DNA of 64,000 bases from Treponema sp. (GTDB lineage Bacteria; Spirochaetota; Spirochaetia; Treponematales; Treponemataceae): positions 15,964 to 79,963 of the forward strand of contig JAKSTL010000002.1 in assembly GCA_024402595.1 (NCBI GenBank). The letters run 5' to 3'. The translations under genes and the position numbers were made by a program. Below the pieces are notes generated by a model. It did not search any database and had not been told where the DNA came from. It worked only from the letters and a program-made list of their open reading frames with translations. This document shows, piece by piece, positions 1-64,000 of the stretch (its first letter is position 1; every line of letters begins with the position of its first letter).

Positions 1-136
1 CAAAAATCTCATCACATTGTTTATAAGCGTCAGATTTAAGAATCTGTTCACAAATTAACTTACTTTCCCCATCGAGTTTTTTCAGATTTTCCTTCATCAA
101 AAACTTAATCTGGTTCCGTATTTCTTTTTTTTCCAT
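1..136 (-). CDS. 5-formyltetrahydrofolate cyclo-ligase, N-terminal part (runs off the window edge)
   Basis: Not in the ORF track. My translation from ATG at 136 is MEKKEIRNQIKFLMKENLKKLDGESKLICEQILKSDAYKQCDEIF, open to base 1. It fits the K-x-E-[IL]-R...S-x-x-I...Y-x-x-[AC]-x-x-I N-terminus of this family. Confidence 0.65.
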   Translation of the reverse strand, partial: MEKKEIRNQIKFLMKENLKKLDGESKLICEQILKSDAYKQCDEIF

Positions 137-239
137 AAAATCCCTTCAAAATATTAAAAATCTTTTTATTTTTTTTGTAAACCTATTGACTCTTTTTTAT
201 AAAATCAATATTATAATATTCACATTCAACAAGAACTTT

Positions 240-312
240 GGTTCCTTAGCTCAGTTGGTAGAGCATCGGACTGTTAATCCGAGTGTCGCTGGTTCAAGCC
301 CAGCAGGAGCCG
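240..312 (+). tRNA. tRNA-Asn (GTT)
   Basis: Acceptor stem GGTTCCT/AGGAGCC, D arm AGCTCAGTTGGTAGAGC, anticodon arm TCGGA-CTGTTAA-TCCGA, T loop GGTTCAAGCC. CCA is not encoded. Confidence 0.97.
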
Positions 313-314
313 CT

Positions 315-353
315 AAAAGACTTTTGGTTTATATAATCAAAAGTCTTTTTTTT
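315..353 (+). terminator. Intrinsic terminator after tRNA-Asn
   Basis: AAAAGACTTTTGGTT-TATAT-AATCAAAAGTCTTTT hairpin followed by a T run. Confidence 0.75.
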
Positions 354-385
354 ATTTATGGGCATTTTTGCTATCGCAAAAACCA

Positions 386-466
386 GGGGGTTCCGCGGCT
401 TACCTACGGACGGTCCTTCGGACTGCACTTTTGCCCTGCAAAACCGCACCGCTCCATACCCTTTGC
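386..466 (-). repeat. Structured GC-rich intergenic element, copy E
   Basis: Minus strand reads GCAAAGGGTATGGA-GCGG...CCGC-GGAACCCC. It shares an exact 18-mer (GGCTTACCTACGGACGGT on the + strand) with the copy at 59429-59513. Confidence 0.75.
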
Positions 467-469
467 CTA

Positions 470-482
470 GGGGTCTGTCCCC
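470..482 (-). repeat. Single GGGGACAGACCCC palindromic repeat
   Basis: GGGGTCTGTCCCC on the + strand, immediately 5' of element E in the same orientation. Confidence 0.85.
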
Positions 483-492
483 CATTGTGCTA

Positions 493-1755
493 TTACAAAA
501 CTTCTTCTTCAAAGACAATACTCAAATCTTCTGTTAAAATTTCTTTCCAAGCTTCCTTGTATGCATCAAGACAACCAGCGGGAATAACAATTACCAAATC
601 TTTCTTAAGATTATCTTTACCAATTTCAGGAGCAGTCGGGCTTTTAAAATAAATCTTTTCTAACTTATCACATTTTGCCAGAGAACTGTCCCCTATCGAC
701 TCAATTTTTTCAGGTATCACAATCTGTTCAAGATTTGAACATTCATAAAAAAGATTATCAGAAAGTCTTGTCATAGAATTCGACAAAATAACGCTTGCTA
801 ATTTTTTACAGCCCTTAAAACAACTGTCCCCAACCGAAATAACATTATCTGGTATTTTTATAGATTCCAAAGCTTCACAACCAGAAAAAACTTCTTTTGG
901 TAATTCTTTAAACTTTTCATTTTCAGAAAGATTAAATGCTGTTAATTTCTTGCAATTATAAAAAACCGAATTTCCAATTTTAATTAACCTATCAGAATCT
1001 GCAATTGTTATTTTTTCCAGCGCTGAACAATCGTAAAACAACCCTTCCGCCAATTCCGATATTTCCTCAGGCAGCAAAATAGTTTTTAATGCCTTGCATC
1101 CTCTGAACACATTTTGTTCTAAAACTGTAACTCCTTCTGGTAAACTTATTGACTCTAATTTTGAACAGTTTTTAAAAAAATCTTTCGGAAGCTTTACTGT
1201 TGGTGATTTTTCATTATCTCCATATTTGTCATTCCCTGTATTGATTTTAACACTTTCAAAGTTCTTCAATTCTGTCAAAGATGAACAACCTTCAAAAGTA
1301 ACTGTATCGGGGGACAGTTCTATCCCTTCTTTCAAAATAATCCTTTCTAATTTAGCACAATCTTTAAACGAGGGAACTGTCCCCAAACTGGCGGGAAGAA
1401 CAGAATATTCACTTGCATTTCCAACAACACATATTTTCTCTAAGTTCTTACAGCCTTCAAAAGTATCTATTTCTTCCACTGTATTAGGAAAAGCAATAGT
1501 TTTCATAGTGGACAATCCGGCGGCACCTTTTAATTCAACTTTTACAACACTTTTTCCTGCAACAAGTTCTGGTATAATCAGTTCATTCACAACACTTTGG
1601 TAAGATAAAGTTGCATTATCTTTGGTAAGCCGAACTTTTACCTGAATATCTTCATTTCCAAGGTCTGTTTTCATATAGCTGGTTTCAAAATTACTGCATC
1701 CCCACAAAAGCAAAAAAGAACCAATTGAAAGGATAAATAAAAATCTCTTTTTCAT
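493..1755 (-). CDS. BspA-like leucine-rich-repeat (LRR_5) lipoprotein
   Basis: Signal peptide with lipobox LLLWG-C. Tandem TpLRR-type repeats such as FxGCxxLxxIxLPxxxxxIxxxxF. Confidence 0.9.
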   Translation of the reverse strand: MKKRFLFILSIGSFLLLWGCSNFETSYMKTDLGNEDIQVKVRLTKDNATLSYQSVVNELIIPELVAGKSVVKVELKGAAGLSTMKTIAFPNTVEEIDTFEGCKNLEKICVVGNASEYSVLPASLGTVPSFKDCAKLERIILKEGIELSPDTVTFEGCSSLTELKNFESVKINTGNDKYGDNEKSPTVKLPKDFFKNCSKLESISLPEGVTVLEQNVFRGCKALKTILLPEEISELAEGLFYDCSALEKITIADSDRLIKIGNSVFYNCKKLTAFNLSENEKFKELPKEVFSGCEALESIKIPDNVISVGDSCFKGCKKLASVILSNSMTRLSDNLFYECSNLEQIVIPEKIESIGDSSLAKCDKLEKIYFKSPTAPEIGKDNLKKDLVIVIPAGCLDAYKEAWKEILTEDLSIVFEEEVL

Positions 1756-1756
1756 C

Positions 1757-2503
1757 TTAAAACCTCTTTGAAGGAATCATGTATGTCATACCAACATTAA
1801 TTCTATGAACTATATCCTTCTTTGTATCTCTCTTATTTTCATCAGGAATCCAAGGATGTAACAAGAAGGTATAAGACGCCGAAAATCCAATTCTATCAAA
1901 TAAAACATACCTGATTTTTACAGGAATACCTAATCCCATAGAATAAATAAGTGTGTTTGTACTGTTTTCCCCAATTGTTTGTTTATTTTTGTACCAGCTT
2001 TGGGTAAAACACAATCCTGTTGCCAATGTTAAATCCGGAAATATTTCATACAAAAAGCAAATCTCTGGAGTATATATTGTAATAATTTTATTTTGTTCTT
2101 CTTTTACAAGGGTGTTTTTATTATTACTAGAATTAAAATTAGAAAATCCGTATTCAGCACCAAGAGAAATAGAAAGGCCAAATATTCCAAAATGAATCTC
2201 TGTTAAATCAACTGAAAAACTAATTTGAAAAAAATTACCAGGATTCTTCTTTTCATAGTTTTCCTGTGAAAAATAATCTTTGAATTGATTATCAATATTA
2301 ATGCCAGCGCTTAAATTAAGATTTGTATAGACTCTATAATCATCAACCGACAATTCTGCTGTATTTTGAAAAAATTGAAAAGAAGCCTGCTCCAATTCAA
2401 CAATCGAATCAGAAACAGGCTTAAAAGCCTCACAGAATTGACTGGCAAAACTGTGAGATGAAATAAACAGAAATATAAAAATTATAATCGCCCGTAGCTT
2501 CAT
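1757..2503 (-). CDS. Exported protein, probable small outer-membrane beta-barrel
   Basis: Signal peptide, alternating hydrophobic strands, C-terminal HRINVGMTY strand. Confidence 0.55.
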   Translation of the reverse strand: MKLRAIIIFIFLFISSHSFASQFCEAFKPVSDSIVELEQASFQFFQNTAELSVDDYRVYTNLNLSAGINIDNQFKDYFSQENYEKKNPGNFFQISFSVDLTEIHFGIFGLSISLGAEYGFSNFNSSNNKNTLVKEEQNKIITIYTPEICFLYEIFPDLTLATGLCFTQSWYKNKQTIGENSTNTLIYSMGLGIPVKIRYVLFDRIGFSASYTFLLHPWIPDENKRDTKKDIVHRINVGMTYMIPSKRF

Positions 2504-2507
2504 AAGT

Positions 2508-5500
2508 TTATTTTACCAAAATAAACTCAACTCGTCGATTCTTCCAGTTATTATCTGTATCTTTTGAATTAACAACAGGCTTTGTACCGCCCATACCTTC
2601 AGTTATAACATTGTTTGCACTAACGCCTTTCTTTACAAGATAAGCCTTAATTGCATCTGCTCGTTCTTTGGAAAGTGGCATAAGAGCTCTACCCCAAACT
2701 CTTGGATTATCCACTGTTTCTTCATCAATGTTGTCAGAAATACGGTTTGCATGTCCTTGAATTGTAACTTTATAATCAGGGAACTTTTTAAGGATTTCTG
2801 CAATACGATTCAAGATTTCCACATTTTTCTGAACCTGTTCAGCTGTAAGCTTAGCATTTGTATTCTGGAAGTTTGCTGCATCAGATTCAAAAATGATTGA
2901 AGGAACTGCCATCTTAAGAACATTACCTTCGCGAATAACAAGAACATCTACAGGAATTACACCTTCATAAACAGAAGTCATTCCAAGATTGTCAGTTACT
3001 GTAAATGCATAAGGATAATCCATAGCAGACTGAACTCGTTCTGCATTTCCAGAAGCATCTTTCTGCAAATTACTCAAACCATCCCAAATGATTCGTTCTG
3101 TAATCTGAGATTTTCCTTCTGTCTTCCAGAATGCTTTTCCTTTTGGATCGTTAATAACAAAAGACCAATTCTTAATTTTTGCTTTTGTTGTACCAGTCAG
3201 ACGAATGAACAAGTCATCATCCACACCATCGTTGTCCGGACTAAAGAACTCTGGAGCTGTCTGCACTCTAAGTTGAGGAGGAGTTGCTGTACAAATAAAT
3301 GGAGATGAAACTGAACTTACTCTGTTACCTTTTTTGTAAAGTACATCCAAAGTACCTGTAAAGGTTCCTTCACATGCATTTCCATCTTTATCGGCTCCAT
3401 TCCACTTAATTTCTGCTGGCAAAGATGGACGGTCTTTATCTGAAAGTTCATAAACAGAAGTTCCATCTTCTTGTCTAATATTAAAGTTCCATGTCAACAA
3501 ATCTTCTGTAACACTAGCTCTTATTTCAAAAATCTGCTGGTCTAAAGTTCCATCATCGTTTGGAGAAATACCTTCAAACTCAGATGTCAGATAAAGTTTT
3601 GTTTCTCTGTTATCCAGCACAATTTCTTTAATAGCTGTACTGAATGTATTTCCTGCATCATCTGTTGACGAAATTACAATACTGTATTTTCCATCTGCTG
3701 CGAGATTTCCTGATTCATCTGTACCATCCCAGTCAAAGTTTGTCTTTACACCATTCCAAGAAGTTTTCTTAACTACAGCATTTTTTTCATTACGAACTTC
3801 TACATTCCAAAGTTTTTCGTTTGTACATTCAGAAATTACTACAGGAATATTATCTTGATTTCCATCGGCATCTGGAGAGAAATAAATCCAAGGAATCTCT
3901 GGTACTAAATAAGGAGCTTTTGTATCCAACTCGAAAGCTTGAGTGCCCGCTTCTGCTGTTGAACCATTGGCCGCTGTAACAGAAAGTTTTGCAGTATACA
4001 TTCCATCATCACAGCGAACGCCATCATCACCATTACCATTCCAGATGAAGTTTGAAGGAAGTTTTTTGTTTTCAGATTTTGTATAAACTGTCTTTCCTTC
4101 TCCATCAGCAATTACAAAACTATATGCAACTACATCCTTTGTTTGAGTTATAGGATTAAAGGTGATTGTGTCTTTTACTTTGTTTGCATTTGGAGAGAAT
4201 GCAGTTTCTGTCATAGCCAGTAAAAGCTGAGTTTCTGTAGTATCAAAAGTAACAGTATCAATTGAAGAAGCGCCACCTTTATTTCCAGCCATATCTGTTG
4301 CAGAAAGAACCATAACATATTCGCCTTTTTCTGCAATTCCACCTTTATCATTAATACCATTCCATACAATGCTTTCTGGTGGGAACTCGCCTAAATCATA
4401 AGAACGAACTACGGTTTCATCGGTAACAGATTTTATTTCTGCCTTCCAGTTTGTTACAGGAGAACCGTTTGAAGGTGTAATCATAATTGAGAAAGTAACA
4501 TCAGCTTTTGCACCTGCACCAAAAACTTTGTCAGACACTCTAACTTGAGCAACAGGTTTTTCTGTATCAAGAACAAATACTGGCGAAGAAATCTTTGATG
4601 GAACATAGCCATTTAAATATTTAGCAGTTACATAAGCCTGATATTCACCATCTGGAAGTGGAGTTCCTTTATCATCATCACCGGTAATTGTAATTGCCGC
4701 TGGTGGGATTGCACCATCCTTTGTTTGATTAAAACTTTTTACAAGTTTTCCAGATTTATCTGTAATTCCAACTTCCCATTCTGTAAGCTTATTACCAGTT
4801 TTTTCTTCTGGAACTGGAATTGTAAGATTAAGCATAACCGAAGCTAAAGAACTGTCTGTTCGAGGAGAAAAATATCTTGAACCGTTGATGAAAATATTTG
4901 TAGCTGGCTTTTCTGCTGAATAAATGATATTTGAAATTATAGACTGTGGAGCTGTGTTTCCGGCTCTATCGGTAGCTGTAATTTCATAAGAATAAACACC
5001 GTCAGGAATCTGAGTGCCTTCATCATCTGTTCCCTTCCAACTGATAGTTTCTGGGGCTGCATTTATCCATTTATAAGTTTTGAACACTCTTCCGTCAATG
5101 CCTTTAAACACTGCGGTCCATTCATCTTCAACAGAACCTTCCTGGGTAACTTTGAAGGCTGCTTTTGCTCCTTCACCAAATATTTTATCTCCTGGCTGAT
5201 TAAGTTCAATTTCAGGAGCTACAGTATCAACTACAATCGTAAACTCTTTTGTACGACCTTCGTTACCATTATCATCAGTTGCGGTCAAATAATAATAATA
5301 TGTACCGTCTGGAGCTGTTTCACCATTATTCATAGCTCCATTCCAAATAATCTGCTCTGGAATCTGAACTCCCTGTTTTTTTGCAAGAAGCTGTTTAAAG
5401 AAAGATTTAACTGTTAATTTTGAAGGAAGAGCCACCTTGTTTTCGATTGTTCGGACTACATTTTTATTTTCGTCCATAATAACAAGGCTCCATCCCTGAA

Positions 5501-5651
5501 CATATCGTTTGTCGCTAATACCAGGACGAAGCACTAATTCATCCTGAATACCATCGTTGTTTGGAGAGATATAATAAGTTTTAGGAGCAGCAAAAAGTCC
5601 TGTAAGAACACAACCTGTAATTACTAAAGCTAAAAATATTGATTTTTTCAT
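2508..5651 (-). CDS. Periplasmic protein with about 8 FlgD-Ig/CHU_C-like repeats and a C-terminal OmpA peptidoglycan-binding domain
   Basis: Repeated [FI]SPxxDG ... WxGxxxxG...DGxY units. The C-terminus has I-x-GHA...LSxxRAxAIxxYL...NRRVEF. Confidence 0.88.
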   Translation of the reverse strand: MKKSIFLALVITGCVLTGLFAAPKTYYISPNNDGIQDELVLRPGISDKRYVQGWSLVIMDENKNVVRTIENKVALPSKLTVKSFFKQLLAKKQGVQIPEQIIWNGAMNNGETAPDGTYYYYLTATDDNGNEGRTKEFTIVVDTVAPEIELNQPGDKIFGEGAKAAFKVTQEGSVEDEWTAVFKGIDGRVFKTYKWINAAPETISWKGTDDEGTQIPDGVYSYEITATDRAGNTAPQSIISNIIYSAEKPATNIFINGSRYFSPRTDSSLASVMLNLTIPVPEEKTGNKLTEWEVGITDKSGKLVKSFNQTKDGAIPPAAITITGDDDKGTPLPDGEYQAYVTAKYLNGYVPSKISSPVFVLDTEKPVAQVRVSDKVFGAGAKADVTFSIMITPSNGSPVTNWKAEIKSVTDETVVRSYDLGEFPPESIVWNGINDKGGIAEKGEYVMVLSATDMAGNKGGASSIDTVTFDTTETQLLLAMTETAFSPNANKVKDTITFNPITQTKDVVAYSFVIADGEGKTVYTKSENKKLPSNFIWNGNGDDGVRCDDGMYTAKLSVTAANGSTAEAGTQAFELDTKAPYLVPEIPWIYFSPDADGNQDNIPVVISECTNEKLWNVEVRNEKNAVVKKTSWNGVKTNFDWDGTDESGNLAADGKYSIVISSTDDAGNTFSTAIKEIVLDNRETKLYLTSEFEGISPNDDGTLDQQIFEIRASVTEDLLTWNFNIRQEDGTSVYELSDKDRPSLPAEIKWNGADKDGNACEGTFTGTLDVLYKKGNRVSSVSSPFICTATPPQLRVQTAPEFFSPDNDGVDDDLFIRLTGTTKAKIKNWSFVINDPKGKAFWKTEGKSQITERIIWDGLSNLQKDASGNAERVQSAMDYPYAFTVTDNLGMTSVYEGVIPVDVLVIREGNVLKMAVPSIIFESDAANFQNTNAKLTAEQVQKNVEILNRIAEILKKFPDYKVTIQGHANRISDNIDEETVDNPRVWGRALMPLSKERADAIKAYLVKKGVSANNVITEGMGGTKPVVNSKDTDNNWKNRRVEFILVK

Positions 5652-6784
5652 TATTTTTCTCCTTCTGTAGACTCATTAAGGGTCTCATCTGTAAGTTCTT
5701 CATCATCAATCCAAAGTTTGATTACCGGTGGAGTCTTATCTTTAAGACCAAGATCAACATCAGCACCAAAAGAAACTGCATTTATTCCACCATAAAGCTG
5801 TTTCCATGCACTATTTACAGACATTTCACTCTGGCTCCATCCATTTTTTGCCAGATATTCGCTGTTTTTTACATCAAAAGTAAATCTGAATGTAATGCCA
5901 ACAGATGGAATTACATTTACATAACCCTTTGCCAGCTCCAGTACATTAAACTTATCGGAAACACTCACATAGAACATATCTTTTATAGAAAGCTGCAGGC
6001 CCATATCCGCAATAAGATTCATAAACATTGGAGTTGTTAAATCAAAGGAACCAGCCAGCTTTATCACTTTGTTTGAATAGAAAGTTCCCGCTGCACCAGC
6101 TTTAAGTGTTGCTATGGTTGGAAGGCCTAGTTTTGCGTCATAAAGTGTAGCGCCATCATCTGTTTTTATTCTTGGCAAAGTTGTGTGATTAAGATTTTTA
6201 CCAAGATTCAAAAGAGATGCTCCAAATCTAAAGTCTTTTACTGGACCAAGATTTCCCCACACATACAAAAAACCAAGGTTTGCGGAAAGAAGCCAGTCTG
6301 TATCTGCACCCCAGAAAATGCCTGTGTTCAGATTCATTCCGATATCAAGTTTATCTGTTATTTCCTTTGAAAGGCCAGCTTTCATGGTCATTGAATTACC
6401 AACATTCAAAGGGTCAAGAGAACAGAATGTTCCGTTGTAATAACCGGACAAAACAGCCCATTTAAATGGAATTAAAATACCAGCCTGTAAAGCATCTCCG
6501 AACTTTTCCCCATCACCAGAACCAAACAGTAAAGTATTTGCAAGATTCAAACCAACCCGTTGATTTGAAGCGGTAAGGGCTGGATTTACATTCATTGCTT
6601 CAGGACCAGCGTAAAACAATCCTCCTCCTGTAACAGAAGCTCCATTTGAAAGAGTTCGTGGACTTGAAAGCTCATAGAAACTGTCGCCGCCAACCGATGG
6701 ATTGTAAAAATAATCTTTTGCAAAAGCAGTGTTTAGTAAAACAAAAATAGAAAGCGTGATTATAGCAATTTTTTTCATCTTCAT
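5651..6784 (-). CDS. Outer-membrane beta-barrel of the FadL/PorV/UPF0164-like type
   Basis: Signal peptide, SPRTLSNG...AMNVNPAL N-terminal motif, FGASLLNLG and LPTxxxLxAG strands. The stop codon overlaps the downstream ATG. Confidence 0.65.
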   Translation of the reverse strand: MKMKKIAIITLSIFVLLNTAFAKDYFYNPSVGGDSFYELSSPRTLSNGASVTGGGLFYAGPEAMNVNPALTASNQRVGLNLANTLLFGSGDGEKFGDALQAGILIPFKWAVLSGYYNGTFCSLDPLNVGNSMTMKAGLSKEITDKLDIGMNLNTGIFWGADTDWLLSANLGFLYVWGNLGPVKDFRFGASLLNLGKNLNHTTLPRIKTDDGATLYDAKLGLPTIATLKAGAAGTFYSNKVIKLAGSFDLTTPMFMNLIADMGLQLSIKDMFYVSVSDKFNVLELAKGYVNVIPSVGITFRFTFDVKNSEYLAKNGWSQSEMSVNSAWKQLYGGINAVSFGADVDLGLKDKTPPVIKLWIDDEELTDETLNESTEGEK

Positions 6785-7077
6785 TTCTCCTATCTCCTAT
6801 TTTTTATAGAAAGATTTTTATGCAATTGATTTATCTCCGAGATTTTTGTAGGACTTTTAAAAATTTCTTTTTAACCGAAATATAACACAGTATTATAAAG
6901 AATGGTTACAGTTTGTTCTATAAGTATTTTGTATTATACAGGCTTATTATATTTATAGAAGATTTTATCAGATTCATTCATCAAAGTTATATTTTTACCA
7001 TATTTATGGCGGTCTTTAATTGAGCGGGTCATGCTTTATGTTGATAATTTGAGAAAATTGACATATATTAATAAGAT

Positions 7078-8643
7078 ATGAGTTCAACTAATAAAGCACC
7101 TAAAAATAAGTCATCATCTAATGCGAAAGAAGGATTTTTTCAAACTCTCATTAATAATCTTTTTAATTCCAACAGTCCAGAAGCAGAATTAAAAAGAAAG
7201 ATGAAGTCTATTGCAAAGGCTCTTTCTAAGACTAAATATCATGTTTTTTATAAGCCTGCAACTTTTGAAGTTCTGCCTCCTTTTGCTAAACTTTTTTATG
7301 ATATTTATAAAATTGTAGCCTCAGCTCAGATAATCTTCCGGGGAAATCAGAATCCTAACTTTTTTAAACATCAGATTGTTAATTTTTCACTTTCTGAACA
7401 TCAGGTTGAACTTCTTGAACATTTTGATGAACACAAAATTATAGAAATGTCTAAAAAACTTCCTGCCGAAAAATTGAAGGAACAAGTGGAAGCTGATTTA
7501 GTTCAATTTTCTACAGAGTTCACCACTGAAAGAATTAATAAAATAGAAAATATTTATACAGCATTTTCACTTTTTAATGATTTTTGCAGTTTTGATTATT
7601 ATGCCTTGTTAAAAAAGTTTGCTTCATCTTTGCAGGAAAATAATTTCACCGATGTTCCTAATTTTGATAAATTAAATGCGGAATATATCGTTGATGATTT
7701 GAAAGATTTTTGTTTGATTGCTTATCCTATCACAAACGAAACCATTATTTGGAATGATTTGTTTGAATTTCTAAAAGCTTCATATTCTGCCGATTTAGTA
7801 ACTCTTGGAACCTGGAAAAAGGTCGTTGCAAAAATCCGCGCCATACAAAGTTCATCCGCTTTTGAAATGATGATTCGTCATATTTCACGAAATCCAAAGT
7901 ACATTACTGATGTGCGCACAAACATTCCAACTATTGTAGATTCTTACACCGAAAAAATTCAGTCAGATACTCATGCTATTCTTTCTCGTCTGGTAAATCA
8001 GGAAAAAGAATCTAAAGCCGCAAACTTGTGCAGTCAAATTTTTGGTGAAACAGAATTAAAAGGATTAAAAAATTATGTTCCAAGTGTAAATTCTAATTTG
8101 GAACGAAAAAATTTGGAAACTTTCTGTTTTTGCGAACCTTTGAATTATCTTAAGGTTTTCCTTGTGGAATTTGTAAAAAAAGATATTCGGGAATTTTTTG
8201 ATGTTGTGGTTATTCGCGGACAATGGGATTCTCAACTTTCTGCGCCAATGTCAAACGCTTATCAGGAACTTTTGAAAATTTCTGATGAAATTACTAAATT
8301 TGATAACGCGGTGGCAGAAAACGGTTCTATTGGTACAAAAATTAAAACAACTTTACCAAAGGTTGGGCACGATTCCAATGCCGAATCAATTATGAACAGA
8401 ATTGTTATTGATACAAATGAAATGGCAAAACATTATATTCTGACTTCAACACAAGATTGTATTACCATTGGGCGAACTGTAAAACAACTGATAGAAGATT
8501 ATTCTAAACAAAAACCAGAACTTATTTCCAACTGGCGTGAACTTGAACGATTCCTTGACCATCCTATGAAAGATTTTTCTGTTAATATTTACAAAAAACT
8601 CTATCTGTTTGTTCAGCTTATGCAGCAATATTTGGGAAAATAG
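7078..8643 (+). CDS. Conserved spirochete protein (DUF5312-like)
   Basis: 521-aa helical protein. The N-terminus (FFQTLINNLFNSNSPEAELKRKMKSIAKAL...YKP) resembles spirochete DUF5312 proteins. Confidence 0.6.
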   Translation: MSSTNKAPKNKSSSNAKEGFFQTLINNLFNSNSPEAELKRKMKSIAKALSKTKYHVFYKPATFEVLPPFAKLFYDIYKIVASAQIIFRGNQNPNFFKHQIVNFSLSEHQVELLEHFDEHKIIEMSKKLPAEKLKEQVEADLVQFSTEFTTERINKIENIYTAFSLFNDFCSFDYYALLKKFASSLQENNFTDVPNFDKLNAEYIVDDLKDFCLIAYPITNETIIWNDLFEFLKASYSADLVTLGTWKKVVAKIRAIQSSSAFEMMIRHISRNPKYITDVRTNIPTIVDSYTEKIQSDTHAILSRLVNQEKESKAANLCSQIFGETELKGLKNYVPSVNSNLERKNLETFCFCEPLNYLKVFLVEFVKKDIREFFDVVVIRGQWDSQLSAPMSNAYQELLKISDEITKFDNAVAENGSIGTKIKTTLPKVGHDSNAESIMNRIVIDTNEMAKHYILTSTQDCITIGRTVKQLIEDYSKQKPELISNWRELERFLDHPMKDFSVNIYKKLYLFVQLMQQYLGK

Positions 8644-8674
8644 ATTTTCTCTTTACCAATCATAACCGATTAAA

Positions 8675-8715
8675 AAAAGGCTGTCTGAATATGATTTTTA
8701 TTCAAACAGCCTTTT
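8675..8715. terminator. Bidirectional intrinsic terminator between convergent genes
   Basis: AAAAGGCTGTCTGAATA / TATTCAAACAGCCTTTT inverted repeat with A and T tails. Confidence 0.8.
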
Positions 8716-8750
8716 CTATTTTTTTATCTTTGATTCATTAAAATTGCTTT

Positions 8751-9419
8751 TTATCTATTAGCCTGAAGTTTATTTGCCAAATGAGTTCCTATCAACTGAA
8801 TAACTTCGACCAAAACAAGAATAACAACTACAGAACCAATCATATATTCAACACGATAACGCTGATATCCATAACGGATTGCCACATCACCAAGACCACC
8901 ACCACCAACGGTTCCGGCCATTGCTGAATAACCAATTAAGTTGATAATTGTAAGAGTAATTCCATTTACGATTGAAGGTAATGCTTCTGGCAATAAAACC
9001 TTAAAAATAATCTGTTTATTGGTAGAACCCATAGCCTTTGCAGCCTGAATAACACCAGGATCCACTTCTTTTAAACTAGATTCAATAACTCGAGCAACAA
9101 AAGGTGCGGCGGCAATAGTTAAAGGAACAATAGAAGCCTTTGTACCAATTGCTGTGTGAACTATACCCCTTGTAAACGGAAACAACAAAATTACCAGAAT
9201 AACAAAAGGAATTGCTCTCAAAATATTTATAATTACTGATAATATTTGATTCAGAACTTTTCTAGAACGCAAACCTGTAGTGGGATCACTGGTGCAAAGT
9301 AAAATCCCAAGAGGAAGTCCTAAAATCAAACTGAAAATTGTGGAAAAGAAAACCATAACAAAGGTTTGCCAGGTTGCAGTTCCAATTACCGATAAATACT
9401 TTACCATTTCTGGATTCAT
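8751..9419 (-). CDS. metI: Methionine ABC transporter permease
   Basis: NILRAIPFVIL, EVDPGVIQAAKAMG (EAA loop), GYSAMAGTVGGGGLGDVAIRYGYQR. Confidence 0.95.
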   Translation of the reverse strand: MNPEMVKYLSVIGTATWQTFVMVFFSTIFSLILGLPLGILLCTSDPTTGLRSRKVLNQILSVIINILRAIPFVILVILLFPFTRGIVHTAIGTKASIVPLTIAAAPFVARVIESSLKEVDPGVIQAAKAMGSTNKQIIFKVLLPEALPSIVNGITLTIINLIGYSAMAGTVGGGGLGDVAIRYGYQRYRVEYMIGSVVVILVLVEVIQLIGTHLANKLQANR

Positions 9420-9434
9420 TTTTTACCTCCAAAC

Positions 9435-10475
9435 CTATCCATTTAATTTATTAACAATTAGCCCTTTTTCTTTTAAGAAAGCAAGCGCTTTTTCAACTTC
9501 CTGCTCATCGCCGGAAAAATCCACAACCATTTTACCAACAGTAGAATCTGTAAGCTGTTGAACTCCCGCAGCCCGAATGTTAAATTCTATATCAAAGTTC
9601 TTTGCCAACAGACTCAAAACTGGAGCATCCTGCAAATCACTTGGGAATCCCAATTCATAAGCTCCACCTTCCTGGGACCAGCGAACAATTGAATCATTTG
9701 ATTTTGATTCCGCAGAAGGTTCAGAAGCTTTTCCAATATTAGAAATAAACTCTTTTGTCACAGGATTTTTTGGATTAAGGAAAATATCATTTACACTGCC
9801 TTGCTCCACCACTTTTCCATCGTTTATGACAGCAACTTGACTACAGGCATCTCGGACAACTTCCATTTGATGTGTAATCATAACAACTGTAAGATTCATC
9901 TGAGTCTGGATTTTTCGTATTAAATTAAGGATTGATTTTGTTGTTTGTGGATCCAAAGCGGAAGTTGCTTCATCACAAAAAAGAATATCTGGATTATTTG
10001 CAAGAGCACGGGCAATGGCAATTCTCTGTTTCTGACCACCAGAAAGTGTACTTATGCGGGCATTTTTTCTGTCAGAAAGTTCAACTATTTCCAAAAGTTC
10101 ATCAACTCTTTTATTAATCTGTTCTTTTGGAACTCCACAGATTTCCATTGGATAAGCAATATTTTGACCCGCAGAACGAGAACTAAAAAGATTGAAGTTC
10201 TGAAAAATCATTCCTATGCGACGACGATGAAGAACTAAATCATTTTCAGCAAGATTGTCAACTCGTTTTCCATCATACAAAACTTCACCAGAATCAGGAT
10301 GCTCCATCATGCTTATTAAACGAACTAATGATGACTTACCGGCACCACTTTTACCAATTATCCCAAATATCTGATTCGAGGGAATTGTCAGAGAAACGCC
10401 ATCTACAGCACGAACCTGAGAAAGACCATCGGCTGAAGTATAGGTTTTAACCAAATTATTTAACTGAATTTCCAT
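9435..10475 (-). CDS. metN: Methionine ABC transporter ATP-binding protein
   Basis: GKSGAGKS, LSGGQKQR, LFCDEATSALDP, ITHQM and a C-terminal NIL-like domain. Confidence 0.95.
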   Translation of the reverse strand: MEIQLNNLVKTYTSADGLSQVRAVDGVSLTIPSNQIFGIIGKSGAGKSSLVRLISMMEHPDSGEVLYDGKRVDNLAENDLVLHRRRIGMIFQNFNLFSSRSAGQNIAYPMEICGVPKEQINKRVDELLEIVELSDRKNARISTLSGGQKQRIAIARALANNPDILFCDEATSALDPQTTKSILNLIRKIQTQMNLTVVMITHQMEVVRDACSQVAVINDGKVVEQGSVNDIFLNPKNPVTKEFISNIGKASEPSAESKSNDSIVRWSQEGGAYELGFPSDLQDAPVLSLLAKNFDIEFNIRAAGVQQLTDSTVGKMVVDFSGDEQEVEKALAFLKEKGLIVNKLNG

Positions 10476-10547
10476 AAAGAAAAATTATAGTGTATAGAGA
10501 ATCAATTTTCAATTGAATAAAAATGCCTCGTCAAAAGGTCTTGCCAA

Positions 10548-12545
10548 CTATTTTAGAACAGAATCTACAAGAGCTTTAAAATCTGGATCCTGAACAATAT
10601 TGTCATAAGAAACATCTTCTATAATGGAATAAACGCCGTCTGTTTCTACAATCGTGTCAGCATTTAATACGGAAATAATTTCCTGTGATTGACCAAAGGT
10701 TGTCATAGAAAAAAATGGATTTTTAGAAATTGAATTATCTTTTTTTTCATTTTCTGTGCATTCATCCAAAGATTCCAACTCCTGCAAATCTGTATCAGGA
10801 ATAAAATCCAGTGATGAAGGAACAAAATTGCTGGCAGTTTCATGAGATTGGGTGGAAACATTAACATATTCATCGCCCATACACAAATCTTCCGCAAAAA
10901 CATTGTTTACCGTGGCAAAATCATCAGATTCAGCACCTATAAAAGTTTTTTCACTGTTTTTTGAATAAACAGGTTTTGGAGGAATAACATTCATCAAAGA
11001 AGGTCGAAGTGGAGAAACATTGGAATCTGCAGGTTCTAAATCTTCTAATTCTTCCAATTCCTCAGCTTCTTCAACTTCCTCTAAATCTTCAACATCATCT
11101 GGATTTTCAACATCTTCCAATTCAGCTAATTGTTCAGGCTCTGGTGTAATTATATCAAGCAAAGGTTCATCTTGAGGAAGATTTTGCAAAGTATCATCGG
11201 AATCAATATCAGAAACCATTTCCATAACTTCCATTATAAACCCAGATTCTTGATTTTTAATTGTTTCTTTCTCTATTTCTACCGTATTTTCCCATTTAGA
11301 TTCAGCTTCTTCCATCAATTCTAAATCTTCAGATTCATTTTGCTCAATTTTATCTAACTCTGAAATCAAACTCATATTTGAATCAATTTTTTCCTGTTGA
11401 AAATTACAATCTTCAATTTCTTCAAGGGTGCCCAAAACTTCAGAATAATTTTGAACTTCAGGTGATTTTAATTCTTCAAGATAATCGTTGGAAGAGAGTT
11501 TTCGAGCCTCTTTTATATAGATTTTTTCTTTTGCCTGATTATTCTTCTTTGTCTGATTAGATGATTTTTTTCTTAATCCAAGCAAACTGAAAATAATAAA
11601 GAAAAGCAAAAAAAGAGCTGCAAAAGTGGCCGCTACAAGTTCATAAAAAATCTTAATTGGAAGATTAAACAGATTGCTTTCAACAAAAACTGTAGTTTCA
11701 ACCATCAAATTATTGGAAGAGTTTTTGTGCAGAACAGAAAAAGCATAATATTCCTTTCCATTGGTTGTCGACAGATGAATAGAATTACAATCATCAGAAT
11801 TTTTTAATGTTTCAAGCTCTTTCCACCAGCCAAAGATTTTTTCTTCCAAGGCTTCATCAGTTTTTTTAAGCCCAAAAACAAAGCCCCCTTGTAAAGTTTG
11901 GGAATCACTGAGCATTAAAAAGGAATCATTATGATTAACAAAAGAGTTATTCACAAAAAATTGTTCAAGACCGTTTAAACCAAAATAAAAAACAAAAACA
12001 ACATCGGTTTTTAGAGAATCCACAGCACAAGGATAAATCACAAGCATTCGACTGTTTTCTCTATCAAAAAGCACATTACCATCAGAAGATTCTTTTGAAC
12101 TAAAAAAATTGCGCAATTTTTCAGAAGAGATTTCTGCGGTTTTTCCCTCAATTTCGGAATATCGTTTATAAACATTATGTGTAGAAGATTTTGAATCAAA
12201 AGCAAAAGTGCTGTAAAAAATATTTTCGCAAGTTCTATCCATAACCCTAATGCCATTAAGACTTGGAAGATTTTTTTCGGCAACAGAGTGAACTATTTTT
12301 TCATATCCAACATCTGAAACCTCTGAAAGCTCGGATTCTAAGGTGGTGAGGATATAATTTATGTAAGAGCTGCAACCTTCATTTAATTCTTCAACAAAGC
12401 CTATTTTTTCTGTCATTTTTGGTTGAACATAATAACGGTTTTCAAGTGAGGGAATAATTTTTTTCTGGCCTAAAAATACACACAGAAGAAGAATAATGAG
12501 TGAACTTATTAAACTAAAAATTAACTTTTTTATAAATGACATCAC
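10548..12545 (-). CDS. Membrane protein with a periplasmic domain and a long acidic cytoplasmic tail
   Basis: Two TM segments, E/D-rich low-complexity region (EEVEEAEELEELEDLE), C-terminal DPDFKALVDSVL. Confidence 0.7.
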   Translation of the reverse strand: MMSFIKKLIFSLISSLIILLLCVFLGQKKIIPSLENRYYVQPKMTEKIGFVEELNEGCSSYINYILTTLESELSEVSDVGYEKIVHSVAEKNLPSLNGIRVMDRTCENIFYSTFAFDSKSSTHNVYKRYSEIEGKTAEISSEKLRNFFSSKESSDGNVLFDRENSRMLVIYPCAVDSLKTDVVFVFYFGLNGLEQFFVNNSFVNHNDSFLMLSDSQTLQGGFVFGLKKTDEALEEKIFGWWKELETLKNSDDCNSIHLSTTNGKEYYAFSVLHKNSSNNLMVETTVFVESNLFNLPIKIFYELVAATFAALFLLFFIIFSLLGLRKKSSNQTKKNNQAKEKIYIKEARKLSSNDYLEELKSPEVQNYSEVLGTLEEIEDCNFQQEKIDSNMSLISELDKIEQNESEDLELMEEAESKWENTVEIEKETIKNQESGFIMEVMEMVSDIDSDDTLQNLPQDEPLLDIITPEPEQLAELEDVENPDDVEDLEEVEEAEELEELEDLEPADSNVSPLRPSLMNVIPPKPVYSKNSEKTFIGAESDDFATVNNVFAEDLCMGDEYVNVSTQSHETASNFVPSSLDFIPDTDLQELESLDECTENEKKDNSISKNPFFSMTTFGQSQEIISVLNADTIVETDGVYSIIEDVSYDNIVQDPDFKALVDSVLK

Positions 12546-12661
12546 TCTGATTATCTTTTAAATAGGCGAAAAAATCCACTGTTTTTTTTAGGGCAAATCC
12601 ATGAAAAATATAAAATAATTTCACAAAATGGATTTTTATGGTTGGAAATTGGTTCTACAGG

Positions 12662-12881
12662 GGGGACAGACCCCTAGAAAATTGGTTTTGCTGAGGGGAC
12701 AGACCCCTTGGATTTTTGTTGAACAAAGGGTAAACAAAGGGGACAGACCTGTGTAAATATCCAGGCGTTTGGGGACAGATCTCTAGGAACTGAGGGGACA
12801 GACCCCCTGAGTATAAAAAAGTTTCCGTAATTGGATGAATGAATTAGGGGACAGACCTCTATAGATTAGGGGACAGACCCC
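12662..12881 (+). repeat. Array of 7 co-oriented GGGGACAGACCCC-type repeats with unique spacers
   Basis: Copies start at 12662, 12695, 12739, 12771, 12794, 12847 and 12869. Spacers are about 9-40 bp. Confidence 0.92.
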
Positions 12882-12922
12882 GTAGAACATTCTGACAAAA
12901 ACCACTTATAAACAAAATGGTC

Positions 12923-13030
12923 TTGCGAAGGCGTGGAAGGGAGCCGAAGGCTGCAACCGGAAGGAACGAACCGCAGGTGAGTGACTGAGGATGCCGCGCG
13001 TTAGCAAGCCCTGGAAGGCCGTTCTGTGGT
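12923..13030 (+). repeat. Structured GC-rich intergenic element, copy A
   Basis: TTGCGAAGGC-GTGGA-AGGG...CCCT-GGAAG-GCC-GTT, with GCCGAAGGC and ACCGCAGGT mini-hairpins. Confidence 0.8.
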
Positions 13031-13151
13031 TGGAACGAAAGCTTTGTGGAAGGGATATTTTTTATAAAAGGAATTAGCCCAGTCTTTTTATTGTTTTTCT
13101 TGTTGAAATTATTCATTGTAATTTACTAATTCTTGAAGTATATTTTATCTC

Positions 13152-14426
13152 ATGGTTGAAGTTGAAAAAGAACAAAACAGGGTTCCTAGAGCACTGCTGG
13201 TAGGAGAACCTGGAAATGATTTACAGGAATTAAAAGGTCTGGTTTTAACGCTGGAGATGGATATTGTTCAGCGCTTAACATTAAATCGTCTGGAGGTTCA
13301 GCCGCAATATGGGATGGGAACTGGTAAAGCGAAGGAAATTGCAGAGCTGGCAAAAGAAATTGAAGCAGATTGCATTATTTTTGACTTTAATCTTGATCCT
13401 CGAAAGCAACGAAATTGGGAAGAACTAGCTGGCATTTCATGTTTTGACAGACAGGAAGTTATTATCCGCATTTTTGCTCAAAGAGCGCAAACAAAAGAAG
13501 CTGTTCTTCAAGTTGAATTGGCACGGCTCAACTACTCTCTTCCACGGCTAGCCCACATGAGAAACGATTTTGCCCGACAGCGTGGTGGTGCTTTTGGCGC
13601 AAAGGGTTCGGGAGAAACTCAGCTTGAATTAAATCAACGACTGATTCGCGATAAAATTGTTGCTACAAAAAAAGAACTTGCCGAAATTGAACTGAATCGT
13701 CAGACCCAAAGAAAACAACGGGGTAAGATTCCATCCTGCGCTTTGGTTGGATATACGAATGCTGGAAAATCGAGTCTTTTGAATGCTCTTACTGGCGCCG
13801 AAGCTTTTGTAGAAAACAAACTTTTTGCCACGCTGGATCCACTAACAAGACAACTGCCATTAAATGACAGCGCTGGTGCTTTAATTACAGATACGGTTGG
13901 ATTTATTAGCAATTTGCCTCATCATCTTATTGATGCCTTTAAGTCTACTTTGGAAGAAGCGGTTTATGCTGATTTGCTTTTAATTGTGCTTGATTCTGCT
14001 GACGAAAATGCCATGCAGCAATATAAAACTGTAGTTTCTGTTCTGGAAGATATTGGTGCAGATAAAAATCCTCGCTTAATTCTTCTTAATAAAATTGATA
14101 AAGCAGAAGAAGCGGGTTCTGAAAATCAAACTATAAAGAATAATTATACTGCTTTGCGACATCAATTCCCTGATGCAATTTGCGTTAGTGCTAAAGAAGA
14201 ATATGGTTTTGTGGAATTAAAGGATAAAATCTTTGAACTTCTTTACGGAGAAATAAATGATTATGTAATTCCAATTTCTTCAACACCGTTAATCAATGAG
14301 CTTAGAAAAGCTGGTTGCATTCAAAGTGAAGAATGGTTGGATGATGGGGTTCATATTACAGCAAGAGCAACAGGTCGCTTGTATGCACTGGCTTCTCCGT
14401 TTTTAATCAGTCAAAGCAGTGAGTAA
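13152..14426 (+). CDS. hflX: Ribosome-splitting GTPase HflX
   Basis: IFAQRAQTKEAVLQVELA, GSGETQLE, VGYTNAGKS, LFATLD, DTVGF, NKID. Confidence 0.97.
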   Translation: MVEVEKEQNRVPRALLVGEPGNDLQELKGLVLTLEMDIVQRLTLNRLEVQPQYGMGTGKAKEIAELAKEIEADCIIFDFNLDPRKQRNWEELAGISCFDRQEVIIRIFAQRAQTKEAVLQVELARLNYSLPRLAHMRNDFARQRGGAFGAKGSGETQLELNQRLIRDKIVATKKELAEIELNRQTQRKQRGKIPSCALVGYTNAGKSSLLNALTGAEAFVENKLFATLDPLTRQLPLNDSAGALITDTVGFISNLPHHLIDAFKSTLEEAVYADLLLIVLDSADENAMQQYKTVVSVLEDIGADKNPRLILLNKIDKAEEAGSENQTIKNNYTALRHQFPDAICVSAKEEYGFVELKDKIFELLYGEINDYVIPISSTPLINELRKAGCIQSEEWLDDGVHITARATGRLYALASPFLISQSSE

Positions 14427-14432
14427 GCTAAA

Positions 14433-14990
14433 TTGAAAGATTTATTGAAAATGTCAAAGTCGGAAAAAACTAATCGGTATGACTCTAATAAAAATATTCA
14501 GCAGAAAACTGATGGTTTTAAGACTTTGAATGTATTTCTTATAATTATCATTTTTTTTCTTCTTGTGGTGCTGATTTCTGGTTCTGTTGTGGGGTTAAAA
14601 AACAGAAAAGCCGCTCAACATTTGGAAGAAAATAATGATATAGAAACAATCTCTCAAAATACTGAGTATGATTCTTACAAAGGTCTTGGTCAACTTAGAA
14701 TTATTACAGCGCCCGAAACTGATGATGGCTCTGATTTTGGAACAGCTATGGTTATTTCTCCTTGGTTTACTTATCCTCAAGAAGATAAAGTTCTGTTTGA
14801 GGAGCTATCAAAAAAAAGACTTAAGCTGATTGAAAGTGTTAATAAATATTTTTCAGATAAAACAAAAACTGAATTAAATGCTATGTCGGAAGAAAAAATA
14901 AAAGCTGACCTTTTAGAAGAACTAAACAGTCAGCTTTCACTTGGAAAAATCACCGATATATATTTTTCTGATTATATATTTTTAGAATAG
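14433..14990 (+). CDS. fliL: Flagellar basal body-associated FliL family protein (start may be ATG 14451)
   Basis: Single N-terminal TM helix. The C-terminus has IKADLLEELNSQLSLGKITDIYFSDY. Confidence 0.75.
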   Translation: MKDLLKMSKSEKTNRYDSNKNIQQKTDGFKTLNVFLIIIIFFLLVVLISGSVVGLKNRKAAQHLEENNDIETISQNTEYDSYKGLGQLRIITAPETDDGSDFGTAMVISPWFTYPQEDKVLFEELSKKRLKLIESVNKYFSDKTKTELNAMSEEKIKADLLEELNSQLSLGKITDIYFSDYIFLE

Positions 14991-14991
14991 A

Positions 14992-15828
14992 TTACAACTG
15001 AACGCCGGTTTTTATCTTTTCATTAAAGCGATCAAGTTTTTTACCTTCCAGTGGATTTGGTTCTCCCGCTAAAACTTTTCTTAAAGCTTCCATTTCTTCA
15101 CCACTAAAGTTTACACCCTCATTCATGTGATTTATAAAAGATTGTGTTGCTAAAGGAGCAACTTTTTTACACATTTCAAGAATTACTTCTGCATAAACTC
15201 TAATTTCATACTGTGCATGAGAATCAAGACGAAGTTTAAGGAAGTGGAACAGATTATGCAAGTCCATTTCCCAATAAAACTCGGTGTAAAGAGACAAAGG
15301 AAGATTGATTCGAGCAATTTCACGAGCCAAACCTGCATCTATAAGTTCTGAATAATTTTCGTAGGCATTTTTTTGTCCTGCTTCCAAATCAGAAATAATT
15401 TTTTCTGCTACGGCTTTATCAAATGCTTCTGTTGCTCTTCCCTGCTTGTTATCTTTACTCTGTGGGGCAACTTTATCTTCTGCAGGAACATAAAACTCAT
15501 CTTTCATAATTGAATAACGGCCAGAAACTTCATTCATACGGCCTGTTCTATGACGAACCCACTGACGGGCAACAAAAATAGGCATTTTTACATGAAATGT
15601 CATTACTACCTGTTCAAAAGGTGATGTGTGCTGATGACGAAGCAAATAATCAATTAAGGCACCATCCTGACTTACAGTTTTTGTTCCTTCTCCATAAGAA
15701 ACGCGGGCAGACTGAACAATGCGCTGGTCTCCGCCATAATAATCAACAAGTCTAACAAAACCTTTATCTAAAACCGGATATTCCTTATCAAGGATTTCTT
15801 CTGCTTCCGGAACAATACAATGTGCCAT
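14992..15828 (-). CDS. thyX: FAD-dependent thymidylate synthase
   Basis: HTSPFE, ThyX motif RQWVRHRTGRMNEVSGRY, HAQYEIR. Confidence 0.97.
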   Translation of the reverse strand: MAHCIVPEAEEILDKEYPVLDKGFVRLVDYYGGDQRIVQSARVSYGEGTKTVSQDGALIDYLLRHQHTSPFEQVVMTFHVKMPIFVARQWVRHRTGRMNEVSGRYSIMKDEFYVPAEDKVAPQSKDNKQGRATEAFDKAVAEKIISDLEAGQKNAYENYSELIDAGLAREIARINLPLSLYTEFYWEMDLHNLFHFLKLRLDSHAQYEIRVYAEVILEMCKKVAPLATQSFINHMNEGVNFSGEEMEALRKVLAGEPNPLEGKKLDRFNEKIKTGVQL

Positions 15829-15922
15829 TTTTTTACTCCAAAATAATAATTTGTAGAATCAATGTTAGCATATTTTTCAAGAAATATCTCTCTTTTTTTT
15901 ATTTTTCATCATGCTACAGAGG

Positions 15923-16642
15923 CTAATCTTCTGATTTTTTTTCTGATTCATCATTTCCGGGATTTTTTGTTGTGGGTTCTGAATCTTCTGATTTGTCGAT
16001 ATTTTCTGATGTTTCTGTCTTGATTTCTGTAGAATCTTGAGTTTTTTTCTCAGCAGCATCCATTGTCGCAGCTTCATCTTTTATTTCTACATCTTTAAGT
16101 ACAGTGGTTCGTTTATACACAGTTATTTCAATGACTAAAAGAACGACACCTATAACAAGAGCACCAATTCCCACAATTCGCACAAAAGCTTTTCCAACTG
16201 CTTCAATTGGGATTATAAAAAGAAGCACAGCTATTAAAAGAGATATAAAACTTTCGGTTGAAAGTCTTTTTCTTTCCGCAGGAGATATGTCTTTCAGTTT
16301 TGAGCTGGTATAAAAACCTGAAACGGACATAATTATTAAATAAATTGCCAGCATATAGGACAAAATCTTCCAAATGGAGCCTACGGTTTTTAATAAAACA
16401 AGGGGAGAAGAAACTGCAACTAAGCCAATCACAATGCTAGCAAGACTTTTTATTACCAGTATTTTTTTTACTGAAATCAACTCTTCTTTTTTATTGATTA
16501 GATAAAGATTATAACCTCCCAAAAGAACTGCAAATAAACCGACTATTACAACAACAGCTTTAATGCAGAAACCTGGAAAAATACTCATTAAAAGTCCGGC
16601 CAGAATTAAGGCTGAAGCAAAAACTATTTTTTTAGTATTCAT
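15923..16642 (-). CDS. DUF308/HdeD-like membrane protein
   Basis: Six hydrophobic segments in repeated pairs, followed by a charged low-complexity tail. Confidence 0.6.
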   Translation of the reverse strand: MNTKKIVFASALILAGLLMSIFPGFCIKAVVVIVGLFAVLLGGYNLYLINKKEELISVKKILVIKSLASIVIGLVAVSSPLVLLKTVGSIWKILSYMLAIYLIIMSVSGFYTSSKLKDISPAERKRLSTESFISLLIAVLLFIIPIEAVGKAFVRIVGIGALVIGVVLLVIEITVYKRTTVLKDVEIKDEAATMDAAEKKTQDSTEIKTETSENIDKSEDSEPTTKNPGNDESEKKSED

Positions 16643-16717
16643 AACATTCCTCCGAAAAAATATTCAATCATGGGTTAAAAGATAATCACGGAAAATAAGA
16701 TTGTCAAATATTTTGTT

Positions 16718-16937
16718 GGGGACAGACCCCGAAATAATTGGAAATTATAGGGGACAGACCCCGAAAATATTTTATTGTGAGGTAATTGTGGGGGACAGTT
16801 CTCAATTTTTCGTTTTCTTCTTGGGGACAGACCCCAATTTATTTCAAACGATTTTGGACTACAGCTTGGTGGGGACAGACCCCTGTTTTTATCAATAAAT
16901 TAAATGTTGGTGTTGTGCTGATAAGGGGACAGACCCC
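16718..16937 (+). repeat. Array of 6 co-oriented GGGGACAGACCCC-type repeats
   Basis: Copies start at 16718, 16750, 16791 (variant), 16823, 16871 and 16925. The last copy touches the thiP stop codon. Confidence 0.92.
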
Positions 16938-18412
16938 TAATCATTAAATATCGCAAAAATTGCACAAAGAAGGGCTAAAATTACACCGCTGGCACATGCC
17001 TGATTAAATCTATAAGAACTGGCAAGTTTGTAGGTGTAAAGGGCCAATGTATTAAACTTGGGAATGGACAGCATTAGCGGAAGAGTTGCGTCCCCTGCAC
17101 TTACCGCAAAACAAAATCCAAAGGCTGACAACAAAACTCTTTTACATGAGGGCAGATACACCCTAACGGCAGCGTCCAGTTTATTTTTTGAAAGCAAAAG
17201 AGCCGCTTTATCAGTATCCAAATCAATGCGATTTATTCCATTTTGCAACTGTCGATAAGCTATAGGCCAATACAAAATTGTTTGCAAAATAATCAGCATA
17301 AAAGGATTTCCGTGATGAAACAAAAGTCCCATACACCATCCCAAACTTACAGATGATATAGCCATTGGAATTAGCGGAAGTGTTTGCAGAAGAGCACTTT
17401 TTTGCTTTCGATTTATTTTTATAATTACAGAATAAACGAAGGCAAGATTGCAGCTTAAAAATCCTGTGCATAATCCTACCCAAAAAGTATTAAAAAGGGA
17501 TTCATAAAAATGCCTGTCTTTAAAAATCGAGATAAATTGAGCTAGAGAAAAAAAACTCTGATTAGACCTTTTTACAGAAAGACCAGAAATAAGTATTGAA
17601 AGACCTGGACTTACAAAAAACAATAAGATTAAAATCAACAGGAAAAAAAAGACGCATATTTCTAGAAACATTCTGAATCTGGTTTCAAAAAGTGATTTTC
17701 CAATAAGGCATCTTTTTCTTTCTACAAAAGCAATTCCCCCTGCAGAGGTTTGACTTTTTTGGCAGATTCTGCTGTAAACAAAAACGATAGTCAATGCAAT
17801 TGCTGTTTCGACAATGATTAATAATCCTCCAGCTTGTATATTCAAGGTACTGCGAATTGAATGATAGATTTCTACTTCCAAAGTTGATTTTCCTACGGGA
17901 GAAAAAAGCAGGACTATCATAAAACTGAAAAAACTAAACAGAAAAACTGGTATGCAGGCAGCGGCAATAGCTCCCGAAAGTTGGGGCAATGTTATTGTAA
18001 AAAAAATCCGTTGCTCTGATGTTCCTAAAAGTCTAGCCGCATTTTCTTGTTCTTTTGGAAGTTGACTCCATGCATCATTTAAGATTTTTGTGACTAAAGG
18101 AAAGTTGTAAAATCCCTGTGCAATTACAATTCCCGCAGAACTATAGAGAATTGAAAATGGTTTGTAGTTTTCTTCGAAAAGACTTTTTAAAAAAGAATTA
18201 AGGGTGCCGTTTATTCCAAAAAAACTTACATAACCTAGGGCAATTATTAGTGGTGGAACGCACAATGGAACGGCGGAAGAAGCTAAAAGCAACCTCCGTC
18301 CTGGAAAAACTCTGTGGGATGTAAAAAACGCTGCGGGAATACCTATTACAGCTGAGATTATTGTTGATAAAACTGCAATTTGCAGCGTGTACAAAGTGAT
18401 TTCCAAAATCAT
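16937..18412 (-). CDS. thiP: Thiamine ABC transporter permease (duplicated TM domains)
   Basis: Two BPD_transp_1-like halves (FYNFPLV...ENAARLLG...TITLPQL). Lies downstream of thiB and a TPP riboswitch. Confidence 0.85.
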   Translation of the reverse strand: MILEITLYTLQIAVLSTIISAVIGIPAAFFTSHRVFPGRRLLLASSAVPLCVPPLIIALGYVSFFGINGTLNSFLKSLFEENYKPFSILYSSAGIVIAQGFYNFPLVTKILNDAWSQLPKEQENAARLLGTSEQRIFFTITLPQLSGAIAAACIPVFLFSFFSFMIVLLFSPVGKSTLEVEIYHSIRSTLNIQAGGLLIIVETAIALTIVFVYSRICQKSQTSAGGIAFVERKRCLIGKSLFETRFRMFLEICVFFFLLILILLFFVSPGLSILISGLSVKRSNQSFFSLAQFISIFKDRHFYESLFNTFWVGLCTGFLSCNLAFVYSVIIKINRKQKSALLQTLPLIPMAISSVSLGWCMGLLFHHGNPFMLIILQTILYWPIAYRQLQNGINRIDLDTDKAALLLSKNKLDAAVRVYLPSCKRVLLSAFGFCFAVSAGDATLPLMLSIPKFNTLALYTYKLASSYRFNQACASGVILALLCAIFAIFND

Positions 18413-18440
18413 TCCAATTGTGCTTTTTTAAGTGAATGTT

Positions 18441-19424
18441 TTAGAATGCTACCTTATATGATTCAGGAAGCACGACTTTTTTATTAGCAGGGAACATCCA
18501 CTGTGTTAAAGGAATAACACTCTGGGCTTCTTCGCTGATAAAGAAATCCATAAAGGCCTTTGCTCCAGAAAGATTTTTTGCACCTTTTACAATAGCTGCA
18601 CCTTCAATCTGCTGAACATGACCATCTGTAAACTTCAATGCTACAAACTGGTCGCCTTCACCATATTCAATATGATAAGCAGGACTTGTTGTATAACTGA
18701 TTACCAATGGTGCTTCTCCATTTGTGAACATTCCATATCCAACGCTCCAACCAGGTGCCATTGTAAGAATTGAAGGTTGAAGTCGTTTCATATAATCATC
18801 ATATTTATCGCCATAAACAGTTTTTACCCAAACATCAAAACCTAAGCCTGGTGTACTTGTTTTTGGATCCATAAGAATAATCTTTTTTTCGTAAATTGAT
18901 TTTGTCAAATCCTCAAGACAAGTTGGTGCTGGAACTTTTGACTGTGTGTTGTAAATCATAGCAAACTTACTGTAATCATAAGGAATTAGATAGTAATTAT
19001 TTGCGGCTGTTCGTTTTGATGGTGCATCTGGATTATTTAATTCATCAATCAAGGCATTATCGATAACCTCATCAATATTAGCAGGTTTATATGCGTAAAG
19101 GATTCCGCTGCTAAGGGCTTGTTTAGAAAGATTGTTATCAAGACCAATTAAAACATCAGCATAAGGATCTTTCTTTTCAAAAAGCGCTTTTGACAGTATT
19201 TGCACACCGTCACCACAATCGGCATAAATAACTTTAATACCGGTTTTTTCTTCAAAAAGACGAGCCAATTCTGGTCCTGGGCCCCATTCGCCAATAAATG
19301 AATCATAAGAATAGATTACAAGTTCGTTTGTACGAACATCAGTTTTTTTACAAGCGCTAAAAAAGCAACTGCAAACTAAAATAAAAATAAATGAAATTAA
19401 TAAAGAGACAGATGATTTTTTCAT
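18441..19424 (-). CDS. thiB: Thiamine ABC transporter substrate-binding lipoprotein
   Basis: YSYDSF...WGPGP, DVLIGLDN, DPKTSTPGLG, WSVGYGMF, SYTTSPAYH. Start moved to MKKSS (19424), which follows a GGAGG SD. Lipobox FFSA-C. Confidence 0.93.
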   Translation of the reverse strand: MKKSSVSLLISFIFILVCSCFFSACKKTDVRTNELVIYSYDSFIGEWGPGPELARLFEEKTGIKVIYADCGDGVQILSKALFEKKDPYADVLIGLDNNLSKQALSSGILYAYKPANIDEVIDNALIDELNNPDAPSKRTAANNYYLIPYDYSKFAMIYNTQSKVPAPTCLEDLTKSIYEKKIILMDPKTSTPGLGFDVWVKTVYGDKYDDYMKRLQPSILTMAPGWSVGYGMFTNGEAPLVISYTTSPAYHIEYGEGDQFVALKFTDGHVQQIEGAAIVKGAKNLSGAKAFMDFFISEEAQSVIPLTQWMFPANKKVVLPESYKVAF

Positions 19425-19425
19425 G

Positions 19426-19512
19426 TCTTCCTCCGCCAGCATTATCTGGTTCAGGTTCTAGGGTATAATCTCAGCCTTTTTTCTCCCAACGGGCAAAAAA
19501 AGCACCCCTGAT
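19426..19512 (-). promoter_or_regulatory. TPP riboswitch
   Basis: Minus strand reads CAGGGGTGC...GGCTGAGATTATACCC-TAGAACCTGA-ACCAGATAATGCTGGCGGAGGAAG, the canonical TPP aptamer motifs, directly upstream of thiB. Confidence 0.95.
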
Positions 19513-19630
19513 AAATTGATTAGTTATTTATATATAAAAAAAGTTATTTTTACAACCTTTATCTATAATCAGATAGTAAAAGAACAAAAACCACTCTATA
19601 AACTAACAGTTAGAATAAAAATGTTCAGAA

Positions 19631-20347
19631 TTAGAACAATTTGAATTCCATTCCAACACCACCATAAAGGAAGCGACGTGCATATTCAACAGCAGGATAT
19701 GTTGTGCCTGTTTCAACTGAATATCCGCCAACATCAATTGTAAGTGGAACTTCTTTCTTTGTAATATCCATAATGTAACGAGCTGATGCTACAACTCCAA
19801 GATGTTTTGTTAAGTAAAGTTTTGCATCAACACCAGTAATAAATGCAAAAGAAACTGATTTGAGATCCTTTGCTGCATTTTTTGCTGTGTCTGAAACATA
19901 TTTGTATGCATCAACAAGTTTTGCATCACGGTTTAATTCTGTAGAGAAATCAACACCTACACCACCACCAATTGTTAATTTCCAAAGGTCAAGGTTCAAC
20001 CAAAGCATAAGTGGAACATCAAAAGTCATTACATCATATTCAACTTTATCTTTCAATACATCTTTTGAACCAACTGTTGCAAGTGATGTATTGAAAGTAA
20101 CATTGCTCTTAATGAGAGTTGGTTCAAACTGGAGACCAAGACCTCCCAATAAAGCAAAGTTTGCATAAACTGAACCACCAAATTCAAAATTTGAATCTGG
20201 TTTAATATTCATTACAGTGTCTTTTGCACTACTTCCAGCGGCAACATTCTGGCCACCAATAACTTTTGCACCGATTTCAAAATCAAGAGCGAAAGAAGCA
20301 CTTACAAGTGTTACGGCTACAATAGCCAATGCAATAATCTTTTTCAT
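19631..20347 (-). CDS. Outer-membrane beta-barrel (porin-family-like) protein
   Basis: Start reassigned to MKKII (SD AAGGAG). Signal peptide, amphipathic strands, C-terminal YGGVGMEFKLF. Confidence 0.75.
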   Translation of the reverse strand: MKKIIALAIVAVTLVSASFALDFEIGAKVIGGQNVAAGSSAKDTVMNIKPDSNFEFGGSVYANFALLGGLGLQFEPTLIKSNVTFNTSLATVGSKDVLKDKVEYDVMTFDVPLMLWLNLDLWKLTIGGGVGVDFSTELNRDAKLVDAYKYVSDTAKNAAKDLKSVSFAFITGVDAKLYLTKHLGVVASARYIMDITKKEVPLTIDVGGYSVETGTTYPAVEYARRFLYGGVGMEFKLF

Positions 20348-20457
20348 TTTTATCTCCTTAAAAAAAGATTGTTTTCTATAGACGATATACATCGCTAAAA
20401 ACTTTTTTTTTATATCTAAAAAAGGATTGTCACTACACGGAATATTATAATTCTTTT

Positions 20458-21063
20458 CTATGAATTTACAACCTTTTTTATTGCAGCTAAAAGTTCAGAA
20501 TATTCAGTAAATGCTGGATACTGTGGGTATTCTTTGATGATTTTCTCTGTCGATCGGAACAAGAAACCTGCTTTTGAAGCTTGAATCATTCCAAGATCGT
20601 TGAAACTGTCGCCAGAGGCAATTGTGTCATAACCAATGGATTGTAGAGCTTTTACTGTTGTGAGTTTGCTTTTTTCGCAGCGCATTTTATAACCAGTAAT
20701 TTCTCCAGATGGTGCTACTTCAAGAGAATTGCAGAAAATTGTTGGATAACCAAGTTTTGCCATTAATGGACCTGCAAATTGGCTGAAAGTATCGCTAATG
20801 ATGATAACTTGTGTAAATGAGCGTAATTCATCAAGAAACTGTTTTGCGCCAGGCATTGGTTCAATTTTTGCAATTGTTTCCTGAATCTCTTTTAAGCCTA
20901 AATTATGTTCTTTTAAAATATTGATTCTGTACTTCATCAATTTATCGTAATCTGGTTCATCACGAGTTGTACGACGCAATTCAGGAATACCAACTGCATC
21001 AGCAAACGCAATCCAAATCTCTGGAACCAAAACACCTTCTAGATCAAGACAAGTAATAAACAT
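20458..21063 (-). CDS. thrH: Phosphoserine phosphatase / homoserine phosphotransferase
   Basis: CLDLEGVLVPEIW, TTRDEPDYD, ISDTF, GDSFND. Confidence 0.95.
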   Translation of the reverse strand: MFITCLDLEGVLVPEIWIAFADAVGIPELRRTTRDEPDYDKLMKYRINILKEHNLGLKEIQETIAKIEPMPGAKQFLDELRSFTQVIIISDTFSQFAGPLMAKLGYPTIFCNSLEVAPSGEITGYKMRCEKSKLTTVKALQSIGYDTIASGDSFNDLGMIQASKAGFLFRSTEKIIKEYPQYPAFTEYSELLAAIKKVVNS

Positions 21064-21223
21064 TCAAAACCTCTAATTATTTGTGGAATACAATATAACA
21101 TAATGTATTTATGAAAAGATGTCAAAAATAATCAATTATTGGCGTGGGATTAAGATTCGGTTTTTGACAAAGGATTGGCGGCGAGATGAATAATTAGTAT
21201 GAGATTTTGTTTGAGGATGATTT

Positions 21224-21624
21224 GGGGTCTGTCCCCTTTTTATGCTTTTTATGCAAAACAATCAGTGTTATCTTTGAGGTCTGTCTCCTTTGAGTTTCCA
21301 TTGGAACATTTCGGGGTCTGTCCCCTTTGTATTACAACCTAAATATATCAGGGACAGACCTCTGGCTTTTTTTTTGTATTGTTCGCTAGAAATTCATTTA
21401 GATTACAGCATGATGACTGTCCTTTGCATTTGTGTCGTAAAATCACATTCTTCTACTGTAATTTACAGTTTGCGAAGGTATGGAGGGCCGCGGAAGCGGG
21501 TACGAACCTAAAAGGTGAGTACCAACCGTAGGGGCGCCCGGAACACCGTTAAGTGGTTAAGATAAACTTTTTGTAATAAAGATATTCACAAACAATCTTG
21601 CTCGCCCAATAGGGGTCTGTCCCC
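21224..21624. repeat. Cluster of 5 GGGGACAGACCCC-type repeats in mixed orientation, flanking element B
   Basis: Minus-oriented copies at 21224, 21276 (variant), 21313 and 21612. Plus-oriented variant at 21350. Confidence 0.85.
21470..21557 (+). repeat. Structured GC-rich intergenic element, copy B
   Basis: TTGCGAAGGT-ATGGA-GGGC...GCCC-GGAAC-ACC-GTTAAGTGG. The internal ACGAACC-loop-GGTGAGT arm is also present in copy A. Confidence 0.8.
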
Positions 21625-21695
21625 CTTTTACACTTTTCCACATCTTTATCGCCCATCTTTCAACGCCCGCAAAAAATTGATAAAATCCAACTGTT

Positions 21696-22184
21696 ATGAA
21701 AAAAACTAATGCAATGAGAATTTTGGAAACCGCCGGAATTGCTTTCGAGACTTATGAATACGAGGATGATGGCGAACATGTTTTAGAAAAAGGAGCTGCC
21801 GTAAGACTTGCCGAAAAACTTGGCCAAGATCCAGGGGCTGTTTTTAAAACCATCGTTATGCGTACAGATACAAAAGAAATCTGTGTTTTTTGCCAAAGTG
21901 CCGTGTCCGAAATCAATCTAAAAAAAGCCCGTCAAGCTGCTGGGTGTAAAGAAATAAATCCTGTAAAACCCGACGAACTTTTAGCCCTAACCGGTTACAT
22001 TCGCGGTGGATGCTCGCCCATTGGTATGAAACGCCCTTTCCGCACATTCATTGACGAAACCATTATTCTGTACGATACAGTTTGCATTAGCGGTGGTCAG
22101 CGAGGAGTACAGATAAAACTTGCACCAAAAGATTTAATTGCAATTACCGAAGCTACAGTAATTGATTTGGAGTTAGAAAAATAA
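21696..22184 (+). CDS. ybaK: Cys-tRNA(Pro) deacylase
   Basis: KTNAMRIL, VFKTIV, TGYIRGGCSPIG, SGGQRG. Confidence 0.95.
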   Translation: MKKTNAMRILETAGIAFETYEYEDDGEHVLEKGAAVRLAEKLGQDPGAVFKTIVMRTDTKEICVFCQSAVSEINLKKARQAAGCKEINPVKPDELLALTGYIRGGCSPIGMKRPFRTFIDETIILYDTVCISGGQRGVQIKLAPKDLIAITEATVIDLELEK

Positions 22185-22186
22185 TT

Positions 22187-24718
22187 ATGACAAAATTGAC
22201 AGATTTACTAGGAAAAGAAATTTTATTTTTTGATGGTGGAAGCGGAACTATATTACAAAGCATGGGATTAAAACCCGGAGAACTGCCAGAAACCTGGAAC
22301 CTTACCCACCCCGAAAATGTTGTAAAATTAAACTATGACTATTTTGCAGCTGGCTCAAACATTGTAAATACCAACACCTTTGGCGCCTTCTACACAAAAT
22401 TTCCACTAAATCTCGAAAAAATCATCACAGCCGCCATAGACAACGCCAACCACGCCCGTCAGCAGGCACTCCAAAATTTCCAATCCACCCACGCCGCCCC
22501 AAATTATTTCATTGCCTTCGACATCGGTTCCTGCGGCAAATTGCTCAAACCCATGGGAGACCTAGATTTTGAAGACTGCGTAAAACTCTATTCAAAATCC
22601 TTCGAAATAGCCTTCAAATGCAACATCGACTGCGTACTCATAGAAACCATGAACGACGGATACGAAACAAAAGCCGCTGTTCTAGCCGCAAAAGAAACCA
22701 TGGAAAAACTGAATGTAAAATTCCCAATCATAGTTTCCAATGTTTACGACAAAGAATGCAGAACCCTAAGTGGCTCTACCCCAGAAACAATGGTCGCCCT
22801 GTTGGAAGGCCTTGGAGTCGACGCCATTGGTGTAAATTGCAGCTTAGGCCCACTAGAAATGAAAGAAACCGTCCGCCGTTTGTGTCAGGCAGCAACAGTT
22901 CCCGTTCTCGTAAAACCAAACGCAGGCTTACCAAAAGTTGTAGACGGGAAAACCCTTTTCGATGTTCCCGTTGAAAAGTTTGCCCAAGCCATGAAAACCA
23001 TTTCAGAATACGGCCCAATGATTCTCGGTGGCTGCTGCGGAACAACCCCAGAATACATCAAAGCCATACAAGATCTAAAATTTTCAACCCCAAAGAAAAA
23101 TTCTCTCTCTACACCCAAAGAATTCAAAACCATAATCAGCTCAAATTCACAAACCGTAGAATTTTCCGACCAAAAACCATGCGTCCTCATTGGCGAGCGC
23201 ATAAACCCAACAGGAAAAAAGAAATTCAAAGAAGCCCTGCGAAACAAAGACATAGCCTACATCATCCACCAGGGCATTGAACAAGAAGAAGCCGGAGCTC
23301 AAGTTCTAGATGTAAATGTTGGCCTCCCAGAAATAGACGAAAAAGAAATGATGGTCACAGTCATAACCGAATTACAATCAGTCACAGAATTACCATTACA
23401 AATCGACACATCATCTCCAGAAGTAATGGAAGCCGCACTCCGCAGATACAACGGAAAACCACTTATAAACTCTGTAAACGGAAAACAGGAAGTAATGGAT
23501 GCCGTCTTCCCACTGGTAAAAAAATATGGCGGCGTTGTAATAGCCCTAACTCTCGACGAAAACGGAATCCCCGCAAACAGCCAGGGACGCATCTCCATCG
23601 CACAAAAAATCTACACCGAAGCCCAAAAATATGGCATACAAAAACACGACATCATCATAGATCCACTAGCCATGGCCATCAGTTCCGACACAAAAGCCGC
23701 CCTTGCCACCCTCGAAACCGTAAAAGCCATCCATCAGCAGGGGGGACGCACCTCTCTCGGTATTTCCAACATTTCATTCGGCCTCCCCAACCGCGAGTTT
23801 GTCACCGCCAGCTTCTTCACCCTCTGTATGCAAAACGGACTTAGTGCCGCCATTATGAACCCGCTCCAGCAAGAAATGAAAAAAGCCTATCACACCTTTA
23901 ACCTGCTAAACGGCCATGATGAAAACTGCACCAACTATATAGAATGGGCAACTAAATATGGGGAAAGCCTTCCCCTCGCTCCAGCCGCCCCAGTTTCCCA
24001 CAGCTCAACTGCGGCGTCTTCCGCTACCCCTTCCAACGGGGCACCCCAATCCACCAATGAGCCCCGTAACGCCCCAGAACAACTTTCGCCATTAGCCAAT
24101 GCCATCATCCACGGCCTAAAAGACGATGCCGCAAAACTCACAAAAGAACAGCTGCAAACCACCGACTCCCTGGAAATCATCAATTCCCATCTAATTCCAG
24201 GCCTAGACTTTGTAGGCAAAAAGTTCGAACAGAAAAAAATGTACCTTCCACAATTGCTCATGGCCGCCGAAGCCGCAAAATCAGCCTTCAGCGAAATCCG
24301 ACAATACATGGAAAAAACAGGCACAAAAGGAGATTCCAAAGGAAAAATCCTAATTGCCACAGTAAAAGGCGACATTCATGATATTGGAAAAAACATTGTA
24401 AAAGTGCTTCTAGAAAATTACGACTTCACCGTTATAGATTTAGGAAAAGATGTTCCCCCAGAAACCATCGTAGAAGCCTGCAAAAAAGATAAAATTAAAC
24501 TGGTAGGTCTTTCCGCCCTTATGACAACCACCGTTGCCAGCATGGAAGAAACCATCAAACAATTACGCAAAGAATGCCCTTGGACAAAAGTATGCGTAGG
24601 AGGAGCCGTAATGACCCAGGAATATGCAGACCAAATTGGCGCCAATTTTTACGGAAAAGATGCCATGGATACAGTCCGTTATGCCTGCTCACTGGCCGAC
24701 CAAGGTGAATTAGAATAA
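22187..24718 (+). CDS. metH: Cobalamin-dependent methionine synthase (Hcy-binding, pterin-binding and B12-binding domains; no C-terminal reactivation domain)
   Basis: DGGSGT, GVNCSLGP, GGCCGTTP, IGERINPTGKK, GDIHDIGKNIV, LSALMTTT. Confidence 0.92.
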   Translation: MTKLTDLLGKEILFFDGGSGTILQSMGLKPGELPETWNLTHPENVVKLNYDYFAAGSNIVNTNTFGAFYTKFPLNLEKIITAAIDNANHARQQALQNFQSTHAAPNYFIAFDIGSCGKLLKPMGDLDFEDCVKLYSKSFEIAFKCNIDCVLIETMNDGYETKAAVLAAKETMEKLNVKFPIIVSNVYDKECRTLSGSTPETMVALLEGLGVDAIGVNCSLGPLEMKETVRRLCQAATVPVLVKPNAGLPKVVDGKTLFDVPVEKFAQAMKTISEYGPMILGGCCGTTPEYIKAIQDLKFSTPKKNSLSTPKEFKTIISSNSQTVEFSDQKPCVLIGERINPTGKKKFKEALRNKDIAYIIHQGIEQEEAGAQVLDVNVGLPEIDEKEMMVTVITELQSVTELPLQIDTSSPEVMEAALRRYNGKPLINSVNGKQEVMDAVFPLVKKYGGVVIALTLDENGIPANSQGRISIAQKIYTEAQKYGIQKHDIIIDPLAMAISSDTKAALATLETVKAIHQQGGRTSLGISNISFGLPNREFVTASFFTLCMQNGLSAAIMNPLQQEMKKAYHTFNLLNGHDENCTNYIEWATKYGESLPLAPAAPVSHSSTAASSATPSNGAPQSTNEPRNAPEQLSPLANAIIHGLKDDAAKLTKEQLQTTDSLEIINSHLIPGLDFVGKKFEQKKMYLPQLLMAAEAAKSAFSEIRQYMEKTGTKGDSKGKILIATVKGDIHDIGKNIVKVLLENYDFTVIDLGKDVPPETIVEACKKDKIKLVGLSALMTTTVASMEETIKQLRKECPWTKVCVGGAVMTQEYADQIGANFYGKDAMDTVRYACSLADQGELE

Positions 24719-24819
24719 AACTGAACTTAAACACATACAAACTGTAATTCAGCAAAATGTCATACATCAAACTGAGTATACAACATTCTCACTCAACGAA
24801 TAATCGAATAATGGAATAA

Positions 24820-25689
24820 TCAAATATTCAAAAGATTACTCAATTCCACCATCTCCTTTAGCGCCTTGGCATTTTTTGCCCCATTGCCATTAGGATGATT
24901 GTTAAAATACACATGCACCTTCTTGCCCTTGTTGTAAGCATCATTTATAACAGGCACAAACTTAGAAAGTTCCTCGTTGGAATAGTCATAATCATATCTG
25001 GCAGAACCATTTTTCTGTCCATCCGCCCCTTCATTAACAGCGTACCAGGCCCCAGCATTCCGCCCATGCAATCTAATATACGCATTCGGTCCCACAAAAA
25101 CACTAGTCTTTTTAATCGACTCCGCCCTTTCCACTACATCCGCCAATTCCCCAATATTCATATCCGGCAGATTTTTCAACTGAGGCATATCGCAAAAACA
25201 AAGACTGCAATTCAATTTTTCCAGCCCATCAAAAACAGATTCCTTAATCCATTCCTTATGCCTAAACTCTACCACCACAGGAAATCCGCAAAACTCTTTA
25301 AGCAAATCCCCAAGATAAAACCTGTTATCCCTGCTATACCGAAAACTCTCCGGAAATTGGAACAAAATCCCACTCAGCACACCTTTTTCTTGCAAAGGAG
25401 TCACTGCCTTCTTAAAATCTTCAGCATAATTTTTCCAGTTTCCGTCAACCTCGTGGGTTAACAACCGATTAGCCTTTACACTAAAAAATACCTTTCCTTC
25501 CGTGCGAGCATAAAAACCTTCCATCCGTTCCGCCGTAGGCATCCCATAAAAAGAAAAGTTCAGTTCCAAAGCATTAAAAACCGTAGCGTAATAAGACAAA
25601 AAATCTACCCGCTTTACTTCTTCCGGATAAAAAACGCCCTTCCACTCAGGATAATCATAACCGCTAGTTCCAATCAAAAACTGCGCCAT
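24820..25689 (-). CDS. DUF72 family protein
   Basis: IGTSGYDYPEW, ELNFSFY, LFQFP, EFRH, YIRLHGR, YFNNH. Probable start at MAQF. Confidence 0.92.
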   Translation of the reverse strand: MAQFLIGTSGYDYPEWKGVFYPEEVKRVDFLSYYATVFNALELNFSFYGMPTAERMEGFYARTEGKVFFSVKANRLLTHEVDGNWKNYAEDFKKAVTPLQEKGVLSGILFQFPESFRYSRDNRFYLGDLLKEFCGFPVVVEFRHKEWIKESVFDGLEKLNCSLCFCDMPQLKNLPDMNIGELADVVERAESIKKTSVFVGPNAYIRLHGRNAGAWYAVNEGADGQKNGSARYDYDYSNEELSKFVPVINDAYNKGKKVHVYFNNHPNGNGAKNAKALKEMVELSNLLNI

Positions 25690-25700
25690 TCTATCAAACC

Positions 25701-26861
25701 CTAACAATATTCTCCAAACTCACAGCCCACATGCTTAGCTTCAATTTCATCCAAAAGCACCTTTTTACTACCAGCTTTTTTCCACAGCTTTACAGTACCT
25801 TCTCCCGTTCCGCCATTCCACAACCGATTATGCCTTTTTTCCCCATCTGGAGACTCATAATTCACCAAAAGCATTTCCTGCTTCTTACACCGTATTTCAG
25901 TTTCCATTACAGCGCTAACCGTTTCCTGCCTGACAAACCAAACTATCTCAGAGTCAGTTTCCTTGCAATCAAAACTTGTCCTGCAAAAAGTCCAGAACTG
26001 GGAAAAATTAAACTCGTAAGATTTGCCCTCATACCAAAAATCACTTAAAAGCTTGCGGTCCAAAGCAATTCCAAAAACCTTTGGCTTACCCCCACCAATA
26101 TCAAAAACAGAATCTTGCAGCTTTTTTCCAGTAATTTTACTTACTAAATCATTAGAAGAAAGCCAAACCCAAGGAGAAGTAAAATTACTACCCCAGTTTT
26201 TATCTGCATAACCAAAACTAACTTCTGGTTTTATAATATATTCCACACCATTCGCAATAACAGTGCCACTATATTCAGTTTTCATTCCTTCCGCATGCCA
26301 GTACATTTCAAAGGCCTTAAGCTTTCTAAATAAAGCTCCCGCACCATAGCCCACATTAAAAGTTACTTTTTTAGAAACCTTCAAATCCCATTGCATACTT
26401 CCAGCATTACACATCCATTCAGAATGTTCCACCGAATCTTCCAACGCAATTTCCACAGACCCCTTCAAAGCAGTTTCGCTGGCAAAACAATCCAAAGCCT
26501 TTATTTTATAGCCCTCTTTATCATTAGAAAGCTCCACATCCTTCCAAGGAATAAACCTGTGCAGTTGAGCTTTTTCCAGCCCCCACCAGCCCGCTTTTAC
26601 CATAAGATAACTTGGTTTTACCCCAGCCGCCTTATTTTTCTCTAGTTGACCACAAATTGCCTCTTCTCCAGGAGTTTTAATTCCGCCCCCAGACTGATTC
26701 GCCAATTTCGGATTACATGTAAAATATTCAATAAAAAAAGATTTTTCTTCCCCAGTTTTTGCATTCACCCCAGTAAAATTATGCCACCACCAATCATACC
26801 CCTGTTTTGCAAAAGAACCGTCCAGCATTCCATAGTCTCTTTTCAAATCTGATTTATTCAT
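25701..26861 (-). CDS. Tocopherol cyclase-like family protein
   Basis: GYDWWW, MYWHAEGM, GYADKNWGSNF...WVWL motifs. Confidence 0.8.
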   Translation of the reverse strand: MNKSDLKRDYGMLDGSFAKQGYDWWWHNFTGVNAKTGEEKSFFIEYFTCNPKLANQSGGGIKTPGEEAICGQLEKNKAAGVKPSYLMVKAGWWGLEKAQLHRFIPWKDVELSNDKEGYKIKALDCFASETALKGSVEIALEDSVEHSEWMCNAGSMQWDLKVSKKVTFNVGYGAGALFRKLKAFEMYWHAEGMKTEYSGTVIANGVEYIIKPEVSFGYADKNWGSNFTSPWVWLSSNDLVSKITGKKLQDSVFDIGGGKPKVFGIALDRKLLSDFWYEGKSYEFNFSQFWTFCRTSFDCKETDSEIVWFVRQETVSAVMETEIRCKKQEMLLVNYESPDGEKRHNRLWNGGTGEGTVKLWKKAGSKKVLLDEIEAKHVGCEFGEYC

Positions 26862-26948
26862 AATTCCACCTCAAAAAAAATAAGACTCAAAGGCATTCCG
26901 TCTTTCACCTTCAAATCTATCAAATAAAAACTATTCTAAAAAATAAAA

Positions 26949-27188
26949 CTAATACCTAATATCCAAAATATACCCAGAATCTTCATCCTCCACAGGACTG
27001 TCCCCCTTCAAAGCTTGCTTCAAACATTCCTTAAAAGAAAGATTTTCCGGGTTGGGATATTTTTTCTGAATATACCTGCGTATTTCCGTCATTTCTTCAT
27101 GTTCCGCAATAGAAGCTTCAATCTGTTTTAAAACTTCCTTCCGTTCTTCCTTGGAATAACCTCGAACCGCATCAATTCTATCCGACAT
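26949..27188 (-). CDS. Small hypothetical protein (79 aa)
   Basis: Co-oriented ORF 9 bp downstream of the HAD gene, with plausible composition. Confidence 0.6.
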   Translation of the reverse strand: MSDRIDAVRGYSKEERKEVLKQIEASIAEHEEMTEIRRYIQKKYPNPENLSFKECLKQALKGDSPVEDEDSGYILDIRY

Positions 27189-27197
27189 ATTTCTACT

Positions 27198-27851
27198 CTA
27201 TTTAAGCAAAAACTTTCCAAGAGCCTGTACCGAATCAACAATATAATCCGCGCCAGCCTCTTCCAGTTCTTCCCTGTTTCCATATCCAAACAAAACACCA
27301 CAAGATTTAAGCCCGTTCAACTTAGCTCCATCAATATCGTGATGTCTGTCCCCCACCATTAAAACCTTCGATTTATCCGAAACTCCACATTTTTCCAAGG
27401 CATAGGCAATAACCTGAGCTTTATTTCCTCTAGTTTCGTCCATATTACTGCCACAAATAAAATCAAAATATTTCGATAAATCAAAATGCTCCATAATTCT
27501 TAAAGAATAAATCTCAGGTTTCGAAGTAGCAACCGCAAGCCTTTTCCCAGCAGAACGCAAATCCTCCAGCAAACGAGGAATCCCTTCATAAACCTTGTTT
27601 TCAAAAAGCCCCTTGTCTGCAAAATATTCCCGATATTTCACCACCGCTTCAGCCGTTTTCTGGTCATCAAAACCACAAAAATCCTTAAAAGTCACCGGCA
27701 GTGGAGGCCCAATAAAAGTAAGCAAAGTTTTATAATCCGGGCTTTCCATTCCAAAACACTTAAAAGCATGCTTAAAAGAATTAGTAATACCTTCCGCAGG
27801 ATCAGTTAAAGTTCCATCCAAATCAAAAAAAATATAATCAAAATCTTTCAT
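27198..27851 (-). CDS. HAD-superfamily hydrolase (phosphoglycolate phosphatase / 5'-nucleotidase-like)
   Basis: FDLDGTLTD, FIGPPL, VATSKP, MVGDRHHD. Confidence 0.92.
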   Translation of the reverse strand: MKDFDYIFFDLDGTLTDPAEGITNSFKHAFKCFGMESPDYKTLLTFIGPPLPVTFKDFCGFDDQKTAEAVVKYREYFADKGLFENKVYEGIPRLLEDLRSAGKRLAVATSKPEIYSLRIMEHFDLSKYFDFICGSNMDETRGNKAQVIAYALEKCGVSDKSKVLMVGDRHHDIDGAKLNGLKSCGVLFGYGNREELEEAGADYIVDSVQALGKFLLK

Positions 27852-27910
27852 TCAAACCTCTAAATATTTTTTAGCCAGGCAAAAGGCCAATATTAAATTA
27901 CAAAATGCAA

Positions 27911-28015
27911 ACCACTAACGGCCTTCCGCACTTCGCTACCGCTCATCGTCCTCGTCGCCCTCCACTACCGTTCCGGGCTCCTGTGGTCGACTAACGGTGC
28001 TCCACGCCTTTGCAA
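27911..28015 (-). repeat. Structured GC-rich intergenic element, copy C
   Basis: Minus strand reads TTGCAAAGGC-GTGGA-GCAC...GTGC-GGAAG-GCC-GTTAGTGG, with an internal GCCC-GGA-AC..GT-GGA-GGGC arm. Confidence 0.8.
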
Positions 28016-28025
28016 GTTCCTTTTC

Positions 28026-29576
28026 CTAGAACTTTCCTCCACCAAGAGTAAAGTCCAAATTAAATAAAACCTTTGGTTTAGAATCCAAATCATGCAAAGT
28101 CAAATATGGCCCTGCAGAAATTGTAATTTCATTAGTTGGTGTATAATTAATTTTTGCAAAAGCTGTTATAGCATTAAACACAGATTTTAAGTTGCTAATA
28201 ACTGTATTGGCAGTGTCCGCCATTCCCATACTGTTAAGAATAAAATCGTTCAATTCGTAGTCAACATCATCTCTGCCTACATTAACCATACCAAAAACAG
28301 TAGCCGTAATATCTTTTGTACCAAAAATACGACCAAAGTTTGCCAGTACAGCAAAATTGTGTCCCTGAGTAATAGTTGGAATTGAACCTTTTATAACCGA
28401 AGCTACCAGTTCTTCATCAAGCTTTAACTGACTGGAAATTAAAGGAACCAATTCAATCTTATCTACATCATTTCCATCGTAATAATACTGGCCCGCCAAA
28501 GTAATTCCAGGATCCTTCCAGTTATACATAAAACCTACAGTTCCTTTAAAAATACTTGTTTTATCAGACCATTTTGTTTCTTTAGCCCATTCTGAACTTC
28601 CACCATATTGATATACCGCTTCACCAAAAAGATTAAGTTTTTTAACACTTCCGCTGGCAGTCATCATTGCTTTAGGCGCATTATCTTTCTTAAAGTATCC
28701 ACCCATTCCAATTTCCCAACCACCTAAAACCAGTTCTCCCTTTCCAGCAAAGGCTGTGTCTTTCAAATAAGAAGTTGTAGTTTGTCCTGCAAAATCTGTA
28801 GAAGGAATAAGGTAAAGCCACAAACAGTTCTGAGTGTTAGGAAATGTTATCTGTGTTCTAAGATTCAAACAACCATCCACTGGAGCCGAAGTATCCTCTG
28901 GATTTATGGAAGAAGTATTTATTAAATCACTTACAGGGCTAAAGAAAAAACCAGTTCCCCAGGTAACCGTATGAAGTCCAAATCTAAAAAAGGCACAATC
29001 TGCTACCGAAAAGTCTGTAAAGATTTCTTTTACTTTAAGAAAATCCGATACTTCTGTCTGAACTTCGGTGCTATAAATTGTATTGCCAAACATTGGCGTT
29101 CCTGTAGTTCTTGCCGCAGAATAAGCAGTTGTTTCACAAGGATAACCAAGCCAGAACTTAGTGTACATTCTTAAATCCTGTCTTGGACGAGCATCCAAAA
29201 TAAGGTTTGCATCTACAGTTGGTTTAAGAGTTGTGTCCTTTATATTTTCCCAAAAGTTCTTGTCATCGTCAGCATAAACCACAGAGGAGGTGCCCATAGT
29301 AGTTGTAAAGTTTCCGCCAATTTTTACGCTTCCGTTTTCAAACAGAACACCTTTACTCAAATCCGAAGTTGCCTTTACTTCCACCAGTTCTTCAATTCCA
29401 TCATCAAAGAACAAGTCATCTTCCAAAGAACCACCAAATAAATCGTCGTCAGTAGTTCCACCAAACAAAAAATCATCGTCGACATTTCCAAACAAATCTT
29501 CATCGCTTTGAGCAAAAACTGTGGATGTCAGTAAAAGTGTTATAAACAATAAAGCTAATTTCTTAAAACTTTTCAT
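28026..29576 (-). CDS. Probable outer-membrane beta-barrel with acidic DDLFG repeats at the N-terminus
   Basis: Signal peptide, FRFGLHTVTWGTGFFFSPVSD motif, many amphipathic strands, C-terminal Phe. Confidence 0.7.
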   Translation of the reverse strand: MKSFKKLALLFITLLLTSTVFAQSDEDLFGNVDDDFLFGGTTDDDLFGGSLEDDLFFDDGIEELVEVKATSDLSKGVLFENGSVKIGGNFTTTMGTSSVVYADDDKNFWENIKDTTLKPTVDANLILDARPRQDLRMYTKFWLGYPCETTAYSAARTTGTPMFGNTIYSTEVQTEVSDFLKVKEIFTDFSVADCAFFRFGLHTVTWGTGFFFSPVSDLINTSSINPEDTSAPVDGCLNLRTQITFPNTQNCLWLYLIPSTDFAGQTTTSYLKDTAFAGKGELVLGGWEIGMGGYFKKDNAPKAMMTASGSVKKLNLFGEAVYQYGGSSEWAKETKWSDKTSIFKGTVGFMYNWKDPGITLAGQYYYDGNDVDKIELVPLISSQLKLDEELVASVIKGSIPTITQGHNFAVLANFGRIFGTKDITATVFGMVNVGRDDVDYELNDFILNSMGMADTANTVISNLKSVFNAITAFAKINYTPTNEITISAGPYLTLHDLDSKPKVLFNLDFTLGGGKF

Positions 29577-29586
29577 TTTCAGGTCC

Positions 29587-30351
29587 TTAGTTCAAGCCTT
29601 CCAGATATGCCTTTGTAAATATTCTGTCCGGAAGTGCATCAAAAGTTAAATCAGAAAGAACTTCCTGTGTATTTTCACCTTTGTTCAATTCATCCCGCAT
29701 AATCATCTGGGTTGGAACATAGCCAGCAGGAACCTTTGTATATTTTGGAATTAAAATTGTTCGCATAAGACGGTCAGAACCAGAAAAATCTTCTTCTTTT
29801 AATGTTAGAGGAATATCCTGACGAATGTAATATTTTGTTTTTGCATAAGCGGGCTCATTATTTTTTGCCGCCAAAGTAATAATGTTTACAGGATATTTTC
29901 CCAATACGCCTTCTTCAAAAGCCGCAACTGTATAATTATCGCGCCAATGAGTTTTACTGCGGTTTACATCATCAACTTTAACATCAGAATCTCCCAAAGC
30001 TTCTTTTATTGAAGTATGAGTAAACTTTCTACTGATTGGATCATAAGCCCAGATATTATCGCCATCTCGCAAATATCCATTTCCTTTATCAGCTTCTGGG
30101 AACAGTTGAACAATTGTCATCAAATCCTTGTCTGTTCGTTCAAAGATTTTATATTGAACATTTTCCTTTGGTTTGTTTGGTTTTTCAATTACTAAAGAAA
30201 TAGTTGCAGAATAATCTCCATGATAAGCAAGAACATCATCTGTAGATTCCATTATTTTATAAACCTTTTCGGCAGTTGCATCATCAACCTGAGCGAACAA
30301 AGTGCCAAAACTAAAAAGCATTACCGTTAACAATAAAAATTTTTTTTTCAT
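29587..30351 (-). CDS. LolA-like (outer membrane lipoprotein-sorting family) periplasmic protein
   Basis: Signal peptide, PEADKGNGYLRDGDNIWAYDP, GDSD, C-terminal LPDRIFTKAYL. Confidence 0.85.
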   Translation of the reverse strand: MKKKFLLLTVMLFSFGTLFAQVDDATAEKVYKIMESTDDVLAYHGDYSATISLVIEKPNKPKENVQYKIFERTDKDLMTIVQLFPEADKGNGYLRDGDNIWAYDPISRKFTHTSIKEALGDSDVKVDDVNRSKTHWRDNYTVAAFEEGVLGKYPVNIITLAAKNNEPAYAKTKYYIRQDIPLTLKEEDFSGSDRLMRTILIPKYTKVPAGYVPTQMIMRDELNKGENTQEVLSDLTFDALPDRIFTKAYLEGLN

Positions 30352-30387
30352 AAAAACTCCATTTAGAAAATATTGATGATTTTCCCC

Positions 30388-31728
30388 TTATTTTACAGTT
30401 CTCAATGCTTCTGCAGGATTCATACGGGAAGCTTTTTTTGCACTTCCTCTAACCGCCAAAGAAGTAAGAACTATTAAAAGAAGGTACTGCATAATAACAG
30501 TTCCAATTGAGAATGTAAAAGAAAAATGTCCTTTATTCAAAAAGAATGTTAAAGCCTCATTACGAATTGGAATAAAATGGACAATGGTCATAACCACCAC
30601 CGCCATTACAACTCCAAGACAGGCTCCTAAAACACACAAAATAATTGCTTCTGTGGTAAATACCTTTCCTGTGGTTTTTCCATCCATTCCTAAAGCCCGC
30701 ATAGTTCCAATTTCTCTAATTCGCTCGTATAAAACCATTCTATAAGTATTAGAAACACCAACCATTACAATCAAAAGAATTACAAGAAGAATAACTGTTG
30801 CAACCGTATGAACAACACTCATAACAGTTTTTAAGGCAGGAATTGCATCGTTTAAAGTTTCAATGCCATATTTTGTTCCTTCCCACATTAAATCGTCTCC
30901 AACAAACTGCTTATCAATTCCTTTATCAATATTTGTAGGATAATTTTTTACGGCTTCTGCTCTGGAAGAAACATTAACTCCATCTTCACGAATTAAGTTT
31001 TCAATCTGATTTGCTACCTTCAACTGATTCTTTTTATTATTAAGAATGATTGAAAAGGTTGTGTATCCGCCTTCTGGAATCTCAACCAGTTTATTAAGAG
31101 TTTCAATGTTTACAAAAACCTGTGTTGTGTCTACAAGTGTATTTCCTTTTATGATAGCGGCAATTGTAAAGTCACCAACTGTATTCTGTCCATAAATGGT
31201 ACTTGTGGTTACAATTACCTGATCTCCAACCAGTAAATCCAGATTGCTGGCAATTTTTTCGTTAATTACCATGGCCTGTGGATTCTTAAGATTGTCTAAG
31301 GAACCTTCAACCAGCTGGAAAGAGTTTAAAAGTTCTGGTTCTGTAAAATCTCGTCCCTGAAGTCTTGTTATAAACTTTTTCCCATTAAAAATCATCTGCC
31401 CCATAGACTGTGTAAAACGGGAAAAATATTTGTAGTCAATGTTATTAGTTTCCACAAGATTTCTTATATATTCTTTATCTCGCACAATATTGATTAACAA
31501 AGGCTTTCCATTTTCATCCGCAGCAGGTTGTTTTTCATATCCTGCAATTAAGACTGTACCGCCTGCAACCTGGGTAATCATATCTTCCAGATTATTTATC
31601 ATTCCAGAAGTGAGCCCGTCTATAAAAGTTACAACAAAAAAACCAAAGGCAATGGCAATAGCGAGAATTGCATTTCTTCTTTTCTGTCGTGTTAAATTTC
31701 GTAGTGAAAGCTTAAAAGTTGTATTCAT
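30388..31728 (-). CDS. ABC transporter permease, MacB/FtsX/LolE family
   Basis: SLRNLTRQKRR, ERIREIGTMRALG, RMNPAEALR. Confidence 0.92.
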   Translation of the reverse strand: MNTTFKLSLRNLTRQKRRNAILAIAIAFGFFVVTFIDGLTSGMINNLEDMITQVAGGTVLIAGYEKQPAADENGKPLLINIVRDKEYIRNLVETNNIDYKYFSRFTQSMGQMIFNGKKFITRLQGRDFTEPELLNSFQLVEGSLDNLKNPQAMVINEKIASNLDLLVGDQVIVTTSTIYGQNTVGDFTIAAIIKGNTLVDTTQVFVNIETLNKLVEIPEGGYTTFSIILNNKKNQLKVANQIENLIREDGVNVSSRAEAVKNYPTNIDKGIDKQFVGDDLMWEGTKYGIETLNDAIPALKTVMSVVHTVATVILLVILLIVMVGVSNTYRMVLYERIREIGTMRALGMDGKTTGKVFTTEAIILCVLGACLGVVMAVVVMTIVHFIPIRNEALTFFLNKGHFSFTFSIGTVIMQYLLLIVLTSLAVRGSAKKASRMNPAEALRTVK

Positions 31729-31748
31729 ATTCTTTAGCCTCCTGCAAA

Positions 31749-33305
31749 TTATTCTGAACCCTTTGATAAGGCTTTTAACGGTGTAATCTTTAATGCAGAA
31801 CTAACAGGATAAAGATTACTAACAATACTTCCAGCCAAAGCTATAATAATTGTCAACACTATGATTTTTACAGTTGGTGTAAATTGAAGCAAACCTCCAC
31901 CTAAAATCATTTTGGCAATGCTGTTTGTAATTGTAATGTTACATCTGTTAAAAATTGCCATAATAATAAAGGCAAGAATTATTCCTATGACAGAAGAAAC
32001 CAAGGTAAGGAAAACACTTTCGGTAAAGAAAAGTCTTCTTACAAACTTCTTTTCTGCACCAATGGCTCTCATTGTTCCAATTTCACCTGTTCGTTCAATT
32101 ACAGAAACGGTCATTGTGTTCATAATGATAATGAAAACAACTACTGCCAGAATGATAATCAGAATATTAAATACAATTCCAATGCCTTCTACAGTTCCTG
32201 AATATGAAAAAGCGGCGTCTTTCCAGCCTATAACCTGAACATTCAGATTTTCTTCTTCACAGCGGGCTTTTATCTGCTTAATTATTTTTTCAGTTTGAGA
32301 TGGATGTGAACATTTTGCAAGAATAAAATGCCAGGCGCCATCATCAGTTTTATTCAATTCATCGCGGAGTGTTGTATCTCCTAAAATTGAATCATAATCT
32401 GCTGTGCTTGTAGCCAGGAAAGAATCATCTTCTTCAATATCATCAAAACCGTCAAAAACATCAAAATCATCATCAAAACTGCCAAACAAATCATCTTCGC
32501 TCATAGAAGAAAGTTCTAGATTAACAGATTCCGGCAATTCCTGACTAAAACTTGAAGCATAAGTTAAATCTGCAAAAGAACGGGCCAAACCTGGATTACA
32601 ATAAATAATCTGGAACATAGCTGAGTTTTCATTTGTTGGTTTAAATACTCCAACCAGTTTTCCTTCCCGCACAATTCCATTAGTATTGGCACCAAGAATC
32701 AAAATATCATCTCCAATAGAAAGTGGCTCCTGATACAAAGATTCAAAGGCTCGTTTTACACGGGTATCAATCATAATTTCATTGGTGTTTGGGGCAGGAT
32801 ATCTTCCTTCTACAAAGTGAATCCCTTGAAAAGTATTCCAATAAGATTCTTCTTCACCTGCAAAAAGCATAGAAACCGGCATATCATCAAAGCCTAAATC
32901 ATCTCTGTCAATAAGCTTGGAAACATCCATTTCCAAACCTTTTGCCACCATTACCATTGCAGAAATCAATTTTGTCTGAGATTTTATGCCATCTGTTTCA
33001 TCTACAATTTTCTGAACCTTTTCCAAGTCCGGAATAGCAGGAATCTGAGGAATGCCGCCAGTGAAATTGGTTGTCTGAACACCAAAAATATCAATTTTAT
33101 CACCTTTATCTGGAGTAATTGAAATTGCAATATCGCCGGTGTAATTTGCTCTAAAATCTCTTTCCAATCCGCGATTTACAGATTCCAGAAAGGAATTACC
33201 TAAAATAACAATTGCAACTCCAAAAATCAAAAAACAGGCAATAATTATGGTTTTTGCTTTATGTTCTTTTAGGTTCCGCAAAGCAAGTCTAAATATTTCT
33301 TTCAT
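31749..33305 (-). CDS. ABC transporter permease, MacB/FtsX/LolC family, with an acidic periplasmic insertion
   Basis: ALRNLKEHK, ERTGEIGTMRAIG, KITPLKAL, and the insertion SEDDLFGSFDDDFD. Confidence 0.92.
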   Translation of the reverse strand: MKEIFRLALRNLKEHKAKTIIIACFLIFGVAIVILGNSFLESVNRGLERDFRANYTGDIAISITPDKGDKIDIFGVQTTNFTGGIPQIPAIPDLEKVQKIVDETDGIKSQTKLISAMVMVAKGLEMDVSKLIDRDDLGFDDMPVSMLFAGEEESYWNTFQGIHFVEGRYPAPNTNEIMIDTRVKRAFESLYQEPLSIGDDILILGANTNGIVREGKLVGVFKPTNENSAMFQIIYCNPGLARSFADLTYASSFSQELPESVNLELSSMSEDDLFGSFDDDFDVFDGFDDIEEDDSFLATSTADYDSILGDTTLRDELNKTDDGAWHFILAKCSHPSQTEKIIKQIKARCEEENLNVQVIGWKDAAFSYSGTVEGIGIVFNILIIILAVVVFIIIMNTMTVSVIERTGEIGTMRAIGAEKKFVRRLFFTESVFLTLVSSVIGIILAFIIMAIFNRCNITITNSIAKMILGGGLLQFTPTVKIIVLTIIIALAGSIVSNLYPVSSALKITPLKALSKGSE

Positions 33306-34165
33306 TAACGGCTCCCTACATTATAAACATCAGAACCTGTTTTATATTCGTCCTGAATTATCTGTCCATCAAGAATATGAACAACATGGTCACACATATC
33401 AACAATTCGGGAATCGTGGGTTGAAAAAATAAATGTTGTCTGTAAATCAGGATCCTTATTCAAAGATTTCATTAAAGAAAGGATTGCTTCTGAGTTTTTT
33501 GAGTCCAGGTTTGCAGTTGGTTCATCGGCAAGAATAACAGGGGCTTTTGTTACCAAGGCACGGGCAATGGCAACTCGCTGGCGCTGTCCACCAGAAAGTT
33601 CTGTGGCTTTATGATTTTTCCAGTCTGTTAAGCCAACTTTTTCCATAAGAAAAGAAATCCACTCTTCTTTCTGAGCCTTTGTAAATGAATCTACAGGGCT
33701 TTTTGAATCAGGATTTTTAGATTCCAACAAAAGTGGGAATTCAATGTTTTCGTAAACATTCAAAACAGGAATTAAGTTGAAAGTTTGAAAAATAAATCCT
33801 ATATGTGAGCGTCGCAAAGCTGTAACTCTTTTGTCTAGTTTTGGAGGAATGCTGTCCCTCACTTTCTTCTTTTTACCATTAGAATCTTCTCCGCCCGAAG
33901 AAGCCCATCTTGTATTTTTTACTTCTGCTTCTGCCAGATTAACGCCTTCATAAACATCAGTTCCACCAATAATTATGGAACCGGAACTTGGAAGGTCAAT
34001 AAGTCCTGTCATATTTAAAATTGTAGATTTTCCCGAACCAGATGGCCCAGAGATTGCAGCAAACTCTCCTTTTTCAATATCAAAAGAAACACCTTTTACT
34101 GCTTCAACTTTTTGTTTTCCCATCGGATATACCTTATGCACATCTTTGAGTGTAACTACTGCCAT
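33305..34165 (-). CDS. ABC transporter ATP-binding protein, LolD/MacB type
   Basis: GPSGSGKS, IGFIFQTFNL, LSGGQRQR, LADEPTANLD, STHD. Start at MAVV after GGAGG. Confidence 0.95.
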   Translation of the reverse strand: MAVVTLKDVHKVYPMGKQKVEAVKGVSFDIEKGEFAAISGPSGSGKSTILNMTGLIDLPSSGSIIIGGTDVYEGVNLAEAEVKNTRWASSGGEDSNGKKKKVRDSIPPKLDKRVTALRRSHIGFIFQTFNLIPVLNVYENIEFPLLLESKNPDSKSPVDSFTKAQKEEWISFLMEKVGLTDWKNHKATELSGGQRQRVAIARALVTKAPVILADEPTANLDSKNSEAILSLMKSLNKDPDLQTTFIFSTHDSRIVDMCDHVVHILDGQIIQDEYKTGSDVYNVGSR

Positions 34166-34393
34166 GGAAACCTCCAAAATATAAACAAATAATTCAATAA
34201 ATATAATAAAAAAATATTATAAACGGAAACTAAATTCCTTTTATTTTATAAAAACCGTTTGCGTGACCAAAGTTGTATATAGGGAGTTCATTGTAGACCC
34301 TATATTTATTTAACAATTAAATAGAAGAATCGTTTCATTGTTTCTCAAAAAAACTATTTTCAAAACTACATTTTCTTATTATTCTTTTTATTT

Positions 34394-34981
34394 ATGGAAC
34401 AGATTTCAGATATTAAAACTTATGCTAGAAAAGAAGCCATTCCAATTATGATGGACGAAACACAGCAATTCATTTGTAATTACATAAAAGAAAACAATGT
34501 ACAGTCCGTATTAGAAATAGGTTCCGCCATAGGTTATTCCGCAATACAATTTGCAAAAGCGGCCGAAAATGTTCATGTCACAACCATCGAAATTGATATT
34601 GACCGCTATATAAAAGCCGTTCAAAACATAAAAGACTCTGGCCTACAAGATAGAATAACCATTTTTCATGCCGACGCACTTACCGCCCAGATTGAAGGTC
34701 AATTCGATTTAATTTTTATAGACGCCGCAAAAGCCCAGTACATAAAGTTCTTCGAAAAGTACAAGGAAAATCTTTCGCCAAACGGAGTAATTCTAAGCGA
34801 CAACCTTTCTTTTCACGGAATGGTAGAAGATTTATCGCTAACCCACAATTACAGCACAAAAAAACTGGTTAAAAAAATCCGTAAATACATAGATTTTCTT
34901 AAATCCAATTCCCAATACACCACAGAGTTTTACCAATGCGGCGACGGCATTTCTGTTTCTAGAAAAAACAAAGAGTTGTAA
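34394..34981 (+). CDS. SAM-dependent O-methyltransferase (YrrM/TrmR-like)
   Basis: LEIGSAIGYS, FDLIFIDAAKAQY, SDN, GDG. Confidence 0.9.
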   Translation: MEQISDIKTYARKEAIPIMMDETQQFICNYIKENNVQSVLEIGSAIGYSAIQFAKAAENVHVTTIEIDIDRYIKAVQNIKDSGLQDRITIFHADALTAQIEGQFDLIFIDAAKAQYIKFFEKYKENLSPNGVILSDNLSFHGMVEDLSLTHNYSTKKLVKKIRKYIDFLKSNSQYTTEFYQCGDGISVSRKNKEL

Positions 34982-35047
34982 AATCCTGTCTTAACAAATA
35001 TTCGCAACACAGTTTTATAATAAAAGGCTATAACAAAGAGTTGTAAA
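34967..35047. repeat. 16-bp direct repeat AACAAAGAGTTGTAAA duplicating the 3' end of the methyltransferase gene
   Basis: Copies at 34967-34982 and 35032-35047. Confidence 0.8.
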
Positions 35048-35059
35048 CTTCTCTGCAAA

Positions 35060-36439
35060 TTAAAAATCGCCCACCAGATGTTTTATAACCATACACGCTG
35101 TAGCTCTAGACAGTTGCTGCCTAATTTTCTCAATCTGATGGTTACATCGTTCAATTTTTGCCGACAGCACATCCGTTTCCGACCCATACCCCGACTGAAA
35201 AATTGTTTCCTGCTGTTTGATTTTCGAATCCGCCGCCTCAATCTTCAAATCCTGGTATTCAATTTTCATTGAACAAACTTCCGCCGCATTCCATTGACTG
35301 TTCAAACTCTGCCTAATGGTAGAACGGGCTTCTATTTTATTCACCTCGCCAACCTTACTTTCCGACATTTTCCTAGAAACATCATTCAGTTTTTTTCCAC
35401 CATCCCAAACCGTAGTTTTTAAGCCAACAGAAAAATTTGCAGAATATGCATCTTTTCGCCGCCAGTTAGGTTCCACAAAAGGAATTCTCGAACCTCCATA
35501 CCCAGCAGACATTTGTAAAGCTACATCAGGTTTCCAGTTTACATAAGCCTTGGAAATTTTCTCCGCCAATGCATTAACTTCCTTAAGCTTAGTCAACATT
35601 ATTAAAGACAACTGATTCTCGCTCAAAGCTTTTTCTTCCGCCAAAGATTGTTCCATACCAAGAATTTCAAGCAGATCCGCTTCCGCAAAAGTATAATCAA
35701 TTTTTTCAAGAGCCAAATCTTCAACCCCAGTAGCCCGTTTCAATTCCAGCAATTGATTATTTATCTGTTCCGCCACATCCTGTTGTGCAATTTCCAGTTC
35801 CTTTGTCTGAATTCTCGCCTCAACCACATCCTGATGTAAAAGCATTCCCGACCGTTCCGCATTTTCACTGGTTTCCACAAGCTTAGAAGCATACTCTTTT
35901 TCTTCATCCAGAATCTTCAAAATTTCCTTCAAATAATTCAAAGCAATCAGCCGAGTTTCCATTTCCGTTTCAATTTGCCGCTGCTGGGACATCATCTGTG
36001 TTTCTTTTATTTCCGCCACCAAAGCATAAAGTTCAACCGCACTGTGTAATTTTCCCCAAGTAAAAATAGGCTGCATCACCGACAGTTGAAAGTTATACAA
36101 AGTATTTTCCATGCCATCATAAATCTTCACATGTTGCCCAGAAGAAAGAGGTTTTATCCCCGACGGCCACTGAATACTGTTCAAAAGTTCATCCACATTC
36201 AAATAAATGGCTTCCACCGGAGGTTTAAGCATATAAGTTCCGCTCACCTGCAAATCAACCGTAGGACCAAGCCCCGCCTTAGCATCCCGTAAATCCAGTT
36301 TTGCCTGCTCACATTCCTGCTCCAGCTTAAGTAAATCAGGGTTGTTTTCCAGCATAGCCCTTTTCAATTCATCAAAAGAGTAAGAGAATATCTTTTCACA
36401 TAAAAAAATTGCAAATATTAAAAATAAAAATCTTTTCAT
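35060..36439 (-). CDS. TolC family outer-membrane efflux protein
   Basis: AMLENNPDL, QPIFTWG, TTVWDGG and coiled-coil repeats. Last gene of an RND operon. Confidence 0.9.
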   Translation of the reverse strand: MKRFLFLIFAIFLCEKIFSYSFDELKRAMLENNPDLLKLEQECEQAKLDLRDAKAGLGPTVDLQVSGTYMLKPPVEAIYLNVDELLNSIQWPSGIKPLSSGQHVKIYDGMENTLYNFQLSVMQPIFTWGKLHSAVELYALVAEIKETQMMSQQRQIETEMETRLIALNYLKEILKILDEEKEYASKLVETSENAERSGMLLHQDVVEARIQTKELEIAQQDVAEQINNQLLELKRATGVEDLALEKIDYTFAEADLLEILGMEQSLAEEKALSENQLSLIMLTKLKEVNALAEKISKAYVNWKPDVALQMSAGYGGSRIPFVEPNWRRKDAYSANFSVGLKTTVWDGGKKLNDVSRKMSESKVGEVNKIEARSTIRQSLNSQWNAAEVCSMKIEYQDLKIEAADSKIKQQETIFQSGYGSETDVLSAKIERCNHQIEKIRQQLSRATACMVIKHLVGDF

Positions 36440-36450
36440 AGTTTATTAAG

Positions 36451-36511
36451 GAGGGCGCCTGCCCTACGCTCCAAAGTCCTCGCTGCGCTGCGGTCTTTTC
36501 CGCTACCCCTC
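36451..36511 (-). repeat. Structured GC-rich intergenic element, short divergent copy H
   Basis: Minus strand reads GAGGG..GC-GGA-AAAG...GCGCAGC...CTTT-GGA-GC..CCCTC, with the same GGA/GGA loop and a GNA mini-hairpin. Confidence 0.6.
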
Positions 36512-36528
36512 TAATTAGCCCGTCTTAC

Positions 36529-37713
36529 CTAATCCGTCAAAACAATTTCATATCCGCTGTTATCACTGCGAACCGTTACAAAGTCACTTAAAGAAGCCCC
36601 CGCTTTAATTTTTAGTGGCGACTTATTCAAACCGTTTCCCTTATAAAAATAAACATTTGTTTCAGCAAATCTGCCAGTATAATCTGAATCAAACCAATAG
36701 AAACCCGTTCCCAATCCAGAAAAATATCCGTCTTCAGTTTTATCTGTAGAAATCTGATGCTTTCCCGTTGTAACAGAACCACAATCCCATTTATCTTCCA
36801 GCATCATAGTTATTTCAATGCCATTAGTGTTTTCATAAATACCACTAAAAGCTGGCGTATAAAGTTTGGTCTTTTTCCCATACAAATTAAAAGTACATTC
36901 ATTACCTTCTACCTGTTTTGGCTCAAGTTCAGACAAATCTCCAATAAAAGAAAAATCACCTATTTTGTAATCATTTTTACAAGCCTTCCATTCTACTTCC
37001 TCATCAACTCTGTTCTGATAGTAGACGATGCTAATCTCTGGCGTATTTTCTGTTTTCTCTGCATCTTTATATCGAGGGTATCGAATAACTACACTGGCAT
37101 TTCCCACTGCATCTCCAGAATAAACTACAGATTCAGCCTTTTTATCTATGTCTGTCCCCTGAGGCACTGTTATTAAATAATGCACCATTTGATTAGTTCT
37201 AGAATCCGAAGCCACATCCACAAAGTTCAAATTAACCACAGTTCGTTTAATAATAGATTTAAGTTCCGTGTAAATACAGTCAGAAAAACTATCAGACATA
37301 ATCAAAGTTTCACCCTTTTTACAACCATAATCCGGATGATAAAAAATCAGATATATTTTTTCGTAATCAGCATCTTTCCCAAAACTAGACTTAAAGCTTT
37401 TTTCCTTCCATACCAGCTTACTTATAGACCAGCTTCCATCAGTAGCCGTAGTTGTATGCCCATAATATTCAGCCTTTGGTTTAAAGACTGTCCCCCAGGA
37501 AGCTTTCTTGTTTGCATCAAAATCAGCATTTCGCAAAGTTTCGTCCGTATATGCATAAACATCCACATTAGCAATGCCCGCCTTAGGATTAGAAATAGAT
37601 TCTTCATCTACCACCATTCCGCCCGTACCACCGCTAAAAACAGAATAACAAGCTGTAAATAAACCACAACTCAGTATAAAAGCAAACATTGAACCAAGAA
37701 CAATCTTTTTCAT
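36529..37713 (-). CDS. Hypothetical lipoprotein within the RND operon
   Basis: Signal peptide with lipobox LFTA-C, beta-rich mature region. Confidence 0.75.
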   Translation of the reverse strand: MKKIVLGSMFAFILSCGLFTACYSVFSGGTGGMVVDEESISNPKAGIANVDVYAYTDETLRNADFDANKKASWGTVFKPKAEYYGHTTTATDGSWSISKLVWKEKSFKSSFGKDADYEKIYLIFYHPDYGCKKGETLIMSDSFSDCIYTELKSIIKRTVVNLNFVDVASDSRTNQMVHYLITVPQGTDIDKKAESVVYSGDAVGNASVVIRYPRYKDAEKTENTPEISIVYYQNRVDEEVEWKACKNDYKIGDFSFIGDLSELEPKQVEGNECTFNLYGKKTKLYTPAFSGIYENTNGIEITMMLEDKWDCGSVTTGKHQISTDKTEDGYFSGLGTGFYWFDSDYTGRFAETNVYFYKGNGLNKSPLKIKAGASLSDFVTVRSDNSGYEIVLTD

Positions 37714-37731
37714 TATAAAACTCCTTCAAAA

Positions 37732-40700
37732 TTAAGCAGTAACTTCAGAATTTGCATTGTCAGGGGACGCACCTCTCAAAGCCGCCCGTTTTTCTGTCAT
37801 ATAATAAAGAACTGGAATTAAAACCAAAGTAATTAAAGTTGAAGTAATTAATCCACCAATAATTGCCTGCCCCATTGGAGCATAAATCTCTGCACCTTCC
37901 CCTTTTGCAATAGCCATAGGTATGTCCCCCAGCAAAGTTGTAAGCGTAGTAATCAAAATAGGTTTAATTCTACTGGCTGCACCATCTGCAACACAAGAAT
38001 ACAAAAGGTCACTTTCTTCTTTTCGGCTTAATTGAATATGCCACTCTCCATCTCTATCCTGAGTTCCCCGCTCTTTTGCCAGTTCCAGACGGCGCTGTGC
38101 TCTAAGCTGATTTATATAATCCACAAGAATAATTCCATTATTAACAACAATACCCGCAAGAGAAACAAGTCCCAGCAAAGAAAGAAGATTTAATGTTGAA
38201 CCAAAAAGCATTAAGCCAAGGACAACACCAATAAAACAGAATGGAATTGTCATCATAATTAAAAGTGGCTGCTTAAACCGTTCAAACTGTAAGGCCATAA
38301 CAATATATACAAGGAAAATTGCAATAATTATAGCCGTAAGCATTGGTTTAACCATATCTCCAATCAAGGCCATAATTCCGCCAGATTTAGAACTTACACC
38401 ATTTGGCAAAGGATTCTGCTGCAAATACTGATTCACTCTAGAACTTACACCGGAAGTATTTTCACTAATAAGCGTTGCAGAAACTGTAATTGTTTTTGCT
38501 CGGTCAGAATGATTTATTTGCGAAATAGATTTTTCAACCTTTATGTCAGACAAGTTGGCAAAAGACACATTTCTTCCATTGCTAGTTACAATATGAACAT
38601 TAGAAATTGTATCAGGAGAAATATTTCCATCCACAATATCAGAAGAAAGATGAATATTATATCTTTCCCCAGTATCTGCATCTTTATAGCGCCCCGCATC
38701 AATTCCCTGGAACAAAATTGCAGAAGTAATTCCCGCTTCATAACTTGTAATTCCCAGAGAACTCAAATATTCCTGACTCATATCAATAATCATAGTGCTG
38801 GTATCAAAATCTGTATCAAGACGAGCGGTAACAACATCAGGATCATCTGCTAAAAAGTCTCGTAAATCACTGGCAGTTTTGTACAAAGTATCCATATCTT
38901 CAGAAATAAGGGTCAATCCATAACCACCACCGCCAGAAACATAACTAACAAGCTTATCAAAACCACCATTAGCCACAGTTATTTTGCTATCCGGCACAAC
39001 TGCGGCCCATATTTCCTGCATCTGAAACATTATTTCGTGAACATTTCTTTTTCGCTCAGCCACTGGTACTAAAACTACATGAGCATAAGCACTTTCTGGA
39101 ACAGCCTGAGAACTTATACCTTTTGTATTACTTCGACCAACATAAAAAACTACATTGTCAATTTCCGGCACATATTTATACAAAAGTTTTTCCGCTACCT
39201 GCATTTTTTTGTTGGTTTCTTCAAGAGTAGTTCCAATTGGTAAGTCCATGGCAATATACCAGTCTCCAGAATCAGTTGATGGAATAAAGGCCACACCAAG
39301 ACGCAAAGCAATAAAACCAGAAAAGAACAACAGAAAAACAGCCGTAAAAACAACCAGAATCTTGTTATCCAATGCCACTTCCAAAAATCTTCTGTAGCCC
39401 GCTTCAATTTTATCCATTACTAAATCAAAAACACGAGGCTTTTGTCTAAGAGTTGGCCCCTCTTCTTTTAACAGCAGCTTAAGCAAAAATGGAACAATCA
39501 CTACCGCAACAAGAAAAGAAGCAAAAATTGCCATAATAATTGTAATGGCCACCGCATGAAGTATTTTTCCAATCAAACCAGAAAGCAAGGCAATTGGAAC
39601 ATAACAAACAATTGTAGTAGCCGCACTGGCAAGAATAGATGCAGAAACTTCATCCCAGCCTTTATATATAGACTGATTCACCGTATAAACCAATTCACCG
39701 TTAGTTTTTCGCTCTTTGTAATATCTATAAATCTGGTCCAGCATAACCGAAGAACCGTCTACAACCATACCCAAAGAAATAACCAGTCCCGAAAGACTCA
39801 TCAGATTCAAGGAGATTCCAAAAAGTTTAAGACCAATTAAGCTAAACAGAATACACAAAGGAATAGAAAGAGAAATTGTAAGAGTTGCCCGCCAATCCGC
39901 AAGAAAAAGGAAAATAACAAGCACCGCAAAAATAACGCCCATTATTCCAGACATAATAACGGTTTTCAAAGAAGCCCTAACCTGGCGACTATCATCAGAG
40001 ATAATATGAAATTTAACTGCTCCATAAGTTTCTTTTTCAATTTGGGAAAGGGTCTTTTTTACTTTTGAACAGATTTTTACAGTATCACCATCATTTCTTT
40101 TTGTAATGCTTACAATGGTTATTGGATTTGTTCCATCTGTAACATAAACTTTTTCTTCCGGATAACAAAGAGAAACAGTTGCCACATCCCCTAAATGAAT
40201 AATGTTTTTTCCATCAGCAACGCCCACCGGTAATTGTTCAATATCTTCAATAGAATTAAATCCACCAGAATATCTAACCTGAATCTGTCGATTTTCATAA
40301 GCCGCATTTCCAAGAGGCAGCGTAACATTACCGTAATTCAATACCTGATAAATTGTAGAAACCGAAATCCCTTTTGATGTTAATTCATCTACATTTAGCT
40401 TTATGTCAACTTCCAGCTCTTTTTCGCCTTCAATCTGAACTTCAGAAACACCGTCTATTTGTGTAAGCCTTGGAGTTAATTCGTTTTTAATAAACTTTGT
40501 AACTCGTCCTGCATCCTGTCCCGCTTCAATTGAAAAAGCAATAACTGGTATCATAGACATACCGCCTACAATTGCAGTTGGCATTCCTTGTATTCCTTCT
40601 GGCAAATCATCAACTAGCTGGCTAACTCTGTTTCTAAGTTCTACCAATTGGTCATAAGCGTCGTATCCATCGGCGTAAGTTACAGTAATCCAGCTTAAAG

Positions 40701-40959
40701 AATTATAAGACTGACTTTCTATGCTTTTAAAATGAGGCAAAGTTACAAAGTTCTCCTCTAGGATTTTTGTAACATCCTGTTCTACATCTTCAGCACTAGC
40801 TCCAGGATATACAGTAATAACAATAGCCTGAGGCATTGTAATATCTACCATAAACTCTGTAGACATATCCGCAAGAGAATAAAAACCAAAAACAGCAAGA
40901 ACAATAAGAATAATAGAAATAATTACTGGATGCTTTACAGAAAACTCAGATATCTTCAA
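37732..40959 (-). CDS. RND efflux transporter permease (AcrB family)
   Basis: YPGASAEDVEQDVT, GMVVDGS, GIVVNNGIILVD, RIKPILITTLTT; 1075 aa. Confidence 0.95.
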   Translation of the reverse strand: MKISEFSVKHPVIISIILIVLAVFGFYSLADMSTEFMVDITMPQAIVITVYPGASAEDVEQDVTKILEENFVTLPHFKSIESQSYNSLSWITVTYADGYDAYDQLVELRNRVSQLVDDLPEGIQGMPTAIVGGMSMIPVIAFSIEAGQDAGRVTKFIKNELTPRLTQIDGVSEVQIEGEKELEVDIKLNVDELTSKGISVSTIYQVLNYGNVTLPLGNAAYENRQIQVRYSGGFNSIEDIEQLPVGVADGKNIIHLGDVATVSLCYPEEKVYVTDGTNPITIVSITKRNDGDTVKICSKVKKTLSQIEKETYGAVKFHIISDDSRQVRASLKTVIMSGIMGVIFAVLVIFLFLADWRATLTISLSIPLCILFSLIGLKLFGISLNLMSLSGLVISLGMVVDGSSVMLDQIYRYYKERKTNGELVYTVNQSIYKGWDEVSASILASAATTIVCYVPIALLSGLIGKILHAVAITIIMAIFASFLVAVVIVPFLLKLLLKEEGPTLRQKPRVFDLVMDKIEAGYRRFLEVALDNKILVVFTAVFLLFFSGFIALRLGVAFIPSTDSGDWYIAMDLPIGTTLEETNKKMQVAEKLLYKYVPEIDNVVFYVGRSNTKGISSQAVPESAYAHVVLVPVAERKRNVHEIMFQMQEIWAAVVPDSKITVANGGFDKLVSYVSGGGGYGLTLISEDMDTLYKTASDLRDFLADDPDVVTARLDTDFDTSTMIIDMSQEYLSSLGITSYEAGITSAILFQGIDAGRYKDADTGERYNIHLSSDIVDGNISPDTISNVHIVTSNGRNVSFANLSDIKVEKSISQINHSDRAKTITVSATLISENTSGVSSRVNQYLQQNPLPNGVSSKSGGIMALIGDMVKPMLTAIIIAIFLVYIVMALQFERFKQPLLIMMTIPFCFIGVVLGLMLFGSTLNLLSLLGLVSLAGIVVNNGIILVDYINQLRAQRRLELAKERGTQDRDGEWHIQLSRKEESDLLYSCVADGAASRIKPILITTLTTLLGDIPMAIAKGEGAEIYAPMGQAIIGGLITSTLITLVLIPVLYYMTEKRAALRGASPDNANSEVTA

Positions 40960-40983
40960 ATAAAACCTCTAACAATCAAAAAA

Positions 40984-42078
40984 TTAGTATTCTTCCAGAA
41001 CTTTTTCGTATAATTTTACTTTTTGACCATCAAATACAAAGTTCTGCCCGTCAATCACAAACCAGTTATCTGCAAATTGCTCTGGAACAACAAAATATTC
41101 ACCATCACTGGCACCCATAACTTTTTCAGATGAAATAAAATGCACTGTCCCCAATTCCGCATCATAGGTATAAACACTGCCATCCATCTTTTTTGTTTTT
41201 ATTGGCAAAACAGGAACCATTTTATGAACTTTATATGCGACTTGAACTTTTACATACATTCCGGGGCGAAATCTTTCTCCAGGATTATTAAGACGACAAA
41301 CAACTTCAAAAGTTTTACTTTCTGGCGATAAATAAGGCGCTATATTTTCTATAGAAGCACTTGTAACAGCATCTTCATACATACTTTTCTCTGCAGGACG
41401 AGTTACTGTTACCAAAAGATTTTCTTTTTCCAAAGTAAATAAATCAAAATATTTTTCTGGAACTTTAAGACGAACAACCTGATTTGTTAAGTCTGCAAGA
41501 ACTGCCACTGGAGTTCCTTGTGCTCCAATGCTCCCAACCGCCTGATCTGCAATTAAAATAGTTCCATCAACAGGAGCCCGAACTTCTGTATAACCCATTT
41601 GAAGTTTTGCTAAATCGAACTGGGCTGTAGATGCGTCATATTGTGCACGAGCTGTATCATAATTCTGTTGAGTTGTTGCGCCGGATTTAAATAGGCTTTC
41701 TACTCGTTCAAAAGTGCTTTTTGCGGCAAAATAGGAAGCCTGTGCCTGAAGCATCTGTTGACGAAAAGGTTCATCATCAATTTTTGCAAGAAGGGTATCT
41801 TTTTTTACAAAATCCCCAGCTTTTGCAGAATATTCCATAATAGTTCCAGAAACGAAAGGTACCACAGGAATCATAGCCGTTGCTTCTACATAACCACTAA
41901 TAGTTACCGCTTCAATCAGATTCTGGCGAACAGGTTTTTGAATAACCACAGAAGGTAAAGTATCTTCTTTTTCTTCCACCGGCTTCTTTTTTGTTACAAG
42001 AATAGTCAAAAAAACAAAAAGAGCGGCCACCACCAAAAAAATTGCTAATTTCAAAAAACGCTTTAAGATCTTGTTCAT
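40984..42078 (-). CDS. RND membrane fusion protein
   Basis: N-terminal TM, VSGTI...GDFVKK..LL, EVRAPVDG, FRPGMYV. Confidence 0.93.
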   Translation of the reverse strand: MNKILKRFLKLAIFLVVAALFVFLTILVTKKKPVEEKEDTLPSVVIQKPVRQNLIEAVTISGYVEATAMIPVVPFVSGTIMEYSAKAGDFVKKDTLLAKIDDEPFRQQMLQAQASYFAAKSTFERVESLFKSGATTQQNYDTARAQYDASTAQFDLAKLQMGYTEVRAPVDGTILIADQAVGSIGAQGTPVAVLADLTNQVVRLKVPEKYFDLFTLEKENLLVTVTRPAEKSMYEDAVTSASIENIAPYLSPESKTFEVVCRLNNPGERFRPGMYVKVQVAYKVHKMVPVLPIKTKKMDGSVYTYDAELGTVHFISSEKVMGASDGEYFVVPEQFADNWFVIDGQNFVFDGQKVKLYEKVLEEY

Positions 42079-42117
42079 TTGTGATTAGACTTTATTTATA
42101 TTCAACATAAAATACAA

Positions 42118-42141
42118 TAGACAAAAAAAATCTTTTGTCTA
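42118..42141. promoter_or_regulatory. Probable TetR operator overlapping the divergent promoters
   Basis: Palindrome TAGACAAAA-N6-TTTTGTCTA between the RND operon and the divergent tetR. It covers candidate -35 boxes on both strands. Confidence 0.7.
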
Positions 42142-42153
42142 ATAATTTTACTT

Positions 42154-42741
42154 ATGAACAATGATATACATTCTGTAGAAACTAAAATCAAAATGGGAAG
42201 CGCCCTTAAAGAATTAATTAAAACTAAGAGTTTTCAGAAAATTACTGTGGGCGATGTGGTTGCTTTTTGTGAAATAAACAGGAACACCTTTTACTACCAT
42301 TTTGAAAATATGTACGATTTGCTTTATTGGACTTATGAGCAGGAAATTAAAAATATTCTCGATAATTATCAGTCGGCAGAAGCTAACATTCTTCAAGCCT
42401 TTGATTTTATTTTGTCATATATAGATTCTAACATTCTGCTTTGTCAAACTGCCTACGAATCTTTGGGAGAAAATGAATTAAAAAATATGCTGGACAGGGA
42501 TTTAAAGCTGTTTGTGGCAAGTTCCATCAATTTTATTCTTGAAAACAATAAAAAAGCTATAAGCGAAGATTTTCGGAACTTTTTGATTTTTAATTTTACA
42601 ACTATGCTGGGCGGACAAATTGTTTGGTATATAAAATACAATGAACAACTGGATAAAGCCAAGTTTTTAGACTATATCCAGATTGCATTGTTTGGTTCTC
42701 TGGAGGCTACCATTTTGGAAGCCAGCAAAAAGAACTTATAA
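42154..42741 (+). CDS. TetR/AcrR family regulator (DhaS/TetR_C_8-like)
   Basis: FQKITVGDVVAFCEINRNTFYYHFENMYDL HTH, divergent from the RND operon. Confidence 0.93.
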   Translation: MNNDIHSVETKIKMGSALKELIKTKSFQKITVGDVVAFCEINRNTFYYHFENMYDLLYWTYEQEIKNILDNYQSAEANILQAFDFILSYIDSNILLCQTAYESLGENELKNMLDRDLKLFVASSINFILENNKKAISEDFRNFLIFNFTTMLGGQIVWYIKYNEQLDKAKFLDYIQIALFGSLEATILEASKKNL

Positions 42742-42747
42742 ATGTTT

Positions 42748-43404
42748 TTACAAAAGATTTTTCTTACCCCAGTTCTGAATTAAATCTTTTGGCTCTTTAC
42801 TCAATAAAGCTTTCACCAACAAAAGATTAGTCTGACTGAAAACATTTTGCATTATTTCCTGCTGTTCTGTAGAAAATCTGCTTAAAACATAATCTGCTAC
42901 ACCAATTTTGTCGTTATCTGGACGACCAATTCCAAAACGAAGCCGCCAGAAATCTGGTGTATTCAAAACTGCTTTTGTAGAACGAAGCCCATTATGTCCA
43001 CCAAGACCTCCGCTCCATTTTAAGCTTACAAAGCCTGGTGCCAACTCCAGTTCATCGTGGACAACCATTATTTCTTCCGGCTTTATTTTATAAAAGTTTG
43101 CCACTTCTATAATGCTATCCCCACTTAAGTTCATATAAGTCATTGGCTTTAGAAAATAAATGTGAGATGGCGCTTCTTCTGGAACTATAACTGGTGAACC
43201 ATCTTTTTTTGAACAGATTTTTGCATCACAAGCCCACTGAGCTAATTCAGCAGGAGAAAAAACTGCTATTTCTCCTTTAAACTTGCTCTGCCAGCTTAAT
43301 TTGTTTGCAAAAGGCAAAGAATCTTCAAAATACCAGGCAACATTATGACGGGTTTTTTCGTATTCTCTGCCGTAATTTCCTAAAAATGCTACAAGCTTAA
43401 TCAT
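42748..43404 (-). CDS. pth: Peptidyl-tRNA hydrolase
   Basis: LGNYG..YEKTRHN, KPMTYMNLSG, VVHDEL, GGHNGLRS, RLRFGIGRP. Confidence 0.97.
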   Translation of the reverse strand: MIKLVAFLGNYGREYEKTRHNVAWYFEDSLPFANKLSWQSKFKGEIAVFSPAELAQWACDAKICSKKDGSPVIVPEEAPSHIYFLKPMTYMNLSGDSIIEVANFYKIKPEEIMVVHDELELAPGFVSLKWSGGLGGHNGLRSTKAVLNTPDFWRLRFGIGRPDNDKIGVADYVLSRFSTEQQEIMQNVFSQTNLLLVKALLSKEPKDLIQNWGKKNLL

Positions 43405-44309
43405 TTTGCCAAATCTTCTGGAGCTTTTTGATATTTTGTTACCGAATAGCCAGCAATATCAAAAGGATAAGGTGTTTCAGAATAAATACCATAATAAGTA
43501 TCTTTTTCTTCACCAATAATTTTGTAGATTTCAAGTTTTACAGTTTTTGAACCAACTCTAATTTCAAGAACTCTATCTTTTTCTCCGCCTAAAACTGCAT
43601 TTTCTTCGTGCCATTTTGTAGTCATAAGAGCGGCAAGTCCATTAAAGAACTCTGTGGCCTTACTAGAATCAAGTTCAACATCTGCCCCGGAAATAGCCCA
43701 AGTAAGATTTTCGCCAGTACCTGTTCTTGAAATTGTCCAGTTTCTTCCACTTGCTTCTGTAACAAAAACCGAAGTAATATCATTCTTTTCCAAATCAATT
43801 ACAGCACGGCTTCTAATGTCTTCAACCGATTTATCGAAAACTACACGAAGATTGTCAGAAATAAGGAAAATGTCATCGCCACCATCAATTGTTGCATAAC
43901 ACTGTGTTCCAGTTGAACTTTCCTTACCAAGAGCAATTGTTCTAAGAACTTTTCCCTTAGATTTTAAAGTAACTGTAATCTTTTTTCCGTCTACAAGTTC
44001 ATATCTCTGGGCTGTAGTTTCGTTTGTAACTTTTCCCATTTTATCAATTGCGGTAATTTCAGAAACATCTTCGAGGAAATTGTTTATGATGCTCATTGTG
44101 GCAAGATATTTCTTTTCGCCTACAAACCATTCGTCATTTTCTTTTACAATGGAATAATTTCCCTGTGATGTTTCCATAATAATTTCATCAGGCTGGGCAT
44201 CATATTTATAAGTTTTTACCGTTGTTCTGGAACTTAAAACTCCCTGAACAATACAAACCGCAAGAAGAATAACATCAACTGCAATTAAAATAATTTTTCT
44301 AGTTTTCAT
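43401..44309 (-). CDS. DUF4340 domain protein
   Basis: Start at MKTRK, 1 bp after the gldG-like stop. N-terminal TM and two repeated domains. Usual fourth gene of GldAFG-like operons. Confidence 0.8.
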   Translation of the reverse strand: MKTRKIILIAVDVILLAVCIVQGVLSSRTTVKTYKYDAQPDEIIMETSQGNYSIVKENDEWFVGEKKYLATMSIINNFLEDVSEITAIDKMGKVTNETTAQRYELVDGKKITVTLKSKGKVLRTIALGKESSTGTQCYATIDGGDDIFLISDNLRVVFDKSVEDIRSRAVIDLEKNDITSVFVTEASGRNWTISRTGTGENLTWAISGADVELDSSKATEFFNGLAALMTTKWHEENAVLGGEKDRVLEIRVGSKTVKLEIYKIIGEEKDTYYGIYSETPYPFDIAGYSVTKYQKAPEDLAK

Positions 44310-44310
44310 A

Positions 44311-46443
44311 TTAGTTTTCCTCTTCTTTTGTTTCCTTTTTAGCTTTAGTTGGCTTAAAACGAGTATCATCAGGATTATACTTTCTATTGATTCTAACTCT
44401 TCGTTTTGATCTTAATCGCCATACAATAAATCCTGCTATTGCTACAAGAACAGCTAGACCATATTCATTAAAATACTGAACAAGCTTAGCGGCAGTCTGT
44501 GATTTTACAGTTAAAGTATTCAAAGAAAGTCCCTTTGTACGCATTACACAAAGTTCTTCGTTACCATTTAAATAATCCACAACATTCATCATGAACATAG
44601 CCACAGGACTTGTACCTTTTTCATCCAAAACCTGATATGTAGTAATATAAGATGTACCTGCCACAAAGATTTTTCCAGGAAGCTTACTCTTTGAAATGTG
44701 ATTGTTTGCAGTAATATCGCCATCCATTTTCATTGGTCTAGCAATTGGATTTCCATCTTCATCTTCTTCATCCTCGTCATATTCTGGTTCAGGAGCTTCA
44801 TCAAAGGCACTTTCAAACTTACCTTCCAAAAGAACAGCCATATTTTCAGACTTAAATACAGAAGGATCACTTGGTTCGGAAATCATCATTGGGTTAAGAA
44901 GAGTGTCTTCTTTGTCTACTACCCAAGATTTGTCTGAAGAACGGGCAAGAATTGTTACATTTACATCTTTGTTTGCCTGAGCTGCACTTACATCAAGGGT
45001 CGAGTTCTGGAGCATAACAACATAGCCAAGATTATTTGTAATTGGATGATTTTTTGCCAGTCGGTCTTTTTGCAAAATTGGTGCCCAGTAAAGATTGAGT
45101 TTTCCATACTGCTGATTTACCTGAGAATAACATTCTTTGTCCATTACAAAGTTTTTACCTCGTTCAACACCATATTTTGAAAGAAGTCTGTCTATGTTTA
45201 TATTGTTTTTCTGATACTGTGGAGTTCCTGTGTAATATGAAGCAGAACCTGTTGTGTTCATACCATCAATCAAGAACATGGCATTTCCACCTTTCATAAT
45301 GAACTGGTCAACCTTATACAATTCTTCTTCTGTATAGTCAAACTGAGGCCCATTTATAACAATACAAGTCATATTGGCTGGAATATCCTGTTCTGCTAAA
45401 TCCAATTCCACAAGTCTGTACATACCAGAAACCAATTTGTCAAAGTTAGCAGCGTATTTTGCTTCATCAAGAGGAAGTTCATTGTGTCCAAGAATATAAC
45501 CAATTTCTGTAGGCTTAGAAAGCAATGTCTGAATGTTTTCTTTAATTGAAACTTCTACATCTTCAAGACCAGATACCATATAACCAAAAATTGACTGCTG
45601 AACCTGAATTGGAAGAACTCGGAAGTTTTCACCTTTTTCAATAAGAACACCAAGAACTCCAGTTTCACGTTTTCCATTGGCAGAATAAGACAAACCTTGC
45701 AATGCATAGCGGTCAATTAAATCTGAAACTTCGTCGGCTTTTGGATGAATAATTGTATATTCAAGACGATTCTGTGACTGATTATTTACATTTCTGTATG
45801 CGGTTTCCACAATGGATTCCATCTGTTCAACACCATCAATGCGCAGATTTTTAAGTGCTTCTGACAAATAAACTGTTACTTTAATTTTTTCGTCACCTTT
45901 AAGACCTGCCAAAGAATCGGCTTCGTTTATCATTTTGGAAATTGTTGAAGTAAGTTTATATTCAAAACCATCTGTAGAACTGATTGGGTCAATTAATTCC
46001 ACGGAACCGCCATAAGAAATAACAACTCCCATATAAGACTGTTTAAAACCAACTTCGTTATTTTTTACTTCCTGAATCTGTACCTGGTGCAAACCAAAAT
46101 CTCTGGCCAACTGAACATTTGAGTCTTTTGAAACATCCATAAAATAGAGAGAAAAGTTATTGTTTGCAGCATTTTTATATTCTTCAAGAAAATCTTCTAC
46201 ATACTGAGCAACACTGTTATATGGAGAAGGAAGATTTTTATCAAAGAAAACTCTGACAGAAAGTGGTTCTTCCAGATTTTTTACAATATCAACACTGGCT
46301 TTTGAAAGTGAATATGATTTTGGCTTTGTTAAATCTATTCTGAAATAAGCATTTTTGCCAAAAATATTTAATAAAACCAATAAAACTAAAAACAAAAGGA
46401 AATCACTAGATGGACCTTTTAACCAATTTAAAAACTTCTTCAT
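44311..46443 (-). CDS. GldG-family ABC transporter auxiliary protein
   Basis: RIDLTKPKSYSLS, FEYKLTSTI, GHNE, DQFIMKGG, NVVDYL. Confidence 0.9.
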   Translation of the reverse strand: MKKFLNWLKGPSSDFLLFLVLLVLLNIFGKNAYFRIDLTKPKSYSLSKASVDIVKNLEEPLSVRVFFDKNLPSPYNSVAQYVEDFLEEYKNAANNNFSLYFMDVSKDSNVQLARDFGLHQVQIQEVKNNEVGFKQSYMGVVISYGGSVELIDPISSTDGFEYKLTSTISKMINEADSLAGLKGDEKIKVTVYLSEALKNLRIDGVEQMESIVETAYRNVNNQSQNRLEYTIIHPKADEVSDLIDRYALQGLSYSANGKRETGVLGVLIEKGENFRVLPIQVQQSIFGYMVSGLEDVEVSIKENIQTLLSKPTEIGYILGHNELPLDEAKYAANFDKLVSGMYRLVELDLAEQDIPANMTCIVINGPQFDYTEEELYKVDQFIMKGGNAMFLIDGMNTTGSASYYTGTPQYQKNNINIDRLLSKYGVERGKNFVMDKECYSQVNQQYGKLNLYWAPILQKDRLAKNHPITNNLGYVVMLQNSTLDVSAAQANKDVNVTILARSSDKSWVVDKEDTLLNPMMISEPSDPSVFKSENMAVLLEGKFESAFDEAPEPEYDEDEEDEDGNPIARPMKMDGDITANNHISKSKLPGKIFVAGTSYITTYQVLDEKGTSPVAMFMMNVVDYLNGNEELCVMRTKGLSLNTLTVKSQTAAKLVQYFNEYGLAVLVAIAGFIVWRLRSKRRVRINRKYNPDDTRFKPTKAKKETKEEEN

Positions 46444-46464
46444 TTGTAATAACCTCCTTTATTC

Positions 46465-47190
46465 CTAGTTTTTTGCACTCTGCTGAACTTTTACAGTCAA
46501 AACAAAGAACAAAGCGGCAAGAGAAATAAAATAAAGCAAATCTCTTGAATCAATAATTCCTTTTTCAATTGAACTAAAATGTACATTTGCAGAAAGGAAT
46601 GAAAGTGCAGAAACTACAGGAGCTGGGAACAAAATCAGGAAAGTATCAATCATTGTAAGAACAATACAGATAATAAAACCAACAAAGAAGGAAATAATCT
46701 GATTTTTTGTAATAGATGATGCAAAAAGTCCTATTGCGGCAAAACATGCACACAAGAAAACTGCACCAAGGTATCCGCCAACGATTGGACCATAATCTGG
46801 TGTACCAAATATTTCTGCAGCAAGAACAAAGAACAAAGTTGGAGCCAGCATTACAAGAGTTTCAATAAAAACTGCAAGATATTTTCCTGCAACTACATTT
46901 GTTTCTGTAATTGGCAATGTCATTAATGTTTCGATAGAACCAACTCTTTTTTCTTCTGAGAAAACACGCATTGTTAATGCAGGAATAAAAAATGACAGTA
47001 AAATTGGAAGCAATGCAAAATAATTTCTAAGTTCAGCTCTGTTCTGCAAGAAAAATGTTGAAAAGAACATAAAGCCAGAAATTATTAAAAATAAAGCTGT
47101 AACAATATAAGCAATTGGACCTGAAAAATATGATTTCAGTTCTCGCTTCATAATGATTATAGCGGGATTTTTCTGTTTTTTATTGCTCAT
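46465..47190 (-). CDS. GldF-like ABC-2 permease
   Basis: KRELKSYFSGPIAY, PALTMRVFSEEKRVGSIETLMTLP, GIIDSRDLLYF. Confidence 0.92.
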   Translation of the reverse strand: MSNKKQKNPAIIIMKRELKSYFSGPIAYIVTALFLIISGFMFFSTFFLQNRAELRNYFALLPILLSFFIPALTMRVFSEEKRVGSIETLMTLPITETNVVAGKYLAVFIETLVMLAPTLFFVLAAEIFGTPDYGPIVGGYLGAVFLCACFAAIGLFASSITKNQIISFFVGFIICIVLTMIDTFLILFPAPVVSALSFLSANVHFSSIEKGIIDSRDLLYFISLAALFFVLTVKVQQSAKN

Positions 47191-47191
47191 T

Positions 47192-48148
47192 TTATTTTAC
47201 CTCCTCTTTTTCGCTGGAAGCAGTTACGGCGTGGAATACATCTTCCAAACTGTTTCTCTGCATTGAAAGTTCATATAAAGCAAAGCCTTTTTCTGTAAGA
47301 ACTTTACAAACTGCTGGTCTTACTTCTGCAGTACCGTTTACTGAAATATGAAGTTTTACAGCGCCTTCTACAGATGTGGTTTCTTCTGTAGTTTTTGTAA
47401 CATTATCAACGCCTTCTACAGTTTTTATGGCAGAACAAATATCGTCGATTGAACCACCGCCAACTGTTACATTTACAGAAACTTCGTGTCCAAATCTTTC
47501 TTTTAATTCTTCAATTGGACTGTCGGCAACAACTTTTCCACCAGAAATAATAATTGCTCGGGAACAAATTGTTTCTACTTCGCTTAAGATGTGGGTTGAA
47601 ATAATAACTGTTCTTGTTTTACCAATTTCTCGAATAATGCTTCTAACATCTTCTACCTGATTTGGGTCAAGACCTGAAGTTGGTTCATCAAGAATTAAGA
47701 TTTCTGGGTCGTGCATAAGGGCATGTGCTAAAGAAACTCGCTGACGATTACCTCGGGAAAGTTCTGCAATGTTTTTACTCATAACCTCTTTAAGGCCACA
47801 TTCGGCACAAAGGGCTGGAACTTTTACAGCAGGATCTTCTCCGTGTATTTCTGCAATATATTTTAAATAATCTTCAACAATCATATCTCCGTATAAAGGA
47901 GCAGATTCTGGCATATATCCAATTTTCTTTTTTGCTTCTACAGGATTATCTGCAATATTAACACCATCAATTAAAACGCTTCCATCTGATGGAGATAAGT
48001 ATCCTGTTATCATTCGCATTGTTGTAGTTTTACCAGCTCCATTTGGTCCCAAAAGTCCAACAATCTGTCCGGTTGGGATTGAAAAGCTGACATCATTTAC
48101 CGCACTGAAATTCCCAAAATAACGGGAAATGTGGGAAACTTCTATCAT
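47192..48148 (-). CDS. GldA-like ABC transporter ATP-binding protein
   Basis: GPNGAGKT, LSRGNRQR, LDEPTSGLDP, STHILSEV. Start at MIEV after GGAGG. Confidence 0.93.
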   Translation of the reverse strand: MIEVSHISRYFGNFSAVNDVSFSIPTGQIVGLLGPNGAGKTTTMRMITGYLSPSDGSVLIDGVNIADNPVEAKKKIGYMPESAPLYGDMIVEDYLKYIAEIHGEDPAVKVPALCAECGLKEVMSKNIAELSRGNRQRVSLAHALMHDPEILILDEPTSGLDPNQVEDVRSIIREIGKTRTVIISTHILSEVETICSRAIIISGGKVVADSPIEELKERFGHEVSVNVTVGGGSIDDICSAIKTVEGVDNVTKTTEETTSVEGAVKLHISVNGTAEVRPAVCKVLTEKGFALYELSMQRNSLEDVFHAVTASSEKEEVK

Positions 48149-48430
48149 AAGAGACGCCTCCAATTTTTTTTGTATATTACTATAGTATAATAAAAAAATA
48201 TCAAATTGTGAAATAGTTACAGCTTTTATGATGTTTTGAACTTATAATATAGGTGTATTGAATCGCTAACTTTTTTTTGATATATTCTCAATGATTTTAC
48301 GATTAAGATGAACCACTGCTAGAGTCCATGGTGTCCTGCATTACCGGCGACGTTACGACGCACCGCGTATCAACATTTTTCCGTAATTTACACAATTCTT
48401 ATTTCTATTTTTCTCATTTGGAGTTTCGTT

Positions 48431-49531
48431 ATGAACAAGTATGTTAAGCGTTACTTGATTGATGCAATGAGCGGTATGGCTCAGGGACTTTTTGCATCAT
48501 TGTTGATTGGTACCATTATCAAAACTTTGGGACAACAATTGGTTAGACTTTCTGATAATCTGGTGTTTCAGTTTCTTGTAAATGCTGGTAATTTTGCCAC
48601 AGATGCCCATGTGGTTGGTGCGGCTATGGCTATTGGCATTGGATTCTCTATGAATGTGCCTGCTTTGGTGCTTTTTTCCTTGGCAGCAGTTGGTTCCGCG
48701 GCTAATGTTACTGGTGGAGCGGGTGGTCCTTTAGCAGTTTTAATTATTGCTATTATTGCGGCAGAATTGGGAAATCTTGTCAGCAAAAAAACTAAGGTTG
48801 ATATTATTGTTACTCCTGCGGTTACAATTCTTGTGGGAGCACTTTTGACGGTTTTAACTGCAAAATATATTGGTATTGCGGCTAGTTCTGTGGGAAAACT
48901 TGTAGTTTGGGCAACAAAACTACATCCGTTCTGGATGGGAATATTGGTTTCTGTGATTATTGGAATTGCACTTACACTGCCAATTAGTTCTGCAGCTATT
49001 TGTGCGGCTTTTGGATTAACAGGTTTGGCTGGTGGTGCGGCGGTTGCTGGATGTTGCGCACAGATGGTGGGTTTTGCAGTTCTTAGTTTTAAGGAAAATA
49101 AATGGGGCGGAGTTTTATCTCAGGGATTGGGAACTTCTATGCTTCAAATGCCAAATATTATAAAAAATCCTAAAACTTGGATTCCACCAATTTTGACTTC
49201 GGTTATAACTGGACCTATTGCTACCTGTATTTTTAAAATGGAAATGAATGGGGCGGCGGTAAGTTCTGGTATGGGAACTTGTGGTTTGGTTGGTCAAATT
49301 GGTGTAATTTCTGGATGGTTTGAACCTTCAGCTGTGGCAATTGGTCATGGAGCAGTAGCTGTTACTCCTGGCGCTTGGGATTGGATTGGACTTGTTTTAG
49401 TTTGCTTTGTTTTGCCAGCCCTTTTATCTTGGGCGTTTGGTTTACTTTTTAGAAAAATTGGCTGGATTAAAGACGGAGATTTAAGTCTGGGAAAAGTTGA
49501 AAATAAAGCAGAAGAAAAATCTGAAGAATAA
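48431..49531 (+). CDS. PTS EIIC-like (PTS_EIIC_2 / PfoR-type) membrane transporter
   Basis: AMSGMAQGLFASLLIGTI, LTLPISSAA, GCCAQMVGF, QGLGTSMLQMPNI, SGMGTCGLVG. Confidence 0.88.
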   Translation: MNKYVKRYLIDAMSGMAQGLFASLLIGTIIKTLGQQLVRLSDNLVFQFLVNAGNFATDAHVVGAAMAIGIGFSMNVPALVLFSLAAVGSAANVTGGAGGPLAVLIIAIIAAELGNLVSKKTKVDIIVTPAVTILVGALLTVLTAKYIGIAASSVGKLVVWATKLHPFWMGILVSVIIGIALTLPISSAAICAAFGLTGLAGGAAVAGCCAQMVGFAVLSFKENKWGGVLSQGLGTSMLQMPNIIKNPKTWIPPILTSVITGPIATCIFKMEMNGAAVSSGMGTCGLVGQIGVISGWFEPSAVAIGHGAVAVTPGAWDWIGLVLVCFVLPALLSWAFGLLFRKIGWIKDGDLSLGKVENKAEEKSEE

Positions 49532-49655
49532 AATAATGCAAGCAAAAACTGACAGCAGGGGGTGCTAACTCACTTGCCTCTGAGCACTGTATAAAGCTTT
49601 TCTTACAGCGCTCAGAACCTTGCTGACAATAATTGTGTAATAATACAGTAATGTT

Positions 49656-50255
49656 TTACTGTTTTAATACTTTTCCAAAATGGATTAAATAATCTATGAA
49701 GGAAATGTAGCTTAAAACTACACAAAGAATAAACAAAACGAGGCTTGCAATCTTTAATGCAGAGAAGCAGGCTGGAACCATATCTAAACGAACCAATGCT
49801 TCAAGGAAAAGTGCATAGAATCCAGAAACTACATAAGTAACGGTTTTTAACTTACCACCTTTTCTTGCGGCAATGGCAGTGCCTTTTGAAACAGCTACCA
49901 TTCTTAAAAAGTTCTGAGACATTTCTCTATATAAAATCAATACAAGGATTACAGGATACATATAAGGGCCATAAGAGCCGTATGTGGACATAAAGCAGAC
50001 AAAAGTTGCAAGATGAACAATTACATCGGCAAAAGGGTCGAATAATTTTCCAAAATCACTTACTTCATTCATTTTTCGAGCATAGTGTCCATCAAGATAA
50101 TCTGTAAACTCCATAAATCCTAGCAAAGGAAAGGCTACGAAAACCGAAATTTTTGCAAGAAGTGGATTTTGTGTCCAGATTGGTAAAAAGTATAATAAAA
50201 AGAAGACTGGTGAAAGTACAATCCTAGTTAGAGTAAATTTATTTGACAATTTCAT
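49656..50255 (-). CDS. pgsA: CDP-diacylglycerol--glycerol-3-phosphate 3-phosphatidyltransferase
   Basis: NKFTLTRI, TDYLDGHYAR...SDFGKLFDPFAD, GKLKT. Confidence 0.95.
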   Translation of the reverse strand: MKLSNKFTLTRIVLSPVFFLLYFLPIWTQNPLLAKISVFVAFPLLGFMEFTDYLDGHYARKMNEVSDFGKLFDPFADVIVHLATFVCFMSTYGSYGPYMYPVILVLILYREMSQNFLRMVAVSKGTAIAARKGGKLKTVTYVVSGFYALFLEALVRLDMVPACFSALKIASLVLFILCVVLSYISFIDYLIHFGKVLKQ

Positions 50256-50315
50256 AACAGGTTAAGTATGGCTAATCTAAAAATAAAAGTCAAGAAATTT
50301 GAACTTTCTCTAAGA

Positions 50316-51137
50316 CTATTGATACATTTTATAGTTTTGAACCACACTAACTGCGGATTTTGATTCATAACCCGGTAATTCCTGTCTGATTATCTGAAGT
50401 GACTGTTCTACTACTGCATTGGAAGTAGCAACTCCATAAATCACAACAACTTTTCCTTCTATTTCTGCATGGAGGAACTCAATTTTTATGTTGTAATCAA
50501 AGATTAATTTATTTACAACGGTTTGAGCATCCAAAAGGCGTTTTATATAATCTTTGCAATCATAGTCCTGTGCTGCGGTTATTTTTTTCTGAGCATAGTT
50601 GCAAATGAGGTCTGCTGTTGTTTCTAAATCCATGGCGCCGGTATTTAAAACCATATCAAAGTTTGCGGGATTATCTACATCAACATTATAGAAGTTTTTG
50701 TGGAAGCCATTTCTGTTTGCATCGCTTTCTTCTATTCTTTGAAGGGCTTGTTTTTCGTTCCAGTTAAATTCGTTCATTAATCGAGATATTCTTGTTCGTT
50801 CATCGGCAATCAAGCGGACAGAAACAAGATTCGGTACATTTTTAAAAATTGCAAAGGCTCCTCGACCAATAATTACTACATTGTCTTGAGCAGCGGCTTC
50901 CATCATGGCATATTGAGCTAAATTAAAATATTCATCTCTATCTTTCGCCATAGAAGCAAAAAAACCTGGTTTTCGTTCGTCATATTTTGGCATTTTTGAC
51001 TCGGAAAAGCCCAATTCCACAATGCGTCGTTCAATATCTGTGCGTTTAATAAATTTATAATTTAATTTTTCAGCAACAGTTCCAGCAACTTCATCACCTA
51101 AAGCAGCTACTTGGCGGGCAAAAGTAATTATAGCCAT
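50316..51137 (-). CDS. Cytidylate kinase-like family protein with a C-terminal BON-like domain
   Basis: IITFARQVAALG, VIIGRG, ESDANR..F. Start at MAIIT after AGGAGG. Confidence 0.85.
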   Translation of the reverse strand: MAIITFARQVAALGDEVAGTVAEKLNYKFIKRTDIERRIVELGFSESKMPKYDERKPGFFASMAKDRDEYFNLAQYAMMEAAAQDNVVIIGRGAFAIFKNVPNLVSVRLIADERTRISRLMNEFNWNEKQALQRIEESDANRNGFHKNFYNVDVDNPANFDMVLNTGAMDLETTADLICNYAQKKITAAQDYDCKDYIKRLLDAQTVVNKLIFDYNIKIEFLHAEIEGKVVVIYGVATSNAVVEQSLQIIRQELPGYESKSAVSVVQNYKMYQ

Positions 51138-51442
51138 ATACGACCTCCTAAACTTGGTAAAAATAACTTTCCAAAAATGTAATATCAAGTCAAAACTATA
51201 ATAATGATAAGACCAGATGGATAATATGTCAAAAAAAATGGTAGGGATATTTTAGAAGTTTATTTATGAACTCAAAGGGTATCATAAATGCATTATTTTT
51301 GCGTTTATGTTACAGCTTTTTAATTTATATAATGGTGAAAAATCAGGCAATAATTTATACTTATAGAAACTAACTTTGATTGAATTATCAAAATGAATTA
51401 AAAAAAAGTCTAAATTATTTTGCATTTATGAAGGGCAGAAAA

Positions 51443-52015
51443 ATGAAAAGTTATTTTACAGAAGATGATGAAAAGCTTAAATGGAAAACCAATAGCACAA
51501 AAAAATTGCTTAGCACTGTTGTTTTTGATGTTACAGAGCAAGAAAATCAGGCAAGTAACGGGCTAACTGGAAAATACATTATTACAGAATGCCCTGATTG
51601 GGTAATTACAATTCCTGTTCATAATGAAAAAATTATCATGGTAAAACAATGGCGTCACGGAGAAAAAGCTTTGAGTGTGGAATTTCCAGGTGGCGTTATT
51701 GATAAAAATGAACTACCAGAAAAAGCCGCCGCAAGAGAACTATCCGAAGAAACTGGCTTTAAAGCGGGAAAACTGACAAAACTTGGTAGTGTAAATCCTA
51801 ACCCCGCCCTTTTTTCAAACCATGTTCATGTTTTTCTAGCAGAAGATTTAATACAAACCGGTGAACAAGACTTAGATTCCGACGAATTTATAAACTGTAT
51901 GGAACTTTCATTGGAAGAAGTTTTAGAAGGAATGGGTACACCAGAGTTTCCCCACGCCATAATGGGAACCGCCCTAGCATTTTATTTAAAATATCTGAAG
52001 CTTGGGAAAAATTAA
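51443..52015 (+). CDS. NUDIX hydrolase (ADP-ribose pyrophosphatase-like)
   Basis: Nudix box GGVIDKNELPEKAAARELSEETG, plus QWR and NP motifs. Start uncertain (51428 or 51443). Confidence 0.92.
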   Translation: MKSYFTEDDEKLKWKTNSTKKLLSTVVFDVTEQENQASNGLTGKYIITECPDWVITIPVHNEKIIMVKQWRHGEKALSVEFPGGVIDKNELPEKAAARELSEETGFKAGKLTKLGSVNPNPALFSNHVHVFLAEDLIQTGEQDLDSDEFINCMELSLEEVLEGMGTPEFPHAIMGTALAFYLKYLKLGKN

Positions 52016-52020
52016 AAAAT

Positions 52021-52063
52021 AAGCTTTTTGCCGAAAAATGTTTTTCTTTCCAGCAAAAAGCTT
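52021..52063. terminator. Probable bidirectional terminator
   Basis: AAGCTTTTTGC...GCAAAAAGCTT inverted repeat between convergent genes. Confidence 0.65.
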
Positions 52064-52136
52064 ACTTTCAGTTACAAATTGAATATCAGTTATCAATCAT
52101 TTTAATTGCAAGTTTTTTACACTCCCAAACAAACGA

Positions 52137-52823
52137 TTATTCATAAGTGTTATAATTCAACTCTGGATTATAAGTTCCCGTTCTATATTCTCCGGTAATA
52201 CTTGGGATTTTCATTTTCATACCAGGTTTTATAAGATTTGGATTTTCCGGTTTTACCATATCATTTTTATTTGCCTGATACAGATTTTCCCACAACCAAG
52301 GATTATTATAAACAAAAGAACGGCCTGCAATATTCCAATAACAATCTTTAGATTCAGCCCAAGGTCGAACAATGTAATATTCTGGAAGTGGAACTGTTTC
52401 TTCTACACCATCCAAGCAATCCATAACTAATTTTGCATATTCTTCTGTTTTTTCATAATCTTCTGAATCAAAAGCGGTTTGTGCATTCTGAAGATTTTCT
52501 TTAGCCGCAGAATAAGCCATTGGATAATTTATTGCTGCATTTACACTTTCTGCCCAAGAAAACTTATTTTTTGCCATCTTCAAATAAGAATCAGCATCAC
52601 CACGAACCATCATCATTTCTATAAATGCTTTTGACAAGGCTGCATTTTCTTCTGCTTTAAGCGAATATTCCATTGCAGTTTCATATTCACCAGCATCCAA
52701 GGCCGCTTCTGCTTTTTTTGCATACTCGTCGGCCAGCTTCTGATAAGTATTGTTTTTATAACTAATAGCAAAAATTGATGCACAACACAAAGAAAGCACT
52801 AAAATAACAAATGATTTTTTCAT
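52137..52823 (-). CDS. Exported helical protein with a C-terminal LysM-like domain
   Basis: Signal peptide; YIVRP...DCYWNIAG..VYNNPWLW..LY.AN...NPNLIKPGM. Confidence 0.85.
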   Translation of the reverse strand: MKKSFVILVLSLCCASIFAISYKNNTYQKLADEYAKKAEAALDAGEYETAMEYSLKAEENAALSKAFIEMMMVRGDADSYLKMAKNKFSWAESVNAAINYPMAYSAAKENLQNAQTAFDSEDYEKTEEYAKLVMDCLDGVEETVPLPEYYIVRPWAESKDCYWNIAGRSFVYNNPWLWENLYQANKNDMVKPENPNLIKPGMKMKIPSITGEYRTGTYNPELNYNTYE

Positions 52824-53944
52824 TATTTAGCATCCTCCATACGTTTTTTAATATTTAAAAGATCATCCACCATTGTTGGATCTTCAATTGTTTCTGGAAT
52901 CTGAAGTTCTGATGCACTTGGATCTGCAAAAGAATCCTCCTCAAGAAGCACTGTATCTTCATCTTCAATGCCCGCAACTTTTTCTCGAATTGGAGCTTCC
53001 ACATCGGCTTTAAGGGCAAAATCATTACTTTCTGCTACCTTTTTCTTAGCGGCTTCAATGGCGGCTTTTGCTGCAGCTCGTTTATCATAAATGGCACTGT
53101 ATAATTCTTCAAAAATTGCCTGTGCATTTTTATAATTTTCTGTGGCTTTTCGTGGATTCGACATAGAATACTGAGAATCGCCCATTTTAAAAGCATCTAC
53201 CGCTTCTGTGTATTTAATCTTTTGAGAAACTCCCGCTTTTACTTCATCAGCTTTCAATTTTGCATCATAAGCCTTAGCACGAGCGTGTTTTGCAACTTCT
53301 TTATAAACACTACCCAAAACGGTTGTAAAACAAGTGAATCCAGCAGTTGCTTTTTCCAATTGATTTTTTCCCGCACCAAGAGTTGCATCTTCACACAAAG
53401 CTTCATATTCCGCAATATTTTTGCAGCCTTCATCATACAAGCTCTGAACTACAGAAAGGAATGTTGTATCTGCAACAATTTCGTCAATTGTGGCTTTAGT
53501 TTCCATTGCATTGATATAAACAGGGATTGCAGCATAACGAGCAGATAAATCAACTTTTTGTTCAGAAATATCAATTTTACCTTCTTTTGCATCGGCTTTA
53601 ATGGAATCATAAATTGAATCTACCTGCTGAAGCTGTAAAGAAGCTTTTTCACTAGCACCCATTTCTATTGCGGTAGTTCTAGCATTATCAATAGCAAAAA
53701 TAGATTCTGTATTATCAATAATAACAGGTTCTGGCTCAGGCTCTGGTTCCTGTACTTCAATAACAGGCATTTCTGGTTCTGGCTCAACTTCGGGTTCAAT
53801 TTCTGGCTCTGGTTCTGGCGCTGGCACAATCACAGGCTCTGGAGCAACTGGTTCCGGCTGATTTTCTTCAACAGGCTTTGAACCACAAGAAATTAAAGCT
53901 AAAATAAATAAAGCAGAAATTAAACCGCTTACTATTTTTTTCAT
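52823..53944 (-). CDS. Lipoprotein with a Pro/Glu-rich linker and helical repeats
   Basis: Lipobox LIS-C, (EP)n tract, Ala-rich helices. Translationally coupled to the LysM gene. Confidence 0.8.
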   Translation of the reverse strand: MKKIVSGLISALFILALISCGSKPVEENQPEPVAPEPVIVPAPEPEPEIEPEVEPEPEMPVIEVQEPEPEPEPVIIDNTESIFAIDNARTTAIEMGASEKASLQLQQVDSIYDSIKADAKEGKIDISEQKVDLSARYAAIPVYINAMETKATIDEIVADTTFLSVVQSLYDEGCKNIAEYEALCEDATLGAGKNQLEKATAGFTCFTTVLGSVYKEVAKHARAKAYDAKLKADEVKAGVSQKIKYTEAVDAFKMGDSQYSMSNPRKATENYKNAQAIFEELYSAIYDKRAAAKAAIEAAKKKVAESNDFALKADVEAPIREKVAGIEDEDTVLLEEDSFADPSASELQIPETIEDPTMVDDLLNIKKRMEDAK

Positions 53945-54227
53945 ATTTTCCTCCCACTTTTAATTTTTCGAGAAACTTTACCGAGTTACACGGTTATCTT
54001 ATAGTATTTAAAAAATCTGTTCTATAGGTATTTTTTAGGTATTCCTTATCTATTTTTTTATAAACCGTTTGCGTGGGCGAACATGAATATATAAAGCAGT
54101 CCAAAAGTAACATAATCGCGCCATTTTAGCGTTTATATTAAAGCCTTCAATATTTTCAAACTTACCACCTATAAAATAATAATTATTTTTCAAAATGTGT
54201 GATAAAATATTAAAAACGGAGGTTTTT

Positions 54228-54455
54228 ATGGCAGAAGATTTTTCATATCAGATTGAAAAGACTTTAGGTGTTATTTCAGAAGGAAAAGGCGGATGGAATA
54301 TTGAATTAAATCTTATTTCCTGGGGTGGCCGTCCTGCAAAATATGATATTCGAAGCTGGTCGCCAGATCATCAAAAAATGGGAAAAGGGATTACTTTTAC
54401 AGCAGACGAAATCTCATCCCTAAAAACATTATTAAACACTCTTGATTTTGAATAA
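54228..54455 (+). CDS. YdbC/PC4-like single-stranded DNA-binding protein
   Basis: GWNIELNLISW...KYDIRSWSPDHQKMGKGIT. Start at MAEDF after GGAGG. Confidence 0.9.
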   Translation: MAEDFSYQIEKTLGVISEGKGGWNIELNLISWGGRPAKYDIRSWSPDHQKMGKGITFTADEISSLKTLLNTLDFE

Positions 54456-54459
54456 AGAA

Positions 54460-55497
54460 TTATTCGTTATAATCGGCAACTGCTAAACTAGCACCTTTTT
54501 TTACAACAATCTCATAAAGCATTTTCTGCAAATATACTTCTTCCAGTAAAGTTCCACTGGAGCGGGTTTCCATATCCGTAGAAGCTAAAACTGCCAGAAT
54601 TGCCGTTGCTTGTCCAACTGTCCAGATTCGAGCAGCATTTCTATACTGTTTTTGCATGGTTGAACTTGAAAATCCGTTTGACTTCAATGTTGTTGCATCA
54701 GCAGTTCCACCCGCATTTATTTTATGCCAAAGAACTAATTTTCGGAAACAAGATGCCAAACCCACAATAATCATAACTGGGGAATTATCTTTTGAAAGAA
54801 GAATCTTTTGTAAAATCTCAATTCCAGCTTCAAATCTTTTTTCTGCACTTTCCGAAGCATTAGAAATCTGATTAAACAGAGTAAAAGCATTTTCTTCCCG
54901 ATTATGAATCAATATGGAACTTACATCGTCATCTGTAATAGTATGCTCTTTTGGAAAACAAACAAAAAAGCGGGAACATTCATTTCGTAAAGCTTCCGTG
55001 TTATTTTCCACCATATCAAGAATCAACTGTGCCGCTTCCGACTTAATTTTATAACCGTTTTTCTGGAAAAATGAAGAAACCCAAGGTAGTTTTTCATTTT
55101 CGTACATTTCCCAAAACTTTTTGCGGTTCTCGCCAGGAATCAATTTTTCTAGCTTGGCATCCACAGAAATATCATCAGAAATTAAAATTAAAATGGAAGA
55201 TATTTCTTCACCGTTTTTTGAAGCCTTTTCAATATTTTCCAGCCATTTTTTCAGCTGATTTATATCGTCCGCCTTTTTTAAAAGTTCTGCATTTTTACAA
55301 ACCACACAGGTTGCGGCAGAAAAGAGAGTTCCACCTTCCAGCACGGGAACAATTTCACCAAAAGAAGTGTCTATGAGATAGAAAAGATGCTCGTCCACAT
55401 CCCCAAATTTTTTCTTTGCCGCCTTTTTTATTTCATCAACAGCATCGTTTCTTTTTCCAAATTCAGGGCCTGTAAAAAGATAGAGAGGAAGTGCCAT
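54460..55497 (-). CDS. holA: DNA polymerase III delta subunit
   Basis: LYLFTGPEFG, TLF, 345 aa, AF.LF motif, LLEEVYLQKM C-terminus. Confidence 0.85.
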   Translation of the reverse strand: MALPLYLFTGPEFGKRNDAVDEIKKAAKKKFGDVDEHLFYLIDTSFGEIVPVLEGGTLFSAATCVVCKNAELLKKADDINQLKKWLENIEKASKNGEEISSILILISDDISVDAKLEKLIPGENRKKFWEMYENEKLPWVSSFFQKNGYKIKSEAAQLILDMVENNTEALRNECSRFFVCFPKEHTITDDDVSSILIHNREENAFTLFNQISNASESAEKRFEAGIEILQKILLSKDNSPVMIIVGLASCFRKLVLWHKINAGGTADATTLKSNGFSSSTMQKQYRNAARIWTVGQATAILAVLASTDMETRSSGTLLEEVYLQKMLYEIVVKKGASLAVADYNE

Positions 55498-55503
55498 AAG
55501 CGC

Positions 55504-56115
55504 CTAGTAGGTTCGCACAATATTTGAAAGAATACCTACGATTCTTACATCCTGACAGTAAATAGCTTGAAATTCAGGATTTTCCGGCTGAAGACGAACA
55601 CGGGTTGCTTCCTTGTAATATCGTTTTAAGGTAATAGCATCATCAATAACTGCAACAATAATCTGTCCATCTACCGCAGTGCTAGCCTGTTCGATAACCG
55701 CAAGATCACCTTCAAGAATTCCTGCATTTATCATACTGGTGCCACGAACTCGCAATGCAAAATAACTTTTTCCAGGACGCACAAAAGGTTCTGTCAGGTT
55801 TACATAACCATCCAGATTTTCTTCAGACAATAAAGGTTTTCCCGCAGCCACAGTACCCAACAAAGGAACCTTTCCCACAAAAAGTTTATCTTCTTTTTCT
55901 CGCAAATCAGAAAGCACACGAATTGAACGAGAGCGTTTTTGAGTTTGAGTCAAAAAGCCTTTTTTCTGTAATGCAGAAATGTGATCCTGTACAGCACGAA
56001 GAGAAATATCAAAATGTTCACCAATTTCGCGAACTGTTGGTGGAAACGCATTTTCTTCAGTGAATTCAGAAATAAATGTTAAAACTTCCTTTTGTCTTTC
56101 CGTAATCTGCTTCAT
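55504..56115 (-). CDS. lexA: SOS repressor LexA
   Basis: TERQKEVL, PPTVREI, VAAG cleavage site, GTSM catalytic Ser, TLKR catalytic Lys. Confidence 0.97.
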   Translation of the reverse strand: MKQITERQKEVLTFISEFTEENAFPPTVREIGEHFDISLRAVQDHISALQKKGFLTQTQKRSRSIRVLSDLREKEDKLFVGKVPLLGTVAAGKPLLSEENLDGYVNLTEPFVRPGKSYFALRVRGTSMINAGILEGDLAVIEQASTAVDGQIIVAVIDDAITLKRYYKEATRVRLQPENPEFQAIYCQDVRIVGILSNIVRTY

Positions 56116-56181
56116 TGTAGGACTTCCTTTTTTTATGATTTACAAGAATGCATTAAAATGAATAATATTTTCTATTATAAT

Positions 56182-56448
56182 CTACTCTTCTTCAAACTTG
56201 CTTTCAAATAAAGCTTCTATTGTACTTGCCGCTTCCGATTCATCAGGACCAGAAACCGTTAAAGTCATTTGTGTATTATATCCAGCGCCCATAGCAATAA
56301 CACCCATGATTGACTTTGCATTTACAGTTGCATCATCTCGTGTAAGAATAATTTCACTTTCAAACTTATTAGAAGTCTGAGCTATAATAGCTGCAGGACG
56401 AGCGTGAATGCCTGCACGATTTTTTACAGTTAAAATTTTTTCAATCAT
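56182..56448 (-). CDS. ptsH: HPr phosphocarrier protein
   Basis: GIHARPA and NAKSIMG motifs. Confidence 0.96.
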   Translation of the reverse strand: MIEKILTVKNRAGIHARPAAIIAQTSNKFESEIILTRDDATVNAKSIMGVIAMGAGYNTQMTLTVSGPDESEAASTIEALFESKFEEE

Positions 56449-56496
56449 AACAAATCCTTTGACGGTCTTTCCGCCATTTTTGATTAAATATATATT

Positions 56497-57486
56497 CTAG
56501 TACGAATCGTCGTTACCATAATATGCGTTGTTTGCGTCCCCAGTTTCCATCCACTTAAGAACATTCTGATTAAAATCCTGAGCCGAATTATACCCCATAT
56601 CCTTCAATCGCTCATTCATCGCCGCCGCTTCAATAATAATAGGAAGGTTTCTACCAGGACGAACAGGAATCTCAATAATCGGAATCTTAACACCCAGCAA
56701 TTCCTTATATTTCTGCTCCGTTCCCAATCGATCATAAGCCTTAGAAGAATCCCAATCCTCCAGCTGAACAATCAACTGAACCTCTTTTTGATTACGAATT
56801 GCACCAACCCCATAAAGTTGCGAAATATTAATAATACCAAGACCACGAATTTCCATGTGGTGACTGATTAAAGAATTAGCACCTCTACCAAGCAGCGTAT
56901 TTCCGTTAACACATCTAACTTCAATAATATCATCCGCTACCAAACGATGCCCTCGTTCTACCAATTCCAAAGCAGTTTCGCTTTTTCCAACCCCAGAATG
57001 TCCGTTCAACAAAATACCAATACCGTAAACTTCAACCAAAACCCCGTGAAAAGTCTGATGAGGAGCAAAAATATTAGAAAAAACACGAATAATACGACTG
57101 GAAAATTCCGTAGAAGTCAAATCAGTTTTTAAAACCGGACAACAACTTTCTTCCGCCAATGCACGAAATTCTTCCGTAGGCTCCAAATCATGGGTAAAAA
57201 CACAACAAGGCATTTCGTTCTTAAAAAAATTTTCTAGAGTATCCGTAGAATTTTCATTATGAAGTTTTTGAAGATAAGCAGTTTCGCCACGACCAAAAAG
57301 CTGCACTCGGTTTCCAACAAAATCCTCATAAAAACCACACAATGCAAGCCCCGGCCTGTTAATTTCAGGAATAGTAATAGCTCTTGGCAATCCACGCCTG
57401 CCGGCAATGCACTTTAAATGAAGAGCATCATGACCAGATAAATCCAAATCTAGTAAATCAAGAACCGTGAATCGTTTTTCAGCCAT
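56497..57486 (-). CDS. hprK: HPr kinase/phosphorylase
   Basis: NRPGL, HGVLV, GHSGVGKSETALEL, LVADD, EIRGLGII, PGRN. Confidence 0.97.
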   Translation of the reverse strand: MAEKRFTVLDLLDLDLSGHDALHLKCIAGRRGLPRAITIPEINRPGLALCGFYEDFVGNRVQLFGRGETAYLQKLHNENSTDTLENFFKNEMPCCVFTHDLEPTEEFRALAEESCCPVLKTDLTSTEFSSRIIRVFSNIFAPHQTFHGVLVEVYGIGILLNGHSGVGKSETALELVERGHRLVADDIIEVRCVNGNTLLGRGANSLISHHMEIRGLGIINISQLYGVGAIRNQKEVQLIVQLEDWDSSKAYDRLGTEQKYKELLGVKIPIIEIPVRPGRNLPIIIEAAAMNERLKDMGYNSAQDFNQNVLKWMETGDANNAYYGNDDSY

Positions 57487-57592
57487 ACAAGTATACTATA
57501 CACATTGATTCATAATTTTTCAAGGTGAACTCCGCCAAAACAAAGCACACCTTGAACATAAAATGGAACCCAAAATGGACCCCAAACTTCCT

Positions 57593-58348
57593 TTATTTAT
57601 TCTTATTTATAATTCTTGTTTCCTGCTTTCCAGAAGCAATTTCAATAAATCGAACAAACAAAGAAACCTTGTTATCTTCATTCAATGCATTCCAAATAGC
57701 ATCTGTCATAACATCAATAGAAGAAGAAACCTGAGCATCCAATTTTACCTTAACCGGCTCCCCTTCAAAACTTGGCAACGGATTTCCATCTCCCATATAA
57801 GTATGAATGTAATGACCTTCTCCATTCTGAGGATTGTCATAAGTATAGGTAAAACGAAGAGTATTATCCCCATTTCCACAATCACTTTTCAAAATAGAAA
57901 GAGCATAGTTATAAGCGCCATTTTCAATTTCCAAAAGAGAAGAAATACGAGGAGTGTAATTTGGAGCGTCGTGTTCATATTTTCTACTGCGCAAAGACTG
58001 TTCAAAAGTTAAACCCTTAGCCAAACCTTCCGCAATAGTGTCCGTCTGGTCTCCATTAGTAACAATAGTTTTATTTCCCAACTGACGAACAGCAGCATAA
58101 ATAATCAAACTTGGGTCTCCCGCAATCAAAGATGGGTCAAAAGCCTTTGTGCGAATAACATCAGTTGTCTTTCCATCAGCCCCCGTTTCCTGCTCAGTAA
58201 CAAAAACACGGTTGCGACTACCAGCACTTCTACCCATAGTCCAATAAGCCGAAATTGCATATTTTCCATCAGCCGATTTTCCCGCAATAATACCTCGTCC
58301 AGGATAACTTGTACTTCCCAATTCTTTCTGTAATTCAACCATATTCAT
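57593..58348 (-). CDS. IMP cyclohydrolase, PurO-like type
   Basis: YPGRGI, MGRS..SRNR, LIIY, VTNGDQTD, YEHDAPNYTPRIS. Confidence 0.88.
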   Translation of the reverse strand: MNMVELQKELGSTSYPGRGIIAGKSADGKYAISAYWTMGRSAGSRNRVFVTEQETGADGKTTDVIRTKAFDPSLIAGDPSLIIYAAVRQLGNKTIVTNGDQTDTIAEGLAKGLTFEQSLRSRKYEHDAPNYTPRISSLLEIENGAYNYALSILKSDCGNGDNTLRFTYTYDNPQNGEGHYIHTYMGDGNPLPSFEGEPVKVKLDAQVSSSIDVMTDAIWNALNEDNKVSLFVRFIEIASGKQETRIINKNK

Positions 58349-58372
58349 CCTCGCACACTCCTTTGGCCCGTT

Positions 58373-59275
58373 TTATTTTCGATTTTTCTCAACTTCATCA
58401 TGAAGTTCATTCATAATTTTCATCACAGCCCCAACAGTTTCCACCTTTGGATCAGGACAATCAGCAGGCAAACTAGCCAGCACATCATTACGGAACTTTT
58501 TACACTCAATCACCGGACTCGCAGTCATAGTTACCACATCAGGCACAACCAAATCCGCCAGCATATCTTCAGGATTTTCAGGATTAATTCTAAGACAGTT
58601 GCCATTAATAGAAACCAGCATCATAACATCAAAAAGACGAAGATAACTGTCAATTTCCCGCAAACCTTTCTTAGTTTCAGGCTTACCAGGTCTATATCGA
58701 GTACCACTTGGGAAAACAAGAATTACCTGTCCCTTTTTCTTACAAGTATCCATTGCTCGCATAGCCGCAAAATTAATCTTTCTAGCCCGTTTTTCCTCTT
58801 CCGCCTTTTCTTCATCCGTTGCATCAGTTTTCATAAAAGCGTCCAGACTTCTAGAAGGATAAACCACAACCCGCGAATAACTTTCACAAAAAGCACGAAC
58901 ACCCGCACTAGCTTCATTCAACTTCATTCCCGCAATAGCAATAATTCTGTTTGCCAAATCCTTAGACCAGTCTTCACCATGCTTATTCAAAAGATAAATA
59001 ATTCCCGGTAAATCAGTGTTAGAATAATGCTCCATCATAATAAGACCATGCTTGCCTTCCTTAGTAACAGCATCATAAAAAGCCTTAAAGTTTTCTACAT
59101 TTCCCAAACCAGACTCAGGAAGAATATTTTCCGCCAGCAAAATATCCATATATTTTCGAGTTTCAACATTTGCTTCTTCAAAAACACAAGTTTCGTCAAT
59201 TTTTGCAGCCGCTTTAGAATGATTTATCATTTCCGCAAAAATTTTTCCGTACTTTTCGCGTAAAGTCAATTCCAT
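58373..59275 (-). CDS. Glycerol-3-phosphate acyltransferase (plastid/chlamydial-type)
   Basis: HX4D motif EHYSNTD, AIAGMKL, FPSGTR. Confidence 0.85.
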   Translation of the reverse strand: MELTLREKYGKIFAEMINHSKAAAKIDETCVFEEANVETRKYMDILLAENILPESGLGNVENFKAFYDAVTKEGKHGLIMMEHYSNTDLPGIIYLLNKHGEDWSKDLANRIIAIAGMKLNEASAGVRAFCESYSRVVVYPSRSLDAFMKTDATDEEKAEEEKRARKINFAAMRAMDTCKKKGQVILVFPSGTRYRPGKPETKKGLREIDSYLRLFDVMMLVSINGNCLRINPENPEDMLADLVVPDVVTMTASPVIECKKFRNDVLASLPADCPDPKVETVGAVMKIMNELHDEVEKNRK

Positions 59276-59428
59276 ATAATTTCCTTCTTAATTTAATTTG
59301 TAACGATTATGAATTATAGAATAATTTATAAGTAATAACAATTAGTCTTGATAAAAGCTCTTTTTCTAAGATTCTGGGCCAAACTTATTTTTTTGCAAAG
59401 AACTATAACACCAAAATCAGCATCCTTT

Positions 59429-59513
59429 CCACTAACGGCCTTTCAGGGCTTACCTACGGACGGTTTTCCGCTTCGCTTCAAACCAGCTTCGCTGCCCTTC
59501 CACGCCTTTGCAA
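59429..59513 (-). repeat. Structured GC-rich intergenic element, copy D
   Basis: Minus strand reads TTGCAAAGGC-GTGGA-AGGGC...GCCCT-GAAAG-GCC-GTTAGTGG, with two GCGAAGC mini-hairpins and a CCGTAGG hairpin. Confidence 0.8.
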
Positions 59514-59545
59514 GACTCTTCCCAAAAACTTTTCTCCAAAAAAAA

Positions 59546-60241
59546 CTAAATGTCAGATTCCTCATCGATTTTAGCGTCAGAATCCTCATCAGTTTCAGCA
59601 TCAGAATCCGTAATTTGAGGAATAATTACACCTCCATCCTTTTCAATTTTCTGAAAAATCCGTTTAGCAATACCACTAATTGTATAAATTACAAACTCCG
59701 GACCAATTAAAAGCCCCGCCAGACAAGTCCATTTATTCCAAAAAATCAGCACACATTCAATTGCAACCACAACAATAATAAAAACCGATCTGCCAAAATA
59801 CATAAGACAAATGCCAAAACTATTCCGAATAATATTTTTTAAAGAATTATCATATCTGGCAATCATTGGGTAAGCATAAAGATTTATAGAAATAGCAACA
59901 GCCGTAAAAAGAATAGCGCCAATTATAATCAAAAAATGAATATCATCGCCCTTAATAACCGCCTGCCAAATCAAATAGGAAAAATAAATGCAAGGAGCCG
60001 TAATACACCACATAATAGTTCCCTGCTTAAAATTGTCTTTAAACGCTTTTACAAAAGATTTTGCAATATAACCTTCTTCTTCATCTACCATTTTAAGAGT
60101 TACATAAAAAGCGGCGCTGGTAGAAGCTCCAATAGTAAAAATGGGCAAACTAAAAATTACCCACAAAATATTCAATTCCAAAACATCAATGGCTCTGTTC
60201 ATAAACCTGGCAAAGCCACTGTCAATATTAAAAAGTCCCAT
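59546..60241 (-). CDS. YesL/DUF624 family membrane protein
   Basis: LNILWVIFSLPIFTIGASTSA, FVKAFKDNFKQ. Downstream of the sugar ABC genes. Confidence 0.9.
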   Translation of the reverse strand: MGLFNIDSGFARFMNRAIDVLELNILWVIFSLPIFTIGASTSAAFYVTLKMVDEEEGYIAKSFVKAFKDNFKQGTIMWCITAPCIYFSYLIWQAVIKGDDIHFLIIIGAILFTAVAISINLYAYPMIARYDNSLKNIIRNSFGICLMYFGRSVFIIVVVAIECVLIFWNKWTCLAGLLIGPEFVIYTISGIAKRIFQKIEKDGGVIIPQITDSDAETDEDSDAKIDEESDI

Positions 60242-60350
60242 AACTATAAGATAATAAAAAAAGAACCATCCAACAAGTCCACCACAAATAGAACTTATTG
60301 AATGGTTCCCTTTAATTATTCTAAGTAATCTATGTACTCTGAAAAATTAA

Positions 60351-62072
60351 TTATTTTTCACCGCGAGCCTGTTTTACAGCAGCCCATCGTTTTTCTGCCT
60401 GTTTGCGAGTATGAGCACAACATTCGTCATAACCATAAGATTTTGCATCTTTAATCATACCGTTAACAATAGTGTCGAACTCAGCATCAGTTTTTGCATA
60501 AATTGCTTTCCAAGTTTCATTTCTAATACATTCAGCAACCTGGTTCCATTTCATAGAAAGATCATCTGGAACACCAGCACCTGTGTACAATGTACCTGGA
60601 CTTACACGATACTTTGTCTTCTGGAGATATTTGTCTGGAGTTGCTGCACCAGCCCAGTCACGCCAAGCCTGTTCAATAGGTGTAGAAGCTGGAGCCTGTT
60701 CTGAAGCCCAAGAAATCTTGTTGTACGTTTCGTCTGTTGTAAGTGGGTTATAAGCATCACCACACCAAGTTGTATTGTTAATCTGGAAAGAACCGTCACC
60801 AAATGTTCCTTTGTAAGGTGCTGGCATATTTGTTTTAGAATCAGCAGAAGTTAATTTTCCTAATTCTGTAAAATATGTTTTTCCATCTTTAATATCCCAA
60901 GTAACACCGCGTGGACCATAGAGAGTTGTCATATATCCTTCTGGAGTTGAGAACCAGTTGATAATTGCCATACAAAGTTCTGGGTAAGCTGTCTGTGAAC
61001 CAATTGTCCAAAGACGGTTTCCACCATATACGCTCTGTCCATATACGATTGGCTGTGCTTCTTCTGGAGCAACTGGATACATAGCTTTTCCTTCTGCAAG
61101 GTGATTTTCTGAGTTATAAATACCAGAAGCCATCCAGTTGAAAATATTCCAGAATGCAGTTCCGTTCTGATAGTCTTCAGACATACCATTATATTTCTGT
61201 GTCATAGAGTCTGGATCAACAAGACCTTTCTGATTCAATTTGTTAATGAACTTTAATGTGTACATATAAGGACCATCTTTATCAAGACAATCGTAGAAAG
61301 TACCAGTTGAATCATCAAAAAGACCAAAGTCAAACTCGTCATATCCAAAATATGCTGTAGCCAAAGACTTAACATACATTACCATGTTTCCATCCCAGTC
61401 GTTGAACAAAGAAAGTCCGTATGTTGGGTTTCCGTTATCGTCAGTTGGACAGATTTCCTTCATTTTTACAAGAACATCAACTAAATCATACAAATCTTTA
61501 ATTCTTGGCTTACCAATTTTTTCGTAAAGATCATAACGAAGGTCCCAAGTATAGAAGAAAGACTGAAGATCGCTTGCTGATGTAGAAACGTTGAATCCAT
61601 AACCATGAAGTTTTTTATCTGGAGAATCCATAAACTTGTTCTTCTGCAAAGCAAGTTTCATGTTGTCTTTAATATATGGTCCGTAAGCATCAATAATCTT
61701 TGTTTTACCGTCAAGTTTTTCTTCCCAGTCAAGAAGCATACCTTTTTTACAAGCTTGAGCATATTTGTCTGTGTTATCACCCCAAACAACAATATCACCA
61801 AGGTTACCTGCTTCCATACGAGTCTGATAAGCACCACCAGTTTCTGGAATAATGTTAATCTTTACATTGAACTTTTCTAACATAACATCAGCAAACCAAC
61901 CTGTCTGCAAACCTGAATAGTTAGCCAACTGTGAATAAACATCAAGAGTTACAGTCTTCTTAGGCTTAATTTTTTTGATGTTTCCCTCTGTTTTTGCACT
62001 AGCGGCAGAAAGTGTAGCAGAAGATAAAACTGCTAAACCCAAAACAGCGCTTAATAATCGTGAGCGTTTCAT
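60351..62072 (-). CDS. Carbohydrate ABC transporter substrate-binding protein (LplA-like)
   Basis: Signal peptide, EKFNVKINII, LRYDLYEKIG.P, LNQKGLVDPDS, YGPRG. Confidence 0.9.
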   Translation of the reverse strand: MKRSRLLSAVLGLAVLSSATLSAASAKTEGNIKKIKPKKTVTLDVYSQLANYSGLQTGWFADVMLEKFNVKINIIPETGGAYQTRMEAGNLGDIVVWGDNTDKYAQACKKGMLLDWEEKLDGKTKIIDAYGPYIKDNMKLALQKNKFMDSPDKKLHGYGFNVSTSASDLQSFFYTWDLRYDLYEKIGKPRIKDLYDLVDVLVKMKEICPTDDNGNPTYGLSLFNDWDGNMVMYVKSLATAYFGYDEFDFGLFDDSTGTFYDCLDKDGPYMYTLKFINKLNQKGLVDPDSMTQKYNGMSEDYQNGTAFWNIFNWMASGIYNSENHLAEGKAMYPVAPEEAQPIVYGQSVYGGNRLWTIGSQTAYPELCMAIINWFSTPEGYMTTLYGPRGVTWDIKDGKTYFTELGKLTSADSKTNMPAPYKGTFGDGSFQINNTTWCGDAYNPLTTDETYNKISWASEQAPASTPIEQAWRDWAGAATPDKYLQKTKYRVSPGTLYTGAGVPDDLSMKWNQVAECIRNETWKAIYAKTDAEFDTIVNGMIKDAKSYGYDECCAHTRKQAEKRWAAVKQARGEK

Positions 62073-62105
62073 TTTTTCCTCCTAACGAAACATTTTTATA
62101 TATTT

Positions 62106-62258
62106 GTAAACTCTAAAAATTGCTCCATGTTTTCTAGAACTTTTTATGTTTACTTTTTTTAAATTAGTTAACTCTAAAAAACTGCTCCAAGTATTTAGAG
62201 TTTTTTATGTTTTCTTCTCTTTTAATATAGTAAACTCTAAAAATTGCTCCAAGTTTTC
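62106..62258. repeat. Three tandem ~62-bp imperfect repeats between the permease and SBP genes
   Basis: Core GT[AT]AACTCTAAAAA..TGCTCCA[AT]GT starts at 62106, 62167 and 62230. Confidence 0.9.
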
Positions 62259-62287
62259 GCAATTATTTTTAACGGACTTTCGATTAG

Positions 62288-63190
62288 TTACCCTTTTACA
62301 GCACCCAGCATCAATCCTTTTACAAAATATTTCTGCATAAATGGATAAACACACAAAATAGGAATAGCCGTAACCATAGCTACTGTATACTGAATAGTTT
62401 TTGTATTAAGTAATTCCTGGCGCTGAGCATCAGAAAGAGCTGTTGTAGCTGTACTCATAGAAGCGGCAAGGTTTGAAGACTGTGTAAGATAAATGTAAAG
62501 TCGTTCCTGAAGTGTTTTTAACTGAGGAGCACCAGACATCAAAATCAAAGAATCCTGAAATGAGTTCCAATGTCCAACAGCAGACCAAATAGCAATGGTT
62601 GCCAAAATTGGTTTACTCAAAGGCCAGACAATTTTTATAAAAATAGTCCAATAAGAAGCACCATCAATTGCGGCACTTTCCTGTAACTCAGCAGGAATTG
62701 ATTCAACATAAGTTTTTACCATGATAATGTTATAAACACTTACAAGCCCTGGAATAATGTATCCCATAAAACTGTTTGTAAGTCCAAGCATCTGCATAGT
62801 TGTAAACCAAGGAATAAGACCTGCATTAAAATACATTGTTACAATCATAAAACGGTAGCAGAACTTTCTGTGCCACATTTCAGTTTTAGTAACAAGATAT
62901 CCACAGAAGCCAGAAACCGCAGTAGAAAGAGCAGTTCCTATTAAAGTTCGGGCCAAGGTAACAAGAAAGGAAGTTCCAAGACCGTGAACATTTCTTAAAG
63001 CAAAATAATTCTTAAAATTAATTCCCTTTGGATAAAAGTTTATCAATCCCTTTGCAACAAGCCCATTATCAGAAATGGTATTTATAAACAAATAATAGAA
63101 TGGAAAAACACAAATCAAAGTGAACAAAATAAAGAATGCATAGTTTACAATATTAAAAATTACATCAGTAACAGATTTTTTCTCAACCAT
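62288..63190 (-). CDS. Carbohydrate ABC transporter permease (LplC-like)
   Basis: TMYFNAGLIP, SIPAELQESAAIDGA, PLSKP, YPFMQKYFVKG. Confidence 0.93.
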   Translation of the reverse strand: MVEKKSVTDVIFNIVNYAFFILFTLICVFPFYYLFINTISDNGLVAKGLINFYPKGINFKNYFALRNVHGLGTSFLVTLARTLIGTALSTAVSGFCGYLVTKTEMWHRKFCYRFMIVTMYFNAGLIPWFTTMQMLGLTNSFMGYIIPGLVSVYNIIMVKTYVESIPAELQESAAIDGASYWTIFIKIVWPLSKPILATIAIWSAVGHWNSFQDSLILMSGAPQLKTLQERLYIYLTQSSNLAASMSTATTALSDAQRQELLNTKTIQYTVAMVTAIPILCVYPFMQKYFVKGLMLGAVKG

Positions 63191-63255
63191 AAATATATCT
63201 CCTTTTTAAAATCTCTTTTTAAGTTGTAATTGCATAATCATCTTTTTACCAAAGA

Positions 63256-64000
63256 TTAGAAAATACTATTACCACGAACCATTTTAGAAATCTTATTTGT
63301 AATAAACAGCAGAACCACACTTACCAACGACTTGAACATACTTACAACCGTTGAGAATGGAATATTACTGTTTGTTGTAGAACCAAAGGTCAACTGGTAT
63401 ACATACAAGTCAAGAACTTCAATTGGCTCTTTGTTGGTTGGATTTTTAAATACCAGATACTGATCCATACCATTACTTAAGATTCCCGAAATTGAAAGAA
63501 TCAAAAGAACAACATAAGTTGGCAGCAATTCAGGCAAAGTTATATGCCACATTTTCTGGAAACGGCCTGCACCATCTACAGTAGCGGCTTCATACAACTG
63601 CTGGTCAATTCCCGAAATAGCCGCAATATACATAATTGCAGACCATCCAAGAGACTTCCAAACACCCCAAAGCCACATTTTTATCCATATTCCCTGACTT
63701 CCCATAAGCATGTTCTTACCTTTATCCCAGACACCGCTGTTTACCATAAGGCTGGAAATAAATCCTTCTGTACCAAAAATACAGAAAGCAATGGCATAAA
63801 CCAAAACCCATGAAATAAAGTTAGGAATTGTTGTTAAAGTCTGAATTACTTTTCTGGCAGGTATGCTCTTAATTTCTGAAAGGAAAATAGCAAAGGCCAT
63901 TGGAAGCCAGCTACCAAGAATACCCAAACCAGACATAATAAGTGTATTTCTAAGAACTCGCAGAATATCTGAACGAGTTGCGGCATTTTCAAAAGGTGCT
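63256..64000 (-). CDS. Carbohydrate ABC transporter permease (LplB-like), 5' end outside the window
   Basis: PNFISWV, WKSLGWSAIMYIAAISGIDQQLYEAATVDGA. The frame is open to base 64000 (APFENAATRSDILRVLRNTLIM). Confidence 0.93.
   Translation of the reverse strand, partial: APFENAATRSDILRVLRNTLIMSGLGILGSWLPMAFAIFLSEIKSIPARKVIQTLTTIPNFISWVLVYAIAFCIFGTEGFISSLMVNSGVWDKGKNMLMGSQGIWIKMWLWGVWKSLGWSAIMYIAAISGIDQQLYEAATVDGAGRFQKMWHITLPELLPTYVVLLILSISGILSNGMDQYLVFKNPTNKEPIEVLDLYVYQLTFGSTTNSNIPFSTVVSMFKSLVSVVLLFITNKISKMVRGNSIF

Follow-up and report, generated by a model that had tools for sequence, protein, structure and literature searches.

A strand-specific family of branched, covarying non-coding elements dispersed through Treponemataceae genomes

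Five members of one structured family

The 64-kb stretch of Treponema sp. DNA analysed here (the window) carries six GC-rich islands, all found at the positions given in an original prediction from the letters alone, and raises the question of whether they are copies of one family and, if so, whether that family works as folded DNA or as RNA. Rescoring the window with a cross-species covariance model (R2, filters off) recovers five full-length members, A–E, and the next match reaches only 15 bits (E = 0.9):

332–473, minus strand: element E, divergent member (R2 43.8 bits, E 1e-8)
12917–13084, plus strand: element A, full unit, 99-nt core with a longer branched interior (R2 79.5 bits)
21464–21611, plus strand: element B, full unit, GGU/ACC variant of P1 (R2 109.6 bits)
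27873–28021, minus strand: element C, full unit, P2 GCAC/GUGC and a different interior (R2 48.6 bits)
36451–36511, minus strand: island H, a non-member and copy of a separate repeat (no R2 match at E ≤ 5)
59372–59519, minus strand: element D, full unit, main 78-nt-core class (R1 141.9 bits, R2 129.1 bits)

The common frame and covarying stems that had been proposed are real, and elements A–E (44–129 bits with R2) are copies of a non-coding, strand-specific structured family that extends across the Treponemataceae. Island H had been counted as a sixth member; it belongs instead to a repeat of about eight copies with a similar hairpin style, whose blastn relatives lie on C14, C35, C101, C192, C174 and C94. 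Rfam 15 holds no family that overlaps the elements at gathering score or at E ≤ 10, and its only matches at gathering score in the window are one tRNA (240–312, convergent with element E) and one TPP riboswitch. These dispersed multi-hairpin elements constitute an apparently undescribed family.

Architecture and covariation of the fold

The unit, first thought to span 60–110 bp, is longer (about 110–170 nt, typically roughly 150 bases), with a closing helix, a tail of 15–60 nt and a trailing CC now added. Its parts follow in the order P0 (the 5-bp closing helix), P1, a (G)UGGA/GGAAG internal loop and P2, which closes three hairpins (H1–H3) capped by C-GNA-G triloops to give a four-way junction; a variable linker (the tail), P0' and the conserved CC complete the 3' part. 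P0 has the consensus GCNAA/UUN'GC, whose middle pair covaries (G-C 23, A-U 3, C-G 1). Element D illustrates the arrangement:

59507–59511, minus strand: P0, 5' strand GCAAA (from sequence and family covariation)
59499–59506, minus strand: P1, 5' strand GGC, with internal-loop strand GUGGA
59495–59498, minus strand: P2, 5' strand AGGG
59484–59494, minus strand: hairpin H1, C-GAA-G triloop
59463–59483, minus strand: hairpin H2, with outer stem, purine internal loop and GC-GAA-GC tip
59453–59459, minus strand: hairpin H3, CC-GUA-GG
59437–59448, minus strand: P2' CCCU, internal-loop strand GAAAG and P1' GCC
59383–59436, minus strand: tail or linker, with GUU, GUGG motifs and then a fixed-length stretch of free sequence
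59376–59382, minus strand: P0' UUGGC (one mismatch) and trailing CC, ending at a sharp 3' boundary

Flank profiles place a sharp edge at the 3' side and find no information content upstream of −10. IS200/IS605-type insertion would be 3' of a fixed tetra- or pentanucleotide; a conserved RAAWGGNCUU on the 5' side could be either element sequence or target sequence.

Selection for structure rather than sequence, as had been predicted, is borne out. For P2 alone the genome of origin has at least 12 versions of 4 bp, all fully complementary, and in an alignment of 68 sequences 91.3% of cells are paired, compared with 62% in shuffles and 31–41% with the partner slid; changes on both sides are seen in 23 of the 25 pairs. 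An alignment of 30 copies made with MAFFT, and so not fitted to the structure, agrees (92.5% paired; 83.6% shuffled, 26–46% slid). The frame is conserved and covaries across the Treponemataceae while the interior modules are freely exchangeable. The fold of this family is clearly under selection. The recurring parts are those that had been noticed: C-GNA-G triloops dominate (GNA in 55 of 57 H1 loops), and tandem G-A pairs and purine-rich internal loops recur throughout.

Range, sites and inheritance

A covariance model search finds 91 copies in the 3.01-Mb genome of origin, that of a gut spirochaete, or about one per 33 kb; the density of about one per 10 kb extrapolated from the window was too high. 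Of 40 congeneric genomes, 33 carry the family according to the broader covariance model (0 to at least 67 matches per genome when the best 76 candidates were scored in each; 69 copies in G047, for which 150 candidates were scored), as do 13 of 23 further genera of Treponemataceae; the model finds no copy in 31 genomes of five sister families. Plasmids and phages yielded no similarity to the element.

The neighbouring genes are unrelated (those downstream encode HflX, YbaK/MetH, HAD, acyltransferase, GroEL, GyrA, GatB, isoamylase, CobW and others), and the sites are lineage-specific: in 29 relatives each, element A is not present upstream of hflX, nor B near metH. Both orientations occur, at about 70:30, with some 70% of copies co-oriented with neighbouring genes. 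Where flanking genes are co-directional, 21 copies run along them and 11 against in the genome of origin (20 and 8 in G047). The sense strand is the G-rich strand in 45 of 64 cases in the genome of origin and 32 of 46 in G047, a bias confounded with the direction of the genes.

Of about 21 copies compared between two related species, 17 occupy orthologous sites, and most copies are vertically inherited. These orthologous copies are about 90% identical (mostly 93–99%), compared with 70% for the 150 nt upstream, which points to a function in place and not merely a selfish element.

Folded DNA strand or RNA module

Compensation within the inner helices is almost purely Watson–Crick: P2, H1 and H3 together have Watson–Crick pairs in 634 of 640 cells and G-U in 0 of 640, and H2 has 5 G-U among 435 cells. 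C-GNA-G loops are far more stable as DNA than as RNA (d(GCGAAGC) melts at 76.5 °C, r(GCGAAAGC) at 39 °C), and such mini-hairpins serve as marks of single-stranded-DNA priming sites and of N4 promoters (PMC13037366). Near-absent G-U pairs and the C-GNA-G triloops lend support to the predicted folding as single-stranded DNA, and this combination of compensation and loop types, read from sequence, is suggestive, though not proof, of a single-stranded-DNA element over an RNA. On the other side, standard energy models do not favour a DNA fold over an RNA fold, and RNA is still a rival.

Our preferred explanation, to which we would give slightly less than an even chance, is that the family is a dispersed repeat of REP-like type and acts as folded DNA of the sense strand, read by a putative protein. 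Exposure of this strand would come about on the lagging-strand template or through negative supercoiling, and the protein would then recognize the folded strand by its shape. Occasional non-autonomous spread into gene-poor spots near gene ends could have produced the tens of copies seen in some lineages (about 90 here), which once in place would be inherited and kept intact. We infer DNA and not RNA as the folded strand, a putative protein reader and a transposition-like mode of spread. Several observations count against this explanation: the energy models are indifferent between DNA and RNA, the strand bias is confounded with gene direction, and the conservation of orthologous copies beyond their flanks speaks for a function in place over a merely selfish element.

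A structured RNA module is a serious rival, to which we give a somewhat lower probability. The sense strand would here be transcribed, within a UTR or as a small RNA, and serve as a protein-binding, stabilizing or processing element on many unrelated transcripts. The fold is strand-specific (energy models give the sense strand the more stable fold in 41 of 45 copies) and rich in purine loops and tandem G-A pairs, as an RNA might be, and the conservation of orthologous copies above their upstream flanks fits this role. In several other species, many copies end 10–20 nt before a ribosome-binding site and ATG start codon; this proximity and the approximately 70% co-orientation fit an RNA role and speak against DNA. 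G007 has four copies downstream of 5S rRNA on the same strand. Yet where both flanking genes point the same way, about 30% of copies are antisense to the two, and no conserved promoters or terminators were found attached to the elements; promoter-like sites at A and D lie between the element and the start codon, the best one being downstream of the element. The inner helices essentially lack G-U, triloops dominate where an RNA might use GNRA or UNCG tetraloops, and within a single genus the copy number varies between 0 and more than 60.

We assign a smaller, though still appreciable, probability to a new kind of chromosomal single-stranded-DNA signal: a four-way-junction fold of GNA mini-hairpins, maintained at dozens of sites in each genome across the Treponemataceae. 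It might be read by a conserved protein of the host, such as a primase, a helicase or another factor of replication or recombination, or by a structure-specific transposition system yet to be discovered.

Mobility, gene control and termination

Y1 (HUH) enzymes act on folded single-stranded DNA and leave neither inverted repeats nor duplications, a mode of action compatible with an element moved non-autonomously by the genome's own RAYT-like or IS200-like transposases. Three Y1_Tnp genes are indeed present, two RAYT-like and one IS200-like, and in two cases an element copy lies between 13-bp palindromes of the kind that flanks the RAYT-like genes. We nevertheless regard mobilization by these enzymes as improbable. 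Both RAYT-like genes (C172 and C112) are flanked by these palindromes, GGGGACAGACC, and not, as the original prediction had thought possible, by the element; the palindrome family is regional, with only 6 of 69 elements within 400 nt of a copy. Neither the flanks of the IS200-like tnpA (C186:328–816) nor those of tnpB (C77) show any relation to the element. Across the 40 congeners, the number of Y1 genes does not correlate with copy number: several genomes with 26–39 copies have no detectable Y1_Tnp, whereas genomes with several Y1 genes have 0–9 copies. IS91-type Y2 enzymes are absent from the genus, and the best integron-integrase match in the genome of origin (TIGR02249) scores 74 bits against a cut-off of 265. 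That none of these enzyme classes tracks the family counts against the REP-like DNA explanation as well.

The same holds for the missing traces of insertion. Orthologous loci in relatives gave no clean empty site, flank profiles showed no target-site duplication, and neither a terminal inverted repeat nor an autonomous partner was found; the idea of a mobile element, for which support is only indirect, is left without these marks and without a cognate enzyme. We likewise rejected a MITE, as the ends are alike only in the 5-bp P0 and the flank profiles hold no duplication.

A riboswitch or other gene-specific cis-regulatory leader is largely refuted and, in our view, very improbable. Elements A, B, C and D each precede a gene of the same orientation and the multi-stem junction resembles an aptamer in look, but the downstream genes have no common theme, about a third of copies lack a co-oriented downstream gene, a genome can hold 91 copies, the fold interior is freely exchangeable and orthologous genes in relatives (hflX, metH) are without the element. 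Unrelated neighbours, antisense copies and the lack of upstream information content together argue that this is not a gene-specific switch. Least credible of all are ordinary intrinsic terminators at transcript 3' ends, for although many copies adjoin the stop codon of a neighbouring gene and short-tail forms carry a U-rich GUUUUGUGG after P1', scoring gave no terminator-like site for A, B or D, the basal helix has just 3 bp and sits beside an internal loop, the upstream gene is on the other strand for 34 of 65 copies (about half have a co-oriented one), and termination needs no complex conserved four-way junction.

Relation to known systems

As a class, structured repeats dispersed through a genome are well known. 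Among the closest parallels are the REP/BIME/REPIN repeats of Proteobacteria with their RAYT enzymes, which are likewise high-copy, intergenic, non-coding and near gene ends in either orientation, keep their structure by compensatory changes, form lineage-specific sequence families and outlast their flanks in conservation. REPs, however, are single imperfect palindromes of 20–40 nt with a GTAG or CGTC tag, often set as inverted pairs, and flank a RAYT gene; the Treponema element is a strand-asymmetric, branched fold of 110–170 nt, is solitary and is not the RAYT-flanking repeat. With this branched fold, GTAG confined to the H3 loop region and no RAYT association, it falls outside REP/REPIN membership.

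Integron attC sites resemble the element in that the shape of one folded DNA strand is recognized, with free sequence and strict pairing, and in their paired frame and unpaired central loop closing a variable, possibly branched terminal structure. Element copies are dispersed on both strands, in contrast to the one-strand array beside intI, and we rejected an attC assignment (R'' RYYYAAC, R' GTTRRRY): the 5' side has no AAC, and the GTT that follows P1' occurs only in the species of origin. The ends of IS200/IS605 elements and of their gene-less derivatives (PATEs) also lack inverted repeats and target duplication, use strand-specific folded single-stranded signals and are biased in orientation relative to replication, but they have one simple hairpin per end and a matching Y1 TnpA, unlike the single compound fold seen here. 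An IS200/IS605-derived PATE is not supported, the element being unlike the ends of the resident IS200-like copy or the tnpB flanks and showing no Y1 co-occurrence.

BOX (pneumococcus), ERIC, Correia/NEMIS and bcr (Bacillus cereus group) are structured interspersed repeats read at the RNA level; for the most part they are palindromes or have inverted repeats at their ends, and they tolerate G-U pairs. Like the element, they are modular, with conserved ends, a variable middle and conserved structure, and they can affect neighbouring transcripts; as generally described, they differ from it in that the element has only a 5-bp closing helix, a four-way junction and almost no G-U. Clusters of GAA-, GGA- or GCA-triloop hairpins, read by primase or polymerase, form the phage G4 complementary-strand origin, the plasmid ssiA site and the N4 early promoters (PMC13037366). 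The element shares with these the clustering of small GNA-capped hairpins on one DNA strand, but they are single sites on phage or plasmid DNA and the element has tens of chromosomal copies.

Against this background, four features of the family are unusual: it is strand-asymmetric and branched and not palindromic; across a bacterial family its frame stays conserved and covaries while interior modules are swapped; compensation is almost purely Watson–Crick; and individual copies are better conserved between species than their flanks. If DNA is the folded strand, the elements would be among very few complex chromosomal DNA folds under selection and would point to a new protein that reads them; if it is RNA, they would represent a new abundant RNA class in spirochaetes, to our knowledge a phylum with few known regulatory RNAs. 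With the two covariance models (R1 and R2), the family can be annotated directly and taken into experiments in cultivable Treponema of the gut or rumen.

Anatomy and membership of the repeat family

The six GC-rich islands of the window (A–E and H) lie where the original prediction placed them, and five carry the shared frame that it described. A regular expression for both frame halves finds about 70 pairs in the source genome (3.01 Mb, 35% G+C), where a covariance model trained on 30 copies of the most frequent class (R1) gives 91 matches at E ≤ 0.01. Scoring the window, filters off, with a broader cross-species model (R2) returns A–E, the best score below these being 15 bits.

Elements of the family in the window, with R2 scores
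59372–59519, minus strand: element D, 129 bits
21464–21611, plus strand: element B, 110 bits
12917–13084, plus strand: element A, 80 bits
27873–28021, minus strand: element C, 49 bits
332–473, minus strand: element E, 44 bits

Island H (36451–36511, minus strand), originally counted as a member, goes undetected by R2 with filters off and lacks the family frame. It belongs instead to another, small repeat, about eight relatives of which lie on contigs C14, C35, C101, C192, C174 and C94; the hairpin style of this repeat resembles that of the structured family. No island matched Rfam 15 at the gathering score or at E ≤ 10, and we found no prior description of the family in Rfam or in the literature searched. 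We rate it as a dispersed structured repeat, a familiar kind of element here in a new form.

Aligning longer flanks upholds the predicted frame and enlarges the unit around it. In the source species the 5′ part runs from a weakly conserved RAAWGGNCUU through the 5′ strand of helix P0 (GCNAA), P1 (GGC) and an internal-loop strand (G)UGGA to the 4-bp helix P2; hairpins H1, H2 and H3 follow, then P2′, the opposing loop strand GGAAG, P1′ (GCC), a tail, P0′ (UUN′GC), CC and A-rich DNA. Information content starts at −10 and stops sharply past the trailing CC. H1 and H3 are stems of 2–4 bp with GNA triloops on a C-G closing pair, and H2 is a longer hairpin with a tandem G-A or GGA/GGA internal loop; this interior can be swapped for very different branched modules with the frame unchanged.

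The tail is variable, only 37–60% identical among source-genome copies whose cores are 96–100% identical. In the source species it is built from a degenerate unit of about 20 nt (GUUUUGUGG...), present once or three times, the long form containing a stretch (24–28 nt) that is fixed in length and free in sequence; in other genera it ranges from 3 nt up to a clean hairpin. A small tail ORF was considered, with an SD-like GGUGG and AUG in about half of copies, and rejected on its unconserved frames and lengths. We likewise rejected a guide or spacer, the variable 24–28-nt stretch having no excess of matches to its own flanks or elsewhere, and a pre-existing target site, the genome holding no orphan tails.

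Compensated pairing

The compensated stems of the original prediction are borne out: the source genome contains at least 12 versions of P2, each perfectly complementary, and the middle pair of P0 varies between G-C, A-U and C-G. An alignment of 68 sequences drawn from over 40 genomes, itself fitted to a covariance model, has 91.3% paired cells; shuffling lowers this to 62% and sliding the partner to 31–41%, and 23 of the 25 pairs show changes on both sides. The picture is unchanged when 30 copies are aligned with MAFFT alone (92.5% paired versus 83.6% shuffled and 26–46% slid). Watson-Crick pairing is almost exclusive: P2, H1 and H3 together hold 634 such pairs in 640 cells with no G-U, H2 has G-U in 5 of 435 cells, and the outer P0 alone admits it more freely (21 of 317).

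Distribution and site turnover

Among 40 further genomes of the genus, which are related and not independent samples, R2 detects the family in 33, and matches range from 0 to at least 67 among the best 76 candidates scored; one congener (G047), for which more candidates were scored, has at least 69 copies. Of 23 other genera in the bacterial family, 13 are positive, usually with 1–14 copies. None of 31 genomes from five other families of the order has an R2 match, and plasmid and phage collections hold nothing similar to the element. A contig pattern scan on 20 fixed bases yielded 80 loci, five of them model-confirmed and the rest mostly chance matches in GC-rich genomes. Model-confirmed loci carry the record titles Treponema sp. 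(horse faeces), Treponema bryantii, Treponema sp. RUI346 and rumen Spirochaetaceae MAG; a further 1-kb contig filed under Alphaproteobacteria is probably misbinned.

Neither A, near hflX, nor B, near metH, has a counterpart in the 29 relatives compared for each, so these sites are lineage-specific, on a scale at which the closest sampled species remain distant (HflX identity about 80%). Synteny is lost at hflX, and no clean empty site was found. Four DNA read runs do not bear on empty sites either way: contigs break at A and at B, and none of the joints reported passes over an element. In genus g29 the element lies within a 1.7-kb indel alongside unrelated genes. A closer comparison comes from two relatives, G017 and G020, whose flanks are 85–96% identical: 17 of about 21 copies examined have orthologous sites, and the three loci that differ reflect rearrangement or truncation, none being a clean insertion. 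Element identity between them is about 90% overall, mostly 93–99%, against 70% for the 150 nt upstream, and some of the differences are compensatory. Taken together, the orthologous copies, the lineage-specific sites and the core and tail identities say that spread is rare, residence long and the core constrained in place. At one G017 locus (L038:1300–1500) a block of about 110 nt occurs twice in tandem immediately 5′ of the element, an arrangement kept in G020.

Folded DNA or structured RNA

Our leading reading, held tentatively, is of a REP-like dispersed element that may work as a folded DNA single strand read by a proposed protein. It is favoured by helices that covary strongly with almost no G-U, by a preponderance of C-GNA-G triloops and tandem G-A, by the existence of copies in antisense placement, by the promoter-like sites downstream of A and D, and by a copy number that varies hugely inside one genus. 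According to a review of mini-hairpins, d(GCGAAGC) melts at 76.5 °C and r(GCGAAAGC) at 39 °C, and hairpins of this kind occur among single-stranded-DNA priming sites and in N4 promoters (PMC13037366); their dependence on the C-G closing pair is described in PMC3201870. The family is like REP/BIME elements in behaviour and like integron attC sites in logic, a conserved paired frame and central loop closing a free, sometimes branched, terminal structure under strict upkeep of pairing, yet it lacks the defining features of either, and the hallmarks of MITEs and of IS200/IS605 derivatives are missing as well. A new type of chromosomal DNA signal is a minority possibility.

A structured RNA module comes second, less likely yet a serious rival. 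Copies are co-oriented with adjoining genes in 70%, several species have a ribosome-binding site and start codon immediately 3′ of the element, copies in one relative (G007) sit after 5S rRNA, and between species copies are kept in place. Folding energies and z-scores under RNA and DNA parameters favour neither RNA nor DNA.

Candidate enzymes and neighbouring repeats

The source genome has three Y1 (HUH) genes, and mobilisation by these resident enzymes is largely excluded, leaving it a small chance. The proposed search for Y1/RAYT genes flanked by the element led elsewhere, both RAYT-like genes being flanked instead by a GGGGACAGACC palindrome. Among 40 congeners, related and not independent, Y1 genes do not track copy number, and none was seen in several genomes with 26–39 copies.

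Transposase-related genes and palindromes
C172:3305–4150 and C112:69–815: RAYT-like Y1 genes, GGGGACAGACC palindromes on the flanks
C186:328–816: IS200-like tnpA with its own hairpin-rich ends, duplicated just downstream
C77:690–1868: single tnpB
Window 470–482, 12662–12881, 16718–16937 and 21224–21624: GGGGACAGACC(CC) palindromes

The GGGGACAGACC(CC) palindromes are a separate family of 111 copies, 72 of them on C112, C132 and C172, and with the RAYT-like genes probably form the true REP/RAYT pair of this genome. A link between the element and these 13-bp palindromes was rejected: only 6 of 69 elements have one within 400 nt, and the palindromes are regionally clustered. At C112:13155–13325 and C132:26159–26331 each element sits between two palindromes and longer flanks are common to both, which may mark a composite unit duplicated whole. 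TnpB-associated RNA was also rejected, the flank of the single tnpB being unrelated to the element. IS91-type Y2 transposases were not found in the genus, and no integron integrase scored above cut-off or was associated with the element. A distinct dispersed repeat, about 47 nt long (L186:1741–1787 in G093, genus g29) has dozens of copies in the complete 2.7–2.8-Mb genomes G072, G097 and G102.

Genomic context and orientation

Genes adjoining the copies (simple longest-ORF calls) share no theme in the source genome or its relatives, and a riboswitch is largely excluded as a very remote reading. Plain terminators, the least probable reading of all, are largely excluded too: no terminator-like site scored at A, B or D, by consensus matches only. 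No conserved promoter lies 5′ of the element; at A and D the best promoter-like site, again a consensus match only, falls between element and start codon.

Gaps holding copies are divergent in 22 cases, convergent in 10 and otherwise co-directional, and in co-directional gaps copies run with the genes 21 times and against them 11 times here (20 and 8 in G047). Where a junction faces a gene 3′ end, the stop codon is within 25 nt in about half of cases; where it faces a gene start, the distance is at least 30 nt. The sense strand is the locally G-rich strand in 45 of 64 copies here and 32 of 46 in G047. Removing the coding-strand component leaves 34 versus 18 and 27 versus 13, so there is a genuine but moderate orientation bias, one confounded with gene direction.

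Within the window, element E is convergent with a tRNA (240–312, plus strand), and a TPP riboswitch (19411–19519, minus strand, 61 bits) lies upstream of a minus-strand gene (18441–19442). The rRNA-linked copies of G007 number four (L041, L147, L148 and L149). Each follows the 5S rRNA at a distance of about 350 nt, shares its strand and forms part of a 260-nt block that recurs at rRNA operon ends.

Follow-up and report, generated by a model that had tools for sequence, protein, structure and literature searches.

Little is understood, to our knowledge, of how the fragile outer membrane of spirochaetes is anchored to a cell wall from which it is separated by a wide periplasm filled with flagella. 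The window analyzed here, a stretch of 64,000 nucleotides from the draft genome of a rumen-type Treponema sp. (GCA_024402595.1), contains two overlapping genes that raise the question of whether such a tether can be made in two pieces. One gene encodes a predicted outer-membrane barrel (P0001), and the other encodes a rod of Ig-like domains that ends in an OmpA_C domain (P0002). The explanation favored here, to which we assign a probability of about 0.62, is that a single gene was split by fission into those for P0001 and P0002 and that the C-terminal tail of the barrel rebuilds the tether noncovalently.

Organization of the split locus

The features of the two genes are listed in Table 1. The start codon of P0002 overlaps the stop codon of P0001 by 1 nt, in TAATG.

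Table 1. Coordinates and features of the split barrel and Ig-OmpA genes in the window
Feature	Position	Strand	Residues and description	Basis
P0001	5651-6784	minus	377 aa; predicted outer-membrane barrel half of the split gene	ORF, translation, AlphaFold2 model
P0001 signal peptide	6719-6784	minus	1-22; ends ...TAFA	Sequence; helix 2-21 in model
P0001 N-terminal segment	6560-6718	minus	23-75; short helices, hatch- or plug-like	Modelled secondary structure
P0001 N67-P68-A69	6578-6586	minus	67-69; within the N-terminal segment	
P0001 beta-barrel	5750-6556	minus	77-345; 14 strands	AlphaFold2 model
P0001 tail	5711-5749	minus	346-358; GLKDKTPPVIKLW, predicted periplasmic	Junction comparison, conservation
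P0001 acidic extension	5654-5710	minus	359-377	Variable sequence
Shine-Dalgarno site of P0002	5659-5665	minus	GAAGGAG, in the last codons of the P0001 acidic extension	
P0002	2508-5651	minus	1047 aa; half with the Ig rod and OmpA_C	
P0002 signal peptide	5586-5651	minus	1-22	Comparison of fused and split loci
P0002 Ig domain 1	5229-5585	minus	23-141	Starts APKTYY-ISPNNDG, strand A', without strand A
P0002 Ig domains 2-8	2964-5228	minus	142-896	DTxxPxIxL-type strand ahead of each
P0002 OmpA_C domain	2511-2963	minus	897-1047; putative peptidoglycan-binding domain	Pfam OmpA match, PDB matches

The sequence features from which a split had originally been predicted were all recovered. The motifs quoted for the internal repeats (DTVAPEIEL, EKPATNIFI, DTEKPVAQV, DTKAPYLVP, and TATPPQLRV) are present in P0002, and repeat 1 begins right behind the signal peptide, at APKTYYISPNNDG, with the preceding DTxxPxIxL strand missing. 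The barrel ends in a linker and strand of this kind, DKTPPVIKLW (positions 5711 to 5740), followed by 19 mostly acidic residues.

Predicted structure of the two halves

P0001 has 293 homologues of comparable length. Its AlphaFold2 model (pLDDT, 90.5; pTM, 0.85) contains 14 strands, and residues 346 to 377 form a coil outside the barrel when the barrel is modelled alone, with a pLDDT of 76 and without secondary structure for residues 351 to 360. The best Foldseek matches to the model are 8gl6_F and 6h3i_F (TM scores, 0.56 to 0.63), both of which we take to be PorV chains, followed by FadL, including FadL NPA mutants, TodX, and TbuX. Like FadL/TodX and PorV, P0001 combines a 14-strand barrel with an N-terminal segment that carries a conserved NPA motif, in which N67 and P68 are invariant in the P0001 family and A69 is nearly so; by analogy, the helical segment is a putative plug of the barrel lumen. 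However, the TM scores with these proteins are only 0.46 to 0.63, and the identities are 9% to 13%. P0001 has no Pfam match at an E value of ≤0.1, and the Toluene_X domain (PF03349) is matched by just 1 of the 115 barrel homologues (3.7e-4) and not by P0001. We know of no FadL or PorV protein with an Ig rod and an OmpA_C domain. The barrel might double as a FadL-like channel.

P0002 matches the Pfam domain FlgD_ig (PF13860) in six stretches (1.2e-39; 134.6 bits versus a gathering cutoff of 27), and counting the once-per-domain motif W.G..D.G...DG.Y gives eight Ig-like domains. Residues 941 to 1039 match Pfam OmpA (PF00691; 1.6e-15; 57.6 bits versus a cutoff of 27.2), and the OmpA_C domain matches OmpA and Pal domains in the PDB at 4.8e-11. 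The Lsa66_OmpA model (NF053608) matches residues 20 to about 457 with 300.6 bits, which is below its cutoff of 700; Leptospira Lsa66, named a fibronectin-binding adhesin in NCBIfam, likewise has FlgD-type Ig repeats followed by OmpA_C but has no barrel.

The canonical OmpA_C motif, TD(x)7NxxLSxxRA, the Asp and Arg of which bind diaminopimelate (PMC5104382), is not found in P0002. The corresponding stretch reads GHAN...LSKERA, with Asn at the canonical Asp, the Arg kept, and an insertion present, and GHAN also occurs in the OmpA_C domains of fused homologues. An altered pocket is plausible because treponemal peptidoglycan contains ornithine and not diaminopimelate (PMC5104382). Since the canonical Asp that binds diaminopimelate is absent, binding of P0002 to peptidoglycan is assumed here.

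Fused homologues and the origin of the split

As the original prediction had anticipated, proteins that join the barrel and the Ig-OmpA part in a single ORF, of about 1335 to 1480 aa, were found in most of the spirochaete lineages searched. The barrel lies within verified open frames of 1354 to 1429 aa in four genera (g4, g16, g23, and g24) and in two genomes of another (g10). In most of the other spirochaete families with a match, the frames span 1335 to 1483 aa, and in some families they span about 880 to 1010 aa. Two families of the phylum sample (53 and 37 genomes) gave no barrel match. Named examples of the fused form are found in T. denticola (AAS12542.1), T. putidum, and T. phagedenis.

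Comparison of the junctions locates the cut. Fused proteins read DTxAPxIxV-xYPExx-YISPNNDG, and split loci read DTxAPxIxLW, acidic residues, and a stop, and then a signal peptide, three to eight residues, and YISPNNDG. The 10 residues of the P0001 tail and the 6 residues of the mature P0002 N-terminus add up to the 16-residue register of the fused forms and of the internal repeats. The cut sits exactly behind the DTxAPxIxL strand, between the first two strands of Ig domain 1, and all split loci examined encode a separate signal peptide on the second half, with none at that position in fused homologues; both points agree with what had been proposed. By this alignment, the P0001 tail GLKDKTPPVIKLW and strand A of Ig domain 1 in fused proteins are homologous; P0002 encodes Ig1 without this strand, which precedes it in fused homologues.

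The ancestral single barrel-Ig(n)-OmpA chain that had been postulated is borne out by the existence of fused relatives, and both outgroups and the tree identify the fused form as ancestral. The ten sequenced outgroup loci, from other families, are all fused, and the 43 split rows form one clade with an SH-aLRT support of 100%. Nested inside this main split clade are two fused g10 rows, and their placement outside it is rejected by the AU test (P = 0.0012); their linker, LF-EEQPDRPA-FLSP, resembles a tail joined to a mature N-terminus. In genus g6, the row of which lies outside the main split clade, the tail ends IKIEFPEED and the cut is four residues further on. The phylogeny thus indicates one main fission and a re-fusion within one genus, with a probable second fission, in another genus, at the same loop. 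The ancestral protein would have comprised a 14-strand FadL/PorV-like barrel and a periplasmic rod of about eight FlgD-type Ig domains with a C-terminal peptidoglycan-binding OmpA_C. In the ancestor of the large gut/rumen Treponema clade, a stop, a ribosome-binding site, and a signal peptide would have been inserted between strands A and A' of Ig1, and strand A (DxTPPVIxL) would have been left on the barrel.

Selection on the tail and coupling of the genes

The tail motif G..D...P.I is kept in the 115 homologues, down to 27% identity, with frequencies of 100% for G346, 99% for D349, 97% for P353, and 90% for I355. Measured as top-residue frequency, conservation is 0.59 in the tail versus 0.50 in the barrel and 0.15 past the W; among 342 windows, the 13-residue window of the tail is the 44th most conserved. 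Across 110 split loci, every synonymous codon is used for the invariant G, D, P, and I. These patterns indicate that the tail is under purifying selection at the amino acid level. The acidic tail, which had been taken as a protein feature, fared differently: the conserved W and the acidic stretch (TGG GAG GAA) are mostly the ribosome-binding site of the downstream gene. Of 43 split loci, 40 have a Shine-Dalgarno-like core ahead of the downstream start, mostly within TGG GAG GAA or TGG GGA GAA. A ribosome-binding site can therefore imprint a conserved Trp-Glu-Glu on a protein C-terminus, which is misleading if taken as a protein motif.

The two genes are translationally coupled and are inherited or lost jointly. 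In most split loci examined, they are spaced by -8 to +11 nt (full range, -8 to +145 nt), and their relative reading frames vary. Among 121 Treponemataceae genomes, the barrel is present in 108 and the Ig part in 107; the 13 barrel-less genomes also lack the Ig part, and the two counts disagree in a single assembly, which is 63% complete and contains no more than a fragment of the barrel. In all cases with listed coordinates for both, the barrel is immediately followed by the Ig part.

Proposed association of the two halves

Because the cut falls between the first two strands of Ig1, the halves probably rejoin by strand pairing. Both would be exported by Sec, the barrel would sit in the outer membrane and extend its tail into the periplasm, and the tail would pair as an edge strand with Ig1 of P0002, rebuilding the tether noncovalently. 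The prediction that the tail completes Ig1 in trans gains indirect support from the selection on the tail, the coupling and co-occurrence of the genes, the probable second fission in the same loop, and the re-fusion, but one AlphaFold2 linker run did not reproduce the docking. In this run, the tail of an in-frame homologue (L020), with two stops replaced by Q, was followed by the signal peptide and Ig1-Ig2, and an unpaired alignment was used. Residues 1 to 10 were modelled as undocked coil (pLDDT, 57), the rest formed one helix with the signal peptide, and Ig1 was modelled confidently without the tail (block-mean pLDDT, 81 to 98); the strand ahead of Ig2 was a beta-strand with a pLDDT of about 96. 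The construct is a poor mimic because the uncleaved signal peptide stays in cis, but even so the run lends the pairing no support. In raw counts (22/25/5/81), charges at tail position 8 seem strongly paired with those at the end of the B strand in Ig1, but the pairing is not significant in phylogenetically independent pairs (5.6 versus 1.0; P of about 0.125). In the literature, we found no experiment on, and no paper about, any member of the barrel-Ig-OmpA family.

Alternatively, the halves may have been independent since the fission, P0001 as a FadL/PorV-like channel and P0002 as a periplasmic or wall-associated Ig-OmpA protein, with the tail kept for barrel assembly or stability or for a different partner. 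The undocked tail and the confidently folded Ig1 of the linker run, the nonsignificant covariation test, and the existence of barrel-less Ig-OmpA proteins, as seen in the Lsa66 model match to P0002, are compatible with independence. It is nevertheless unlikely, because the same motif is the covalent strand before Ig1 in fused forms and appears to be selected at the amino acid level, and because the genes are adjacent wherever both have listed coordinates, show overlapping stop and start codons, are jointly present or absent, and tolerate re-fusion. The halves might also associate through another interface, such as the periplasmic turns or hatch of the barrel with Ig1, the tail being a flexible leash or secondary contact. 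The exactly preserved strand-A register and the likeness of the tail to interdomain strands modelled as beta, such as that ahead of Ig2, render this quite improbable, although it would accommodate the moderate pLDDT and missing secondary structure of the tail in the barrel-only model; moreover, the missing strand lies at the edge and may thus be dispensable for Ig1.

An N-terminal barrel ahead of Ig repeats, the annotation of one homologue as an autotransporter barrel, and the adhesin name of Lsa66 bring to mind an inverse-autotransporter-like adhesin, in which, as in intimin and invasin, the barrel would serve as the route of the Ig repeats to the cell surface. This has a very low probability given a barrel with 14 strands, a hatch-like N-terminal segment, and a FadL/PorV fold, versus the 12-strand intimin barrel. 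Furthermore, the C-terminal tail is positioned outside the barrel, and the Foldseek matches listed include no barrel of intimin or invasin. At the distal end stands OmpA_C, a module that binds the wall in the periplasm, and the Ig protein of split forms carries a Sec signal peptide only. Hardly credible is a split that reflects an assembly or sequencing artefact or a pseudogene, or that is bypassed by frameshifting or read-through to a fused product. The source genome is indeed a draft (201 contigs, 81% complete), but the same split occurs in >100 distinct loci, including those of complete genomes and isolates (e.g., T. bryantii and T. parvum), with a complete signal peptide on every downstream gene examined and with varying frames and spacings.

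Comparison with known envelope tethers

From its domains, the barrel-Ig-OmpA family can reasonably be inferred to tether the outer membrane to the wall in the manner of OmpA, but through a long spacer that we estimate at about 30 nm if extended. OmpA, defined as a barrel plus PF00691, is reported to be the only tether system of Spirochaetes (bioRxiv 10.1101/2021.05.31.446380, Witwinowski et al.). The fused relatives carry both elements in the same polypeptide, and in the window these are divided between two ORFs. OmpA/OprF tethers follow the same logic, with an outer-membrane barrel and OmpA_C on peptidoglycan. However, OmpA has an 8-strand barrel, not a 14-strand FadL/PorV-like barrel with a hatch-like segment; here, in addition, about 870 Ig residues separate the barrel from OmpA_C, P0002 has Asn in place of the canonical Asp, and the lineage of the window has the protein cut in two.

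Noncovalent pairing of a barrel with an OmpA_C protein is a third mode of OmpA anchoring (PMC5104382). In the Neisseria RmpM-porin and P. gingivalis PorP-PorE systems (for PorE, see PMC12773672 and PMC5053529), a periplasmic OmpA_C protein is held noncovalently to a barrel, as proposed here for P0001 and P0002. No sequence relation of P0001 or P0002 to RmpM, PorP, or PorE was found, and the present pair, in contrast, would have come from the fission of a single chain, with a proposed contact between a barrel-tail strand and an Ig domain. OmpM/SlpA of diderm Terrabacteria, of which OmpM has been shown to act as tether and channel (PMC10628300), likewise combines a barrel, a long periplasm-spanning stalk, and a wall-binding domain. 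It is made as one chain from unrelated domains (SLH and coiled coil) arranged in the opposite order, with the wall-binding domain N-terminal. In chaperone-usher donor-strand complementation, an Ig-like fold without one strand is completed by another polypeptide, as may be the case here. Pilins lack the C-terminal G strand and have a hydrophobic groove in its place. Ig1 instead lacks its N-terminal edge strand A, and the proposed pairing is therefore better described as edge-strand augmentation.

Implications and neighboring genes

A natural split Ig domain would make envelope coupling reversible. As the pairing of the tail and Ig1 would be noncovalent, the 30-nm strut between outer membrane and wall could detach and re-attach, a suggestion that we make tentatively and rate at somewhat less than even odds. 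If it is correct, the outer membrane of these Treponema is secured by a tether that can be released, which could help as periplasmic flagella move beneath the outer membrane or as vesicles are shed. The coupling would have been toggled at least three times at the same loop, by fission, second fission, and re-fusion, and the A/A' loop of this Ig type would be a ready-made natural tag-and-catcher site. The split form is a natural experiment, in which the fission point defines a minimal interface, the 10-residue strand, and in which the fused and re-fused relatives are ready-made controls; tail-dependent binding is predicted for it. More broadly, the barrel-Ig-OmpA family is a candidate for the main tether of spirochaetes.

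The genes that follow had been suggested as partners or cargo of the strut, which the comparison of loci does not bear out: P0003 was not found in 20 other genomes of the genus, and neither P0003 nor P0004 is found in the flanks of the homologous loci examined. The operon order itself is as described, with P0003 and then the LRR lipoprotein P0004 downstream on the same strand. P0003 is a small protein.

Locus and protein architecture

Four genes of the window are arranged in tandem on the minus strand (see the table), and the stop codon of P0001, the barrel half of the split gene, overlaps the start codon of P0002, the Ig-rod and OmpA_C half, as TAATG. P0002 contains a signal peptide, FlgD-type Ig repeats (Pfam FlgD_ig, 1.2e-39, six stretches) with overlapping CHU_C and Big_13 matches, and an OmpA domain at its C terminus (1.6e-15). 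Counting a once-per-domain motif gives eight Ig-like domains. The best NCBIfam match of P0002 is the Leptospira Lsa66 model, with a score below the cutoff of that model.

Table. Coordinates (window positions) of the genes and of two sites within the split pair
Feature	Position	Strand	Length and remarks
P0001	5651-6784	minus	377 aa
P0002	2508-5651	minus	1047 aa
P0003	1757-2503	minus	248 aa, with signal peptide
P0004	493-1755	minus	
P0002 OmpA_C domain	2511-2963		motif GHAN...LSKERA
SD of P0002	5659-5665 (within 5654-5665)		GAAGGAG, inside E-G-E codons of P0001

P0001 matched no Pfam family, and its close relatives come from rumen and gut Treponema MAGs, annotated only as hypothetical proteins. 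Its AlphaFold2 model, built with 115 homologs (pLDDT 90.5, pTM 0.85), shows a signal peptide, short helices at residues 23 to 75, and then 14 beta-strands spanning residues 77 to 345. In Foldseek, the barrel best matches two T9SS translocon structures, 8gl6 and 6h3i, through their F chains (TM 0.56 to 0.63), which we take to be PorV; next come FadL, TodX, and TbuX, and FadL NPA mutants are among the matches. Like FadL, which has NPA in its hatch, P0001 carries N67-P68-A69 in its N-terminal segment; N67 and P68 are invariant family-wide, and A69 is nearly so. Toluene_X matched only 1 of 115 P0001 family members, leaving the family uncovered at the sequence level. Because the modeled strand count is even, both barrel termini would be periplasmic. 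The 13-residue tail that follows the barrel (residues 346 to 358) and its acidic extension (residues 359 to 377) are coil in the model, where block-mean pLDDT drops from 76 to 49. A role of the tail as the last barrel strand or as a C-terminal assembly signal was rejected, as the modeled barrel closes at residue 345 with an even number of strands and the motif is internal in fused forms; in the model, the tail is not a barrel strand.

Fused homologs and the position of the cut

The original prediction, whose quoted motifs were all found at their places in P0001 and P0002, held that one ancestral polypeptide had been split after strand A of the first Ig domain (Ig1) and that the second half had gained its own signal peptide. 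A barrel profile searched in six frames over 121 family genomes found the barrel in 108. In genera g4, g16, g23, and g24 and in two g10 genomes, the match lies within an open frame of 1354 to 1429 aa, one g4 frame ending at the contig end (1102 aa), and in the remaining genera the barrel frame is about 330 to 430 aa. Fifteen fused-type loci were fetched and confirmed as single ORFs, with examples in Treponema denticola (AAS12542.1, "OmpA family protein"), T. putidum, and T. phagedenis, and a full HMMER scan also returned many fused forms, with proteins of up to 1965 aa. Among spirochetes outside the family, most barrel matches lie within frames of 1335 to 1483 aa, and some families have frames of about 880 to 1010 aa (about 880 to 950 aa in f38 and f43). 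The fused homologs that had been anticipated thus exist both in the family and across the phylum. Fused proteins differ widely in size among spirochete families, presumably in step with the number of Ig repeats, and the rod may therefore scale in length with the width of the periplasm. In one complete g20 genome (G020:C1:1224322-1225241), the barrel match falls in two frames broken at profile position 307, which is a frameshift or sequencing error.

Comparison of the junctions places the cut after strand A, where it had been predicted. Fused forms read LGVxDTxAPxIxV-xYPExx-YISPNNDG. In split forms, the barrel ends with GLxDTxAPxIxLW and a short acidic run before its stop codon, and the downstream gene has the expected signal peptide of its own, then 3 to 8 residues, and then YISPNNDG. 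In the window, D-K-T-P-P-V-I-K-L-W (10 residues) and A-P-K-T-Y-Y (6 residues) together give 16 residues before ISP, the same register as in fused forms (16 residues) and close to that of the internal repeats of P0002 (15 to 16 residues). Therefore, the fission placed a stop codon, a ribosome-binding site, and a signal peptide between strands A and A' of Ig1, without any loss of sequence elsewhere. These comparisons show gene fission at the level of a single strand.

Polarity and number of state changes

IQ-TREE (mixture model, quick search) was used to infer a tree from 69 barrel domains. It includes ten sequenced loci from other families, all of them fused and placed outside the Treponemataceae group, and the two most divergent of these served as the root. 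The 43 split rows form one clade (SH-aLRT, 100%), with two fused g10 rows (L035 and L040) nested deep within it, and the minimum number of state changes on the tree is three. A tree grouping the 43 split rows without the fused g10 rows, a group defined after inspection of the tree, was rejected (AU test, P = 0.0012). The L035/L040 junction, VIKLF-EEQPDRPA-FLSPNNDG, exceeds the ancestral junction by three residues; it resembles a tail joined to a mature N terminus, which indicates re-fusion via loss of the stop codon and signal peptide, and these two loci are apparently re-fused. L064, a g6 locus, lies outside the main split clade, its tail ending in IKIEFPEED and its genes separated by a 41-nt spacer. 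With the ancestral xYPE retained and the cut shifted downstream by about four residues, this locus probably arose through a separate fission within the same loop.

Probable association of the two halves

By comparative evidence, the two halves are still a pair. Barrel and Ig part were found in 108 and 107 of the 121 family genomes, respectively, and no Ig part was found in the 13 genomes without a barrel, which comprise all ten g14 genomes, two drafts, and G024 (1.1 Mb); the sole mismatch is a 63%-complete assembly with only a barrel fragment. The Ig part immediately follows the barrel at every locus with listed coordinates for both halves, and in most split loci, stop and start overlap or are no more than about 11 nt apart. 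In 115 split barrels, G346, D349, P353, and I355 of the tail are 90 to 100% conserved, and conservation is 0.59 in the 13-residue tail versus 0.50 in the barrel and 0.15 after the W. Every synonymous codon is in use at these four positions among 110 distinct split loci (GGT/GGA/GGC/GGG, GAT/GAC, CCT/CCA/CCG/CCC, and ATT/ATC/ATA, respectively), so selection on the tail acts at the protein level. The fission site itself has apparently tolerated a second cut and a re-joining. We consider it likely (probability about 0.6 to 0.7) that the halves rejoin noncovalently and act as a tether, as predicted.

In the split barrels, acidic residues follow a conserved Trp, whose codon, TGG, is found in 87 of 110 split loci. 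An SD-like core lies 3 to 18 nt upstream of the downstream start in 40 of the 43 split loci (within L002 to L070), usually within TGGGAGGA (W-E-E) or TGGGGAGA (W-G-E), that is, inside the C-terminal codons of the barrel, as it does in the window. The best reading of the Trp and acidic residues is therefore that the ribosome-binding site of the next gene has left its mark on them, an RNA signal showing as a conserved protein motif, and they probably lie outside the protein interface.

Covariation and modeling were also applied to the tail and Ig1. Across 129 pairs, the mutual information signals linking tail columns to Ig1 columns were weak and reflected phylogeny. The best candidate, a charge pair of tail position 8 with the Ig1 B-strand end, was suggestive in raw counts and not significant on independent pairs. 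L020, an in-frame homolog, has two stop codons between its genes, read as Q by table 6, and its tail, stops, signal peptide, Ig1, and second Ig domain (Ig2) were modeled as one construct. In this AlphaFold2 model (pLDDT 91), which had an uncleaved signal peptide in cis and almost no coverage of the tail in the alignment, the tail is undocked: its residues 1 to 10 are coil at pLDDT 57, and the rest forms one helix with the signal peptide. Because the alignment barely covered the tail, the fused forms could not inform docking. Block means of Ig1 are 81 to 98 without the tail. Under the refuting condition set with the original prediction, this outcome weighs against strand completion, but the signal peptide was left uncleaved in the construct, and AlphaFold2 is insensitive to a missing edge strand. 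The strand before Ig2 (PEIKLI) is a beta-strand at pLDDT of about 96 in this model and shows how this type of sequence behaves when covalently attached.

Neighboring genes and putative function

P0003 and P0004 had been suggested as partners or cargo. This suggestion was not borne out: a search of 20 other genomes of the genus returned no P0003, and neither gene turned up in the flanks of the homologous loci examined. Both were therefore rejected as parts of the system and are neighbors without a conserved partnership. P0003, described earlier as a second barrel, has only a weak DUF6048 match and is a lineage-specific gene.

The pair follows the same domain logic as OmpA, with a barrel in the outer membrane and OmpA_C on the wall, and its spacer of eight Ig domains would reach about 30 nm when extended, on an estimate of some 4 nm for each. 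In Spirochaetes, a survey in which OmpA was defined as barrel plus PF00691 reported OmpA and no other tether system (bioRxiv 10.1101/2021.05.31.446380). In the OmpA_C motif of P0002, Asn replaces the diaminopimelate-binding Asp and Arg is kept, as in the fused relatives, and the domain carries about 8 inserted residues compared with its T. denticola counterpart. Treponemal peptidoglycan contains ornithine, and Tp0624 has a comparable change (PMC5104382), which makes the predicted wall binding by this domain plausible; the changed motif may reflect ornithine-type peptidoglycan. Resemblance to FadL and PorV suggests that the barrel could have a second role as a channel, a role demonstrated for OmpM (PMC10628300). 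Literature searches found no paper on this barrel-Ig-OmpA family and nothing on gene fission with strand complementation. They also returned nothing on Q73L37 or on TDE2028, which we guess to be the locus tag of the T. denticola fused protein. The pair would be an unusual, novel form of OmpA-type tether whose proposed interface is clean, and its fused and re-fused relatives offer natural controls.

The Ig repeats also match CHU_C, the type-B sorting domain of the T9SS, at 1.4e-23 (P0002 residues 102 to 130 and others), and PorV, which we take as the best structural match of the barrel, is likewise a T9SS protein; the two systems may be distantly related. The T9SS also pairs a barrel with an SPNGDG-type Ig domain, namely, PorP/SprF with type-B CTDs.
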